Of a DNA stretch of 64,000 nucleotides, positions 1 to 64,000 are shown one piece after another; positions within the stretch are counted from its first letter, which is position 1; each line of letters begins with the position of its first letter. The notes beneath the pieces were generated by a model. The model did not search any database and had not been told where the DNA came from. It was given only the letters and a program-made list of their open reading frames with translations. The stretch covers positions 832,001 through 896,000 of the forward strand of contig CAWFAK010000007.1 in assembly GCA_963813715.1 (NCBI GenBank). The letters run 5' to 3'. The DNA is from an uncultured Planctomycetaceae bacterium (GTDB lineage Bacteria > Planctomycetota > Planctomycetia > Planctomycetales > Planctomycetaceae). The translations under genes were made by a program, and so were the position numbers.

Positions 1-512
1 CGAACGAGGCGGTCCGAGACGCGAATCTCCATCGACGGAGCTGTGAGTTTCGTGCACAAAGACGCTAGGCGGACGGAATCTCCGGCGTATTTCGCGAAAG
101 TCATGCGTTTTCCGGTATCACCATCAAACGACCCATATCCGGGAGGGGACTGCCTCGAGCCTCACCGCGGTCGCCGTGGTCATCACGTACGGCGCTCAGC
201 CAATACCGGCTGATCCGGTCGAACCGTTGATGCTCGAAGCGACGGGACGCATTCAACGTATTGACGGAAGTCGCCACGCTCCGCATCGCCACCTTCAACT
301 TCCATGCGTGTGTTGGACACGACGGAATCCGAGATCTTGGCCGCACAGCACTTGACTCAGGCAGGCGCACCACGAACTCGACCGAGGCGTGACCAATTCG
401 CAACGCATTTCTCGAATCCGGTACCGTGCCGTGCTCCGGCCGCCAACTCGCAGCATTGTGGGCTAATCGGCGCGGTTCATACGACAGCTTCGGATCGCGA
501 AGAAGCGCGACT

Positions 513-1253
513 TCAAGGTCTTTCAAGACGGTTGACGGCAGGCAACTGAACTTGCCTTGCTTGCCCTTTTTCCTCCGCGGTATCCGTACTTTCCGGCAAA
601 ATTCTTGCGGGATTGCCGACAGCAACCACCTGTTCCGGAAGATCATGCAGGACCACTGCACCGGCGCCCACCGACGTCCTGGAGCCGATTGCGATACCCG
701 GAAGAATCTGAGCACCAAGTCCGATGTGGCAAAGGGCGCCGATGCGAACCCCTCCCCCCGTGGTTGCGTTCGGTGCGACGTGCGCGAAATCGCCGATCGA
801 TACGTCATGCTCAATAACAGCCGCCGTATTAATTATGGCACCTCGACCCACTTGCGAACCTGCGTTCAAGACTGCCTTGGCCAACACGACAGCCCCTTCG
901 CCGATTACGGTAGAGGAAGCAATAGTCGCATCCGGATGAATGACTGTGAGCAATTGGATTCCGTTCTCGGTGCATTCCCGCCACAGACGCTGCCGATCGA
1001 ATTCCTTGCCAATGCCCAGCGCCACAGCGATCAGACGCGCTTCTGCTTCGCGAAAAAGCCAATCATGACCAGCGATGACGGGACGACCAAGTACACACGT
1101 GCCTTGAATCGCCTCATTGCAATCGATGAAACCGTCGATTTCGTCCGACACCATAAGGGACAATGCGTCGGCAACGACTTTCCCGTGGCCGCCGGCACCG
1201 ACAACAACAACTAACTCAGTGCCAGGACGCAGTACGCAGTGTGGTGAAATCAT
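513..1253 (-). CDS. NeuD/PglD-family sugar acetyltransferase
   Basis: N-terminal VVGAGGHGKVVAD motif, hexapeptide left-handed beta-helix repeats (IEHDVSIGDFAHVAP), C-terminal VGNPAR; start uncertain (1253 or 1283). Confidence 0.9.
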   Translation of the reverse strand: MISPHCVLRPGTELVVVVGAGGHGKVVADALSLMVSDEIDGFIDCNEAIQGTCVLGRPVIAGHDWLFREAEARLIAVALGIGKEFDRQRLWRECTENGIQLLTVIHPDATIASSTVIGEGAVVLAKAVLNAGSQVGRGAIINTAAVIEHDVSIGDFAHVAPNATTGGGVRIGALCHIGLGAQILPGIAIGSRTSVGAGAVVLHDLPEQVVAVGNPARILPESTDTAEEKGQARQVQLPAVNRLERP

Positions 1254-1489
1254 GGTAGAAGTCGCCCATTCAACAAAAATCAATTCAGCAAGTTGGCCCT
1301 GTTGCCGCCATGAAATTGATTTTCAGGAACGGCCACGCACTCTCAGGGTCGAGGGCATCGTCCGATGACTCGGAGGCTCTTTCAATGTGCTTGGGCAATT
1401 GCCGAAATAAAATGGCTCAATATTCATTATTGCGATAGTGCCTTAACCCTCCGCAAGAGGCAGTGCTCCCATGAAGGGCGAATATTCCT

Positions 1490-1670
1490 TGACCTGATCG
1501 GATCCGGACGCCAATGGTCTCCACAGAATAGAGGCCCCAGGCCTCTCGAAGAACTGCCTTGTCCAGCTCGGCGTCAGCCAGCAGCCGCTTTAACCGAGCG
1601 TTCTCCTTCTCCAGTCCTTCATCCGCTTGGCCTGGTCGATCGGAATGCCGCCGTTACTCCTTCCCGTCCG
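1490..1670 (-). mobile_element. Degenerate IS3-family remnant (orfA C-terminal fragment plus probable end)
   Basis: Minus strand translates across indels as RKE(Y)GGIPIDQAKRMK..EKENARLKRLLADAELDKAVLREA, typical of the IS3 OrfA leucine zipper; ends in CAGGTCA. Confidence 0.7.
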
Positions 1671-1886
1671 CGTCAAACTGCTCTAAAACTCGTCGCTCGA
1701 CCTCGCGACACCACGCCAATTGCGTGTCGTAATTGCGAGCGTGCGGCCAGGACGCCGTCCGCAGGCTATGCAGGGGGCGGGTTCGATAACCTACCGCTGA
1801 TTCGCCCGATCCGCAGCGAATGCCGACAGTAGAATGCCCTGGTCTGGAAAGACCGAGCCAATGCCTTGAGGATTCGAGGTCACACC

Positions 1887-2583
1887 ATGCCGACCACGCC
1901 CCACGTCGAGAAGCACTTCACGTCGTCGGCAATCGTCCGTGACATCGTGATTGGGATGTCGGACGGCCTCACAGTTCCGTTTGCCCTGGCTGCGGGTCTC
2001 ACCGGAGCCGTGGACACAACGACCATCATCATCACGGCCGGCATTGCCGAGATCGCCGCTGGTTCGATTGCCATGGGGCTGGGCGGCTATTTGGCCGGAA
2101 GAACCGACTTGGAACACTTCGAGACCGAAAGGGCCAGAGAAATCCGAGAGACCGAGGAACTTCCAGAGAAAGAGAAGGAAGAGGTTGCTGAGATTCTTTC
2201 AGTCATACGGTCTGGAAGAGGAGACCGTGAGCAAAGTCGTCAAGGCGATCAGCGCCGACCAAAAGCGGTGGGTCGATTTCATGATGCGGTTCGAGTTGGG
2301 CCTGGAAGAGCCAGACCCTCGCAGGGCCAGGACCAGTGCAGCCGTGATTGCCGTGTCTTACATCGTGGGCGGACTGGTGCCGTTGTCTCCGTACTTCTTC
2401 TTCTCCTCGGCGAGAGCGGCATTGCCGGTGTCTGTGAGCGTGACGCTGGTGGCCTTGGCGGTGTTCGGCTACGTCAAAGGTCGGTTCACCGTCGCCAAAC
2501 CGCTCAAAAGCGCATTGCAAACTGTGGTCGTTGGCGGGTTGGCTGCTGCTGCTGCGTTCGCCATTGCCCGCATGATTGGATGA
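1887..2583 (+). CDS. VIT1/CCC1 family Fe/Mn transporter (one frameshift near 2197)
   Basis: RDIVIGMSDGLTVPFALAAG, AEIAAGSIAMGLGGYLA, then WVDFMMRFELGL in the shifted frame. Confidence 0.9.
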
Positions 2584-2808
2584 CTTACATGACGCCCCGC
2601 GAAATCTGGATCGATAATCGACTGCGGGCCCTCGTTGAATTCGCGGCGGCAATCGCCCCGCAAGCGAACTTGATCGTTCCGGTGTGGCTTGCGACTCCAC
2701 AACGGTCCCGTCTACCCATACCTTTTTGACTTGAGTCGTTTAACGACCGATAAATGGTCGGTGTGGTCGCGTCACCGGCCCTCAGTAGTTCCCGAGGCAC
2801 GAACAAGG

Positions 2809-3268
2809 CTACGGAATCAACTCGGGATCGACGAGGCAGGTAATCTTCCATAGGCCGTCTTGAAACTGCATGGCGACTGCCGCCTCGAACTGGACGACAG
2901 CGCGATTCGCATCGCCGACAACCAGCTGACTCACGAGGTGCCCCAGAAACGGAAGGTGCCCGACAATCATCAGCCTGTTTTCGTGGCCGTCAATGAGGCG
3001 GCGAGTGGGCGCACGTCATCATCAGGACCGAATCCGCGGAGTACGGTCGCGCCCTTCGCCGGCATCAGGTAGTCGGCGAGAATTTCCGCCGCCTGTTCGG
3101 CTCGTCGCTTGCCGCTGTGCAAGAGCTGGCGGCGGCCCACCGGGCAAGCCACTCGACGACTAGCCAGCCCGCCTGGGTCAATGGCCGGGAAGGGTCCATC
3201 TCCACGGAGACGGCTTCACCGTGCCGGGCGAGGTATACGATCTTCCGCTGGCTGTCGGTCGTGACCAC
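2809..3268 (-). pseudogene. sixA: Phosphohistidine phosphatase SixA, split over three frames
   Basis: YLARHGEA...RPLT..G, then HSGKRRAEQAAEIL, then LMIVGHLPFLGHLVSQLV to a TAG at 2809; two frameshifts and an apparently shortened middle. Confidence 0.75.
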
Positions 3269-3295
3269 GTTGCAACGCCTCCGTTCCTTGCCATC

Positions 3296-3571
3296 TCACG
3301 AACTGCTCTTTCTTGCGGAGTCGCGGAGTAGTCTTGGCCGCGTGGTTTGACCAGCGGACAACAGCTCATCGCCAGCGGAATTGACTTCGAGCAGAAAACC
3401 GTAGCCCTTACATTTCTCGGCGAGCGCCTCGATCACGGTCTGTGCCTGCATTGACGAGCGGAAAATCGAAGCCTCTTTGCGAACGCCGAAGATACAACGC
3501 GTCTCCGGCCGCGAAGGCGTCACCCACAATTCGGCTCCCGAGGCACTAACTGCTTTCACGACGTAGCCCAT
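3296..3571 (-). CDS. Small hypothetical protein, paralog of 39161..39391
   Basis: ATG at 3571; aligns without gaps to the 39161..39391 protein. Confidence 0.65.
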   Translation of the reverse strand: MGYVVKAVSASGAELWVTPSRPETRCIFGVRKEASIFRSSMQAQTVIEALAEKCKGYGFLLEVNSAGDELLSAGQTTRPRLLRDSARKSSS

Positions 3572-3730
3572 ACCGGTGCGCTCCGGTTTGACAACGACAG
3601 ATCGAGCACTGTCCACGGCGCTCAGCATGTGCGGGAACGAGGGCCGATGCAAGAAAAATCAGTGACTGGACTTCGACGACTGCCATTTTTCGCGTCGCCA
3701 ACTCTCACGGCGGAACCGGGGCCGGTCCAG

Positions 3731-3920
3731 AATCTCAACCGTTTCTTGCCATTCCGGTTAATCAACCGATAAGTGCCGCCGTGACAGGCACCGGAAACTC
3801 ATCCGTTTTTCGCCACTCGCTCCGCGTCCCGAAAACTCATACGTTTTGGCGGAATCCGGCCTCAAGCTGTGAGAGCGAATCAAACGCTCGGACATCGGCG
3901 CAGAATTTCGAACGTTTTTG
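3731..3920 (+). repeat. Island repeat copy R1 (boxes A-B-C-D)
   Basis: AATCTCAACCGTTT / AACTCATCCGTTTTT / AACTCATACGTTTTGGCGGAATC / TTCGAACGTTTTT. Confidence 0.9.
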
Positions 3921-4069
3921 ACAGCGACAGGAATCCAAATAAAGTGCTTGACCGTCGCCCACCGCGGGATTCCAATCTGGGTGGGTAACGGCTCCCGCAG
4001 TGACAAGACGATCGCAACTGCGAACGCCAGAAACACCTAAGTCGTGGTTCGAGCTGGAGTCGGCTATCC

Positions 4070-4705
4070 ATGGCGATTTGTTTTCCCAGGCGTCGAGTTC
4101 TTGGCTTGCCGGCCTGGTTGTGGGTCGTGTTGCCGATCCCCCTTCTGGCGCTAGGAAGTTCGCTGTGGATGTTTTGGCTTCCGTCGAGCCTCGATGAGCC
4201 GCCTGAGAGAGCCGAAATCTTCCGCGACCTCGTCCTCATCACCCGCCAGGGGGAGACTTGCCGGTTCGTGCCCTTCAGCGAGCAGAAGGGAGTGAAGCCG
4301 CTCTGGACCGTCAGCGTCATCACGAGTGCCAGATACAACCTCAAATGGGACACGCGGCACTACCTGCCGGGGCTTTTCCGCAGGCAGGCAAGTTGGACCT
4401 ACGAGTTGACGGCGAACCGCTTCGATCCCGACTGGAAAGATGACAAGCTGAACGCACTCACCTTGCCCGCGGAGCAAATTCGCCTGCTCCGGCCGCTCAT
4501 CGTCGCCGAAATGAATCGCCGCGACCCGGCGGCCCAGCGCGGAGACCGCCTCGAACGATTGCTAAACAATGGTTTTGAGGAGAAGTCGTCGTTCTGTCCA
4601 CAAAACGCGGTGATCGCGTTGGGGTGGCTTTCCGTGCCGTTGGCCTTCGTCGGCCTTTGTTCAATGTTTGTTCGCCCACGCAGGGCTGAAGTCCGGGCAC
4701 AGTGA
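4070..4705 (+). CDS. Hypothetical membrane protein with N- and C-terminal hydrophobic helices
   Basis: 211-aa ORF preceded by GGAG; hydrophobic segments at both ends; sole gene between R1 and R2. Confidence 0.7.
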   Translation: MAICFPRRRVLGLPAWLWVVLPIPLLALGSSLWMFWLPSSLDEPPERAEIFRDLVLITRQGETCRFVPFSEQKGVKPLWTVSVITSARYNLKWDTRHYLPGLFRRQASWTYELTANRFDPDWKDDKLNALTLPAEQIRLLRPLIVAEMNRRDPAAQRGDRLERLLNNGFEEKSSFCPQNAVIALGWLSVPLAFVGLCSMFVRPRRAEVRAQ

Positions 4706-4899
4706 CCCGTCGATGCCTCCGATGCCGCCACCGGCGGCAAAGCATGCTGATGAGTGTCGCTCAAGTCGGCTCTTGCCGCAGCACTTGGCTCACGCGAGTC
4801 GACTTCCGCCTCACGGAAAACTCCTTCCTTGTCCAACTCCGTTCAGACTGGGGAGACTTGGGACACTCGAACTCCAGAATCCGGAGGCCGTTTCTCAGG

Positions 4900-5094
4900 A
4901 ACTCAAACGTTTTCTGTGACGGCGAAAATCGACCGTTTGACGGGAGCCGCCGCTTGCCTCGTCCCGGATTCACATACGTTTTGTGACGCACGATTTTCGT
5001 GCCGGGAACTCAAGCGTTTTGTGAGAATCGCTCTTGACTGAATGATGGCCGCGGAATTGGGTTGAAGGGCAGCGCATCAAACGAACGTTTTTCG
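4900..5094 (+). repeat. Island repeat copy R2 (A-B-C-D, diverged)
   Basis: AACTCAAACGTTTTC..GAAAATCGACC / TTCACATACGTTTT / AACTCAAGCGTTTTGTGAGAATC / ACGAACGTTTTT. Confidence 0.8.
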
Positions 5095-5288
5095 ATTTGA
5101 TTCTATCCGCCCGCACGGGGCTTTGCGGATGACGGGAGCAAGCTCCGACCAGCAAGAAATCGCGGTCCCGTCCGAACTACACAAGAACGGCTTCCGGCTG
5201 TGTCGGAATGATGTTGTGCCGCCGTCCAGACGTTGGCGCGCTGCACGGCGGTCTTATTTCAGTGCGTGAGCGGTGGATGCGCCGGTCT

Positions 5289-6859
5289 TCAGGGTTTAGC
5301 GCCGGTCTCGGGCGTCGGCGGTGCTGGTGTCGCTGTGAGCTGGTGGTTGGCGACGGCTTGGGCGGGATGGCCCAATGCGTGATAGAGCCGGAACTGCGCT
5401 CGATCGTAGTCGGCAATCGCGCCGTAGTAGTCGGCGTAAGCCTGCGCCAGCGCCTGCAACGAGGCCACTGCTTCCTGGGGCCGAACGACGAGCACGACCA
5501 TGTTGCCGACCGACCTCGTTTGGCGCAAGCCTTCGAGGTTCTTGTCGGCGGAGTCGACGGCGTCTTTCAGTTCTGCTTCGGCTTCGGTCTGGCGAATCGT
5601 TGCCGAGCGGACGCCGGCGTCAGCCTTCACGACCTCGGCCGCGACGCGATCTTGAAGTCGACTGAGTTCCAGGACGGCGACTTCGTTCTCGGCCTGTCGC
5701 TGCCGCACGAGGGCATAATTGCCGAAACCCAGCTCCTTGAGTTCCCACAACACGGTGACATCGTAGTCGAAGCGTCCGCCGAAGTTGCTCAGGTCGTCGT
5801 TGGTGCCGCCGCCGAAGAATCCGCCCGCCAGCGTTCCCGTGGCAGACGTTGAGGTTCCGCGCGCAGGATGCTCGGCAAGAAGGGTCGCATTTTTTCTTGG
5901 CGGATTCGCGCCAACGTCGACTGCACCAAGGCCTGCTGACCCGAGAGTTCCGGCCGGTTCGTCAGGCCCATCGTCACGAGTTCCTCGACCGGCTGGTCCG
6001 GGGCGACGAGGGTCACCTGCAGATGGGGAGGTTCGACGGGCTCGGCAACCGTCGTCGCGTCCAGCCGCAAGACACGCATCAAGTCGGCGCTGGCAGTCCG
6101 CCACCGCTCGTGCGCCAATGCGACCGCTTGTTGGCTGCGCCGGGCCTGGGTCCGCGCGCGGACAACTTCCAGCCGAGGCACCAAACCTTGAGAGAGCGCC
6201 TGGACTCTCTGAACCAGGCTGTCGGCACGCCGAGCCACATCTTCAGCGCTGGCTAGGTCGCCTCGCGCTTGCTGCACGGTGAAATACGCTTCCGCAACTG
6301 CCAAGAGACTGTCGTTGCGAGCCGTTTGCAAGGCGGCATTGCGCGCCTCGACCACTCGGCGCGCGGCCAGCGGTTCAAAGATTGCGTCGCTGACGGCAAA
6401 CACTGCGTACGGACCGGCTCCGACCATGAACGACTGTTTGCTCGCGGGAGCAACATCCCCCTGCACGTCCTGGATCTGTCCGTCGTGACGAGAATAGTCG
6501 GGACCGATCATAATGGTCGGGAGCCACAACAGGTTGGCCTGCGTCAATTGAGAAGCGGCCACCTGAATCTGTTGGGAAGCGACCGCGACGTCGATCGGCT
6601 GCACGCCAGCGAGTTGGAAGGCCGTGGCTAAATTGATCGGGAAGGGACGATCGGCCCAGGGCGCGACGGGCTGATCGGCCGGCCCGCGATCAGAGGGCGG
6701 CGCGGGGGCCGGGTCGAACGATGCCACGATCTTCCCGGAGTACGACGTCTCTTGGGCGCGGACGGACGCGCTGGTGCCAAACAGCAGTGCGGCGAGCACT
6801 GCCCAGGCACGAATCGACGTCCAGGTACCGCGTTCCACGGTCCCTCCGGTGAACAGCAT
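5289..6859 (-). CDS. TolC-family outer membrane efflux protein (frameshift near 5860)
   Basis: Signal peptide, LAVAEAYF, NRPEL, YDRAQFRLYHALG; last gene of an RND operon. Confidence 0.85.
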
Positions 6860-6993
6860 CCCCTTAGCGCGCAAGAGCCTACGCAATCATTAGGTTCGGT
6901 AGAACCGGTCGTCTCGATGCTGGCCAACGGACAAACTGGCAGTGCGCCGAGGTTGAGAGGCGGCCGAGAGCCGGCAGAAGCTGCGCAGCTTTC

Positions 6994-8261
6994 CTACTTG
7001 TCGGCTTGGATCGCGCGCACAGATTGCCCATTTGCAAGGGGGGCCGGGCTGGAAACCACGATCTGCTCGTCCCCGGAGATCGGTATCCAGTGTCCCTCTG
7101 CGGCGGGCGATTCGGGCGTCTTCTGTAACATCAGCACTTCGATGAGTTCGCCCCCTTTGAGACCAATTTGCAAAGGCGTGCGAATCGCCTTGCCGTTTTG
7201 GACCCGGTAGCAGACTGCCTGATTTCCTTCGGTGAGGATGGCCGCGTCGGGCACGGTCCAGACGTTGGCGTGCTGCACGACAATGCTCGCTTGAACGTAC
7301 ATGCCAGGCAGCAGTTTCCCCTGCGGGTTCGGCAGGTCGATTTCGGTGCGAAGCGTGCGTGACCGCGGATCAAGGGCCCGCGCGTTGCGGGTGACCGTGC
7401 CGTGAAGCGGCTCTCCTCCCGCGCCCTGCACCTGGAGGCTGACCGGGTCGCCGTCCTTAATCCACGGGGCATCGCTGCCCGGGATGTTGACAAAGACCCG
7501 CACCGGATCGATCTGACTCAAGACAAACAGGGGCTGACGCGTGGTGCCTGTCGCTGGCTGCACAAAATCCCCCACGCTGATGTTGCGCTGCGTGACGACG
7601 CCTTTGTAGGCCGCCCGAATCTCCGCGTATTGCAGCATGGTCCGAGCGTAATCGCGGTTGGCCTTGGCGACTTCGAGCTGCGCTTCGGCCGTGGCTTCGT
7701 CCGCCTTGGCCTTCACCACGCCGGCTCGAGCGGCCTCGAATCCCAGCTGGGTCTCGTCGACATTTTCCTGATCGAGAACGCCGCTCTTTCCGACTCGTGA
7801 CAGCCGCTCATACTGAGATTGTGCACGCCTGAGTTGAGCGTCGGCCGTGAGGATGGCCGCCTTGGCTTGTGCGACCTGTGCGGCCGCGTGGCGAACGGCG
7901 GCCTGCTTCTGCTGCACTTCGACCTCCATCTCGGGGACGTGCAGCACGGCCAGAATCTGGCCCTCTTTCACATAGTCACCGATGTCCGCGTTCCATTTTT
8001 GCACGTAGCCGGTGATGCGGGCGTAAATCGACGTTTCCTGGAACGGCTCAATATTGAATCCCGGCTGCTCGAAGGGATGCAGCACAGTCTTTCGCTCCGG
8101 TCTGACAAGGCGCACCGTCTGTTCGGCCGCCGCCGATGGCGCCCCGCTTGCGCCAGTCTTGGACGCGCTCGGCAAGCCCTGCTCGCAGCCCGTCAGGAAG
8201 GCCGCGACAAGGACGCCGCCGATCAGACGAAGTGTTACGAGGCGCTACTCACGGCTGACAT
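6994..8261 (-). CDS. RND periplasmic adaptor (MFP), lipoprotein; probable indel near the 5' end
   Basis: IYARITGYV..DIGDYVKEGQIL lipoyl-like motif, coiled coil, LLPGMY; LTGC lipobox upstream of the called ORF; ATG at 8261 is out of frame by one base. Confidence 0.85.
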
Positions 8262-11200
8262 GGTTCCCTTGCTGCCGATCGCAATAGGGGCTGCCTGCGT
8301 CGTCCGGATCGAGCGAGGCCGACTGGACGCCGGCCCGTCCTTGGAACATCACAAACATCGCGGGCAACACAAGGAGCGTCGTAATCATGGAACCGGAGAG
8401 CCCCCCGATGACCGCCCGCGCGAGCGGGGCCGTTTGCTCTCCGCCTTCGCCGATTGCCAAGGCCATCGGAATCATGCCCGCGATCATGGCGCAGCTGGTC
8501 ATCAGAATCGGACGGACGCGGTGCCGGGCGCCGTCGATCGCCGCGTCGTTCGCGGCGGTCCCTTCGCGTCGCGCGCGTTCGGCAAAGGTGACCAAGAGGA
8601 TCGCGTTGGCGACCGCGACCCCGATGGCCATGATCGAACCCATAAACGATTGGATGTTGAGCGTGGTCCGCGTGGCCCACAAGACGAGCACGACGCCGGC
8701 AAGCACGGCCGGAATGGTGCACACGACCGCCAGCGCCAAGCGGAACGACTGAAAATAGGCTGTCAGCAACAGCAGGATCACGATCACCGTCAACAGCAGG
8801 CCGGCCGTCAGGCCCTCATAAATTTTCCCACCGGCGAGCGCTCCGAACATTTGCTGCATCGGCACAATTTGGCCCCGCACGTCGACCGTCGCACCGCGCG
8901 GGACCTCGCCGGCTGCCTGCAACGCCTGCGAAACTCGGCGCGAAACTCGGCCCAGGTCTTCGCCTTCGATATTCGCGGTCATGCTGATCAATCGCTTCAT
9001 GTTGTAGCGATCATATTCGCCCGGTACCGTCCCCTCGTGAATTCGCGAGACATCCTGCAAAAAGACCTGTCCGGCATGGTCCATCGGGACGCCCGAGCCG
9101 CGTCGGCTTCGTCCAGAGCCCGTATTCGTGCTTCCAATGGGCACCACGCCGATTTGCGCGGCCGAGTCCATGCGGGCGATCGGAATTTCCACCTGCACCT
9201 GATAGCCGATGCCCGTGTTGGAGTCGCGCCAGTAATTCGGCACAAGGAACCGGCTGGAAGATGTCGCCGCGACCAGCGAGTTGGCGACTCCCTGCGCCGT
9301 GATGCCGCTCGCGCCGGCCAGTTCGCGGTTCACAGTCACTTCGACCGCCGGATAGTCCTGGGACTGAACGAAGTGCAGGTCGCGGAGCGACGCGATTTTT
9401 TCCAGCTCCTGCCGAATCTTGTTGGCGAACGCCTGGTTGTCGGACATTTTCGGCCCGCTCACCGCGATTTCAATCGGCGTGGGCGAGCCGAAACTCATCA
9501 CCTCGTTAACGATATCGGCCGGCTCGAACGAGAGTTTGATCCCGCGCACTCTTTGAGCGGCCACCTCGGTTGAGACCTTTTCAGCCGCCAGTTTCTCGCG
9601 CAGCGAGTGCTCGAGAATATCCGGCAGCTCGTGACGCAGGTCCTCCTTGAGTTCGGCCACATGCACGCCGCTGCCTGACTTGAGGGCCACGCGCAGCACG
9701 GCCTCTTCCGGTCCGCTCATCCACAAATACACGGTGTTGATCGGATAGCTGGAAGGGATCAGCCCGACGTAGCCGAGCGAGATCGCCACGTTGTCCGGCC
9801 GAACTTTGTTCTTGATCGCGTTGAGTGCCTCGATCGCGAGCTGTTCGGTGACCTCGATGCGGGTGCCGGTCGGTGCCCGCAAGCGGAGCTGGAACTGCCC
9901 CGTGTCGACGGTCGGAAAAATCTCCCGACCGAGTTGCCCGCCGGCAAACCAGACCAGCCCCACGGCCGCCGCCAAGTAGATCGGCACGCCGACCCAACGC
10001 AGCGGCATCAGGCTGCGCACGAGTGCCGTATAGGCCGCACTCAGTCCGCCGCGCTCGCGGCCGGAGTCCTTTTCATGGCTTGCTTGCGATTGGTGCACGT
10101 GCCGCAGCAGCCAGACCGACACGACGGGCACGAACGTGCTCGACAGAAAATAGCTCGCCACCATCGCAAAGCCGACCGCCAGCGAAAGGGGCACAAACAG
10201 GGCCCGCGCCGAGCCTTCCATGAAGAACGACGGGATGAAGACGGCCAGCACGCACAGCATCGCCAACAGTCGCGGTACCGCCGTTTCATGATTTCCGCGC
10301 CGGACCGCGCGGGCGATGTTGGGCGTGTGCTCAAACTGCGTGTGGATGTTTTCGACCTCGACCGTTGCCTCGTCGACGAGAATGCCGACCGCCAGCGCGA
10401 GCCCGCCCAGCGTCATCAGGTTGATCGTCTGACCCGTCAGCCATAACCCGACGATGCTGCTCAAAAGGGCAAACGGGATATTGAGCACGACCACGATCAC
10501 GCTTCGCCAGTCGCGCAAGAACAAGAGCACCATCAGCCCGGTCAGCACCGCTCCCAACAGGGCTTCCGTGCCGACGCCCCAAATGGCCCGCGTCACGTAC
10601 GGGGACTGGTCGAACTCGAAACTGACGTCGATGTCTTCCGGGACAGCGGCCCGCATGTTCGGAAAGGTTGGCCTTCACGGCATTGACCACGGATAGAGTC
10701 GACGCGTCGGCTCGCTTCGTCACCACGATGTAGACGGCCCGTTTTCCGTTGACGAGCGCATAACCCGTCGGGATGTCGGTGCTGTCTTCGATCGTGGCCA
10801 GGTCGCGTAGGTAGACGTCGGTGCCCGGGCGCACCGGAATGCTTCCCAGATCCTTCGGATTCACGACCATCGCGTCGACGGGCACGATGGGCATTTGGTC
10901 CTTCACCCGGATGTTCCCGGATGGACTGATGGTGTTCCCGGTCACCAGCGCCTGAACGACTTCCTCGGGCGAAATGTTGTAGGAGCGCAACCGGTCGGGG
11001 TCGGTGCGGATCACGATCGTTCGCTGGTTGCCCCCGAACGGCGGCGGGGCCGAGACCCCCGGCAGGCTGGCGAACATCGGCCGAACCTTGAACAGAGCCT
11101 GATCCTGGATCTCGCCGATGGTCTTCGTCTTGCTCGACAACACCAGATAGCCGACCGAAACGTTGCCCGTGTCGAAGCGCATTACAAACGGCGGCACCGT

Positions 11201-11566
11201 GCCCGGCGGCATGAAGGCCCGCGCCCTGTTCACGTAGCCGATGGTCTCGGCCAGGGCCTGCGCCATGTCGGTGCCGGGGTGGAAGTAGAGCTTCATCAGG
11301 GCGGCGCCCTGGATGTTCCGTGATTCGACGTGATGAATGCCGGAGATGTAGAGGAAGTGATACTCGTAATAATTGGTGAGCAGGCCCTCCATCTGCCCGG
11401 GGTCCATCCCGCCGTAAGGCTGCGCCACATAAACGACGGGCAGATTGAGGGAGGGAAAGATGTCTACCTTCATCCGCGTCACGGCGAGGCCGCTGCCGAC
11501 CACGACCGCGGCAATCCCCACCATGACGGTGATCGGATGACGCAGTGCGAAGACGATGGGATTCAC
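8245..11566 (-). CDS. RND efflux permease, AcrB/CusA superfamily (frameshift near 10660)
   Basis: [42 protein letters not shown]. Confidence 0.92.
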
Positions 11567-11644
11567 GAAACTGAGATCCCGGGCCGGTGGCTTGATGACG
11601 GATCCGCCGGCATTCCCTGAGCGCGGACAGAAAACGCAGATTCC

Positions 11645-12046
11645 CTAGGCCTTCTTTGCACGGTCGTTTCTTCGCGGCCTGTGGGCTTGTGGTAAATTCC
11701 GTTTCCGTCGCAAGGCACGAAACGGCTCGTCCTTGTCCTCCAAAACTTCCGAGACGAGCTCCAAGAGCTTCTTTCGGGCGTCGGCGAGGACTTGTCGTCC
11801 GGCGCTCGTCGCCTGGTAATACTTCCGCTGCTTTCCGGCGACCACTTGGTGGCGGCTCTTCAGGTAGCCGAGTTCCTCCAGCATATGGAGCGTCGGATAC
11901 AGCGTCCCCTGGCTGAGCCGGTACCCGTGCCGTACCAGCTCCTCGGTGATTTCGGCTCCATAAATCGGCTCCTTCGTCGCGTGATAGAGGATATGCAGAC
12001 GAATGAAGCCGTGAAAAAAATGCCGTGTAACCGGATCATGAGCCAT
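11645..12046 (-). CDS. PadR-family transcriptional regulator
   Basis: IRLHILYHA..PIYG, LSQGTLYPTLHMLEELGYL, RKYYQAT..GR. Confidence 0.9.
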   Translation of the reverse strand: MAHDPVTRHFFHGFIRLHILYHATKEPIYGAEITEELVRHGYRLSQGTLYPTLHMLEELGYLKSRHQVVAGKQRKYYQATSAGRQVLADARKKLLELVSEVLEDKDEPFRALRRKRNLPQAHRPRRNDRAKKA

Positions 12047-12195
12047 AGTGTTGAACTTCGATGTTGATTTCCGACATAATATCGCGGCGACTTTGAGCGC
12101 GGCAAGTGGCGCTCCCGGGAAGAACCAAGGATTCACGCTTCGCCGACCGAGTCGACTTTCGATAGACCGCAGAACAGCTCCAAAGGGAGAATGTC

Positions 12196-12768
12196 ATGAG
12201 GCGCCACTGGCCGATCGTCGTCGCCCTTTTTGGTGGGCTGTGCCTTGGTATCGCGTTGGACGACCACGGCACCGGTCGCCGGACAGAAGCGAAAGAGGGC
12301 CCGAGGGTTCAGGATTCGGAGATCGCCGCGCTCAAGGCGGAAATCCAGGTCCTGAAGGACAGGGTGCCGGATCAGGCTCATGCGATGCAGGACGTCGCGA
12401 ATCAGTTCACCAACGTGTGGTTCGCGGAGGGAAAGCAGCACTGGGAACTGGCGAACTTCTACCTCGGGGAGACACGCAACCATCTGCGCTGGGCCGTGCG
12501 GATCATCCCGAAGCGCAAAGACCGCGCCGGGCGCGAAGTCGACCTGGTTTCAATCCTGCAGTCGGTGGAAAACGGCGCCTTGAAGCAATTGGAGGCGGCG
12601 ATCAAATCAAAGAATGACGAACGTTTTGTCGCAGCATACAAGTTCTCGCTGGAGAGCTGCTACGCGTGCCACAAAGCAGCGGACAAGCCGTACCTGCGAC
12701 CGCAGATCCCGACTGGACCCGGGACGCAGATTATCAATTTCGATCCAAGGGCAAAGTGGCCGCTGTGA
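12196..12768 (+). CDS. Exported monoheme c-type cytochrome-like protein
   Basis: Signal peptide, helical core, CYACH heme-attachment motif near the C-terminus. Confidence 0.75.
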   Translation: MRRHWPIVVALFGGLCLGIALDDHGTGRRTEAKEGPRVQDSEIAALKAEIQVLKDRVPDQAHAMQDVANQFTNVWFAEGKQHWELANFYLGETRNHLRWAVRIIPKRKDRAGREVDLVSILQSVENGALKQLEAAIKSKNDERFVAAYKFSLESCYACHKAADKPYLRPQIPTGPGTQIINFDPRAKWPL

Positions 12769-13010
12769 TTGGGCGGAACGTTTAGCCGAGCCCGGCGTGC
12801 CGGCTTGCTCTTGAGTTGGCCCGACCGGTCCGTTCAGGCTAATTGGCGAAACAAGGTCGCCTGCAAGATCTCGGCTAGGATGTGGTGCCAATTCAACCAC
12901 GCAATCGCTCTAACTCCAGTTCACACAGACGTGCAGCGCGACGCGAGCTGCGACCCACTGGGTCTCGGCCGCGGCAGGCCAATTCGTCCTTCGCAGCTGC
13001 CGGTCGCCCG

Positions 13011-13139
13011 AATCTCAAACCTTTTTCCGGACACGCCAAAAAACGACCGGATTGCCATTCGTTTTCGCGGAATGCAGACTCGGGCTGCGAGGGCGGATCG
13101 AACACGCTGAAATCGGCAGCAGAATTCGAACGTTATTCG
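13011..13139 (+). repeat. Island repeat copy R3 (A-C-D; box B missing)
   Basis: AATCTCAAACCTTTTT..AAAAAACGACC / ATTGCCATTCGTTTTCGCGGAAT / GAATTCGAACGTT. Confidence 0.85.
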
Positions 13140-13221
13140 ACGGCGTCCGCCGGCCCACATTCGACGTGACCGACGTCCGATCAGCGCGATCGACTGGGGC
13201 GAACCTAGTTGACGATTGTTG

Positions 13222-13365
13222 TCACCGCCCCCTGCGGCAAACGTAGAGAATGACGGATCCCACCAGCGCGAGGATCAAGACTAGGAAAAATCCCCTGCAT
13301 GTGCGTTGCTTGGTGCTGCGAGGGCGCTCATCGATTGGATCAGGCTCAATATCGCCGTGCATCAT
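13222..13365 (-). CDS. Putative 47-aa single-pass membrane peptide
   Basis: AAAAGGGG then MMHGDIEPDPIDERPRSTKQRTCRGFFLVLILALVGSVILYVCRRGR; below the ORF-track size cut-off. Confidence 0.45.
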   Translation of the reverse strand: MMHGDIEPDPIDERPRSTKQRTCRGFFLVLILALVGSVILYVCRRGR

Positions 13366-13470
13366 GGCCCCTTTTGCGTGCCCTTGTGGATGGATCACAT
13401 CGGTTCGGCGAAGGAGCCAAGGGGCAAGGCTCCAGTTCAGTGTTTGTGGCCAGGATGGGCGTCCGCCGTT

Positions 13471-14115
13471 TCAGCGATTCTTCATCACGATTCGGTGCAC
13501 CACGCATGTGACGTCGTCGCAGTAGTCGATCGCCTGCTCGACTAGTTCGTAGAGCTCCTTCCACTTGATCACTTGGAAGGCGTCGAGGCCGCCATCGAAG
13601 AGCTGTGCCAGAAACTGGTGGTGGATGTTGTCGCCCTCCTCCTCCGCTTGATGGACGACGATTTTTAATTCATCGACCGACGCGGTATTCTCCGGCGGTT
13701 TCCGGTCTTTGATGTGGCGCAGGCCAGACACTGCGATGGCCATCAGGTGGGTGGCCTTCAGGAGAACAGCGCATTGGCTGACAAAGTCTTGGCGAACCAC
13801 GACGATCTTGTAAAACATCATCCGCTGGCCGGCAGCGTCGATCCTGTCGACCACGTCGTCGATCCGCCAAATTAAGTCATAGACGTCCTCTCGATCGATC
13901 GGCGCGAAGTAACGACGCTCGAGTCGATCGAGCGTCTCGTGCGTGATCTTGTCCCCTTCGCGTTCCCCGTCAATGATCGCCGTCACCAACTTGTTGCCCT
14001 GGTCATCCCCCTTTTTGGCTAAATCTGCCAGAAGCTCGGCGCAGTGCACTGCGTTCTGGGCCGCACGCTCGAAGGAGTCGAAATAGTGGACGTGTTTGGG
14101 CAGCAGGTTAAACAT
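13471..14115 (-). CDS. DUF47 (PhoU-like phosphate transport regulator) family protein
   Basis: MFNLLPK..YF, EREGDKITH, PIDREDVYDL..IDDVVD, IKWKELYELVEQAIDYCDDV. Confidence 0.9.
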   Translation of the reverse strand: MFNLLPKHVHYFDSFERAAQNAVHCAELLADLAKKGDDQGNKLVTAIIDGEREGDKITHETLDRLERRYFAPIDREDVYDLIWRIDDVVDRIDAAGQRMMFYKIVVVRQDFVSQCAVLLKATHLMAIAVSGLRHIKDRKPPENTASVDELKIVVHQAEEEGDNIHHQFLAQLFDGGLDAFQVIKWKELYELVEQAIDYCDDVTCVVHRIVMKNR

Positions 14116-14153
14116 TCGAGCTCACAGTCTGGTTCGGAGGATCCCGTGGCATT

Positions 14154-17100
14154 CTATGCCGGCTCTCCTGGAATCGATTGGAGGTCGTCCTCAGATTTGT
14201 TGGGCACAACGAGCGAGTAGACGCAGGGGACCACCAACAGGGTGGTCACAAGACCGGCGATCAGGCCGCCGAGGACTGCCCGGCCGAGAGGAACGTTTGC
14301 TTCGCTGCCCCGGCTCAATCCCAAAGACATTGGGATCAGGGCGAAGAATGTCGCCAGCGCGGTCATGACGACTGGCCGCACACGGACCGCGGCCGCGCGG
14401 CGGATCGCCTCCATCGGGGACACACGGTCCGCTTTGCGCACGTTTTCCGCAAAGTCGATCAAGAGGACCGTGTTGGAAACCACGATCCCCACCATGAAGA
14501 TCACCCCCAGCAGCGATTGGACGTTTAGAGCCGTGCCCGTGAAGTACAGCATCAGGATCACTCCGACCAGGCCGACCGGCACCGCCGACAGCACGACCAG
14601 CGGAGTCAAGTACGACCGGAAGAGGGCCACCATCAAGAAGTAGATCAAAAGCACGGCCCCGGCCATTCCCAGTGCCTGGAACCGGAACGTCTGCTGCATC
14701 TTTTGATACTCGCCGACCACGACGATTCGTGCCCCCTCCATCACCTTTTGGGCGGGGTCCTCTGGGTCGAACGGGCTCCAGCCACCATCAGGCCGCTCTT
14801 TGCCGAATCTCGCGACAACGCGGTTTACGTCCTCAGCCACATGCCCGATGTCCCGGCTATGAACCCCCATCGTGAGATCCATCGTGGCCTGAAGGTTCGT
14901 GTGGTTGATCTCGGCCGGCACTTCAACGCGCGGGAGCGGGACCTTCACAATGTTCCGCAGCGGGATCGGCTGCTTCTGTCCGGGGCCAGTGATCGGAATG
15001 TCGAGCAACGTATCGACCGACGAGATGTCCTGCTCCGGATACTGCACTCCGACGAAATACTGGTTGGAACTCTTTGGGTCGATCCAGAAATTCTTCTTGT
15101 TGAACTGGACGCTCGAGTTGAATGCCGAGACCACGTTTTGCATTACGTCGGCCTGATTCAGCCCGAGAGCGGACGTCTTCGCCTGATCGACCTCGAGAAC
15201 ATATTGCGGATAGTCGAGCCGCTGGATAATGCGGGCGTCAACCACTCCGTCGATGCCCTTAACCTGGTTCAAAATCCGCTCGGCCACTTTGCGGGCTTTC
15301 AGCATCTTCTTGGCCGTAATCCGGACGTTGATTGGGGTCGACTTTCCCTCGTTCATCGCCGCCCGCACCATGCCGCCCGCGTCGAAGGCGAACTCCAGGT
15401 CGGAAAATCGCGTCTCACCCGCGAACCCCTCGCGCAAGACTTGGACACTCTCCTGAGCGGACCGCGACCGTTCGCCCTTGAGCTGGACCTTGACGACTGC
15501 ATCCATCGGCCCCGCGTTCGGGGTAAACGCGGCCGACCAGTTGGGGGTCAGTCCAATCTCGCTGATCACGAGCTCGAGGTCGCCGCCGATCTTGTCTTTC
15601 ACGAACTGTTCCACCGTGGCGATTTTTTCTTCTGTTTCCTCGATTCGAGTGCCGGACGGGGCCCGGACGAAGATCTCAAATGCACCGGCGTCGACCTCCG
15701 GGAAGAACTCGCGGCGAAGCACCGGGCCAAGCAAAACGATGACGGCCGCCAGAGCCGCGAAGGCCACTCCGATCACGAGGCTGCGGGTCCGCAATGCCAA
15801 GGCCAGAACTCGGGTATAAACCGCGATTCCGGCATCGATCACGGCCTCCCACTTTTCGAACAGGCGGCCGAGCCGTCCCTTCGGGGGAGCGTTTTCGTGG
15901 TCGTTGCGGTGCTCGTAATCTTCGGAATGGGATTCCAGCGGCTTATGACCGTGCGACTTTTAGCCACACGGCACACCGAGCCGGGACGAACGTCCGCGAT
16001 AAGACGTAAGCGATTGCCATGGCAAACGCGACGGAAAGGAACATCGGGCGGAACAGGAACGCCCCGAGCCCGGGCATCAACGCCAGCGGAAGCAAGAACG
16101 AGCAGGGTGCAGAGGGTGGCAATCAACTCCGGCAGCGCCACCTCGCTGGCACCCAGATAAGCGGCCTCGACGGGATTCGCTCCCAGGCCCAGGTGGCGGT
16201 GTGTGTTTTCGAGGCAAATGATCGCGCTGTCCACAAGCGGACCGATGGCGAGCGCGAGCCCGGCCAGGGTCATCAGGTTGATCGTTTGATCGAGCCCGTA
16301 CAGGCAGGCGACGGTTCCCATCACGGCAACCGGAATGGTCATCACCGCGACCATCGTCATCCGCCACTCGCCCAGGAACAAGAGGATCACCAGCGGCAAA
16401 GGATGGCGCCGAGCACGCCTTCTTCCGCCAGGCTTTCGATGGCCTTGCGGACATACACCGACTGGTCCATGACCACTTGCAGATCGACGTCGGGGGTGGT
16501 CAGCCGCTCCTTCATGTCCGGCAGATTCTCTTTGAGGCTGTCGACCACGCTGAGGGTGCTGTAGCCCGATTGTCGGTAGACGGGGATGTAAACCTGCCGG
16601 CGACCGTCGACCCGAACCACGTTCGTCTGAATCGTGGCGGCGTCTTTCGGGACCGCCACCTCCTTGAGGAAGATCGTTCGCCCGGACGCATCGGTTTTGA
16701 TCGGCACGTCGGCCATGCGCTCCACGGTGTCGTACATCGCGTTGGAGTCGAGCGTGTAATCGAACTTGCCGAATTTCGCGTCGCCGGCCGGGATGAAGAT
16801 GTTGAACCGATCGAGTGCATTCATCACATCGGTCGGAGCAAGGCCGTGGGCCTGGAGCCGGTCCCGATCGAGGTATGCGAGGATGGTGCGGATCTTTCCC
16901 CCATACACCACGGGCGCATTCGCGCCGCGCGACGACATAATCATCATTCGGACCTGATAACGAGCCGTGTCGTAGAGGACCGACTCGTTCTGGGTCTTGC
17001 TGTTCAGAGCGACCAGGCAGACCGGCGTCGACGAAGTGGGATCGTAGGGCAAGATGACCGGTGGCAGGGTTCCCGGAGGCAGCGTCGGAATTTCGACGGT

Positions 17101-17439
17101 TACGAGAGAGTTCACTTGGGTTAAAGCGCCGGACGGATCGACGTCGCCGGCAAAGAAATTTCGGACGATGCTGACGCCCAGGAGCGACCGTGACTCCTGA
17201 CGCAAGATCCCGGCGGCCTGCCCGCTGCCGCGCTCCATCCGGGCCGTGATTCCGGACTCGACGCTGGTCGCGGCCATGCCGTTGTAGAACGTCAAAACCT
17301 GGACGGCCGGGCTCCGATACACCGGCAAGATGTCGGCGGGAATCGCGAAGAGCGAAACGGCCCCGCCCAACAGCACCGTCAGGATCAACACAGTAATCGC
17401 GCGGGGATTACTGAGCGAAAAGCGGATCAAACCGTTCAT
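14154..17439 (-). CDS. RND efflux permease (frameshifts near 16390, 16090 and 15955)
   Basis: IPADILP, IGPLVDSAIICLEN, REFFPEVDAG, RVRPVVMTALAT spread over four frame segments. Confidence 0.88.
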
Positions 17440-17556
17440 AGATCAGGTCGTTTCACGGCCTGATCCTGAATCGGGGTACTCCGGCCGGAGCAGTCATGGG
17501 GTGAGTTATGGCGTGTCGCGTGCGATCGCCGATTAATGGCTCGCGTAGGTCTGTTT

Positions 17557-18958
17557 TCAGTCGGTCGCCGCAACGGCGTTGCCCTCGCTCAACGGTCCGG
17601 CAGCCCGAACGATGACCCGATCCCCCGCGGTCAATCCGGAGAGGATCTCGACCTCCGACCCGTTGTCGGCCCCAAGCTGGACCGAGACGAACGCGGCTTT
17701 ACCGCCGCGGGCGAGCCGAACCACTCCCTTTCCGTCACCTGCCTTCCCGAACAGAGCGGCTGAAGGGATTCGGAATGCGCCCGGCGCCCCAACCTGCAGG
17801 CTGAGAGTGACGCGCCCAAACATTCCGCGACGGAGCGTCCCATCCGGGTTTTTGAGATGCACCTCGGTTCGCATCATCCGGGTCTGCGGATCCTCGGATG
17901 CGGCCAGCCGAGACACTTCCACTTTGTCAGCGCCGCGGGTCTTGAATACGACGCCGGGCAGCGCATCCACCTCGACCACCGCCGGGTCGCCGCAGTCGAC
18001 GAACGGGACGTCGCGTTCGGGCACCTGAATCACGACGCGCATGACGTCGGTCGCGCTCGACCGCCAGCACCGGCACCCGCTCGCCCTTCGCATAGCCGGC
18101 GTCAGCCGATCGAATGAAATCACCCGGATGGAAATTCCGCTGGGTGACCACTCCGGTATACGGAGAGCGAATGATGGTGTAATCGAGCAGGACTTTCGAC
18201 TGCTCGAGCTTGTCCTTGGCCGTTTCGATCTCCGCCTCTGCGTAGCGCAGATCGGCCTGAGCCTGCGAGACCCGGGCCCGGGCGGCGGCTTCCTTCTGCC
18301 TGGCCGCGTTCACTGCCTCGGCCGCAGCCAGATCGCTCGACACGGCCGCTTGGAATTGGTCCTCATTCTCATCCGCAAGCTTGGCTTCAAGGGAGCGGCT
18401 GGCAACAAGGTCTCTAATCCGGTCCCGCTGCTTCTCACGATATGCCCGGTACGACTCCTTGCTCTTCTTTTCGGCCTGGGCCAGCGAGATCGCCGCGGTT
18501 GCCACGCCGAGGTCAGCTTTGGCCGAGGTGATGGCGGCCTTCATCTGGTCCACCCGCGCCTCGGCCCGGGCGACATTGGCTGTGTCCTCTTTTATCTGTT
18601 TCTCGTATTCCGGGACCGAGATGCGGGCCAGAACATCGCCGGCGTGCACCCGGTAGCCGATATCGACGTTCTGCTCAACGAGGAAGCCGGAGACTTTGCT
18701 GTATAAGTCGGCACACTCGAATGGTTCGACCGATCCGGGTTGGGTGCACAGACGATCGATACCACCGGAGCGAGGAGTAATGACTTTGACCGAGATAGCC
18801 GCCGAGGTCTCGCCGTTTTTGGCGCCGTCGAGCTGCGTTGGTCGCACGACCTCAGCAGCGGCCTTGCCGCGAACGAATACGTATCCGGTGCCGGCGCCGA
18901 CCGCTCCCAGCACCGCGAGAGCCAACAACCACCGCTTCCTCTTGCCTGATGAACGCAT
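17557..18958 (-). CDS. RND periplasmic adaptor (frameshift near 18060)
   Basis: N-terminal TM, LYSKVSGFL..VDIGYRVHAGDVL, YTIIRSPYTGVVTQRN, TRMMRTEVHL. Confidence 0.88.
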
Positions 18959-19035
18959 GGACTGAATGACGACCCTGACGGCCGACCTTTCGTGATTGGA
19001 TCCCGACTCGAGACGATGCCGAGGCACGGACTCTT

Positions 19036-19054
19036 AAGCAAAGGACAGGCCGAA
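19036..19054 (-). promoter_or_regulatory. Putative sigma-54 (-24/-12) promoter of the second RND operon
   Basis: Minus strand TTCGGCCTGTCCTTTGCTT has GG-N10-GC; adjacent to a sigma-54 activator gene. Confidence 0.55.
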
Positions 19055-19162
19055 ATGAATGGATGCCGAGAGCATGTCCGAAAGTCACAGTCAGCGAATG
19101 ACTTGTGCGATCGAAGGAGAAAATGGCTTGAACCGGCGGTCTCGAATCCAAGCGGAAGGTTC

Positions 19163-19197
19163 GGGAGAAAATCCCAAATGGTTGGGATCTATTCCCA
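19163..19197. promoter_or_regulatory. Tandem palindromic boxes, putative activator binding sites
   Basis: GGGAGAAAATCCC and TGGGATCTATTCCCA, about 110-145 bp upstream of the -24/-12 element. Confidence 0.5.
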
Positions 19198-19236
19198 AAA
19201 GTCGGGCGAGACCGCGAAGGTGGGAGAGCGTCGCTT

Positions 19237-20683
19237 TCAGTCCGGCATCCCGGTGAAGTCGCTGGCTCCCTTGGCGGGGGTGATCCCCAGTTCGCGAAGC
19301 TTATTGCGAAGCGTCTTCCGATCGATGCCGAGCCGTTCGCAGGCGTTGCCCAGATGTCCGTGAGCGTGCCGAAGGACTCGAGTAATCAGCTCCCGTTCGA
19401 CCGCTGTGAGGACCTTGTGGTACATCTCCTTCTCGCCGCCGCTCAGCATGGATTCGATGGTTCCCACGACGTCGAGATCAGAGGGGCTCTGGCCGACGAT
19501 TGGAACCTTGGCTGAATCCTCTCCGGCCGCAACAAGCCCCGGCGGAAGAAACTCCGCGAGGATCGTCCGTCCGGTCGTCCTCAGGGTCGCTTCCTTGATC
19601 GCACCGCGCAGCTCGCGAACGTTGCCCGGCCACGGATAACGTCGGAAGATTTCCAGCACCTCGGGCGCAAAGCCACGAACGTCTCGCCCCGACTCGCGGG
19701 CAAACTGAGCCAAGAAATGGTGAGCCAGCTCCTCGATGTCTTCGGTCCGATCGCGGAGCGGAGGGAGCCGGATCGTGATCTCCTTCAGACGGTAGTAGAG
19801 ATCGCTTCGGAACCGGCCATCGACGATAAGTTGTTCCAAGTTATAGTTGGTCGCTGCCAGCACCCGGACTTTGCGTGCTGATCGATTTGCCACCGCCGAC
19901 TCGCTCGAACGTTTGATCCTGCAGAAACCGGAGCATTTTCGCCTGGACGGCCGCCGGCATGTCTCCGATCTCGTCCAGAAAGAGGGTGCCGCCGTCCGCC
20001 TGCTCGAATCGGCCGATCCGCCGCTGGTCGGCGCCGGTGAACGCGCCGGGCTCGTGACCGAAAAGTTCGCTCTCGACGAGCCCTTCGGGAATCGCCGCGC
20101 AATTGATCGCCAGAAAGGGCTTGTCCGCTCGCTGACTGTGCTCGTAAATGGCGCGTGCGACCAGCTCTTTCCCGGTGCCGCTCTCACCCAGGATCAGCAC
20201 CGTCACGTCCAACGGAGCGACCCGGCCGATCTGTTTGGAGATCTCCCGCACGAGAGGAGACCGGCCGACAATTCGTTCCTTGCGCGCTTCATCCGGAGGG
20301 ACGGCGGGTTCGATCCTGAGACGGGCCGCTTCGAATGCTCGCTCCAGCAGTCCGCTCATTTGCTCGAGGTCGAAGGGCTTGCCGATATAGTCGAACGCCC
20401 CCCGCTTCATTGCCTCGATCGCCGTCTCGGTCGTTCCGTGCGCGGTCAAGAAGATGACTGGACGCTTGGGATCGGCCGCCCGAATCCGATCAAATAGATC
20501 GAGGCCGGATCCATCCAGAAGCTGGAGATCCAGCACGATCACGTCCGGCTGGTCCTCCTCGACCCGCTGCCAAGCCTCGGCGACCGTTCCGGCCGAGGCC
20601 ACCTCGACATCAACCGTCGCAAAGACCCAGTGGAACGACTGGCAGATCAGCGGTTCGTCATCAATGACCAGCAGTTTCGGCAT
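19237..20683 (-). CDS. Sigma-54-dependent response regulator, NtrC family (frameshift near 19870)
   Basis: REC domain [37 protein letters not shown]-terminal HTH. Confidence 0.93.
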
Positions 20684-22157
20684 GCAACTCTTCTGCGGTT
20701 GGCAGGGTGAGCGTAAAACAGGCGCCGCCACCGGAGCGGTCGGCAGCAGTCAGTTCGCCCCCGTGCTCCCGTGCAACCCGCCGGGCAACAGTCAGACCGA
20801 GCCCGGTCCCGGTCGGCTTGGTGGTTGCGAAAGGGGTAAACAGCCTACCCACGAGTGTTCGATCAATCCCCGGACCGCTGTCGCTCACCTCGACCCGAAT
20901 CATACCGCCCTTGCCTGTTCCGGTGGAGACAGTGACTTCGCCTCCGGGCGGGGTGGCATCGATCGCATTGAACAGCAGGTTGGTGAGGACCGACAAAAAC
21001 TGATCACAGTCGATGGCGGCGCGGAGCGGTTCGTGCGAGGAATTCAGCCGCACGGAGATTGATTTCGTCTCCGCCCGGCTTTGTGCGACGTCGATGGCCG
21101 CCTCGACGAACGTCCGAATGTCGTGTGTGCGGAGGTCGCGGGGCCCGGCCTGGGCAAAATCCATCAGCCCCTGCACAGTCCTTTCGATCCGAGCGACTTC
21201 CTGGAGCAGCAGGTGCAGACGGTCCACCGTGAGTGGGGTCGGGTTCTGTGGCCGTACCGCAGCTTGAAGCAGGAACTTCACGCCGGTAAGAGGGTTTCTG
21301 ACCTCGTGCGCGACTTCGGCTGCGAGTTCCCCGACGGCCGCGAGCTGCTCCGCCCGAAGCAACTCCCGCTCCTGCTCCTGAAGCCGCTGGCAGACTGCGC
21401 TGACCCGGGCGACTACTCGGTCCAGTTGCTTGTCAAGATCTCCGAAGTGGGCCGGCGCCTGGACGGTCATTTCACCGACCTCCTGATCCAGGTGTGCTTG
21501 AACTGCTTGGACTCGGATCGACAAGCGAGCGACGCGTTGCGTCAGCGCCCGGGCGGTCGCGTACCCGCTCAAGAGACCCGCGAGGACGCCTGCGAACCCA
21601 AGGGAGAACAGCACCCGACCGGCCCAGGCGGTCTGGGTCTCGCTTCGTTCCAGGCTGTCCCTCATTCGCTTGCTTTGGCGATCCGCCAATTCGACGCACG
21701 GCGCCAGCAGGTCGCGCATGTGGTGCGCGTCCGACCACCGGGCCACATCGCTGTTGCTAATCTTTGCCGCGGCGGGAAGTCGGTCGATCGCGAGATTTTC
21801 CCGGTACCGCGCGTAGTCTTGCACGATTCTTTGAGACAGTTGGGCATCCTCCCGAGTCGTGGCGGTCTGCTGAATCGCCGCGAGCGCCGCGTCGACATGC
21901 GCCAGATCAGCCCGCACGGTCTCGCGACGAGCGTCCGTCGGATCCGCAAAGAGCACCAGCGAATGGACCCGCAGGTGCCGGAGCTGGAGCTGAAGATCGA
22001 CGGCGGCCTCCCTCGCGGCTGCGTCCTGGCTGACAGCCCGCGCCAACTCCGCCTGAAGTCGATTGATATACCAAGAGCCGGCCAGGCAAGCGACCGCGAC
22101 CAGAATCCCAAGCGCAACGAGCGGCCCCGAGTAAATGTTGAACAGAAACTGGCGCAT
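20661..22157 (-). CDS. Membrane sensor histidine kinase
   Basis: Two TMs, H-box [29 protein letters not shown]. Confidence 0.93.
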
Positions 22158-22424
22158 TGGGCCAATCCTCTTGCTGCAAGCTCGACTTCGGATTCGGAGT
22201 CCCCATGCATTCTTGTCTTTTATTACTTCGACTGCCAATCCCGTGGCTCACGGAGTCTCGCTTCTTGCCGGCACACAAAATGGCCTTGCAGTGCCATAGC
22301 GCTCGAGCACCTAGGCTCGACGAGGCCCTGTCGGAGGTCGCGTTTGCCGTTACGTGATTCAGAGTAATCGTCGGTACTATTTGCGCGGGGGTTCCTCCAA
22401 GAATCGCAGCACTGAAGTGTCCAT

Positions 22425-22462
22425 AATCTCAACCGTTTTCTGCCATTCCCGTTAATCGACCC
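22425..22462 (+). repeat. Island repeat R4 left part (box A)
   Basis: AATCTCAACCGTTTTCTGCCATTCCCGTTAATCGACC, nearly identical to the start of R1. Confidence 0.85.
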
Positions 22463-22559
22463 AGTTTCTGAAACTCGTTGCCCAGGATCTGGGAACGCTG
22501 TGAAGACAGTCGGCGTCCGATATCGAGACGCACATCAAGTCTGACAACAGAGCAATTCC

Positions 22560-23438
22560 GTGATCGCCGCTTCCGACGGCGGTCGCCTTGTCGGATACGC
22601 TCGGGTCGGCACGGAAGGCCAAGAGCTGGCACTCCAACTCGATGCCCTGCGAAATCACGGAGTCGCGAACGAGCTGATTTTCACCGACAATGCGTCGGGC
22701 GCAAAACGTGACCGACCAGGGCTAGATGCCTGCTTCCGCGAGCTTCGCGCCGGCGACATCTTGCTGGTCTGGCGTCTCGACCGACTGGGAAGATCGGTCC
22801 GCCACCTGGTCACGCTGATCGATCAGCTTCAGGACCTTGGCGTTGGATTCCGGTCCGTCTGCGATGGCGCCATCGACACCACGACGCCCTCGGGCGAGTT
22901 AATCTTTCACATCTTCTCGTCACTCGCGCAATTCGAACGCCGACTCATCCAGGAGCGGACCAAAGCCGGGCTCGCCGCCGCTCGTGCGCGCGGTCATACG
23001 GGTGGTCGGCCGCCACTGACTCCAAACGACGCCAAAGTTGCGCTCGCGAATAAACTCTTCCCCGACAAGTCAGTGGATCCGGATGACATCTGCGCGACGT
23101 TGAAGATTTCGAAGACCACCCTGTACCGTTATGTGGAGATCGCGACAGGACGCGTGATTCGGTCGCGGAATCACTCTCGTTTACGCCGACACACCGGGGC
23201 CGCCGGGCCAAAAACTCATACGATTCTTCGGACGCTTTTAGGACGCCAGATTGCCATACGTCTTGGCGGAATCGGGCCGCAGGCTGTGAGAGTGGGCGAA
23301 ACGCCCGGAAAACGGCGGCGTAAATCGAACCATTTTCGGAACAGCCATTTAGCTCCATTCACGGGAACATTTGTGGACAAATGTCGTGTCTTCAACCATC
23401 TTCACATGGGGATCCCGGGTGCTGCATTCGCCGCCTGA
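22560..23438 (+). CDS. Small serine recombinase (resolvase/invertase family), probably inactive
   Basis: GYARVGT (canonical GYARVST), RPGL, VWRLDRLGRS, LAQFERRLIQERT, HTH ending KTTLYRY near 23130; ORF then reads through the repeat without the expected stop. Confidence 0.9.
   Translation: MIAASDGGRLVGYARVGTEGQELALQLDALRNHGVANELIFTDNASGAKRDRPGLDACFRELRAGDILLVWRLDRLGRSVRHLVTLIDQLQDLGVGFRSVCDGAIDTTTPSGELIFHIFSSLAQFERRLIQERTKAGLAAARARGHTGGRPPLTPNDAKVALANKLFPDKSVDPDDICATLKISKTTLYRYVEIATGRVIRSRNHSRLRRHTGAAGPKTHTILRTLLGRQIAIRLGGIGPQAVRVGETPGKRRRKSNHFRNSHLAPFTGTFVDKCRVFNHLHMGIPGAAFAA
23210..23339 (+). repeat. Island repeat R4 right part (boxes B-C-D)
   Basis: AAACTCATACGATT / ATTGCCATACGTCTTGGCGGAATC..GCTGTGAGAG / AATCGAACCATTTT. 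Confidence 0.85.
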
Positions 23439-23467
23439 TTCGCCTCCACTTCGCCGAGAGACTTCCA

Positions 23468-25623
23468 ATGCTTAGAACGATTCACGAGTGGCACCGATGG
23501 AGGTGCATGGCCGTTGCGGCTTTGCTTCTGCTCTTCGCATTCGCGGGTGGTCGAACGCATGACATTGCGCGGAAGAAAAGCCGTTAAAAGCAGACCGCCG
23601 AGGCGTGATCACGGGCAAGATCGTTGATCGGCTCAATTCGTCGGTCGTCGGGGCGCGGGTAACCCTCTATCGCTGGCAATCGCCAAGCGGGCGTTGGGGA
23701 CGTTGGAAAGTCGCGAGCGACCCGGTCCTTACTGACAAAGCCGGGACCTATCGATTTGAAGGTCTGGCTGACGACTACTTCATGTTGTCGGTCGAATGCA
23801 CCGGGTTCGCGCACGGCTTCTCTGACACGAGAATCAAAGATGCACAAGCACGGCAGGTGAATCTTACATTGAATCCCCCGGCGTCGCCGGTGATTCGAAT
23901 TGAAGATCAAGCCGGCAAACCAATCGTTGGCGCACGGGTCCGCGAATTCCGATTGCGCGGTGTCAATGGCCAACTCCGACTCCCACAGCTTTCCCTGGCC
24001 ACACTGGGAATCGCAATTCTGCCGAGCGACAAGAGCGGTCGCCTTCAACTGCCGCCGCTCCCTTACGGCGACGTGGTTTGCGATGTCATCATCGATCATT
24101 CCGACTTTGCGCCGGTGCGGATCAATGAATTGCCGGCAGCCTCCGGCGCCGAGGCCAGGGTGACGATGCGACCGGGTGTCGCCGTTACGTTGCGAGTGCC
24201 GGTCGATCGTCCGGCTGAGCGAATCACGGGCGCTGTCGTCGATCTGCGGCACGAGCCCTTTCACGATCCATCGACCTTCGGGCAATACGAGGCGTATTTC
24301 GATCCCCAAGGCATAGCAAGGCTGACCGTCGAGCCAGGTAATTATTCGTTCCTTCTGCTGCAGCACGAGGATTTCTTTCTGACACCGGTTTACTCCGCAA
24401 ACTTTGATCAGAAAATGCTTCGCATCGAGCCGGGACGAAACCAGGACCTGCACTTCGATATCCACCGCAAAGTTTCTGTTCGCGGCCGGATCCTCGAATC
24501 CGACACCGGAAAGCCGCCGCGCAACATGGCAGTGATGGGGGAGTTGAAGCACCGTGTGCCAAGGGGATGGGATGATCCGCCGCCCGACGAATGGAGTCTT
24601 GCCGGATGGGGCGAATCCGATGAGCAGGGAGAATACACGATCGACCTTGCCGCTGGGAGTGCGCGAGTCTCACTTCAAGAACGTGAATTTCTGCCGGAAC
24701 AGGAATTCTATGAGCTGAACGTGACCGCCAATGGGTCGACCGTCCTTCCAGATATCAAGGTCCGCCGGCTGCCGAAGATCGTTGGAATTGTCCAGAATCC
24801 GGATGGCAGCGCGGCCGCTGGCGCCGTCGTTCGTCTCCGTGGAAAGTACATGACGGCACTACAGCCCGTGTTGACGAATGCCGCCGGACGATTCGAGCTT
24901 CGGCCGGCATTCATTCCGCTCGACGAGGAAACACACAAGCGAGCCTTCGTGCAGAGCCTGGCTGCCTTCGATCCGTTCCGTCCCCTGGCGGCTCGTGCCA
25001 AAGTGCGGCTCGACAAACCGGAAGCGGTCGTCCTCAAGCTGGAGCCCCACGATCCCGACTGGCTCCTGTCGGCGTTTCGCACAGGATCGAGGGACGGCGA
25101 GCGTGGCGGGGTTTCGCCCAACGAAGCCGGCAGGTTTGCGGCGATTTCCTTGAGGGATCGCCCCGCTCCTGAACTTGAGGCGGCGCTCTGGTTGAATACC
25201 GGAGGCCAGCCCCTCAGGCTGGCCGATCTGCGGGGGAAGTTTGTATTGCTCGATTTCTGGTTCACAGGTTGCGGCCCCTGCCACGCCGACTTTCCATCGG
25301 TCAAGCTGGTTCACGAGTTATACAAGGACAAAGGCGTCGTGGTCATCGGCGTCCATAACAACTCCGGTAGCCCCGAGGCGGTCCGGGAACACGTCGCCAA
25401 GATCAAACTGCCGTTTCCGGTCGCCGTGGACTATCCCGATGGCCGCACGATCGCCCGCTTTGAGTCGCACGGAATTCCCGATGGTTACCCCGACTATGTA
25501 CTGATTTCCCCGGAAGGCAAAGTTCTCCTCGACGACCGGACCATTCCACACGCGACTCTGCGGGCCTACAAGATGGAGATCATCCGCAAGTTTCTGCTCG
25601 AATCGCAGACTGCAGCGAAATAA
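23468..25623 (+). CDS. Exported protein with carboxypeptidase-regulatory-like beta domains and a C-terminal TlpA/redoxin domain (frameshift near 23565)
   Basis: Signal peptide in a short upstream frame; repeated GARV / TD..G.Y motifs; LRGKFVLLDFWFTGCGPC. Confidence 0.8.
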
Positions 25624-25676
25624 ATGCCGCCCGTCGGTCGCGCGGGCGGATCGCGTTGCCGTCGCCGTCGTCCGGT

Positions 25677-25713
25677 AATGTCAACCGTTTTCTCGAACAC
25701 CCGGAAAATGACC
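25677..25713 (+). repeat. Island repeat R5 (box A only)
   Basis: AATGTCAACCGTTTTCTCGAACACCGGAAAATGACC. Confidence 0.7.
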
Positions 25714-25731
25714 AATTTCGGGAATGGCGCG

Positions 25732-25915
25732 TCACCGCGTTGCGGTGACGCCGGTGCCGGGCACGAACCAATGCGCAGAGATCGCGAGGATGGCCTTCGG
25801 CCAGGGCGTCTCCTGGCCGAGACGGGTCCAGCATTCGGTGTACGTGCTCGTCAGTACCGCGTCCATCGGGTTGCCGTGGCCGATGAAGTACGAAGGTACA
25901 ACGAGTCGGTCGGCA
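25732..25915 (-). pseudogene. ygiD: N-terminal fragment of a DODA-type extradiol dioxygenase
   Basis: Minus strand PSYFIGHGNPMDAVLTSTYTECWTRLGQETPWPKAILAISAHWFVPGTGVTA then stop; only about the first 55 codons are present. Confidence 0.75.
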
Positions 25916-26110
25916 AAGAAAAGGTCGCCACGGCTCTACTCCTCTGTCATGTGCCGTCAGATCGGTCGTCGTGCTCAGCGGTGCCCGCTGACGTTCCTTC
26001 AGTTCCTGCTCCGCGGCCGGGGTAAAGTTGTGTCATCATGTTCCTCCGATTTGCTTGCGGTTCTTGGGTCCATAATCTCAGTCCCTTCGAACGATCAAAG
26101 GAGTACACCC

Positions 26111-27379
26111 GTGAACGCGGCCAAGACGAGTTCTGCTGACCTAGTACTTTCAAACCTCGACCATTTGCTCCCGGACCTAGAATCGCTTTACACCGATGTC
26201 CACGCGCACCCCGAGTTGTCGATGCAGGAAACTCGGACGGCCGGCCTGGCAGCGGACCGGCTCCGCAGCGCCGGCTACGAGGTGACGACGGGGGTCGGGA
26301 AGACCGGCGTCGTCGGGCTGCTCCGCAACGGCGATGGGCCGACCGTCATGCTGCGCGCTGACATGGACGCCCTGCCGGTCGAGGAGGCGACCGGCCTGCC
26401 CTACGCCAGTAAAGTCAAAGCCACGGACCGTGAAGGGAAGACGGTGCCGGTGATGCACGCATGCGGCCACGACATGCATGTCGCCTGGCTCACGGGCGCG
26501 ACCACGCTGCTGGCGCAGGCCCGCGGGGCGTGGCGGGGAACGCTGATGGCTGTCTTTCAGCCGGCGGAGGAGACGGCGGAAGGTGCGCAGGCCATGATCA
26601 ATGATGGGCTGTTCGACCGCTTCCCCCAACCCAGTGTGGTCCTCGGCCAGCACGTCATGGTTGGGGCGGCTGGTGTCATCGCCGGGCGCGCCGGCGTCAT
26701 CACCTCGGCCGCGGACAGCTTGCAGATCCGGCTGTTCGGGCGCGGCGGACACGGCTCGATGCCCCAGGCCTGCGTCGATCCCGTCGTCATGGCGGCGGCG
26801 ACAGTGTTGCGGCTGCAAACCATCGTCTCGCGCGAACTCGCCGCCACCGAAGCCGCCGTGGTCACCGTTGGCTCGCTGCAGGCCGGCACAAAGGAGAACG
26901 TCATCCCAGACGAGGCCGTCATCAAGCTGAACGTACGCACCTTCGACGGCGGCGTACGCAAGCGCGTCCTCGCCGCGGTCAGGCGGATCGTCAACGCGGA
27001 GGCGGCGGCCTCGGGGGCGCCCAAGCCCCCGGAAATCACTCCGCTTGACAGTTACGCCCTGGTGGAGAACGACTCTGCGGCGAGCAATCGCGTCGCCGAC
27101 GCGTTCCGACAATACTTCCCATCCGAGCGGGTCCGGGAGACCGGGCCGTCGCCCGCGAGCGAGGACTTCGGGTGTTTTGGCGCCGAGTGGCACGTCCCGT
27201 CGGTGTTCTGGTTCGTCGGTGGCACGGACCCTGATGTCTATGCGAAAGCCAAAGAGGCGGGCCGGCTCAACGACCTGCCGACCAACCACAACCCGCATTT
27301 CGCACCGGTGATTCATCCGACCCTGGAAACGGGAGTGGAAACGCTGGTTGTCGCTGCGCGGGCCTGGCTGTCGGCGTAG
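26111..27379 (+). CDS. M20D amidohydrolase (hippurate hydrolase-like)
   Basis: AAAGGAG then GTG; HAHPELS, LRADMDALP, MHACGHDMH, FQPAEE, SEDF. Confidence 0.93.
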   Translation: MNAAKTSSADLVLSNLDHLLPDLESLYTDVHAHPELSMQETRTAGLAADRLRSAGYEVTTGVGKTGVVGLLRNGDGPTVMLRADMDALPVEEATGLPYASKVKATDREGKTVPVMHACGHDMHVAWLTGATTLLAQARGAWRGTLMAVFQPAEETAEGAQAMINDGLFDRFPQPSVVLGQHVMVGAAGVIAGRAGVITSAADSLQIRLFGRGGHGSMPQACVDPVVMAAATVLRLQTIVSRELAATEAAVVTVGSLQAGTKENVIPDEAVIKLNVRTFDGGVRKRVLAAVRRIVNAEAAASGAPKPPEITPLDSYALVENDSAASNRVADAFRQYFPSERVRETGPSPASEDFGCFGAEWHVPSVFWFVGGTDPDVYAKAKEAGRLNDLPTNHNPHFAPVIHPTLETGVETLVVAARAWLSA

Positions 27380-27389
27380 GACACTCACG

Positions 27390-28050
27390 ATGCAGACGCT
27401 CCTGGCACTCGACCTTGCCGGCACCTTCGTCTTCGCGATAAGCGGGGCGATGGCGGGCGTGAAGCACCGGCTCGACCTCTTCGGCGTGCTAGTTCTGTCG
27501 TTTGTGGCAGCCAATACCGGCGGGATCGCCCGCGATGTTCTAATCGGGGCTGTGCCGCCACCAGCGCTCAGCAACTGGCGCTATGTGGCTGTGTCGCTCC
27601 TGGCCGGCGTCGTCACCTTTTTCTGTTATGGCACCGTTGATCGGTTGCACAGCCCCGTACTCATGTTCGACGCCGCCGGGCTGGCACTCTTTGCCGTCGC
27701 CGGCGCGCAGAAGGCCGTCGCGTTAGGGTTGGGCCCGGTCCCGGCGGCACTGCTCGGCATGCTGACCGGGATCGGCGGCGTGCATGGCGCGCGACGTGAT
27801 GCTGGCGGAGATCCCCACGGTGCTGCGCGCCGACTTGTACGCCGTCGCCGCCCTGGCCGGCGCGGCGGTGGTGGTGATCGCCGACCTGCTCCAACTCCCG
27901 TTCACCGCGGCGATGGTCGTGGGCGCGGCGCTCTGCTTCGGGATCCGCTTTCTCGCGATCCGCCGCGGCTGGCGGCTCCCCGTCGCCCGCCCGCCCGAGA
28001 GGACGGACGGCTCGAACGAACGACAGGACAGCACCGCGAAGGGGCCTTGA
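27390..28050 (+). CDS. Trimeric intracellular cation channel (UPF0126) family membrane protein (frameshift near 27783)
   Basis: DLAGTFVFAISGA, LDLFGV, GGIARDVLIG, then MARDVMLAEIP. Confidence 0.88.
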
Positions 28051-28206
28051 AGGTGAGGTTCGTGAGTACGCGATTGGTTCGGCCAAATGGAGACTGGGTC
28101 GGTAGAGCGGTGGGTCGCGAGTTCGGCAATCAGCATCAAGAGTGTGCGATCCGGTCATTCTCTGCGCAACAAGCGAATTTCGTCGTCACTCCTGCCGCTT
28201 TCCCGT

Positions 28207-28394
28207 AATCTCAAACCTTTTCCGGGACACGAAAAAAAAAGGACCGATAAGTGCCGCCTCGACCAGAAACCCATACCTTTTTCGGCAGGTGATTCTGCGT
28301 ACCGGATTGCCATACGTTTTGTGGGAATCGAGCCTCGAATGGCGAGGGGCGGGCGAAGGCCCGGAATTCTGGGACGTAAATCGAACGTTTTTCC
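28207..28394 (+). repeat. Island repeat copy R6 (A-B-C-D)
   Basis: AATCTCAAACCTTTT..GACCGATAAGTGCCGCC (shared with R1) / AACCCATACCTTTTT / ATTGCCATACGTTTT / AATCGAACGTTTTT. Confidence 0.9.
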
Positions 28395-28554
28395 GGAACG
28401 CGTCCAATCCAGCGGCCTTGACTCGTTGCAAGTGGTTTCATTCCGATATGTAAACCGTCCGGGCAACAGCGACGGTTCTGAGTGATGCACCCTTTCCTGA
28501 CGAGCAATCGACATCGGTCCGCATGGCCACCGCGCAGAACGCGCAGACCTTGTT

Positions 28555-29787
28555 TTACGCGGGCCGACGTGGATCACTTGCTGTGCTGTCTCTCTTGAGA
28601 GTCTCGGGCACTCTCGCGACGACCAGCGCCGTCGCCGCCGCTCCAACCCCGGCAAGCAGAGCGAACGTGCCGCGATAGCCCAGTGCGTCCACAACCAACC
28701 CCGTCGCCCCAGGACCGACCGCCGAGCCAAACACCAGCGCTGACCCGACCAGTCCTTGCGCCTCGCCCGACCGACCGGGGTCGGCGAGACGGTCGGTAAC
28801 CCAGGCAGCTGCGAGTACGGCAAAAAGCGCCTGGCCCAAACCGTCGAGCACCTGGATCGCCAGCGCTTGCCAGGTCGCCTGCGCCACCGCCAACAGCGCT
28901 AATCGGGCCGTCATGATCGTCCAGGCGGCGATCAGCAGCGGTCGCCGCCCGATCCGGTCCGAGAGTTTTCCAGCTCGCCGCACCGCCAGCCCCCAAGTAA
29001 TCATGCTGATCACAAAGGCCACGGGAAGCAGGCTGGCGGCAGTCCCCAGGTCCCGCTTCATGAACAGGCCGAGATAGACTCCGGCGGGCGCGTTACAAAA
29101 GTGGAACAGGACCATCGCCACCACAAAGACCAACAGCGTCGCGTCGCGCAGTCCTTTGCTGTTTGATGGTGGCACGACTTCAGTCGCGTCTTCGGAAACT
29201 TTTCCGGGCTCGCGTGTCGACTTCTGCAGCTCCCGATCCTCGCGGATCAGCAACGCCAGGACGACGGCCAGACCCTGCACGACCGCCAGCGGCCATAACA
29301 ATCCCGGAACGCCGAGTACGCCAGACAGGCCGATCAAAGCAAGTGCCACCGTAACGATGGCGGCCGGTCGCCAAACGCGGAGCGCACCCAGAGCGGCACC
29401 CACTTCGCTGGGCGCCGCCAGGTGTGTCGCCTCGGCTCCCGCAAGGCTTTCCACCGTGGCGCGGCACACTCCGTTTTCGGCAAAGAGCAGCACCAACAGG
29501 CCGACTAAAAGCATTCCATGCGTGATCGGCAGCAGGACCGTCGCGACTGCAAGCAGTCCCAGGAGAACCACCAGGAATGGCTTGCGACGCCCCAGCTTGT
29601 CGGACCAAAGGCTGATGGGAAACTGGGCCACGCCGGCGAGAGCTGCCAGCGCTGACACAAAGCTGATCGCCCGATCGGTAAAACCCTCGTCGCGCAGATA
29701 CAAAGGCAAGTACGGCAGCGTGAAGCCGATTCCCGCCATGCCGCAGAAATAGGCTCCATACAAACCGAGTTTATTGCGGCGATCCAT
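28555..29787 (-). CDS. MFS transporter
   Basis: About 12 TMs; SDKLGRRKP and GKLSDRIGRRP motif A. Confidence 0.9.
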   Translation of the reverse strand: MDRRNKLGLYGAYFCGMAGIGFTLPYLPLYLRDEGFTDRAISFVSALAALAGVAQFPISLWSDKLGRRKPFLVVLLGLLAVATVLLPITHGMLLVGLLVLLFAENGVCRATVESLAGAEATHLAAPSEVGAALGALRVWRPAAIVTVALALIGLSGVLGVPGLLWPLAVVQGLAVVLALLIREDRELQKSTREPGKVSEDATEVVPPSNSKGLRDATLLVFVVAMVLFHFCNAPAGVYLGLFMKRDLGTAASLLPVAFVISMITWGLAVRRAGKLSDRIGRRPLLIAAWTIMTARLALLAVAQATWQALAIQVLDGLGQALFAVLAAAWVTDRLADPGRSGEAQGLVGSALVFGSAVGPGATGLVVDALGYRGTFALLAGVGAAATALVVARVPETLKRDSTASDPRRPA

Positions 29788-29799
29788 CAGCTGCTCTTT

Positions 29800-31083
29800 T
29801 CAATAATGGACGAATTGCAGCCAGGCGATTCCCAGGATGAGCGTGAGGACCGTCAGCGGGATTCCGACTTTGCAATACTCCCTGAACGAGATCGCCACTC
29901 CCTGGCGGCCGGCGGTTTCCACGACGATCAGGTTGGCGACCGATCCGAGTACCGTGAGATTGCCGGCGAACGTGCTCGACATCGCCAACGCCAGCCACGC
30001 CGTCTCACGCGTGGCGGCGGGCACCGCTTGCGCGACGGGCTCCAGCAGCAACACCGCCGGCACGTTACTCACGAGGTTTGACAGCGCGGCCGACACCAGG
30101 CTGAGCAATACCGTTGGACGCTCCAACAGCCAGGTCCAGCCCTCGATGCCCCAGCCGTCAACGACGCGCACCTGGAAGGCATGCACCACGATGAACAGGC
30201 CCGTGAACATCGTCAGCAGGCTCCAATCGACCTCTCGGTAGATCCTTTGCGGCTTGATCCGGTCGAGCAGCACGACGGCGGCGCCGCCGAGGGCGACCAA
30301 CTCCAGCGGCAGGCCGGTGAAGAACAGTGCCACCGCCGCCAGCGTCACGGCGACCGCCTTGATTTGCAGCCGGGCATGACCGCGGCTGCGCGGCTTCCCC
30401 TCGCCGCTGCCCTCTTCGTCAGGCGTCTCGTCTTTGTCGGAACTTTCTTGCCCCTTGGGTGGCGTCAATCGGCCCAGATAGACTAGGCACACGACGAGAT
30501 AGGTGATGCCCAGCCCCAGCAGAGCGACCGGTAACAGGCGGGCAGCGAAGCGGGCGTAAGAAATGCCAGAATGCGCGCCGATGAAAATGTTCTGTGGATT
30601 GCCGGTTATCGTGCCGGTGGAGCCGACGTTGGCCGCGGTCGCGAGTCCGATCAGATGGGGAATCGGGTCGAACTTCATCCGCCGGGCCAGGTGCAGCACC
30701 AGCGGCGTCAGCGCCACGCAGACCACGTCGTTGATCAGGAACGCCGACAGCCCTCCGGAGAGCGCGATCGTCACCGCCAGCAGGCCATTCGGCGTTCTGA
30801 TGCGGCGCAAAGCCAAGCCGACAAGCAGCTCAAAGAAACCCGACAGCCGCAGCACGCCGACGACGATCATCATCCCGAAAAGCAGGAACAGCGTCTTGAA
30901 GTCGATCGAGTCGGGGCTGACGGCTTGATTCAGACTCAGCACGCCCGTGATCAGCATGAGCGTCGCGCCGACGAGCGCGATGCCGGCCCGGTCGATGCGC
31001 AGCCCCGGCACCTTGCCCAACGCCAAACCGGCATAGGTTGCGGCGAAGATAATCCATGTCAACCAGACGGTCCGGTCGTTCAC
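29800..31083 (-). CDS. ArsB/NhaD-type (IT superfamily) anion transporter
   Basis: SAFLINDVV, ANVGSTGTITGNPQN, SNLVSNVP, AGNLTVLGSVANLIV. Confidence 0.9.
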   Translation of the reverse strand: MNDRTVWLTWIIFAATYAGLALGKVPGLRIDRAGIALVGATLMLITGVLSLNQAVSPDSIDFKTLFLLFGMMIVVGVLRLSGFFELLVGLALRRIRTPNGLLAVTIALSGGLSAFLINDVVCVALTPLVLHLARRMKFDPIPHLIGLATAANVGSTGTITGNPQNIFIGAHSGISYARFAARLLPVALLGLGITYLVVCLVYLGRLTPPKGQESSDKDETPDEEGSGEGKPRSRGHARLQIKAVAVTLAAVALFFTGLPLELVALGGAAVVLLDRIKPQRIYREVDWSLLTMFTGLFIVVHAFQVRVVDGWGIEGWTWLLERPTVLLSLVSAALSNLVSNVPAVLLLEPVAQAVPAATRETAWLALAMSSTFAGNLTVLGSVANLIVVETAGRQGVAISFREYCKVGIPLTVLTLILGIAWLQFVHY

Positions 31084-32336
31084 GCCATGTTTCCTTCCGC
31101 GGCTAACTTCTTCCCACTCACGTCACCTGTCTCCGGCATAAGGAAATAGAGGATCGCGAATGCAGCCGACGCGATCGTTGCGAGGAATAGGAAGCCGGCG
31201 CTGGATCCGAAGTGGTGAACGATGCCACCGGCGATCACCTGGCTGAGAGAAGCGCCGATGCCGACCGCAGTCGTGACTGCTCCGAGGGTGAGGTTAAACC
31301 GGCCCGTGCCGCGCGTCAGGTCGGCAATCACCAGCACCGAGACAACGCCGAAGATTCCGGCTCCAATGCCATCCAGGATTTGGATGGCAACAAGCAATGC
31401 CGTGCGATCCGTGAAGGTGTAAAGGATTCCCCGAATGGGCAGCACTCCGAATGCAAGTAGCAGCAGAGGTTTCCGCCCCCAGATCCCGGCCTTTCGGCCG
31501 GTCCATGAAGCGATCAGTGTGATGACGAGTTGCGTCGTCACCACACACGCCGACATAAACATCATCGAGCTTCGGCCTTGACCTTTGGCCAGCATCTCAC
31601 CCAGAAGGGGCAGCATCGCGGCATTGGCAAAGTGGAACATGACGGCGCAGATGAGGAAGATGATCAGCGGCCGGTCCTTGAGCAGTTCCCAAACTTTGGC
31701 CGGTTTGTTGTCGTCGTCGCCGTCCCTGGCGCCGCGGGCCAGTTCGTAATCGATCTCATCGGGTCGGATCAGAAGCAGCGTGAGGACCGTTGGAAGCGCA
31801 ATGACCGCGACAAAGAAGAAAATCCCGCGGTCTGACATCGTGTACCCGATTAGTCCCATTAACACCGCGGCGGTCACGTTGCCCGCAGAGTTGAACGTCT
31901 GATTTCGTCCCTGACGGGTGTCAAACAACTTACGTCCTACGATTCCCAGCGACATGGCGCAGATTGCTGGACCGAAGACACTCGACGTCACGCCAATCAA
32001 GAGCTGGGCAGCCATCACGGGCCAAAAAGACGGAAGCAGCGCGATCACCATCGCAGCGGCGGCCAATGCGGCGACACCTACGGCGACTAATGCGCGCTTG
32101 GATTTAAGGTAATCAACAAGCGCGCCAGCCGGCGTCTGCGTCACGATCCCGGCCATGCCGCCCACGGTGAGCGCAAGTCCCACCTGCTGCTCGTTCCATT
32201 CATAGCCGGCAAGGTAAATCGCGAGGAAAGGCCCAACGCCCGACTGCACGTCGGCGAGGAAGAAATTGAGCCAGTCAAGACCCCGAAGGGTTCGGGCCGA
32301 AGGCTGCTTCAATCCGTCTGGGTTTTCGGTCGTCAT
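31080..32336 (-). CDS. MFS transporter
   Basis: LDWLNFFLADVQ, FHFANAAMLPL, WGRKPLL, DLTRGTGRFN. Confidence 0.9.
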   Translation of the reverse strand: MTTENPDGLKQPSARTLRGLDWLNFFLADVQSGVGPFLAIYLAGYEWNEQQVGLALTVGGMAGIVTQTPAGALVDYLKSKRALVAVGVAALAAAAMVIALLPSFWPVMAAQLLIGVTSSVFGPAICAMSLGIVGRKLFDTRQGRNQTFNSAGNVTAAVLMGLIGYTMSDRGIFFFVAVIALPTVLTLLLIRPDEIDYELARGARDGDDDNKPAKVWELLKDRPLIIFLICAVMFHFANAAMLPLLGEMLAKGQGRSSMMFMSACVVTTQLVITLIASWTGRKAGIWGRKPLLLLAFGVLPIRGILYTFTDRTALLVAIQILDGIGAGIFGVVSVLVIADLTRGTGRFNLTLGAVTTAVGIGASLSQVIAGGIVHHFGSSAGFLFLATIASAAFAILYFLMPETGDVSGKKLAAEGNMA

Positions 32337-32359
32337 TGCAAGCTGCATGAGAAAAGACT

Positions 32360-32480
32360 TTGGAGGCGGGCTCCGGGAAACGGCATGACGACGCCGGTGA
32401 TTTCGGGCAGGAAGAAGTTGGCCGCGTTGAGGCCGACTCGGCTCCGCCAGGAGATCGCGTTAGGGGCCGTCTCCGTTACG
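32360..32480 (-). pseudogene. N-terminal stub of a third MFS gene
   Basis: SWRSRVGLNAANFFLPEITGVVMPF resembles the first TM of the adjacent MFS (GLDWLNFFLADVQSGVGPF) and then breaks off. Confidence 0.55.
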
Positions 32481-32610
32481 GGAATTGGTGGTGGCAACCC
32501 CCTCGCTTGCAGGTCGGGCGCTTGCCGGCCAGATTCGGTTGCGCAAATCATCAATGGAACCTACTCTTGGAAAGTAAACTTGGCGTCGGTATGGCATGCG
32601 ACATCGACAA

Positions 32611-33672
32611 TCAACAGAATGCTGTGTTCGTGACCGCGGGATGGACCATTGGAACGGCCGTGTAACGCCCCGTCGGATCAGCGATGAATTCGATTCGCTG
32701 ACTGGCCGTCTGCCCCCGCATGTCGGTCACGCGGACTTCCAGCGCATGTTCGCCTTTAGTCAGCTCGGCACCTGCGAGCGAATGCGAAAAGGACCCGGGT
32801 GCCGCGGCCATCAATGCAAACCATTCGCCACCGTCGATCCGGGCCTCCGCCCCTTGCAACGGGGCCTGTGACCAGGCTCGTGCGCAAATCTCGTAATTCT
32901 GGCAAACGACGTGCCGCGGCCCTGTCGCCAGCAGCTTTTCACGCGGATGAGTGATCAGCAGCAAAGGGCCGGTCTCTTCGATGGTGCGATACGTCACCGC
33001 CAGGTCTTCCCCCTCGAGGTGCGCGATGGTGTAACCGGGCGGTCCTCCCTCGGGATCGCCAATCGAGCGGCTGGTGACGAAAACGTTGCGGCCGTCGTTG
33101 GCAACTTGACCGTAGTGTGTGTGCCCCGTGAAGACAGCCGCGATGCGGCGGGTCTGCACGATCTCGCGCCAGTCGTCAATCCCCGGTCCAGCGAAGTCCT
33201 CCCAAATCTGATAGGGATAGTTGTGCTGAAACAAAACGACCCGCTCGCTCGCCGCGACGGCCGCGTCGACCTCGCCGCGCAGCCACGTCACTTGCCGAGG
33301 TGACAATCCGATGGGTGCCGCTTCCTGCGTGTTCAAACGTAAGCAGCGGAAGCCACGCAAAGAGAGCGAGCCGACGGGGTCGGCGACGTGAGCGCGGAAC
33401 AGCCCCGCCAGCGGATCGTGCTGAGCGTCGTGATCACCGACGAGTGCGAACCGGGGGACGGTGAGCCGGCGGCACAAGTCGCTGAATAGCTCGAACTGCG
33501 CGTCGGTCGCGTCCTGCACGTTGTCCCCGATGAACTGGACGAAGTCGGGGCGAATCAGCCGGTTCACCTCGTCCACCATCCAGAGGGCGGCTTGGTGATT
33601 GACCAAACCTGGCTCCGTCAGGTGCAAGTCGCCCGGCACGACGAAGGTGATTCGGCGATTGGGTTCCTCCAT
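32611..33672 (-). CDS. Calcineurin-like metallophosphoesterase with a C-terminal Ig-like domain
   Basis: GDLH, GDNV, GDHD, GHTH motifs. Confidence 0.9.
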   Translation of the reverse strand: MEEPNRRITFVVPGDLHLTEPGLVNHQAALWMVDEVNRLIRPDFVQFIGDNVQDATDAQFELFSDLCRRLTVPRFALVGDHDAQHDPLAGLFRAHVADPVGSLSLRGFRCLRLNTQEAAPIGLSPRQVTWLRGEVDAAVAASERVVLFQHNYPYQIWEDFAGPGIDDWREIVQTRRIAAVFTGHTHYGQVANDGRNVFVTSRSIGDPEGGPPGYTIAHLEGEDLAVTYRTIEETGPLLLITHPREKLLATGPRHVVCQNYEICARAWSQAPLQGAEARIDGGEWFALMAAAPGSFSHSLAGAELTKGEHALEVRVTDMRGQTASQRIEFIADPTGRYTAVPMVHPAVTNTAFC

Positions 33673-34118
33673 CGTTGGTCTCCTCGCATCGATGACTTGA
33701 GCTCTTTAGTCCTGTTTCTTGTTGTTCGCTCCTCGCCGGAAACGCAAAAGCCAGACCGCTGGGACCTCAAAATGCCGCCCGCCGCAATTACATCGCGACT
33801 GTCACAGGCATCTGCGGGTTAAGAAGCTTCCTTTCACGAGCAACGCAGTCTGTGCACGTCCATTCACGAACGAAGCGATTTGGGCAGGATTTCCCCGGCC
33901 ATGGGGGAATCGTGCCCAAACTAGGCGAGCTAACCTCGCGATTCGGTTTTTCTTTCTCCCCGATTTCAGGGCAACCGAGAATTCGCGAATCGACTTATAG
34001 GTCGTCGCCACGGACCGCAGCACATCATTGCCCCGTTGGATTTGCGCTGTGAGCGTTTGCTTGATGGACGCAGAACCTTGTCGGCTCTGACTGCAACGGA
34101 TCGGCGTCGTCGTCCGAT

Positions 34119-34135
34119 TCGGCATGACGGTTGCG
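34119..34135 (+). promoter_or_regulatory. Putative sigma-54 promoter
   Basis: TCGGCATGACGGTTGCG has GG-N10-GC, about 115 bp before the ATG at 34251; NtrC-type gene downstream. Confidence 0.6.
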
Positions 34136-34250
34136 TTCCGCGACTGATGAGCCAAGGTGAGCACCGCCATCTTCGGAGATGGCACACCTGATAAGTCAGC
34201 CCGGGATTAAGGGCTCCATTCCCGGCGCCTCGCAAAAGAGGAGACTCACG

Positions 34251-35462
34251 ATGAAGGCGTTCTACGGAAAATTGAGCGGCCGGCTTTTTCTGCTCGGATT
34301 GCCGGCAGCAGCTGGTCTGTTGTTTTTAGTCCCTGCCGAAATCAAGGCGCAACTACCCGACGCCGCGCAAGCGACGGAGGCGAGGGGCAATGTCCAGCGC
34401 ATGACGACGACTCCACGGGGAGAGATCGATGGCGCCGTCCTCGATAACGGGACGGCGCTTCACTGGCCTCCCCACATGCAGGACCGATTCGCCAACCTCA
34501 TCAAACAGGGAGACCAGGTTCGGGCCACCGGGCGCTCGGAAACCGGCCCCGCCGGCGACACCCACTTCGAGATTCAGAATGTGACCAATCTCCGGACCAA
34601 CGTTACGGCCGAGAATCCGGATTTCGCAAATGGACCGCCGCTTCCTGGGCGAGGCCCGCGCGGACGAAGGCTGCCTCCGCCACCCCTTGGTTCAAATGCC
34701 GGGCTCGCATTGGACGCCCGAAATCAATCGTCCGCCATTAAGGTTCGCGGTGGTGTCCAACGTATGACCACCGCTCCGCGGGGAGAGATCGACGGAGCAG
34801 TTCTCGACAACGGAACGTGGCTCCATTGGCCGCCGCACATGCAGGCGCAATTCAGCAACGCGATCAAAGCGGGCGATCAGGTTCGAGCGAATCGGCGCAC
34901 AGAAACCGGCCCGGCTGGCGACACGCACTTCGAAGTCCAAAGCGTCACGAACCTGCGATCGAACGCGACGGCCGAGAATCCCGACTATGCATTCGGACCG
35001 CCATCTCCCCCGATCGGCCCGCAGGGTCCTGCGGGCCGGATGCCGCCGGGACCTGCTCCTGCCGGAAACTTCACCGAAGTCCGAGGCACGGTCCGCAGCA
35101 TGACGACGGCGCCACGCGGCGAAGTTGACGGCGCGATGCTGGATAACGGCACGTCGCTTCACTGGCCGCCGCACATGCAAGATCGATTCGCGGCCGCGAT
35201 CAAAGTGGGCGACCAGGTTCGAGCGACCGGGCGCACCGAGACTGGCCCGGCCGGCGATGGGCACTTTGAAGTCCAGAGCGTAACGAATGTGGGAACCAAC
35301 GCCACGGTCGCGAATCCCGATCTGGCGGGTGGCCCGGCAGGAGCGGCGCAGCCGATCATCCCGAATACCGCCATCGAACTGGAGCAAAGGTTACGAGACC
35401 TGGCAAACCAGGTTGAGCAATTACGTCGTGAAGTCGCCGAGCTTCGGGGCGCTAAGAAGTAA
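34251..35462 (+). CDS. Exported protein with three tandem ~80-aa repeats and a C-terminal coiled coil
   Basis: GAGGAG RBS, signal peptide, 3x RG.V..MTT.PRGE.DGA.LDNGT.LHWPPHMQ..F...IK.GDQVRA. Confidence 0.85.
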   Translation: MKAFYGKLSGRLFLLGLPAAAGLLFLVPAEIKAQLPDAAQATEARGNVQRMTTTPRGEIDGAVLDNGTALHWPPHMQDRFANLIKQGDQVRATGRSETGPAGDTHFEIQNVTNLRTNVTAENPDFANGPPLPGRGPRGRRLPPPPLGSNAGLALDARNQSSAIKVRGGVQRMTTAPRGEIDGAVLDNGTWLHWPPHMQAQFSNAIKAGDQVRANRRTETGPAGDTHFEVQSVTNLRSNATAENPDYAFGPPSPPIGPQGPAGRMPPGPAPAGNFTEVRGTVRSMTTAPRGEVDGAMLDNGTSLHWPPHMQDRFAAAIKVGDQVRATGRTETGPAGDGHFEVQSVTNVGTNATVANPDLAGGPAGAAQPIIPNTAIELEQRLRDLANQVEQLRREVAELRGAKK

Positions 35463-35682
35463 TCCTGCATCAAACGCAGGAAAACTCCGGATCATTACCC
35501 GCGTCGTTTTCATCCCCGGTCGGGCTCGCAACTAAGCCGCCCGGCTGAGGATGAAATTGCAATCACCGATCTGGGAACACAGAAATGCCGCACGCCATTG
35601 TCGCAAGAGCCATTCTGTTGGCCGTAAACTGAATCAATCCCCGGAGCGACGGAGTAGACTCCACGTAGGCGGGAGTCTTGTT

Positions 35683-37065
35683 GTGCTGCAAAGACCCAGT
35701 ACATTCTGGCAAACGATCATTGTCTGGCTGCTGTTCCTGGCGTCCGTCGGGACGCTCTTGTTCAACAGCTTTGTCGCATTTCTGTTGCCGCGCCAGGAGC
35801 AATCGGTTCGCGACCTGCTTCGGACGGCCACGTCGAAGCTCGTCCAAGCGGCCGAACCGGACGCCGACCAGTTCTCAACATCCGTCAAACCGCTGTCGCA
35901 AGAAGCGAACCTCCGGCTGGAAACCCTTACCGACAGCGTGTTGCGAAACTATCCGGGAGTCGAAGGCGGATTCTTCGTCAATCACGATCGCGATGAATTC
36001 GCCGGCTACGCGTTTCCAACCGGCCCCGGCGGCGGCCCGCACGGCCCGAAGAGACGCGATCCTCCGCCCCGAGAAGAGCCATATATTCGCCTGCAGGCGC
36101 GGCAAAGCGCTTCACAGGGCGAAGGCAGCATCATCGTGCAATCGCTGGACGTGGGCCCGAGTCGCGTCGTCGTGACCACGTCCCCGGTCGGCGAGAGACG
36201 CCCCGCGCCGCTCGTCGTATGGATGATGTACCGCGTCACCGGCCCCGAGAGCCAACTCGCTCAAGTCACTCGATATCGGCTTTCGACGTTACTGGCGCTA
36301 GGCGGAATCCTGGCCGCGTTGGCATTGACGTGGAATCTGCAGCGAACTCTGCGCCGGGAACGTGAGGATCGTGAGCGGCTGCGCGACGAATTGCGAAGAT
36401 CCGAACACCTGGCGTCTCTCGGCATGCTTTTGGCAAGAGTTGCCCACGAAGTTCGCAACCCGCTAGCCGGGATTAGATCGACCGCTCAGCTCTGGAAACG
36501 ATTGCCAGAGGAGTCCCGGACGCCAGAATCGCTGGACGCAGTCGTTGACGCGGTCGACCGTATCAATGCCTTGGTATCCCAGTTACTTTACTTCTCTCGT
36601 TCTGAAACTGCTGCTCGCCAAAGCGTGGATTTGAACGACGTTGTTCGCGAAGCGTTCGAGCTGCTGCGAGCGCAGGCGGCACAGCAAAACGTGCGTGTGG
36701 ACGTCGACTTGGAGCCCGATCTTCCCAAGATTCGCGGGTCCGCCGCAGGTTTGCGACAAGTGGTCTTGAATCTGGCCACGAATGCCCTGCAAGCCATTCC
36801 GCAATCGGGGCGTCTCGCCTGCCGAACTCGGCACCTCGCGTCCACTCATGTTGTCGAGCTCGAAATCGCCGACACTGGACCGGGCATCGATCCGGAGGTC
36901 CGCGCGCGGCTCTTCGAGCCGTTTTTCACGATGCGCCCCCAGGGAACTGGACTTGGCCTTTCCCTCTGCCGCGAAATCGTATTGCAACACGACGGAACAA
37001 TCGACCTCATCCCGGCAACACCGCATGGGACCGTTTGCCGAGTCGTGCTCCCAGTCGAAGAATGA
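35683..37065 (+). CDS. Membrane sensor histidine kinase
   Basis: Two TMs, [29 protein letters not shown]; start approximate. Confidence 0.92.
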   Translation: MLQRPSTFWQTIIVWLLFLASVGTLLFNSFVAFLLPRQEQSVRDLLRTATSKLVQAAEPDADQFSTSVKPLSQEANLRLETLTDSVLRNYPGVEGGFFVNHDRDEFAGYAFPTGPGGGPHGPKRRDPPPREEPYIRLQARQSASQGEGSIIVQSLDVGPSRVVVTTSPVGERRPAPLVVWMMYRVTGPESQLAQVTRYRLSTLLALGGILAALALTWNLQRTLRREREDRERLRDELRRSEHLASLGMLLARVAHEVRNPLAGIRSTAQLWKRLPEESRTPESLDAVVDAVDRINALVSQLLYFSRSETAARQSVDLNDVVREAFELLRAQAAQQNVRVDVDLEPDLPKIRGSAAGLRQVVLNLATNALQAIPQSGRLACRTRHLASTHVVELEIADTGPGIDPEVRARLFEPFFTMRPQGTGLGLSLCREIVLQHDGTIDLIPATPHGTVCRVVLPVEE

Positions 37066-37112
37066 CGGTCATCTTCATTAAGACAACGACGCCGTGGGCG
37101 AGGATCTTTTGA

Positions 37113-38486
37113 ATGAACCGCCAAACCGATCGCCCAACCATCCTGATCGCTGACGACGATCCGACGATTCGACGCAACCTCGCGATGCTGCTTCAGTCAG
37201 AAAAGTTTGACGTTCGCGAAGCGGCGGATGGTCTTCAAGCCGCCGAGGCGTTGGCGACCGGCTCCATCTCGCTCGCGCTGCTGGATCTGAACATGCCCGG
37301 CCGCGACGGCATGGACGTACTTCGCGCGCACGCGGACCACCTGGAAGAGACGCCGGTGATCGTGATTACGGCCTACGGCGGCTCGAGCGCCGCCATCGAA
37401 GCAATGAAGCTCGGCGCTTACGACTACATCACAAAGCCCTTCGACCTCGATGAAGTACTGTTCACGATTCGCCGGGCTCTGACCCAACAGGCGCTCATCG
37501 CGCAAGTCCAATCGATGTCGACCGAGAATCCCCGCATCGTCGAGGTTCAATCAGACGACGAATTAATCGGGCACAGTGCGGCCATGCTTCACGTCTTCAA
37601 AACGATCGGCCGCGTCGCGACGACGAGCGAACCCGTGCTGATCGCGGGCGAGAGCGGGACGGGCAAGGAGCTGGTCGCGAACGCCATTCACCGCAGCTCG
37701 ACGCGATCCGACAAGCCGTTCATCAAGGTCAATAGCGCGGCGATCAGTCCCGCGCTTCTGGAAAGCGAGATGTTCGGGCACGAGCGGGGCGCATTTACGG
37801 GAGCCGTCGCACAGCGCGTCGGTCGCTTTGAGCAAGCGGACGGCGGCACCTTGTTCCTGGATGAAATCGGTGACATGGACAGGGAACTCCAGGCTAAGCT
37901 GCTGCGTGTTTTGCAAGCCGGACAATTTGAGCGCGTTGGCGGTCAGCAAACGATCCAGACCGACGTCCGCGTCATTTCTGCGACCAACCGCGATCTGGAA
38001 GCGAAAATCGTTGAAGGAACTTTTCGCGAGGACCTGCTCTACCGACTCAACGTCGTGACCATCCACTTGCCGCCCCTTCGCGAGCGCCGCGAGGACATTC
38101 CGTTGATAGCAGAACACGTCATCCGGCGCTTGGCACGCAAATACGATTGGCCGCAATTGGCCCTTTCGGAAGATGCCGCGCGACTACTTTCGACACGTGC
38201 TTGGCCTGGGAATGTCCGAGAGCTGCAAAATGCTCTCGCGCGGGCGGCGATCCTTTCGCGAGGACGAATAATTGAGGTGACCGATCTTGAACTCGAAGCG
38301 AACCGCGCAAAAAGTCAGCCTGCGGCTGCATTCGCGTTGCGCGACATTCTTGCGGAGACGGAGCGTCGCGTGATCGGGCAAGCCCTTGAGCATGCGGAAT
38401 GGAATCGCACCAATGCCGCGAAACTCCTGGGCATCAGCCGTCGCCAACTCTTCGACAAAATTCAACAATACGGCCTGCAAAAGTAG
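37113..38486 (+). CDS. Sigma-54-dependent response regulator, NtrC family
   Basis: [29 protein letters not shown], Fis-type HTH. Confidence 0.95.
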
Positions 38487-38687
38487 AGTTTTCGTGAATC
38501 AATCAAACACGGTTAGAGTTGATTGCCGATGGCAATCGATTTGACCGTCCATGAAAGACCAGGGATGGCGGACAGGCAGATCGCAAGTCGCCTGTTGATC
38601 CTTTGCACAAACAATCCAGCTGGAGCCCGACCGTTGTGCCGGCTATAACCAGCATCTCGAGGACAATGGAGCCCGGGGAGTGCTGGC

Positions 38688-38879
38688 GTGGATCGGGTCG
38701 TGACTTATCTGGAGGCGATCGAAGAGATTAGCCGTACCCAGCGCCGACACAAGACAAGCAACGACGCGAACACTTTGGCGCAGCTCGAAAGTGCCCTAGG
38801 TGTCGCCAAGGCGGCCTGGCTGCTGATTCCAAACGAGTGGCAAGCGCGACTGCATCCACCGCCGGAGCGCACGGACTAG
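38688..38879 (+). CDS. Possible small hypothetical protein
   Basis: GGGGAG before GTG; helical-looking 63 aa ending in HPPPE; no family recognised. Confidence 0.35.
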   Translation: MDRVVTYLEAIEEISRTQRRHKTSNDANTLAQLESALGVAKAAWLLIPNEWQARLHPPPERTD

Positions 38880-39160
38880 GCAGTAGCCTCGATCGGCCGG
38901 CACGACCTAAACGTGCTGCAATCCTTGTTTCATCTTCTTCGATTGCGGTTTTCGTCTGTTTGGGTCGTTCACTGGGACCCGATCAAAGCCCGCGTCGCCT
39001 TCCGAATCGGCGCCGGCAGACCGTCCCGGGCTGCGATGACACGTTGCAGATCAACATCAGGCACACGATTGTCTCACTCGCGCGCGGCCTGGCTTCCGTA
39101 CGAACACTAGTAGCCTGATGCCAGAAGAGGATTGAACAAAAAGCGCCTTACAACCCTCCC

Positions 39161-39391
39161 CTAGGACCTGCAATCGATGCGAGCGTCCGTATCGAGCGGC
39201 TCGACGGAAACCCGAAATCCCGCCGAAATGAAGTCGCCGGGAAGCTTGGCAATTGCACCCAATGCGTCGTCCCGATTCTCAAAAATCTGGGCATTCGTCT
39301 GCGTGCCAAGCGCTCGCTCGCCGCCACTGTTAGGCGCCGTGAGCCAGAACTTTGCGCCAGTGGAAGTCGTGGCCGTAACCGCGAATCGCAT
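39161..39391 (-). CDS. Small hypothetical protein, paralog of 3296..3571
   Basis: GGAGG upstream of ATG; ungapped similarity to 3296..3571. Confidence 0.7.
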   Translation of the reverse strand: MRFAVTATTSTGAKFWLTAPNSGGERALGTQTNAQIFENRDDALGAIAKLPGDFISAGFRVSVEPLDTDARIDCRS

Positions 39392-39629
39392 TCCTGGGCC
39401 CTCCGGTCAAATGCTGATCGCCCCAGCATGGGTGCGAAGCGCCCTGAAATCAAGAGGTGCTTTTCGGGTTGCTTATCCCACAACGACAGGCGAAGGACCA
39501 CCTAACCGCGACGCGTTAGCATCGAACCGCGTCGATTCGCACCCGTCCGATTCTTTGGAAAGTCATCGGGGGCATCGCTTTTGCTCTAGGGAGACCGGCG
39601 GCGTTCGGTCGAGGCAGGAGTGGTCAAAA

Positions 39630-41165
39630 ATGACGCCCAAGGAAACGAACCCCGTCCGGTGGACGGACGAAGAGCGATGGCAGTTCTTGATGGAGAACGT
39701 CAAGGACTATGGGATTTTCATGCTCGACCCGGAAGGCAGCATCGTCACCTGGAGCATCGGGGCCGAACGCATCTTAGGCTACAAGGAAGAGGAGATCCTG
39801 GGCCGCAATTTTTGTGAGATATTCACTTCTCACGACGTCAGCAAGGATCAGCCGAGGCTCGAGCTATCCGAGGCCCGTCAAAAGGGCCGAGCCGAGGATG
39901 AACGCTGGCACGTTCGCAAGGACGGCTCGCGTTTTTGGGCAAGTGGAGTAGTGAGTCCCCTGTGGGACGATCACGGATCGCTGCGAGGCTTCGCCAAAGT
40001 TCTTCGCGACATCACCGAACGCAAGCGGTATGAAGACCGAATCGCCGAAGAGAACCAGCGGAAGGACGAATTCCTCGCGATGTTGTCGCATGAATTGCGC
40101 AATCCGCTAGCCGCCATCTCCAACGCGGCGCGTCTACTTAGGCTGGAACAAACATCGTCCACCGTGGACGATGCGGCCAGCATCATCGAGCGCCAGATCA
40201 GCGGGTTAGTTGAGCTGGTCAATGATCTGACCGACGTTTCGAGGATGACGACCGGTAAGATCCAGCTGCATGTGGAACGAGTTCAGTTGAATGACGTCGT
40301 GAGCCGAGCTGTCGAATCGGTTCAGCACGTTTTGGGCGAGCGCCATCATCAGCTTGCGATCTCAGTCCCCCACGAAGCGATCTGGGTCAACGCCGACGCA
40401 AATCGATTACAGCAAGCGTTAGCAAACGTACTGAACAACGCGGCCAAATACACCGATCCTGGTGGACGGATTAGCGTGGCCGTGGAACGGCTCGGGAATG
40501 AGGCGTTCGTCAAGATTAAGGACAATGGGACAGGGATTTCGGCGGAGATGTTGGATCGCATTTTCGAGCTCTTCATTCAAGCCGACCGATCGCTTGACCG
40601 TTCGCAGGGAGGCTTGGGCATCGGTCTCGCTCTCGTTCGTCGATTAGTCGAGATGCACGGTGGCAGAATCCAGGCATTCAGCGCTGGCAACGGTCAGGGC
40701 AGTGAATTTGTCATCCGGCTGCCGGTTGTGCCCGAAGTAACCGCACCGGATTCCCAAGCACAGAGTGAGCCCATTGCTCCAGGCAAAGAACTGCAGCTCG
40801 TTTTGGCGGAAGACAACCGCGACACTGCGCAAACAATGGCGTTGCTCCTAAAGGGATTGGGCCACAAAGTCCGCGTCTTTTACGACGGCCCGGCGGCGCT
40901 TCAAGCAGTGCAGGGCAACAAACCGGACGTTTTACTTCTCGATCTCGGCCTTCCTGGGCTAAACGGTTTTGAGGTCGCCGAGCGTGTGCGGCAAGACCGG
41001 GCGTTGGACACTGTTCATCTAATCGCCATTTCTGGCTACGGCCAGTCCCAGGATCGCGAGCGATCGCGAGCGGCCGGATTCGAACGCCATTTGGTCAAGC
41101 CCGTCAGCCTCGAACAAGTTCAGGACGTGTTGAGCCAATTGATCGGGGAAGAAGATCAAAAGTGA
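39630..41165 (+). CDS. Cytoplasmic PAS-domain hybrid histidine kinase/response regulator
   Basis: AGGAG RBS; PAS (DYGIFMLDPEG..RKDGSRFW), LSHELRNPL, GGLGIGL, C-terminal REC. Confidence 0.93.
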   Translation: MTPKETNPVRWTDEERWQFLMENVKDYGIFMLDPEGSIVTWSIGAERILGYKEEEILGRNFCEIFTSHDVSKDQPRLELSEARQKGRAEDERWHVRKDGSRFWASGVVSPLWDDHGSLRGFAKVLRDITERKRYEDRIAEENQRKDEFLAMLSHELRNPLAAISNAARLLRLEQTSSTVDDAASIIERQISGLVELVNDLTDVSRMTTGKIQLHVERVQLNDVVSRAVESVQHVLGERHHQLAISVPHEAIWVNADANRLQQALANVLNNAAKYTDPGGRISVAVERLGNEAFVKIKDNGTGISAEMLDRIFELFIQADRSLDRSQGGLGIGLALVRRLVEMHGGRIQAFSAGNGQGSEFVIRLPVVPEVTAPDSQAQSEPIAPGKELQLVLAEDNRDTAQTMALLLKGLGHKVRVFYDGPAALQAVQGNKPDVLLLDLGLPGLNGFEVAERVRQDRALDTVHLIAISGYGQSQDRERSRAAGFERHLVKPVSLEQVQDVLSQLIGEEDQK

Positions 41166-41730
41166 CCGCTGCCACGAAAAAATGCCTCGATGTCAGGACT
41201 CTGAGTTCACTTTCACCTTGCCCCTCTGTCCAAGCGCTCTCCACGTCCTAATTCAAGCAGGTCCTTCACATCGTTCTTGGTACGATGCCTAGTTTCCGAA
41301 TTGCGCTTGACGATGGACCTCGAAGAGGGAGGACACTCTGGTCGCTCCTTCGCAATTAGCAGAGGGTGGGGCGAACCTAGCGCCAGGGAGAAATCGTCGC
41401 GGCGACCGAACTGTGTGGCGCGCTTGTGGAAAAGCGGTGCCGGGACAGATGAGGCTGTCAGGACTGATCCTGTGCACTTCATTCGACCGGCCGGCGTGTT
41501 GAGCCAGCCATCGACGGCTCGCCGGACTTGGCACCGAGGTCTTCGATCGGCGGATAGTGGAGAGCGAGGGATACGACGACGCGCTGCGGCATTCAGGCTA
41601 ACTCAACCGCTTTCCGCAAACGCCAACAAACGCGAGCCAAGAACTCGCACCCGTCCCCCCCCGCGCCGCAGCCCAATGGCAATCGCACCGCGTAAGCCGC
41701 GCACGATCACTTTGCTTTGTGCTGGTCCAC

Positions 41731-41768
41731 AATCTCAAGCGTTTTCTGCGGACGCCGAAAATCGACCC
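41731..41768 (+). repeat. Island repeat R7 (box A only)
   Basis: AATCTCAAGCGTTTTCTGCGGACGCCGAAAATCGACC. Confidence 0.8.
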
Positions 41769-41796
41769 GGTTCAGCTCACGATCTCTGCTTCGAGC

Positions 41797-43074
41797 TTAG
41801 AGGTCTGGCGGAGCGACCTCGAAGCAATCGATGCCGAAGTCGCTCCCTGTCGACTTCGGGCCCTTGCCCACGATCTCGAACCGGATCATATGCCGGCCGG
41901 CCTGAAGACTCTTGGTCGTCAGGATGACGCGTCCGCTGGCGATCGGCCTGGGTGCGTAGAGATCGAGGAAGTCACCCAGGCGCTCGCCGTCCAGCGATGG
42001 TTGAATCCGGCCGAAATCCGGGGCCATCGTCAGGTAAACGCTCAGTTGATATCGGTCCGTCTTCGCGATTGGCAAGGCGAGGACCAGTGCATCTCCGGGT
42101 TTCCCACCGACATGGAGCTGAGCGTCACCACTCCAATTGGCCCGGCCGAACTCCTCCATGCGCTGCACGTTAGTCCGGACCCCGCTTCGCTCGACGATCT
42201 CAGCGGTCTCGGCCTCCAGCGGAGATCTCCATGCCAGTTTCGCTGTCAACAGCATCCCGGATTGCAGGCGCCGCTGGACGAACCACCTCACGATTTCGAC
42301 TTGCTGCCGCGAGAGCGTCTTCGAGGAGTTGTACCAGTATCCCATGATGTTCTTGCGATCGAACGTGATTCTTTTTCCCTCGAGGACGACGCTCGACGCC
42401 CGATCGCACTGAATGGCTCTGATGAATGGATCCGGCGGCGTGTCCGAGAGGCCGTCCCCGTCGAAACTGGACACCTCACCGTGGTGATCCCTCAGCCACG
42501 CATCGGCCTGGGCGACGGTCTCAAACTCTCTTGCGAAGGTATGCGACAGCCCCAGGTAATGACCGACTTCGTGCGCGAAGACGCCGATATTCTGCCTCCC
42601 GCAAATGGTCGTCACCTCGAACCCAGGCATCACAACGAAGTCGTAATCAACCCACGAGAACCCGCCACCAGTGGGTCGAGGGCCGGGTCCATGGCGGAAG
42701 ATCAACGTCAGCTTGCCGGAGTGCTCGGCCGCCAGCTGATTGCCCGCCCGCTTGAATTGAAGCCAATCGCGGTCGCCGGTGCCGGTCGGATTGTTCAAGA
42801 GCGTGCTTTTCCGCTCGATCATTCCGTCGGATGTCTTGTAGAGGAAATGAATTCCTGTGGAGGCGTAGACTTGATTTCCGCGGTCGACCCACCGCTTGAC
42901 CTGGGCCGGGGAGATCGCGGCCGGACGCCCGCCATCGTCGTCCGAGACTCGCACCGCCAGAATCGGGACGGTTGCCCGAAACAACGCGCGATCATCGGCC
43001 GTTTCGGCCAATAGCACCGCGATCGCCAGACCCACCACTGCGTGCACGGCCGTCCTCGGATTAGGAACCGACAT
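41797..43074 (-). CDS. Exported M43-like (metzincin) zinc metallopeptidase with a C-terminal beta-sandwich domain
   Basis: Signal peptide; HEVGHYLGLSHTF; DGLSDTPPD; NIMGY Met-turn. Confidence 0.85.
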   Translation of the reverse strand: MSVPNPRTAVHAVVGLAIAVLLAETADDRALFRATVPILAVRVSDDDGGRPAAISPAQVKRWVDRGNQVYASTGIHFLYKTSDGMIERKSTLLNNPTGTGDRDWLQFKRAGNQLAAEHSGKLTLIFRHGPGPRPTGGGFSWVDYDFVVMPGFEVTTICGRQNIGVFAHEVGHYLGLSHTFAREFETVAQADAWLRDHHGEVSSFDGDGLSDTPPDPFIRAIQCDRASSVVLEGKRITFDRKNIMGYWYNSSKTLSRQQVEIVRWFVQRRLQSGMLLTAKLAWRSPLEAETAEIVERSGVRTNVQRMEEFGRANWSGDAQLHVGGKPGDALVLALPIAKTDRYQLSVYLTMAPDFGRIQPSLDGERLGDFLDLYAPRPIASGRVILTTKSLQAGRHMIRFEIVGKGPKSTGSDFGIDCFEVAPPDL

Positions 43075-43273
43075 TGACCAGCTGGATTCTCATCAGGCGC
43101 TGGTTCAAATGGTCGACGCCCAACCTACGCCGATGGGATCGGTGAATCAACGATTTGGCCTCTCCCCAACGTCTTCCAGTGCTCTCGCAACATACCATCA
43201 GAGACCGAGGAAAGCTTCGATTGATGCTTTCGGCGTCAGGTGGATCAGGCCTGGTCGGCGGCGCGTTCCGCGA

Positions 43274-43428
43274 GACTCAAACATTTTCTGGGAACCCCGG
43301 GCACCCGAAACTCATCCGTTTTTCGCCACGCTGTTCCGCGTCCCGGATTCTCATACGTTTTGGCGGAATCCGGCCTCAGGCGGCGAGAGCGATCAAAACG
43401 CCCTGAAATCGGCGGCAGAATTCGAACG
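43274..43428 (+). repeat. Island repeat copy R8 (A-B-C-D, box D cut)
   Basis: Highly similar to R1 over about 125 bp: GAAACTCATCCGTTTTTCGCCAC..CTCATACGTTTTGGCGGAATCCGGCCTCA..GAATTCGAACG. Confidence 0.9.
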
Positions 43429-43560
43429 GGCCTGTTGAAAAAGGGCAAATAATTGTCGTTGTTCAGCCTCACCGACTTGATCGGCCACACCCCAAGCCGC
43501 TCCTGGCGTAGAACTTCGGCCTCCCCGAATCGGCCTTCGACGGGTTCGCTCCTGATCGAT
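43429..43560 (-). mobile_element. Possible IS1182/IS5-type right-end remnant
   Basis: GGCCTGTTGAAAAA end-like sequence; minus strand RSEPVEGRFGEA...PFFNRP resembles the C-terminus of those transposases. Confidence 0.4.
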
Positions 43561-43850
43561 TGGCCTGGAAGCGATCGCGTCTCCTCATTGTCGTCGGGTG
43601 GCCCACTATCAGATCGCACGTCACAAAGTCGTCGGCCCCCGGAAGAGTGGGGGATCCGATTCAGCCTGAGGGGCCATTCAATCGTCGAGCCGCAGGCAAA
43701 TCGATCCAGTTTGTTTTGCTTTTTCGTATCCATGTTGTGACGAGGTTGCCCTGCTGAGCGAATCACAGAGTGTAGTGAACTCAGCGATGGGAATGGGCGA
43801 TCGCGATGCAGGCTCGACTCGCACCATGTAAGCCCGATGAACTGGCGACT

Positions 43851-44378
43851 ATGGACCCGCCGGCCTCAGACCACGAACACTTTCTTTCGCTTTTGGAATC
43901 CCACCAGCGGCCATTATTCAAGGTCTGTTGGACGTACGGCAGGACGTCGCACGATCGAGATGACTTGTTTCAGGAAATCGTCGGGCGGCTGTGGACATCG
44001 TTTGCGAAGTACGACCGCAGTCGCAAGTTTTCGACATGGATGTATCGCGTGGCGCTGAACGTCGCAATCGACTTTCGAAGAAGGCAGCAGCGATGGGGAA
44101 GGGAGACGAGCCTCGACGAAGGCGGGGCGGCAGTTCCAGCCGAGGCACCTGACGACGCGACGAAGCGACAACAATTGCGTGAGCTGCGAGAGCTGTTGGA
44201 GCGACAACGCGATGCGGACCGCGCCATTCTGCTCTTGTACCTGGAAGGACACTCGTACCGCGAAATCGGCGAGGTCCTCGGCACGAGTGAATCGAACGTC
44301 GGCACGCGTCTGAACCGCCTGAAGACTTCGCTTCGGCAATCCGTTCAAGGGCCGTCAGACGAAAAGGGAGACGTGTAG
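43851..44378 (+). CDS. ECF RNA polymerase sigma-70 factor
   Basis: DDLFQEI, FSTWMYRVALN, YLEGHSYREIGEVLG.SESNVGTRLNR. Confidence 0.93.
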   Translation: MDPPASDHEHFLSLLESHQRPLFKVCWTYGRTSHDRDDLFQEIVGRLWTSFAKYDRSRKFSTWMYRVALNVAIDFRRRQQRWGRETSLDEGGAAVPAEAPDDATKRQQLRELRELLERQRDADRAILLLYLEGHSYREIGEVLGTSESNVGTRLNRLKTSLRQSVQGPSDEKGDV

Positions 44379-44380
44379 CG

Positions 44381-45082
44381 ATGCAGTTCGAAGAATTGCA
44401 GCAAGAATGGCAAAGGTTCGATCAGAAGCTCGATCGTTCGCTGGCCCTGCAGGCCGAAGTTGTGCGCCGAGTCGTGATGCAGCCAGCGCGCCGTCGCGTC
44501 AATCGCTTCGCGATTTGGCCCGTGATTGACCTCGTGTTCTGTGCAGTTGGGCTCCTGCTCGCAGGGTCCTCTCTTGGCAAGCATTGGCGCAACTGGCAGG
44601 TTGCGGCGCCTGCAATCGTAGTCATGATCAGCGCCATCGCACTGGCGGCCAGCAGCATACTTCAGCTCCAGCGTGTGGCTGAGTTGGATTGGTGTGGACC
44701 GGTCGCCGAACTCCAGACTGCTCTGGAACGACTTCGGACCACGAAGATTCGGCAGTTCAAATGGATCATCCTGTTTTCGCCGTTCGTCGGCTTCTGCGCA
44801 TTAATGGTGGGACTGCACTGGCTCTTCGAGTGGTTGTCGGATGACCGCGTCCACATCCTCGACAAGCTCGATCCGCGGTGGATCGTCGCCAACTATGTCT
44901 TTGGTCTGCTGTTCGTGCCGCTGGGCTACTTTGTCGCCCGTCGTCTCGCAGAGCGGTGTCGTCGTCAGCGATGGTGGCAAACGGCACTCGATGATATCTC
45001 CGGAAAGAGCCTCAAGTCGGCGGCTCGCGATGTGGATCGTTGGGCGAGCTTGCAGGACGAGGCATCTAATCACAGCGTCTGA
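44381..45082 (+). CDS. Membrane protein, probable anti-sigma factor
   Basis: Directly follows the ECF gene; MQFEELQQEWQ N-terminus; four hydrophobic helices. Confidence 0.75.
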   Translation: MQFEELQQEWQRFDQKLDRSLALQAEVVRRVVMQPARRRVNRFAIWPVIDLVFCAVGLLLAGSSLGKHWRNWQVAAPAIVVMISAIALAASSILQLQRVAELDWCGPVAELQTALERLRTTKIRQFKWIILFSPFVGFCALMVGLHWLFEWLSDDRVHILDKLDPRWIVANYVFGLLFVPLGYFVARRLAERCRRQRWWQTALDDISGKSLKSAARDVDRWASLQDEASNHSV

Positions 45083-45291
45083 GACATGACGGCATCCGGC
45101 TTGATCGCCGACGCTCGCCGGTGAAGTAGAGCCGGAGGGTCTGCCCCGCGATTTTGCGATTACGGGACCGGTCTAGCATTTTCTGCGTCAGTTTCAGAGA
45201 TCTGCCAACGCTCTCGAAGTGATCCGCCCGCGGCGTCAACAGTGGGTCGATCGAGACATCGAGCGCGCCCGTAGCGCGTTTAACGTCACAG

Positions 45292-45330
45292 AATCTCATA
45301 CCTTTTCGCGGACACGCCAAAAAAGGACCC
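45292..45330 (+). repeat. Island repeat R9 (box A only)
   Basis: AATCTCATACCTTTTCGCGGACACGCCAAAAAAGGACC, close to the starts of R3 and R6. Confidence 0.85.
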
Positions 45331-45398
45331 TTTTCCCGAATTACCGACGGGCCATTCACTGCACCCCAGACTATCCCAACCTTGGCTCTATCGCGCCC

Positions 45399-45543
45399 GC
45401 TAAATAATTGCCATTTTGGTGTTATAATAAGGTGAGGGGGAGGCGTAGCCTTCGACGTCCCGACCCGACGCCAGCCCGACCAGGCCACGCCCGTGTCTAA
45501 GCGGGTGAAAACGGCTAAATAATTGCCAAAAGCGTGGTATAGT
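45399..45543 (+). promoter_or_regulatory. Two tandem extended -10 promoter candidates, each with an identical 15-bp upstream box
   Basis: GCTAAATAATTGCCA at 45399 and 45514, followed at identical spacing by TGTTATAAT and TGGTATAGT. Confidence 0.6.
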
Positions 45544-45592
45544 GACATGAGTGAAGTAGTGTAAGAGTTGAAATAGAAAAAGTTGTTGAGTC

Positions 45593-45629
45593 ACCCGCGG
45601 CCCCAGCAGTAGGCGGCCGCGGGTTTTTT
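45593..45629 (+). terminator. Terminator-like hairpin in the operon leader
   Basis: ACCCGCGGCC / GGCCGCGGGT stem followed by a T tract. Confidence 0.6.
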
Positions 45630-45666
45630 CGTTTCGAATGCTCAAAGAACCACCAACGGAGACCAA

Positions 45667-45870
45667 ATGACCGTCGCCTTGGCCAGTTGCTCGCTTGTAT
45701 TGATGGGGACCGTGGCCCTCCTGGTCCGCGAGGTCCGGCTTCGCCGGGCCCTCCAGCAACTCTTGTTTCGCCTTTTGACCCTGTGGAGACGTCTGCATGC
45801 AAAAGACGGCCCGCTGTCCGCCGATCAGGAGGGCCCTGATAATCCTCGGCTTGGTCGCGATCGGCTGTAG
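45667..45870 (+). CDS. Small hypothetical membrane-anchored protein
   Basis: GGAG RBS; hydrophobic N-terminus then REVRLRRALQQLL. Confidence 0.6.
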   Translation: MTVALASCSLVLMGTVALLVREVRLRRALQQLLFRLLTLWRRLHAKDGPLSADQEGPDNPRLGRDRL

Positions 45871-46375
45871 CTCCAGCGACGACCGCCTAGTCGACCTGTC
45901 CCAGAAAAGCGCCGATCGGCAGGCGGATCAAAACCGGCTGGTCGAAGCCAACAACCGGCAGGTTCTTGAAGCCACCAAAAAACTGGTGGAAGCGGACGCG
46001 AAGGGCCGCACCGAAAACCTCGAAATGCATCGCCAGATCGAGGTCGAACGCTCGGGCGTCAACGAGCAGCGAAATGCCCTTGAACTGGAGCGGCGACAAA
46101 TCGCCGCCCAGCGCAACCGTGACCCGATCATCGCGGAATCGATTCAGGTGACTGCCGGATTGATCGCCGCCGTTCTGCCTCTGCTCGTCTGCCTGTTTCT
46201 GCTTCGCGGACTCTTCGACAAGCCGGATCAGGATGCGCTAGCGGAGCTCCTGATCGAGGACCTTGTCTCTCGCGAGCCGCTGCTAGGCCATCCTGCTCGC
46301 CTCAGGCTGCCAGAGGCCGATAGCAATCCTCGATTGCCGGCTGCGCCAACGCCGGAAGGCTCCTCCATCACCTAG
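45797..46375 (+). CDS. Putative lipoprotein with a coiled coil and a C-terminal TM helix
   Basis: GGAG RBS; LVAIGC lipobox; Q/E/R-rich coil; GLIAAVLPLLVCLFLL. Confidence 0.75.
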   Translation: MQKTARCPPIRRALIILGLVAIGCSSSDDRLVDLSQKSADRQADQNRLVEANNRQVLEATKKLVEADAKGRTENLEMHRQIEVERSGVNEQRNALELERRQIAAQRNRDPIIAESIQVTAGLIAAVLPLLVCLFLLRGLFDKPDQDALAELLIEDLVSREPLLGHPARLRLPEADSNPRLPAAPTPEGSSIT

Positions 46376-46480
46376 AGCCACCTGCGGCGCCCTTGGCCAA
46401 CCACCTTCCTCAATTACCGCCCCCGTCGTGAAATCACCCTCTTTGCACTCAATGTCGCTCGGCGACAAGGAGTACCAACC

Positions 46481-46765
46481 ATGAACCAATCCGAAATTGA
46501 GCGCGCGGTGGCTCGGGCAACCGGCGAGTCTCGCCGCTTCGTCAAGCAATTCGGCTTCAGCTTGATCTCTGGCGAGCCGGAGCCCGACAACGATCCGGCC
46601 CTGGCCATCGATTGCCCCGGCTGCGGCGCCGTCTTTGATCCGTCAAACGGCTTGAATCTCGGCAGGGGACTCGAGTGTCCCCGGTGTGACGCCATTTATC
46701 CGGTCTCCCTCGACGAGTTCTACGTCGTTGACGGTCCGCGCCAGCCACTCGTCGCCTGTGCCTGA
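46481..46765 (+). CDS. Small protein with an HU-like N-terminal helix and a C4 zinc ribbon
   Basis: AAGGAG RBS; MNQSEIERAVARATGES; CPGC...CPRC. Confidence 0.75.
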   Translation: MNQSEIERAVARATGESRRFVKQFGFSLISGEPEPDNDPALAIDCPGCGAVFDPSNGLNLGRGLECPRCDAIYPVSLDEFYVVDGPRQPLVACA

Positions 46766-46811
46766 CGAAATCTTGTGACGATCCCATTCCCAGAATTCAA
46801 GGACCACCTTT

Positions 46812-47030
46812 ATGAAGTTGTTTTTCATCAACAATGACGGCGGCGGCTTTGCCGACACGATCGAAGTGTCCGATGGCACGTCGATCGCCCAACTCTTCGA
46901 ACAACGGGTGCCGCACGGCAAACCGGCGGACTACTTGATCCGCGTCAATCGACAGCCGGTGGCGGCCGGCCAAGCCCTGCGAGAAGGTGATCGGGTGAGC
47001 GTCACACCCACGAAGATCGAGGGCGCGTAA
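46812..47030 (+). CDS. Ubiquitin-like (ThiS/MoaD beta-grasp) protein
   Basis: 72 aa; [19 protein letters not shown]-terminal KIEGA. Confidence 0.88.
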
Positions 47031-47055
47031 GCAACAGAGTCCGTGGCAATTAACT

Positions 47056-47094
47056 GAGGGGCGCTGGCTCGCTTGCCGGCGCCCCTCGCTTTTT
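47056..47094 (+). terminator. Intra-operon hairpin/terminator after the Ubl gene
   Basis: GAGGGGCGC..GCGCCCCTC stem followed by TTTTT. Confidence 0.65.
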
Positions 47095-47122
47095 GTTCCG
47101 CACCATGCCAGAAGGGAGAACC

Positions 47123-48181
47123 ATGCACGCCCAGCACAAAGTGCTGTTGCGGACAGCGGAACGGATTTCGGCGCACGTGCACCGACTCAGAGCAACTCCG
47201 CTCTCGGTTGAGCTGCCGGAGGAAGACTGGAACTACGCCAAGCGCTTGCTGCGGCAGCTCGACGTCTGCCAGGAACGTGACTGGACGGAAGCCGCCGCGC
47301 TCTTGGCGGACCGCTTGCAGCGGGCGTTGGAGCGTTGTTGCGAGCGATTTCAAGAAATCAACCGCCAAGTCTCGGGACACGGCTCACCGCTGTTCGTTCA
47401 GAGCACCCGCGACAGTTTCGATGACCTTGTGTCACTGGCGGCTGAATTCGAGGCGGTATCGGTCGACGGGCCGAACCATACGGTTTCCGTCACCACCGAT
47501 TCGATCGTCCTCGAAGAGATCAACCTCGGGCCCTTTGAGATCCGGCTGCAGTGGGACCGGATCGGCGACCGGCGTCCTTACAGCGTCATCGCCTTGAACC
47601 CCAACCCGGCCGGGGAGTCGAGCGAAACCACTCACCCGCACGTCAAGGGTGAGCAGCTCTGCGAAGGCGATGGCCGCATGGCCATCGATCGGGCCCTCCG
47701 CGCCGGCCGGCTGCTCGACTTCTTTCAACTCGTGAGCCGGATACTCGAGACCTACAACCCGGGCAGCGCCTACGTCGCGCTCTCGGAATGGAACGGCAGC
47801 CCCTGCAGTGATTGCGGCGACGTCGCCGCCGAGGAGGGCCAATACACCTGCGACCGCTGTGGCGACCGGCTCTGCCGCGACTGTCTCAGCTCCTGCTGCC
47901 GTTGCGAGGCGCTCTGCTGCCAGTCTTGCACCAACTTCTGCCGCCAGTGCGAGGAATCGATTTGCTCGGGCTGCCAACAGACCTGCACGCACTGCGATCG
48001 GTCGCTTTGCTGCTCATGTCTTTCAGAAACCGGCCTCTGTGAAGAGTGCCAGGAGGAACACGATGCACACAATGTCGATGAGGATGAAGACCAATGCCCG
48101 CCCCTGGAAGCCGAGACGCCTGCTCCGTCGGCCCCGGGAGATGCGGACCCGCAGTCGGCGACGGCCGCGGTTACGGTTTAG
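47123..48181 (+). CDS. E2/UBC-like protein fused to tandem Cys-rich zinc-binding repeats
   Basis: [12 protein letters not shown] (cf. UBC HPN..G.IC) and downstream YNPGSAY; four CxxC-x4-CxxC repeats; position in a Ubl-JAB-E1 operon. Confidence 0.7.
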
Positions 48182-48803
48182 CCCCACGGCCTGGGCCAAG
48201 CTGCTGTTCGTCCGCGACCGCGGCTCAACCGAGGTTGGCGGGTTCGGCATCACGTCGGCAGACGATCTGCTGTACGTCGAAGACATGCGCTTAGTGAAAC
48301 AAGTCTGTACGTCGGTTTCTGTGGTCTTCGACGACGCGGCTGTCGCCGAGTTCTTTGACGAGCAGAATGATGCCGCGCGCAAGCCCGAACAGTTTGGACG
48401 GATTTGGATCCACACCCATCCGGGGCAGTCGCCTGAGCCGAGCCCTGTCGACGAAGAGACGTTTGCCCGAGTCTTCGGGCCATGCGATTGGGCGGTAATG
48501 TTCATCCTCGCCCGCGAGGGTGCGGATTATTGTCGCCTGCGGTTCCGGGCCGGCCCGGGAGGCGAGTGGGTGATTCCAGTGGGCATCGATTTTCAAGGCC
48601 GTTTCGCGGGCTCAAATCGCGACGCTTGGGCCGCAGAGTACGAGGCGACCGTCTGCCAACCGGAAGTCCGGCTCACCGGTCTGCCCTCGGCGCAAATCGG
48701 AGCGAACTCGGCAGCGCTGACCGAGACGGATGACCTGTTCGACAGCTTTTGGGTAACCTTCGACTGGGAAAGGGGTCTCGATCTCCATGAACACACGCTT
48801 TGA
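48084..48803 (+). CDS. JAB/MPN+ (JAMM) metalloprotease
   Basis: EVGGFG ... [16 protein letters not shown], a complete E..HxH..S..D motif; start 48084 or 48141. Confidence 0.9.
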
Positions 48804-49481
48804 GCGACAACAGGATCTCGTTCCGCAAGACCGCCTTGCCGCCCTGACGGCCACTGTTATCGGAGTGGGCGCGATTGGCAGGCAGGTGGCCTTACAGCTG
48901 GCGGCGATTGGAATCCCCCGCCTGCAACTCGTCGACTTCGACCAGGTCGAGCAACCAACGTCACGAGTCAAGGCTACTGGCAGGCGGATGTCGGTCAGCT
49001 CAAGGTCGACGCCACCCGCGCGGCCGTCGAGGCCATCGATCCGACGATCGCGGTTGAAAATTGTGCTGACCGATTCCGCTCCAAACAGTCCGTGGGCGAG
49101 GCGGTCTTTTGCTGCGTCGATAGCATTTCGGCCCGAGCCGCAATCTGGCGGGCAGTTGAGCACCGCTGCGAATTCTGGGCCGACGGTCGAATGCTGGGAG
49201 AGGTGATTCGCGTGCTCGTTGCCTCAGACGGCGCCACCGGCGATGAATACGCGTCGACGCTCTTTCCGCAGGCCGAGGCCCAGCTCGGACAATGTACGTC
49301 CCACAGCACGATTTACGTCGCCTCAATCGCCGCAGGGCTGATGGTCCACCAGTTCAGCCGCTGGTTGCGGAATTTGGCGATTGACGACGACGCCACCATT
49401 AATCTCTTGGCGGGCGAGTGGGCTCAATGCTCGCAGAGCCATGACCTGACGATTCGTCCGCGCCGCGCACCAGACTCATAA
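48787..49481 (+). CDS. ThiF/MoeB/E1-family adenylyltransferase (frameshift near 48953)
   Basis: [21 protein letters not shown], then [25 protein letters not shown], candidate catalytic Cys in GQCT. Confidence 0.9.
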
Positions 49482-49685
49482 AACGCGTAATCGACTACGC
49501 CTCTGATTTGGTGGGTCTGCTCCCGCAGCGACACTCGGCTTGGATCATCCTTTTAAATTGCGATCGCGGCCCGCCGTGTTGTGTTTGAGCGGCCGCCCCG
49601 CGCAGGCCGGATCCGCCCGAAATGGCTCCAATCACGGTTCTCAAAAATGACGGACCAACTGATGTCCTTTTGGGAGACCATCGCT

Positions 49686-49907
49686 ATGGAATCCGACGAA
49701 CGACGGTTACTAGGCGCGCTAAGTAATCGGGGTGAAGCTCGTGAACACTTGGCCCGCCAGATAGGCAGGTTGCTTGCGCGCGAATGGCTGCGCTCGAAGC
49801 ATCAGGGCCGCCAAGGCGGCGTTGGGGCGTCAGGCGGGGCCACGACCAAAACCGACGCCCCTTCTTCGAGGGAAATAACGGATGAATCACCTAAGAGACC
49901 GATTTGA
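49686..49907 (+). CDS. Small hypothetical protein
   Basis: GGGAG RBS; amphipathic helix HLARQIGRLLAREW. Confidence 0.5.
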   Translation: MESDERRLLGALSNRGEAREHLARQIGRLLAREWLRSKHQGRQGGVGASGGATTKTDAPSSREITDESPKRPI

Positions 49908-50117
49908 CAAATCGGGGGAAAAAAAGGACGCGAAAATTTTTTTCCGTGCCGGTCGGTTCAGACTTGCATTGTTGCCCTTCGCGCTCGCCCGACGTGATGC
50001 TAGACCCGATCCGCCGACCGAGCTTTGTGTCGCGGCGAAGACCCTGGGTCCGCGTCCGCTTTAAGAAAAGTGATTTCACGGAAGACCGTCGGTTTCAATG
50101 CCAGGGAGGATTCCGCC

Positions 50118-50576
50118 ATGCAGAGACCGTTTCGACCGATGCCCAGCGAGTTTCGCGGAACGCTGTTCAGCGACGCGGCGAACCTGCAATTTGGCCCAAG
50201 TTGTCCTTTGCCAAGCGTCCAAGAGGGAAGGGCTCTGCTCGTGAATGAGCTTCAGATTAACTACTCACAGCCCGTCAACCGCCTCTACGCACTGGACTCG
50301 TCCCGGGTCTACTTCGTTGCCGGGAGGACCATAGGTATCGCTTGCCTTAAGAGAGTTCTCGGTTCACCTGGGGGAATGCAGGCGTTCTTCGCGGCGATCA
50401 GTCCCAATCGCGCGATTTCGTCGAATGTCGTCGAATTCGCGGGGCTCATCAAAGCGAAGGCGTCTCTAAATTGCTATTGCGCAGAGGGATGTGATTTGAA
50501 GTCGGTCGGCTTCATCGCGGTCGCTGGTGGCATCGCCGTCAGCGAAAGCACAGCTTTCGACTTTTCGAAATCTTGA
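50118..50576 (+). CDS. Hypothetical protein
   Basis: GGAGG RBS, 152-aa ORF, no family recognised. Confidence 0.55.
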   Translation: MQRPFRPMPSEFRGTLFSDAANLQFGPSCPLPSVQEGRALLVNELQINYSQPVNRLYALDSSRVYFVAGRTIGIACLKRVLGSPGGMQAFFAAISPNRAISSNVVEFAGLIKAKASLNCYCAEGCDLKSVGFIAVAGGIAVSESTAFDFSKS

Positions 50577-50692
50577 GGACAGCACCGCGTCGACTCGGTG
50601 ACGTGCACTCTGCAGGGCGTGGGGCAACGCTTGAACGCCGCGCACGCTGCTCATCCATTTTGCTGGATCGAATCTGAAGACGGTACATTCCG

Positions 50693-51787
50693 ATGCACGA
50701 AGCAATTAGAGAATTCGGATGCCGCCGCGAAATGACTACGGGTCGGCAACCTCCATACGTAGATTTGCCGGGATTTGTATCGTTCGAGCCTTCATGGATG
50801 GAATTCAGTCGGCGACACCCCGAATGGCTACGGAAGCGACAGTCCGAAAGCGATGTCGTCTATCGGCTCCCTGAGGCCGTGCTCAGCTTGCTCGGGGCCG
50901 ATCTGAAGCTCGATCGACGCGACCTGACTGCAGAAGCAGCATTCGATCGGCTCTGCCTTCGCGTTAAAGCCGTCGCCGTTTGGAACAATCGACCGATTCC
51001 GTACCGTTGGTTGCTTCCAACACCCGCCCCGATCCCCCAGCCGCAGATTGAGGGGATGACTTCGCTCGGGCTGACGCCGGAACAAGTCCGGAGGGTGCCC
51101 GAGGTGCTGCAGCGTATGGGCGACATGTCGGAGAGGTCGCAGAGTATCGCCGGTCGTCGAATCTCTGACCCCCAGTTTCTTGCCGCGTGCGATCACCTGC
51201 GCCATGACTGGAACTCGCTTGCCGATGCCGAGCGGCCTGAGCTTCCCCTCTCGCGGACGCAAAAGTGTGAAGCAGAGGCCGATTGGTCTAGGGCGGATGG
51301 CGCGCCAGATGCGATGGGCGAATTCTGCGGCAAATTTGAAGACTTTTGCCGCCGTTGGGGCCTGCTGGGGATGGCGACCTGGGATCTGCCGGATCCAGGA
51401 GAGCTCATGTGGCCGGACTTGACTCAGCGTCCACAGTTGAGTCGTGCCGACGAGGTCACCTTTCGAACGCCTCTGGATTTTCCCATGCTGGAGAGCGATG
51501 GGCTGGGGGAAATCGCGCGCGATCAGCATGCAGCATCTGCCAACAAGGCCGGGATTGTCGATCTGAGGCGGTGGGAGACGTACGCTCGTTTCCTCGAGAT
51601 CGATCATTGGGAGCGAGTTCTCAGGACAAGGTATACGGGCGGCGAGCGTCCCCGGAATTACGTCACCTTCCTTGAGGCAACAATCGGCAAGATCGTCGAT
51701 CTCGACGTTGAGCGTGTGCACAAGCTTCGGAAGTGGATGCGCGCACTGAAATCCGGACGGCGGACGAACCTGGCTTCTTGTCGCTAA
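50693..51787 (+). CDS. Hypothetical protein
   Basis: 364-aa ORF with protein-like composition; start 50693 or 50732; no family recognised. Confidence 0.7.
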   Translation: MHEAIREFGCRREMTTGRQPPYVDLPGFVSFEPSWMEFSRRHPEWLRKRQSESDVVYRLPEAVLSLLGADLKLDRRDLTAEAAFDRLCLRVKAVAVWNNRPIPYRWLLPTPAPIPQPQIEGMTSLGLTPEQVRRVPEVLQRMGDMSERSQSIAGRRISDPQFLAACDHLRHDWNSLADAERPELPLSRTQKCEAEADWSRADGAPDAMGEFCGKFEDFCRRWGLLGMATWDLPDPGELMWPDLTQRPQLSRADEVTFRTPLDFPMLESDGLGEIARDQHAASANKAGIVDLRRWETYARFLEIDHWERVLRTRYTGGERPRNYVTFLEATIGKIVDLDVERVHKLRKWMRALKSGRRTNLASCR

Positions 51788-51950
51788 GCCACTGCTGCAA
51801 TTGGGCTTAGTAGAGGGGCGCGCGGCAGCACCAAGCGCGCCCGGCTTTTCCCGCCCGATCGCTCAGACTGCCGCTGCCTAACACGTGCGGGCGAACTCGT
51901 CGCATCAGCGACGAGCGTCCGGCAACACACACGTGTCGGCGGTGGGACCT

Positions 51951-52195
51951 ATGCCGAGACCGCGCGGAGCATCGTTACTCGAGAGGCGATTGCCGAAGCG
52001 TTCGCCAAGGCGGGGCAGGCCGATCACCTGGTTATCTCTCCCGAAGAGCTCGCGGCAATTGTCGGCCTCAAGAAGAAGACCATTTACGTCTGGATTGCGC
52101 AGGGGCGTCTCGACGGATCGTTCACCAAAGTCGGCAAGCACATTCTGATCTGGCGCGACAAGGCGATTGACACTCTCTTTAACAGCCCGAAATAG
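51951..52195 (+). CDS. Excisionase-like HTH protein (5' frameshift; absent from the ORF track)
   Basis: Frame ending at TAG 52195 reads ISPEELAAIVGLKKKTIYVWIAQGRLDGSFTKVGKHILIWRD; ATG at 51951 is out of frame. Confidence 0.8.
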
Positions 52196-52209
52196 GAGCC
52201 CAAAAGGAA

Positions 52210-53342
52210 ATGCAAGAAGACAGAGACATCGTCGGCAACCGAGTGCGGATCTACCCGCGCGGAATCAAACGAATCTACTGCGCCGACTTCTGGCACGAGG
52301 GCAAACACTGCCGAGTCTCGTTGAAGACGCGAAACCGCAAGGTGGCCGTCGAACGCGCGGTTGCTTTGGCAAACGCGTTGCAGGAAGGAACCTATCAAAG
52401 CCGAGGGCCGGAAGTGACCATTGCCGTAGCGAAAGACTCATTCCTCGCCTTCGTGGCCATGGAAGGTCGGGCTTTAAAGACTCGCACGCGCTACGCGACC
52501 ACGTTGCGAACGTTTCAGACCTTTTGTGAATCGCGGAAAATCATGCGGCTTTCAAAGGTGACGCCTCTCGTCGTGGACGCGTACCGGGCCGAGCGAAGAA
52601 AAACTTGCAGTCCATCAACGGTCTTTATCGAGACGGTGGTCGCCAAGCAGCTCTTACGCTGGTGTCATAGCCGGCGACTGATCGCGGTGAATCCCTTGGC
52701 CAGCTACAGGGTCCCAAAGGTCATTTCCAAGAAGCGGTCCTCACCGAGCCTTGAAGACGTGCAAGCGATCCTTTCGGGCTCACGTCCCCGTCTTCAGCGA
52801 ATCTTGGGTACTCTGGCTTTCGCAGGTCTTCGGATCGGGGAATTGCGTCAGTTACGCGTCGAAGACGTCGATCTTGCCGATGGTTGGATCCGTGTCGAAT
52901 CACGTGAAGGTGCGGAAACCAAAACGCATCGCTCGAGAAAGATTCCGATTCACCCAGTCCTTCGCGAGATCCTCAAGGAGCAGAGTCGACAGGGCATTGG
53001 TTCTTCAAGACCGAGCGGGGTGGGGACACTCGTGAAGGTAGTCACCCAATCGCGCCAAACAAGATCAACAAGCAGTTCCAGAAAGTCGCCGCAGCAATTG
53101 GCCTGCCTGTGGGCCTCAAGGACAACGGGTACACCATCCACTCACTACGGCACTTTTTCGAGACCTTCACCGTCAACAGCCGAATTCCACAGCCTGTTGT
53201 CGATACTTGGATGGGTCATCAAGGCGTCCGCTCGATGGGCAAGGTGTATTACGAGCTCGCTGATGCTGAGTCCCAACGATTCATGCGGGAAGTGTCGTTC
53301 TCGCTCAAGACCACCGCGTGCGCCTCAGGCACGCAAGTCTAA
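52210..53342 (+). CDS. Tyrosine recombinase/integrase (frameshift near 52990)
   Basis: GLRIGEL (R), TKTHRSRKIP (K), then HSLRHFF (HxxR), WMGH and VYY in the shifted frame; N-terminal arm-binding-like region. Confidence 0.92.
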
Positions 53343-54004
53343 CCTCAAAACAGAAGGGTTTCCGCCAATGTGCAATCAACTTCGCCGACGCCATCCAATG
53401 CTCAGTCAGCAGATCGCGGCTGGCCTGGCGCTGTTCGCGATGACCGTCATAATGTCCGGCGTCGCAAGTCGGACCGCCGCAGCCGCCCTGGACAAATCCT
53501 GGACAACCGGGGGGCACGCAAAAAACCAAGGCTCGCAAGGTGTTCGACGTTCAGCACTTACGATCATCGGCTCTTTGCGGGCTGAGAGTAGTGAAAAAGG
53601 ATCCCCACCACCAGCAGAGATCCTTTTTTCGTCCCCGGCGGGGATCTTCCCCACCAGCCAAAGCGGGTCCAATCACGATCCGTGTCCCGTCCCGCGAGGG
53701 CGCTGGGTCAACTACTTATTGAAAGAATGTGTCCCGACCCACCGGACAGTCTCTTTTCGCCTCCCGCCCGACGAGACGCACGCCGACCGTCTCCGGCGCG
53801 GGGCCAATACTCGACGCTACCACGCGTAATTCAATGCGCGGAGCCCGAGTTTCTACGCCCGCATAAACAATAAACAAGTTGAGAAATTGCTGGCCGATCG
53901 CTGGCAAGCACGGATCCGAGACATCACGAAGGCGGGTCCGTGAGAGAATGAAATACGCAGTCGAGCCGCAATACAATTGAGTCGCCTATCCAGGAGCAAC
54001 GAAC

Positions 54005-56035
54005 ATGACGAGCGAATTTCGGCTGGCTGCCCTCGCGATCGTTTTGACCTTGTTTCAGAGTTGTCGGCCTACCGACGCCGATGACGTGTACGCGGTGCCG
54101 AACGAGGAGCGGCTCAAGAGGGCGATCAAGGAAACGATTAAGCCGAAGGCCGCCGTTCAGAAACCATTGGCCGTCGGCGCAGATGCCCTGCTCGCCTGGT
54201 CCAAACCTGTCAACGGGCTAGCAGCAAGAATCGAGTATGTCTTTTGGGCGGACGCCTTCTTCGTGCGTCTCAAAAACGTCGGTGATCGGCCCTTGAGCGT
54301 GCCGACGGGGAATCCCGCTGACCCGAAGGCGGCTCCGTTGTTTGAGGTCTACGCGCAGCAGGGGTCGACGCCGTGGCGATCGATCACCGGGCCGACCAGA
54401 TATGGCAGGTACTTCAGCAATCCTGACGGCGACGAAATCGAGCGTGTCGCTGCGCGCGAGAAAGGACGCGAAGGACAACGAACCCCAAGTGACCGACCGT
54501 GGATAATCCTCGAACCGGGCCAGGATTGCATTGCGTTGGCGACAGGTCGGGATCAGGAAGGAAGCGGAGAGCCAAAGAGCGTCAAAGTGGTCTTGCGGCA
54601 GCCCGATACTGGCGATGCCGGGCGTTGGAGCGGCGTGCTGGAAACCTTGCCGCGGCCTTTGGAATTGGATCTCGAGAAGCGTCGCGCTCTTCGTGGAGCG
54701 GTGCCGTGTCCCGATTACCTTCCGCCATTGAGCTACGACTATTCGGGGTTTGTCGCGATGTCCGGCTCGGAATCAGCCGTGTGGCTTCTGTACCGCAACA
54801 ATCGGCCGCTGATCGAGTTGTTGTCGATTTATGTGCCGGCTGATGTGGGCAAAGAATTCGAGCGGCGGATGCGGGCCGAAAAAGATCGGCCAATGAAGCT
54901 GCTTTTGGCCACCATCGCCGCACCCGCCGGAAGTGAAGAGGCGGCGTTTTACTTTTTGGAGCAGATCAAAGGGACCGACTACCTGATGTGGACGAATGTG
55001 CGCGACGCGTTGCAGTTCACATGCTGGAATTACGGCGTGGGCCCCCGCCAATTGGAAAAAATGGAGCCGCCGGCGTGGCTTGCCGAATTGCTCCTGGCGG
55101 TGTGCTCTGATAACCGCTCGGTAACGGGTTTGGAAAAAACGAACTTCGAGCAGGGAACATCGTTCACCATCGCGAAAGAGTTCGGCATGCTTTCCACGCT
55201 CGTCGGCTGGAAATTTCGCGGTGTCGTGCCGCTCTTGAACAAGCGGGTCGAGAGTGACAACGCGGATTGGCGCGCGTGGAGCGATCTGGCCCAGTTCGGC
55301 GACAAGCGCGCGATACCCGGCCTGATCGGATCGTTGAATGCCCTTGCGAAAACCGGTCGGTTGAGCGACGAGTCACGGTTGGACGAGGGATTCGACCAAT
55401 GTGCTTCCGCGTTGGCCGAGTTGAAAGCGCGTGACGCTGTCCCGGTCCTGCTGAATTTCATCGAATTTCCCGGAATCATCGGCGATCTCGCCCAGATTGG
55501 TGATGAGCGAATCGTACCCGCGCTGCGCGATCTTATTGCGGCCAATGGCCGTATCACTCGGGATGGCAAACGGGTGGACCCCGAGCAGGAACCAGAGCGG
55601 CTTTTTGCCGCCAGATTGGCATTGGCTCGGTTCGACCCTCAAGATGAAGCGATCCATCTCGGTAACATGCTCAACGACTCGAACACGCTCCATCGCCACG
55701 ACGTGTTCTACCGCTTGGAACGCCTGTCCGACCCGCGGGTGATCCCCATTCTGGTCAACTTAGTCAAAACGGACTCCGATCATTGGATGATCACTATGTC
55801 CATCAGTGATCTTGGCCGGCGAAAACGTAAAGCCGCCGTCGAAGGGCTGATCGAATGTTTCGATCGGCAGTTCAAGGAGGAGTACTTCGGGAAGGGCGAA
55901 CACGTGACGCCAGCCACATATCCGAATCTCATCGCGAGCAGCCTGCAACAGATCACCGGCCAGTCCTTTGGCAGCGATAAACAGCAGTGGCTCAGGTGGT
56001 GGCAGAAAGAGCGACAAAGCACCAGTCTAAAGTGA
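54005..56035 (+). CDS. Exported HEAT-repeat protein
   Basis: AGGAG RBS; signal peptide; LAQFGDKRAIPGLI, LAQIGDERIVPALR, LSDPRVIPILV. Confidence 0.8.
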   Translation: MTSEFRLAALAIVLTLFQSCRPTDADDVYAVPNEERLKRAIKETIKPKAAVQKPLAVGADALLAWSKPVNGLAARIEYVFWADAFFVRLKNVGDRPLSVPTGNPADPKAAPLFEVYAQQGSTPWRSITGPTRYGRYFSNPDGDEIERVAAREKGREGQRTPSDRPWIILEPGQDCIALATGRDQEGSGEPKSVKVVLRQPDTGDAGRWSGVLETLPRPLELDLEKRRALRGAVPCPDYLPPLSYDYSGFVAMSGSESAVWLLYRNNRPLIELLSIYVPADVGKEFERRMRAEKDRPMKLLLATIAAPAGSEEAAFYFLEQIKGTDYLMWTNVRDALQFTCWNYGVGPRQLEKMEPPAWLAELLLAVCSDNRSVTGLEKTNFEQGTSFTIAKEFGMLSTLVGWKFRGVVPLLNKRVESDNADWRAWSDLAQFGDKRAIPGLIGSLNALAKTGRLSDESRLDEGFDQCASALAELKARDAVPVLLNFIEFPGIIGDLAQIGDERIVPALRDLIAANGRITRDGKRVDPEQEPERLFAARLALARFDPQDEAIHLGNMLNDSNTLHRHDVFYRLERLSDPRVIPILVNLVKTDSDHWMITMSISDLGRRKRKAAVEGLIECFDRQFKEEYFGKGEHVTPATYPNLIASSLQQITGQSFGSDKQQWLRWWQKERQSTSLK

Positions 56036-56465
56036 AGGGGCTTGCGAAATTCGCGAAGTTGCCGCCGACCCAGTCATGTCGAACGCGCCCCTGCTTGATC
56101 TCCCAGCGCCGATTCATTTGCTCATCGAGGGGCCGAAGCTCGAGGGCCAAGCCGAACGGCAGAGCCGGATGCTTGGAAAGCATCGCGATGCCCTCGTTCA
56201 GGTCTTTGATCGCCAGGACGACAATTCCGCCCAGGAATTCCTTGGTCTCGGCGAAGGGGCCGTCCGTGACGGTGACCTGGCCGCCTTTGGCCCGCAATGT
56301 CTTCGCGGTGCGTGCGCTCTTCAGTCCGATGCCGCTCAGCCATTGTCCGTTTTTGACGCGAGTCTCGTCGAAGGCGATGCAACTCTTGAACATCGCCGCG
56401 CGCTCGTCCTCTGAAATCGCGCCCCAGCCGTTTTCATCGAGATAACCCAGGCTCGCGAATCTCAC
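55992..56465 (-). CDS. YciI family protein
   Basis: VTDGPFAETKEFLGG, LELRP; 3' end uncertain. Confidence 0.85.
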   Translation of the reverse strand: MRFASLGYLDENGWGAISEDERAAMFKSCIAFDETRVKNGQWLSGIGLKSARTAKTLRAKGGQVTVTDGPFAETKEFLGGIVVLAIKDLNEGIAMLSKHPALPFGLALELRPLDEQMNRRWEIKQGRVRHDWVGGNFANFASPFTLDWCFVALSATT

Positions 56466-56884
56466 CGATTGCGGATCAATGGCGGGCGCGCTGGGCGCAA
56501 CGCTGCAAGGGAGGCCGTCTGACGCTGGAGCGATTCTTCGTCGATCGGCCGAATCTCGAACGTCGCGCCGTAATGCAGGCCGGGATGCTTCGAGACCAGC
56601 TCGACAGCCCGCGCCATGTCATCGGCTTCCAAAACCGCGACGCCGCCAAGTTGCTCCTTCGTTTCGGCAAAGGGGCCATCGGTCACAAGCACTTTGCCCT
56701 TGTGCCACCGCACGGTTTTGGCCGTTGGGCTCGGCTGCAAGGCCATTCCCTCGCTTCCGAAGTGTCCCTCCTTGATCATCTTGCCGTCGTAAGCGAAGCA
56801 CTCCTCCATCATTGCGTCCTGCTCGGCTTTCGACATCGCAGTCCAATTGTTCTTCTGACTGTAGCCCAAGAAGGCGAACTTCAT
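56462..56884 (-). CDS. YciI family protein
   Basis: VTDGPFAETKEQLGG, FEIRP; AGGAG RBS. Confidence 0.88.
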   Translation of the reverse strand: MKFAFLGYSQKNNWTAMSKAEQDAMMEECFAYDGKMIKEGHFGSEGMALQPSPTAKTVRWHKGKVLVTDGPFAETKEQLGGVAVLEADDMARAVELVSKHPGLHYGATFEIRPIDEESLQRQTASLAALRPARPPLIRNR

Positions 56885-57018
56885 CGGTGGCTCCTGATTG
56901 CGCCGTGCTGAAAATGCGTTCAAACGCGTTAGATGCCCGCCCTCTAGTCGAATGGCGCGAAGTGAGATCGACATCCCCGGAGGGATTTTATGCGTTTCTA
57001 CCATTTTTGAACGCGCAA

Positions 57019-57053
57019 GAAAAAACGGCTGGCCGGGGTTCCGGTCAGCCGTT
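57019..57053 (-). terminator. Intrinsic terminator downstream of the hsp20 pair
   Basis: AACGGCTGGCCGG/CCGGTCAGCCGTT stem with a T tract on the minus strand. Confidence 0.65.
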
Positions 57054-57226
57054 GGTTGAACGATGCGTGGCGCGCTTGTGGCTGCCCCGCGACTGACCCC
57101 TCCCTGGGTCAGTCGTTGCGGTGAGGCGTCACGCCGATTTCTTCAGGGTGATTTTCTCTCGGGTCGCCGTTGCCGACGAACCCGAGACTCATTCAGGACC
57201 GATGTTGGCTCCGAGCTGACGGCACC

Positions 57227-57604
57227 TTATCGCGCGACGACGTTGATCTTCTGCCGCGCCGACCGCGCTGTCTTCGGCAGCTTGAGCTGCAACACGCCGT
57301 CTTTGACGCTGGCTTCGATGCCGTCGCGGCTGACGTCGTCCGACAGCGTGAAGGTTCGCTCGAAATTGCCGACGCCGTATTCCGTCTGGTACGGCGTGAA
57401 GCCCTCGAACGTCGTCGGTTCGACGGTCCCGCGGATCGTCAGCACGTTCTTGTCCAAAGTCACATCGAGATGCGTCTCGTCGACGCCCGGAACGTCGGCC
57501 CACACGACCACTTCGCTCGGGCCGTCCACAATGTCGACCGCCGGGCGATAAACGGGCCGTTGCTCGGTGCCGTTGCTGCCCGCACAGCGTTGTGTCTGGT
57601 TCAT
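57227..57604 (-). CDS. Hsp20/alpha-crystallin small heat shock protein
   Basis: PAVDI, ADVPGV, FERTFTL, DGVLQLKLPK. Confidence 0.93.
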   Translation of the reverse strand: MNQTQRCAGSNGTEQRPVYRPAVDIVDGPSEVVVWADVPGVDETHLDVTLDKNVLTIRGTVEPTTFEGFTPYQTEYGVGNFERTFTLSDDVSRDGIEASVKDGVLQLKLPKTARSARQKINVVAR

Positions 57605-57727
57605 GGATTGGCTCCTAATCGTTGATTCGTTTCGCGGATAAATGCGTGATGATTTCCTAGGGAGGGTTGATCAGCGCGGCTCCATCGGCCGCCGTCGAAT
57701 CAGCGCGGCCCGATCAGCCGCTGCCAA

Positions 57728-58165
57728 TCAGCCCGCCTTGATCGTCAGCTTCGTGGGCTCGTGCTCAGGAGTGCGGGCGAGCTTCAGCGTCAGCAGCCCC
57801 TTCTCATAGACGGCTTCGCACTTGTCGGCGTCGACGTCGAAGGGCAACTCGATGGTGCGGCGGAACGGCTCGAACCAGCGTTCGCGGCGGACGTACGATT
57901 CCTCGCGCGTCTCGGGAGCCGCCGCTCGCTGACCGGTGATCGTCACCGAGTTCTTGTCGACGTGCACTTCCAACTGGGACGCATCGATGCCCGGCAGCTC
58001 GGCCGTCAGAGTGAGGCCTTGCTCGTTCTGCAGCGCATTGATGGCGGGAAAGCTCGCGCCGCTGCGAACATGCGGCCACCAATTCCCGTTCGACAACTGA
58101 TCCAACTCAACCTTAAGGCGATTCATGTCACGCCAGGGATTCCAGACAGTTCTCATTCGGCTCAT
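57728..58165 (-). CDS. Hsp20/alpha-crystallin small heat shock protein
   Basis: FPAIN, AELPGI, RRER..PFRRTIELP, GLLTLKL. Confidence 0.93.
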   Translation of the reverse strand: MSRMRTVWNPWRDMNRLKVELDQLSNGNWWPHVRSGASFPAINALQNEQGLTLTAELPGIDASQLEVHVDKNSVTITGQRAAAPETREESYVRRERWFEPFRRTIELPFDVDADKCEAVYEKGLLTLKLARTPEHEPTKLTIKAG

Positions 58166-58239
58166 CTTGTGATCCTCCCTTTCTTGGTCGGCGGCCCGGG
58201 TCATTTCGACCGACGGCGCCATCGCTCACGCTTCTAAAA

Positions 58240-58256
58240 AGCAAGGGCTATACCAA
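58240..58256 (-). promoter_or_regulatory. Putative sigma-54 promoter of the hsp20 operon
   Basis: Minus strand TTGGTATAGCCCTTGCT has GG-N10-GC. Confidence 0.65.
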
Positions 58257-58378
58257 TCGAACGGCGCGAATGATTCGAAAACAGACAATGATCGCAAATC
58301 GATACGCGCAAATAACTTGCTTCCAGAGAAATCGGTCAGAATTGAATTGAAATCGGGCGAGTAGCAGTCCCGTCCTAA

Positions 58379-58442
58379 TGCCATATTGGCAGCACAAAAG
58401 CCATGGCACTTTTTGACACAATCCACGTATGCCAAATTGGCA
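58379..58442. promoter_or_regulatory. Paired palindromes TGCCA-N3-TGGCA
   Basis: TGCCATATTGGCA at 58379 and TGCCAAATTGGCA at 58430. Confidence 0.6.
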
Positions 58443-58691
58443 CAACCGAAAATCGCGTCCCCATCAGCGCGCGACCGGACGCGCCGTTCTCTTCTCAATC
58501 GGGGCGTCCGATCAGCACGTTTTTTCCGCGGGCGACGGGCGAACTCTTCGCTTCGCAGGCGAACTTCACCATTCCCGCCGCGCGCCACCGGCAGCTTGGG
58601 CCGATGTTGAAGACGTGCGGCACCGGAGAAGGGATTCTCCACCGAGATCCCGGCCCTTGGGCGACTCGCGGTGCCGAGATTGGCGTGCCCC

Positions 58692-59958
58692 ATGACGGGT
58701 TTTGCCGGTTCGCGTTCGCTCGATGAGCGTCGACGGCGGCGTCTGGCCACCGGTGCCGAAACCGTCGCGCTCGAGACCGTCGCTGAACCGGCGCCTCGAC
58801 GCGCCGCTCCCGCCAAAGTCAAACAAAAGCGTCGCAGCCCGTCCCACTTTCCCCTGCGAAAAGTGATCTCCGCCCGTTACTGGAAACTGGCCGCGATCGT
58901 GCTGTGTGCCGCGCTGGCCGGCGTCGCCATTCTGGGCGGCGGCTGGGCGGCCGCGAATTACGGACAGCAGCTTGGTCCCGGCTTCGTGTTGTTGTTCGGG
59001 TTGGATGCGGCCCGGCTCGTGCGCAGGATTCGCCGCCGTCGGGCTGTTGCTGGCCGGCCAGCTGGCCCTCTTGATCAGTTGGGCCCGCTCGCAGAGCCTG
59101 CAGGACTTTAATGGCCGCTATCGAGGTTGGGTCTTCTGCGCACTCTTGGCGTTCGTCGCTGCGTTCGGCATGCAGACGCAGCTCGCCGCCGCCTGGAGCG
59201 CAACGGCCGGCTGGCTTTGGACAGCTCAATTCGCCCACAAGGCGACGCTGCTCTGGCTGATCCCGACCGCCTGCTGCGGAATCTTCGTGCACGGCTATTG
59301 CGTGCGCGAGATGCGCGATTGCCGCGTGAGCCTGACGCTCGCCTGGCTGACGTTCGTGCTGGGCGGCGGCGTGACGGGAATTGTGCTTGCCCGCCCCTTG
59401 CCCTGGCCCACGCCGCAGGCACGCCTGATCGAGTGCGGGGTGGCACTCTTGTTCGTCGTCTGTGCGTTCGCCAGCGCGCTCTTTCACGCGCGGCACGTCG
59501 TTTATGTCTGCGTCGATCCGCCGGCTATCCGACCGTCCCGCTCGCTGGCGGTGCTCAAATTGTTCCGGCTGTGGGCTCTGTTCAAGTTCAACCGCTCCGG
59601 CTCAACAAAGAAGAGCAGTAAGACGGCCGAGCGAGAAACGGTCAAAGCCCTCAAGCGACGTACGCCCAAGCGCACGAAGCCTCTCCGCCGCAAACCGAGC
59701 GAAGACGAATCGGACAATCCGCCGACCGCCCCGCAGTCTGTACCGAGCACCGCCCGAAAGCCGACCCCCGTCGTCCGCGAAGACGAGTCCGAAGAGGGTG
59801 ATGCGGAGGAAGACGAGACAACATCGAGCGAGGCAGACTCCACCGCGAGCCGTAGCGACAACCCGGGCAGCCAGTTTGCCGGCATGAGCCGCCGCGAGCG
59901 TCGTCTCCTCAAAAAGCAGATGCGCACCGAACCTACGCAACTGCGCCGCTCCGCCTGA
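58692..59958 (+). CDS. Hypothetical polytopic membrane protein with a charged C-terminal tail (frameshift near 59030)
   Basis: Several TMs over two frames; tail ending GMSRRERRLLKKQMR. Confidence 0.7.
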
Positions 59959-60170
59959 TTTCGCCGGCACTCCCAAGCACGGTTCCGCAATGGCGTGCAC
60001 CCGCGCCGAGGAGCTGCCGCAGGCACCGGGTCCAGGGCTACGGCCCTGGTTGACGGGAGTGCACGTTGCCCGCAGAATGCTCGGTAACTTCACGGTCGGC
60101 AATCTGGCCGGGGATTTGATCCTCGGCTCTATGATTCTCACCACGCACACTCAGCTCGTCGAGACGCTTT

Positions 60171-61018
60171 ATGTCGCAATCGGATTGGCCGCAAGAGGGT
60201 CGACGCCCGGAAAACTCGGACCGTTTCGGCCAGCGCCCGCCCGACGATTGGGGTGGCGCGCCTGCTCCGCCCAGCGGCATGAGCGGCGGCATGAAAGCCT
60301 GCCTGATCGTGATTTGCGTGGTGGGCTTTTGCTGCGTCGTGTGTTGCGGCGTCTTCGGCTACGTCTTTTATACGATCGGCAAATCGATCACCGCGCCGAT
60401 CGCTTCCAAGAATCCTGCCGAAGTCAAAGCCGGCCTCGACGACATTTGCAAGATCACGCTGCCTCCCGGTTTGGAGCCTAAGAGCGTGACGAAGATCGAT
60501 AACTTCGTCTTCTCGACGATCGCCGTCGAGTGCGAAAACCCGGGGCATGCCAGCCTGATGATGCTGCAGATGCACACCAAAATGGGGAGCAGCGACTCCA
60601 TGGCACCCGTTCGGCAGCAGTTCGAGCAAAAGCGAGTCACCCACGTTACCAACGGCGGCCCGATGACTAACACGAAGATCGAGACAAGAGTTCTCAAGAT
60701 CAAGGGGCAGGACTGCACCTTCACGTTCACGAAGAGCGAGCCCGCGGCGGGCAAAGGCGCGAAGGACGGAGCAGGGGGTAAGGCCGGCGCAGACAAGGCA
60801 GCTGGAGATAAGGGTGGCCAACTGACAAGGCTGGGGCTGGCAAGGCCGGCGCCGGCAAGGGCGAAGTCGCCGGCGCCAAAAAACCCAGCAGCCGGAGCGA
60901 GCGGGAAAGCATTTACGGCGACTTTGACGGCAAGGATGGCCTGGTGCTCATCTCGATCGATTTCGATGACACCTACAAAGAGGCCGACATCGTCAAAATG
61001 CTGGAGTCAATTCAATAG
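60171..61018 (+). CDS. Hypothetical membrane-anchored protein (frameshift near 60830)
   Basis: Cys-rich TM (CVVGFCCVVCCG), G/K/A-rich linker; natural end IVKMLESIQ* in the shifted frame. Confidence 0.7.
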
Positions 61019-61586
61019 AAGCCGACTCGACCGCATCCGGCTCGGCAGCCGCCGCTGGGTCGACGTCCGTCTCCGATTCGGCCGACGAAAAAATTCCGTC
61101 GAGCGCGATCGCGCGAACGAATTGCCCGCCGCTCTGGTACGAACCGTCGCGGCGGAAGCGGCACCAGCGGAGCAGCGCGAGCAGCCCCTCCACCGTCGAG
61201 GTCGCTTCGTCGCGAAACTGCACGATCACTTTCCGTGATGCCAGCGGCTGCGCGTGGCAGAAGGAAAAGCCCGAGAGGGACAGATCGCGCCCCTGGGCCA
61301 CGAACGTCCGCCCCGCGGCGCCGTCGCCCAAGTCGTCGAGCGGCGTGATCAACAGCGGCTTGTCGTAGGCGACGCGATGCCAGCGCCGCGAGTGCAGCGA
61401 GCCGAAGCTGGCGTGCCAGCTGGCGACAACGCCTCCCGTGAACAAACAGTCCATCTCGGGAATCCGCTGCAGCACATCCAGCACGCGCGGGTCGGGCACG
61501 GCGGCAGTGCGTTCTGAGGGGGCCGACGGCAGGGAGGCGGTGGCGTGCGCACACGCTTCCACCGGTTCGAGCAATGCCTCAAGCAT
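60993..61586 (-). CDS. PilZ-like domain protein
   Basis: RRWHR (RxxxR) and DLSLSG (DxSxxG) motifs. Confidence 0.7.
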   Translation of the reverse strand: MLEALLEPVEACAHATASLPSAPSERTAAVPDPRVLDVLQRIPEMDCLFTGGVVASWHASFGSLHSRRWHRVAYDKPLLITPLDDLGDGAAGRTFVAQGRDLSLSGFSFCHAQPLASRKVIVQFRDEATSTVEGLLALLRWCRFRRDGSYQSGGQFVRAIALDGIFSSAESETDVDPAAAAEPDAVESASIELTPAF

Positions 61587-61830
61587 CAGGCGGCCCCGGG
61601 CGACGCTTTCGCGGCGCCAGACTCGCGCAACACGACCTCGACAAGCCTAGGTCACGCTTTGGGCCGGTCAAATCGATTCCGGCGCTGGTCAGGCGCGCCC
61701 GGACCGGCCATAAACCTTTGGCCGCAAATTATTGGAAATGCTAAAAATTTGCTTTTTACTCTTGCGTTAGGAATTGCGCATTGAGATGCTAAGGAAACAG
61801 CGGGCCGTCCGATTTCAAAGTGGGGCAGTC

Positions 61831-63080
61831 ATGTTGGAATCGACCCACGTCGCCCAAAACGGATTCGAGCGCGGGCTGGCCGCACTCGCACAGCTCGGCT
61901 TGGTCCGGCCGGCCAACGTCCTCCTGGCTGAGTACCTCGCCGCGCTGACGGCCGAGGAAATTCTCGACGCGACAACCGCTGAACGGCTGTCGGCCGTCTA
62001 TAACCGCGTGCGCTATTCGGCGGTTTCCGCAGACGATCCCGAGCTGCAAGAAGCCGTCGCCACGCTCGAGTCGGTCGCGGCGCGGCTCACCGCCTGGAGC
62101 GCGGACGAACGCCGGCAAGTGGTTCGGCGAGTGCGCGCGATTGCCGCTGCCGCCAACAGACGACGGCTTGGAGCGCGAGACGGCCTGTCTGTCCGACGCC
62201 CGCACACCGATTCCACCGACGCGACACGCAAATGCCGACCGGCATTCCTCGCCCCAGTCGCGGGCGGCGCATCCCTCGCCGCGGCCGCATATCGAGCCGG
62301 CAAGCACGAACGCCGCGTTCGGCGACGTCAGCAATCCGCTCGACGAGTTCGATGCCCTGCCCGTTGCTCCTGCGGCAGCGGCCACGACCCGTCGCGTCGG
62401 TCTGCCGCGGTTGTCGCTCGAATTGGCGGCCGTCGTGGGATTGGCGACGTTCTTTAGTGGGTATTTCGTCCGCGACGCGTTTAGAAAAACGGTCGAAGTC
62501 GCCGACGAAGTTGGCGGAAGCTCCGGCGAGCACCTCACGCTGAACGACGCCTGGAAGGATCAGGGCGCGTGGGTGCATGGAGTCCGCGCGGGGCGATCAG
62601 GACGCCCAGGCCCGGCACTTTCAAAAGGCTCGGCTGGAACTCGAGCTCGTGCACGCCTACGTCCCCAGGGACGCGGCCGTGCTCAACGATCTGGCCGCTC
62701 TCTATCTCACGCGTGACGAGTCGGGCCGCACCGATCCGAAACGCGCGCTGGAACTGATCGAGCGGGCGCTGACGATCACGCGACAGCCGACCATCCTCGA
62801 TACGGCGGCCGAAGCCCACTTTCAGTGCGGACACATCGACGAAGCGATCCGTCTCGAACGCGAGTCTCTCTCCAAGGAGCTTGCCTGGAGCAACGCATCG
62901 GCCGGCCAGTTCCGCCAGTACCGCCAGCAGCAACTCGAGCGTTTCCGCGAGGCTGAGCCGGTCCGCACCGCCCAGCTTCCTGCCGGCCCCACGGAGCCGA
63001 GCGTCCCAGCAGCCGAGGCCGCCAAAGGCAAAATGAACGCCCCGCTCGCGGCTCAACCCGGCAATCCGGCCGGTTCCTGA
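61831..63080 (+). CDS. Membrane-anchored TPR-like protein (about two frameshifts)
   Basis: Consecutive frames 61774/62141/62577; [31 protein letters not shown]. Confidence 0.65.
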
Positions 63081-63346
63081 GCCGCCCGCCACGCTCCGGA
63101 CGTGCGACAATCGCCCTGGATTTGCGAATCCTCCTTGGGCGGCGACCGCTTTTTTGCCCGTTCCAGAAGGTGCCCGCCACCCCCGCGGGAGCCAAAAAAC
63201 ACGGGGCATCCGGCCAGTCGCCCTTGCAAGACGAGCCCGTTCTCCCGAGAATCCAGAACTCGATAATTCGGTCCAGATTCGGTCCATCACAGCAAGGTGG
63301 TCAAAACGACCGCTTGCGGATTCGCATATTTTGGAGGTCGGCGGCA

Positions 63347-63601
63347 ATGGCTCATAAGAAGGGACAAGGCTCGAGCCGCAACGGGCGCGATTCGAACGCA
63401 CAACGGCTCGGCGTCAAGAAGTTCGGCGGCGAAGCCGTCCTGGCAGGAAACATCCTGATCCGCCAGCGCGGCACCAAGTGGCACCCGGGCCGCAACGTCG
63501 GCCAAGGCAGCGACGACACGCTCTTTGCCCTGTCCGCCGGCGAAGTCTACTTCGACCGCGGCGGCCGCCGCATCAACGTCCGCCGCGCCGAGCAGGCGTA
63601 G
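63347..63601 (+). CDS. rpmA: 50S ribosomal protein L27
   Basis: [32 protein letters not shown]. Confidence 0.98.
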
Positions 63602-64000
63602 AGCCCGGACCGGTTCGCGTCTCCGGGCACCTCTGCCGCTCGCTTCCATGCAGGCCTCGGCTCTGGAACTGCGCGCATTCGCGCTTCGGTCCGGCCGTCG
63701 ACCGTCTGATCGGCCGCGGCAAGACGGTGTGCTGCCACGAACAGCCCCAGAGCTTTGAAAGCTCCTCGCAAGTCATGCTGTTCGGTGCCTCGCTACGTTG
63801 CGAGTAGGACAAACTCTTACCACGACAACGTCGTTAGTGAGCGCCCTGCTAGACGCTGGCTAGAATTCTCTAGGTAGATCACATGCGAAATGTTAATACT
63901 TGAAGAGGATTTGCTCCTTGTTGCTCAATCGATCACACTAGCGAATCACTAATAATGTGTACTCGCAAAGACTCACGTCATGCGGAATGGCCAACTATTT

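Follow-up and report, generated by a model that had tools for sequence, protein, structure and literature searches.

The source genome of this study (G000, 82.6% complete by markers) belongs to a soil planctomycete and contains strings of gene modules with one composite repeat between the modules. We analyzed a 64-kb stretch of its contig C7, referred to as the window. The repeat is a modular element of 40–200 bp that comprises a box A, optionally followed by boxes B, C and D. With at most one mismatch the motif WCTCAWMCGTTTT matched 16 times in the window (0.48 expected), in all 16 cases on the + strand, and none of 100 shuffles reached this number. TCGAACGTTTT occurs twice (0.05 expected). 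The whole genome holds 78 box motif matches, 16 of them in the window.

An HMM was built from eight full copies and applied to the window and to regions of same-genus genomes (the genus set comprises 12 genomes, among them the relatives G002, G003, G005, G009 and G011). All nine copies listed in a preliminary description were recovered in place and on the + strand, and the HMM search likewise found none at 46–64 kb. The up to four related boxes per element described there are seen as an A-B-C-D layout in the full copies at 3731, 4900, 28207 and 43274 (the latter with a truncated box A). The copies at 13011 and 23210 are of the A-C-D type, and those at 22425, 25677, 41731 and 45292 consist of box A only. 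The matches in the window are:

96–137 (C7:832096–832137), +: weak box-A-only copy (nhmmer E 0.0049 and E 0.47)
2706–2743, +: degenerate box A, overlapping the 3' end of a VIT-family gene; left joint of the 2744 cassette (weak HMM match 2714–2756)
3727–3922, +: full A-B-C-D repeat (HMM positions 3–199, E 3.5e-54)
4894–5095, +: full A-B-C-D repeat, divergent subtype (HMM positions 2–199, E 1.3e-09)
13008–13141, +: A-C-D repeat without box B (HMM positions 4–44 and 105–200)
22421–22461, +: box A of module 3, exchange point at the 3' end of the box (G009 alignment)
23199–23341, +: A'(B-like)-C-D repeat behind a recombinase gene (HMM positions 51–201)
25675–25716, +: box-A-only copy with a clear dyad, CCGGAAAATG-AC-CAATTTCGGG (HMM, sequence)
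28202–28395, +: full A-B-C-D repeat (HMM positions 2–199, E 6.2e-49)
41601–41632: weak second box-A-like stretch
41727–41767, +: box-A-only copy (HMM)
43277–43428, +: truncated box A, then B-C-D (HMM positions 11–191)
45288–45329, +: box-A-only copy, the final one in the array (HMM)

The divergent subtype at 4894–5095 is also present in G002, G003 and G009 (86–95% identity). The G009 counterpart of 13008–13141 carries A-linker-B ahead of the matching C-D.

Gene modules between the repeats

The modules of the array were assigned by Pfam unless stated otherwise:

2744–3767, unstranded (ORFs on −): 2744 cassette, small ORFs including pieces that appear histidine-phosphatase-like from an RHGE motif seen by eye (not a family match), with its own box A at the end; 96.5% duplicate at C6:9659–8486
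5256–12856, −: module 2, TolC-like OEP, HlyD-type MFP, RND pump and PadR regulator; cytochrome-like ORF on +
13142–22420, −: module 3, DUF47/PhoU-like protein, RND pump, MFP, sigma-54 response regulator and histidine kinase
23605–25623, +: single-gene module, CarboxypepD_reg + redoxin/AhpC-TSA protein
25724–28208, +: M20 peptidase and UPF0126/glycine-transporter-family membrane protein
28555–41165, unstranded: 13-kb block, no repeats inside; two MFS transporters, CitMHS transporter, metallophosphoesterase, OB-fold repeat protein, two-component systems and PAS hybrid kinase
41797–43074, −: single-gene module, reprolysin-like metallopeptidase
43298–45328, +: ECF sigma/anti-sigma cassette with leading B-C-D and trailing box A; 97.5% duplicate at C5:4287–6314
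45361–49420, +: multicopy block with JAB-like and ThiF/E1-like pieces, beginning 31 bases past box A

A reading of the split RND, MFP and sigma-54-activator genes as pseudogenes was rejected; the breaks are 1-bp assembly errors.

Several modules have counterparts in the relatives. The 2744 cassette has one to three copies per genome in G002, G003 and G009, with a differing upstream module at each of four aligned junctions and several downstream partners. Module 2, whose left end lies 160–220 bases past box D, occurs as a block on G002 contig C3 (92%, no repeat nearby) and at 5.55 Mb in G003 (83%, followed by a box A). Module 3 is flanked by repeats at both sides in G009 (88%) and by none in G003 (89%). 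The M20/UPF0126 module was found at 1.345 Mb in G003 (91%), where the neighboring repeat is inverted. From the 13-kb block the CitMHS gene alone has matches in relatives (84–88% in G005 and G011). The reprolysin-like module aligns at 93–96% with G002:C21:74761–76145, the homology to G002 beginning at 41780, and the ECF cassette is present in G005 (92%).

Shuffling of modules at a fixed junction

The same-genus genomes also hold the element in arrays of a single orientation. All 14 HMM matches between C7:815399 and 877329 are on the + strand, as are 12 of 12 at 6.54–6.59 Mb in G003 and 12 of 12 at 4.70–4.77 Mb in G005. The GC skew of C7 shows no sign change along the contig, though it carries copies in either orientation. 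Over two 20-kb control regions the genome aligns collinearly from end to end with G002, the closest relative, at 92–93% identity. The array region is not collinear, and the window modules are spread over the G002 contigs C3, C7, C9 and C21. Module presence and order vary among the relatives.

Across relatives the similarity of modules often exceeds that of the core by far (88–99.8% versus 74–93%). A 6.7-kb module is 99.6–99.8% identical in G002, compared with 92–93% for the core, and a 2.35-kb module reaches 99.6% in G005, compared with 69–83% for the control regions. For module 3 the values are 88–89% in G009 and G003 versus 71–87% (mostly 74–82%) for the two control regions there. Modules are shuffled, and they have moved horizontally between species.

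For a survey of the junctions, 75 box-A sites were compared in pairs by their left and right flanks. Eight pairs have the left flank in common and nine the right flank, while no pair shares both. The switch point lies at the GACC core (...C|GACC...) at the 3' end of box A in all but three pairs, in which the break falls in the linker or in box B. In every resolved pair box A goes with the 5' module and the post-GACC sequence with the 3' module, which means that whole modules move and not the bare repeat. The junction is fixed, with box A inherited together with the 5' module. The test proposed in the preliminary description, whether module presence and absence break at box A, bears out its core inference; some module ends lie elsewhere.

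Individual joints illustrate the position of the break. At box A of module 3, G000 and G009 show one difference across the box and a common end ..CGTTAATCGACC; full divergence sets in directly after the common ..AATCGACC. The duplicate of the ECF cassette ends exactly at ..AAAGGAC. Identity of the 2744 cassette with C6 begins at CGACCG|ATAAATGG, behind two differing box A sequences. In G002 a chimeric site joins one cassette's box A, which runs to ..GGTTAATC, with GACCCAATTG.. of the 6.7-kb module. The 2.35-kb module of G000 and G005 starts at CGACC|GATAAGTGACGC; its right end coincides with no repeat in G000, and in G005 it is located 54 bases ahead of a box A. At the clearest joints only about 8–10 unbroken identical bases around GACC are common to the two box A sequences, and this identity is too short for homologous exchange.

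The crossover-type site, with which box A ends, is a dyad of ~22 bp; its consensus is CCRwwAAwCG-AC-CGATwwryGS. Its column counts in 79 copies are G43 62/C46 79, C42 64/G47 57, A40 78/T49 63 and C34 70/G54 64. Of 80 copies, 79 retain the core ACC, with symmetric arms around it. The same half-site arms recur in boxes A-5', B, C and D (CCGrAAAy / rTTTyCGG) around another centre (TCAWMC). The imperfect inverted arm of box A noted previously is not supported as a hairpin: RNAalifold gave no consensus hairpin for 79 box-A copies (energy 0.0), and box A is conserved in its primary sequence. The copies are not scattered at random, which would have spoken against the preliminary description. They form the single-orientation arrays described above, and no target-site duplications were detected at 10 full copies (longest shared flank word 3.7 on average versus 3.5 in controls). 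The assembled contigs examined contained no credible excised circle or deletion joint.

Recombinase genes of the array and the island

The whole array lies inside a 77.7-kb island (C7:810384–888047). Between the core genes that flank this island the distance is 442 bp in G002, 4.9 kb in G003 and 3.7 kb in G009. The corresponding features in the window are:

1–56047, unstranded: in-window part of the 77.7-kb island (core-gene flanks compared with relatives)
22462–23198, +: Gin-like small serine recombinase cassette (ORF 22560–23438; Pfam Resolvase 1.4e-45)
52210–53829, +: tyrosine-recombinase-like ORF close to the right island end (Pfam Phage_integrase 3.2e-08; NCBIfam Xer-like matches all below cut-off)

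A gene for a large serine recombinase (Resolvase and Recombinase domains) is located at C7:812.4–814.5 kb, ~0.9 kb ahead of the first repeat of the array. Two G002 homologues lie within 5 kb of repeats, and the family was found in only 3 of the 12 genus genomes. Since large serine and tyrosine-like recombinase genes are situated near the ends of the island, part of the variability may be due to island-level turnover. A direct repeat resembling the element was not seen at the island ends, and neither the window nor eight array-flanking loci contained a tRNA/tmRNA anchor. No Rfam family matched in the window, and none of eight Y1_Tnp-like matches is near a copy. A search for an integron integrase (TIGR02249) over the whole genome, at its 82.6% completeness, gave 78 bits at best against a cut-off of 265, and the matches are Xer-like genes elsewhere. 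Together with the lack of an attC-like hairpin, this agrees with the earlier proposal of a system without attC sites.

The small serine recombinase gene between the copies at 22425 and 23210 had been overlooked in the preliminary description. It is positioned inside one repeat copy in the order A – gene – B/C/D. Among solved chains the DNA invertases 4m6f and 3uj3 come nearest (E 5e-42), and by structure-chain comparison the protein is also near the gamma-delta/Tn3 resolvases. The catalytic nucleophile Ser, present in 22 of 22 relatives examined (21 Planctomycetota, 1 Legionella), is replaced by Gly in the source genome, where the position of the relatives' stop codon reads TTA (23181–23183; stop lost).

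In the eight same-genus loci with a match, box A precedes the gene by ~95–150 bp, and the B/C/D boxes behind the gene are conserved in 7 of 11 same-genus loci aligned. In other Planctomycetota lineages two boxes 38 bp apart follow the gene. The A – gene – boxes arrangement also occurs in loci titled Planctomicrobium, Fuerstiella, Thermoguttaceae and unclassified Planctomycetota (62–67% protein identity); a search for the strict box motif beside 37 homologues of other phyla gave no match. The gene is present in 1–3 copies per genome in varied contexts. It was not found in 4 of the 12 genus genomes, including the single-contig G003, which has 46 repeat matches in the regions fetched. According to Pfam, no transposase adjoins the recombinase gene.

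Proposed module exchange and alternative explanations

Based on the junctions and the comparison with relatives, we lean towards an interpretation of the repeats as joints of an integron-like, site-specific module-exchange system, with the enzyme only a candidate. Of the earlier view that they are recombination sites of an integron-like accretion system, the fixed, site-bounded module exchange without target-site duplications is retained, and the link to a recombinase stays a proposal. Each module, from one gene to a 9–13-kb operon set on either strand, would carry box A on its 3' side. A recombinase would pair two sites of the same orientation, with exchange at the invariant (G)ACC of the box A dyad or immediately 5' of it. 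The intervening DNA would be cut out as a circle with one site, which could re-enter at any other site of the same or another genome. Single-orientation arrays would build up in this way. Boxes A-5', B, C and D may serve as accessory binding sites by analogy to a res site, and the linker-plus-B unit behaves like an empty mini-cassette.

Provided that this exchange model applies, we tentatively regard a Gin/Hin-like small serine recombinase as the best candidate for the enzyme. A large serine recombinase at the array head or a tyrosine recombinase are other possible enzymes. The reactions known from small invertases and resolvases are intramolecular; integration, which a net gain of modules needs, is not known for these enzymes.

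The arrays resemble integrons in their single orientation, the site at the 3' end of the unit, an exchange point fixed near the site end, units that are shuffled and common to several species, and persistence without a recombinase gene. In contrast to integrons, we found no IntI tyrosine recombinase, and the site is conserved in sequence, whereas attC is a folded hairpin (R''/L''-L'/R'). Unlike integron cassettes, modules often span complete operons that include regulators; they are 1–13 kb in size and can lie on either strand. There are also the extra boxes B–D, and no attI + Pc platform was seen.

With Tn3 res and Hin/Gin sites the element shares a crossover-type dyad and accessory-type sites with the same arms beside a recombinase gene, and the enzyme is closest to these families. 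The sites are multiplied in island arrays here, compared with one res per Tn3 transposon, which also has a transposase, or the two inverted sites of a Hin/Gin switch; all array copies are in direct orientation. IS26 translocatable units and the Acinetobacter pdif modules are likewise bounded by copies of one element or site and involve conservative, targeted recombination without target-site duplication. IS26, however, uses a DDE transposase, none of which is within the repeat. A pdif site is a 28-bp XerC-spacer-XerD sequence in alternating orientation, whereas the orientation here is uniform and the sites are not dif-like, as judged by eye against the dif consensus. REP/BIME elements with RAYT differ in having a Y1 transposase gene flanked by palindromic units that are often paired in inverted orientation, with neither such a gene nor a hairpin observed at the copies.

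An unlikely but serious alternative derives the repeat by deletion from a ~0.9-kb mobile element (A, recombinase gene, B-C-D; 22421–23341), as a non-autonomous unit of the MITE type. Copies would insert beside or into existing copies, and the genes would be passive and rearranged owing to the repeats present. This would account for the 200-bp element being equivalent to the recombinase unit without its gene, the conservation of the unit over Planctomycetota lineages, the low copy number of the gene in differing contexts, and the occurrence of full, A-only and BCD-only fragments. MITE and IS copies, however, are expected to have terminal inverted repeats and target-site duplications and to be scattered in random orientation; the 10 full copies lack such duplications, and copies cluster in one orientation. 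Furthermore, in every resolved pair the 5' module retains its box A and the 3' module the post-GACC sequence, and modules with ends at the repeat core cross species at 99.6–99.8% identity.

Rather improbable in our view are att-site scars of a large serine recombinase (or tyrosine integrase) that stacks small integrative elements, as in SCC composite or Dehalococcoides ssrA islands, with the Gin-like gene as mere cargo. Such SCC/SCCmec and ssrA tandem islands also have same-orientation direct repeats between stacked modules, and the recombinase at the array head as well as its G002 homologues close to repeats would fit. A dyad with a 2-bp centre presumably matches serine-integrase att sites. 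On the other hand, the recombinase family has a low incidence in the genus, an anchor gene as in SCC-type islands (tRNA, tmRNA or rlmH-type), whose end is duplicated at each joint there, was not found (tRNA and tmRNA: window and eight array-flanking loci), and the island ends have no repeat-like direct repeat. The multi-box repeat also differs from a short duplicated target, and the boxes on both sides of the Gin-like gene over Planctomycetota lineages would be left unexplained.

It is very unlikely that the copies are just dispersed repeats of an ordinary kind within a hypervariable island, with shuffling by homologous or microhomology recombination and no dedicated enzyme. Synteny breaks at dispersed repeat families are common, some breaks do fall in the linker or box B, and full copies provide 150–200 bp at 70–96% similarity. 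Yet A-only joints, with their short identity, break at the same place in independent events; the conserved ACC core with its symmetric arms and the strict orientation in arrays of 12–14 copies argue in the same direction. Cis-regulatory or RNA elements (operator arrays, terminators, 3'-UTR stabilizers or small RNA genes) in incidental positions would be in line with multiple direct, intergenic box copies at 38- and ~70-bp spacing and a co-oriented 5'-side gene at 7–8 of 11 window copies, but are highly improbable, because the copies are + in convergent (13011, 28207, 41731), divergent (22425, 43274) and tandem spacers alike, have neither an Rfam match in the window nor a consensus structure, and would leave the exchange junctions and the horizontal module transfer unexplained.

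Within the site-specific exchange model, Planctomycetaceae might have independently invented integron-like capture by combining a res-like composite site (GACC crossover dyad plus accessory boxes) with a cassette-borne recombinase of the Gin family. We consider this a speculative and rather unlikely proposal. If true, a Gin-family recombinase would excise and re-insert operon-sized modules and carry them across species.

Form and distribution of the repeat

A search of the window with WCTCAWMCGTTTT, allowing at most one mismatch, gave 16 matches compared with 0.48 expected. All 16 lie on the + strand, and an HMM search found no repeat copy at 46–64 kb of the window, so that the same-orientation repeat of the preliminary description, with its empty right-hand end, is borne out. 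Reading and aligning the sites revealed a modular make-up, in which box A is optionally followed by a linker and by boxes B, C and D. Where a copy is named by a single number, it is the position given in the preliminary description.

Boxes of the composite repeat and its copies in the window
Box A, about 40 bp: AATCTCAAnCsTTTTC..(about 10 bases)..CCGAAAAwCGACC
Linker: GATAAGTGCCGCC...
Box B: GGAAACTCATCCGTTTTTCG...ACC
Box C: GGATTGCCATACGTTTTGGCGGAAT...
Box D: AATTCGAACGTTTTT
3727–3922, + strand, full copy
4894–5095, + strand, full copy
28202–28395, + strand, full copy
43277–43428, + strand, full copy with a truncated box A
13008–13141, + strand, boxes A, C and D
23199–23341, + strand, boxes A, C and D
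22421–22461, + strand, box A only
25675–25716, + strand, box A only
41727–41767, + strand, box A only
45288–45329, + strand, box A only
96–137, weak extra copy
about 2706–2756, weak extra copy

The full copies have no target-site duplications, and no Rfam family matched in the window. Since copies occupy tandem, convergent and divergent spacers alike, with genes on both strands, a role as promoter, terminator or untranslated region is argued against.

The source genome (G000; 7.49 Mb, 18 contigs) contains 43 HMM matches to the repeat at E-values up to 1, gathered in a few clusters. The strand is uniform inside most of these, all + at C7:815–877 kb (C7 being the contig of the window) and all − at C7:970–1001 kb; the cluster at C17:385–430 kb has matches on both strands. 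An orientation set by replication was ruled out, because the GC skew keeps a single sign along C7 and yet both orientations are present. At the BLAST level a 209-bp copy found matches in all 11 other genomes of the genus and in none of 29 genomes of other genera. The array regions fetched from the relatives G003 and G005 each contain a run, over 50 and 64 kb respectively, in which 12 of 12 copies lie on one strand. The repeats are thus real and genus-wide. A degenerate pattern scanned across the whole collection gave only chance matches, in unrelated phyla. The portions of the literature available to us on planctomycete gene cassettes, integron-like arrays and mobile or repetitive elements of Planctomycetaceae contain no description of the element.

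Other repeated sequences were observed as well. AAATAATTGCC recurs at window positions 45380–45550 and 43440–43460, followed twice by a TATAAT-like hexamer, and by sequence these occurrences look like promoters where modules begin. A second, unrelated family of about 70 bp has many copies genome-wide on both strands; at 53589–53770 it sits within the 3' part of a tyrosine-recombinase-like ORF. G000 also contains several ordinary multicopy insertion-sequence-like families (1.0–1.5 kb, 98–100% identity; contigs C5, C7, C8, C9, C11, C12, C16 and C17), which are unrelated to the repeat.

Modules and the junction of exchange

The gene modules between the repeats, as listed in the preliminary description, were confirmed with Pfam; one unit had been overlooked, a Resolvase-domain ORF between copies 22425 and 23210.

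Modules compared between genomes and the recombinase ORF
5256–12856, module 2 (TolC/MFP/RND), found in G002:C3 and at 5.55 Mb in G003
13046–22461, module 3 (DUF47/RND/MFP/two-component), found in G009:C17 and at 7.53 Mb in G003
22560–23438, recombinase ORF of 292 codons (Pfam Resolvase, 1.4e-45)

Short-read contigs from three soil runs differ from the window by 1-bp indels at 15956, 16097, 16395, 18052 and 19874, and contigs from up to three runs by further ones at 12781, 12878 and 23566. The splits of the RND, MFP and sigma-54-activator genes are therefore assembly errors. An OB-fold ORF (34179–35462) contains internal tandem duplications of about 330 bp, 70–75% alike, at 34386–35321. A cassette present in duplicate is the ECF sigma/anti-sigma pair, which in G005 lies next to the recombinase.

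Two 20-kb control regions outside the array are collinear with the closest relative, G002 (92–93%), and largely collinear with G003 and G009 (mostly 74–82%). The array region is unlike these controls, its modules mapping to differing places in the relatives; the recombinase unit, the peptidase gene, the ECF pair, the M20 module and the 2744 cassette (2744–3767) have yet other places. Several modules are far more similar than the core. Module 3 shows 88–89% identity in G003 and G009, and the ECF module 92% in G005, compared with 69–83% for the control regions there. A 6.7-kb module (C7:972992–979699) reaches 99.6–99.8% in G002 and a 2.35-kb module (C7:998678–1001031) 99.6% in G005. It is unlikely that these highly similar modules reflect a binning artefact, given that they sit in long contigs whose flanks are unrelated. 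The M20/UPF0126 module recurs in G003 (locus L237, 1345147–1347398) with its adjoining repeat inverted, indicating that inversions at repeats occur as well.

In base-level alignments the switch from shared to unshared sequence falls at one place (marked here by a slash where it lies between two stretches). G000 and G009 have module 3 in common, with a box A differing at one base, and diverge right after ..CGTTAATCGACC, where the recombinase cassette (22462–23198) follows in G000 and linker, B and C in G009. Two copies of the ECF cassette in G000 are identical through ..AAAGGAC and differ afterwards. Between the two copies of the 2744 cassette, agreement begins at CGACCG/ATAAATGG, each copy being preceded by a different box A sequence, and a module common to G000 and G005 starts at CGACC/GATAAGTGACGC, again preceded by different box A sequences. 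A chimeric site in G002 reads as box A of the 2744 cassette to ..GGTTAATC and then as GACCCAATTG.. of the 6.7-kb module. The recombinase cassette starts directly after a variable box A in those eight loci of the genus that have a box-A match.

When 75 box-A sites were compared systematically together with 400 bases on each side, eight pairs had a common left flank, nine a common right flank and none both. Identity continues through box A in the left-sharing pairs and begins at (C/G)GACC in the right-sharing ones. The switch lies at GACC, apart from three pairs that break further right, in the linker or box B. It follows from this pattern that box A goes with the module lying 5' of it, in the manner of an integron attC. 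Ahead of module 3, G000 has A/C-D whereas G009 has A-linker-B/C-D, a difference which suggests that linker and B act like a unit without content that has an ..ACC of its own at the end. On these comparisons the repeats mark the joints of horizontally exchanged modules, with a fixed core.

An 11-bp inverted repeat at the G002 joint past the 6.7-kb module was discarded as part of an inserted IS91-like element and not of the system. This element (Y2 transposase with zinc-binding domain; locus L104 in G002:C7, 3880–9033) is positioned precisely where a box A ends on its 3' side and occurs together with genes for a tyrosine recombinase and a large serine recombinase.

Public soil-metagenome contigs lend excision joints no support: the candidate joints have sides of 21–32 bases or join look-alike C-D boxes. 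They carry no weight either way since such contigs cannot reveal rare variants.

In 79 aligned box-A copies the columns around ACC, which anchored the alignment and is present in 79 of 80 copies, are near-invariant and mirror each other: G43 with C46 (62 and 79 copies), C42 with G47 (64 and 57), A40 with T49 (78 and 63) and C34 with G54 (70 and 64). The site is a dyad of about 22 bp centred on AC within the GACC core. A hairpin resembling attC was rejected, as CG/CC covariation seen by eye failed over 80 copies and RNAalifold found no consensus structure in the aligned box-A copies. The CTCAnnCGTTTT boxes appear to have the same arms (CCGrAAAy / rTTTyCGG) around a different 6-bp centre; box A plus these boxes resembles a crossover site with accessory sites.

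Candidate recombinases and the island

The Gin DNA invertase (4m6f, 3uj3; E 5e-42) comes nearest to the recombinase at 22560, followed by gamma-delta/Tn3 resolvases; no NCBIfam equivalog matched it at cut-off. Of the 12 genomes of the genus, 8 gave a match for the recombinase gene, whereas G003 (one contig), G009, G004 and G001 gave none. In the eight loci of the genus that have a box-A match, box A precedes the gene by roughly 95–150 bp, and in 7 of 11 loci of the genus the gene is followed by a B-like box, C and D. Loci titled Planctomicrobium, Fuerstiella, Thermoguttaceae and unclassified Planctomycetota (62–67% protein identity) have an AAA..GACC box upstream and two boxes 38 bp apart downstream. 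A strict box motif follows the gene, on the same strand, in 8 of 43 Planctomycetota-titled loci and precedes it in 5 of 43; beside homologues of other phyla it was found in none of 37 loci, on either side. As judged from sequence, the link between recombinase and repeat is conserved.

Its absence from the matches in four genomes and the state of the window copy speak against this recombinase as the enzyme. The window copy reads YARVGTEGQ, whereas all 22 relatives examined (21 Planctomycetota and one Legionella) read YARVSTEGQ; the Ser position is GGC (Gly) at 22608–22610. Soil contigs have A (Ser) at base 22608, although in run X1 the G accounts for about 7.5 of the 38.1 depth units. At the stop position (23181–23183) the window sequence has TTA instead of the TGA of relatives, which would extend the ORF into the following repeat. 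Between box A and the recombinase start (22500–22560) we observed a GGGAAC-N17-CGTC motif, which resembles an ECF-type promoter, and a palindrome, GCGTCyAATATCrAGACGC. The palindrome may serve in autoregulation, since its two arms have altered in concert in distant loci (TGTGT..ACACA in L029 and L031).

Another candidate is the large serine recombinase encoded at C7:812.4–814.5 kb, 0.9 kb ahead of the first repeat of the array. Its homologues in G002 are also less than 5 kb from repeats, and the family occurs in only 3 of 12 genomes of the genus. No integron integrase was found and no Y1_Tnp match near repeat copies; a Y2_Tnp search gave no match in G000 or in control genomes and is thus uninformative on absence.

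Core genes lie to the left of C7:810383 and to the right of C7:888048 (window 56048). In G002 they are separated by 442 bp, in G003 by 4.9 kb and in G009 by 3.7 kb. Array, JAB/ThiF block and tyrosine-recombinase-like ORF therefore form a 77.7-kb island in a variable spot, with no evident direct repeat at its ends and no tRNA or tmRNA anchor near the array. JAB-like and ThiF/E1-like pieces, then the tyrosine-recombinase-like ORF, occupy 45361–53660 of the window. They recur as a unit at G002:C7:481–489 kb, and the block has paralogues at C15:23.4–26.8 kb and in G002 and G009. The unit may be a defence-type integrative element.

Proposed mode of module exchange

An ordinary MITE, a pdif array, a tRNA-anchored island, an invertible switch, a res site inside a transposon and an integron each depart from the data in at least one defining feature tested, so that the repeat array is none of these. 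The findings are best explained by integron-like conservative site-specific recombination. Of the module-exchange sites originally proposed, the fixed core at module joints stands; the recombining enzyme and a circle intermediate are what we infer.

If this is correct, bacteria would have a second route to exchangeable gene arrays, differing from integrons in site and in enzyme. It would carry complete operons (efflux pumps with regulators, sigma/anti-sigma pairs, peptidases and defence-like blocks), account for part of the large, flexible genomes of soil planctomycetes and offer a defined, testable DNA site. The small serine recombinase family might then perform module integration, a reaction with which, to our knowledge, it has not been credited. 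Even with a known integrase type as the enzyme, the fixed junction and the near-identical modules, common to species with 70–93% core identity, attest to active horizontal exchange in a phylum that has been little studied.
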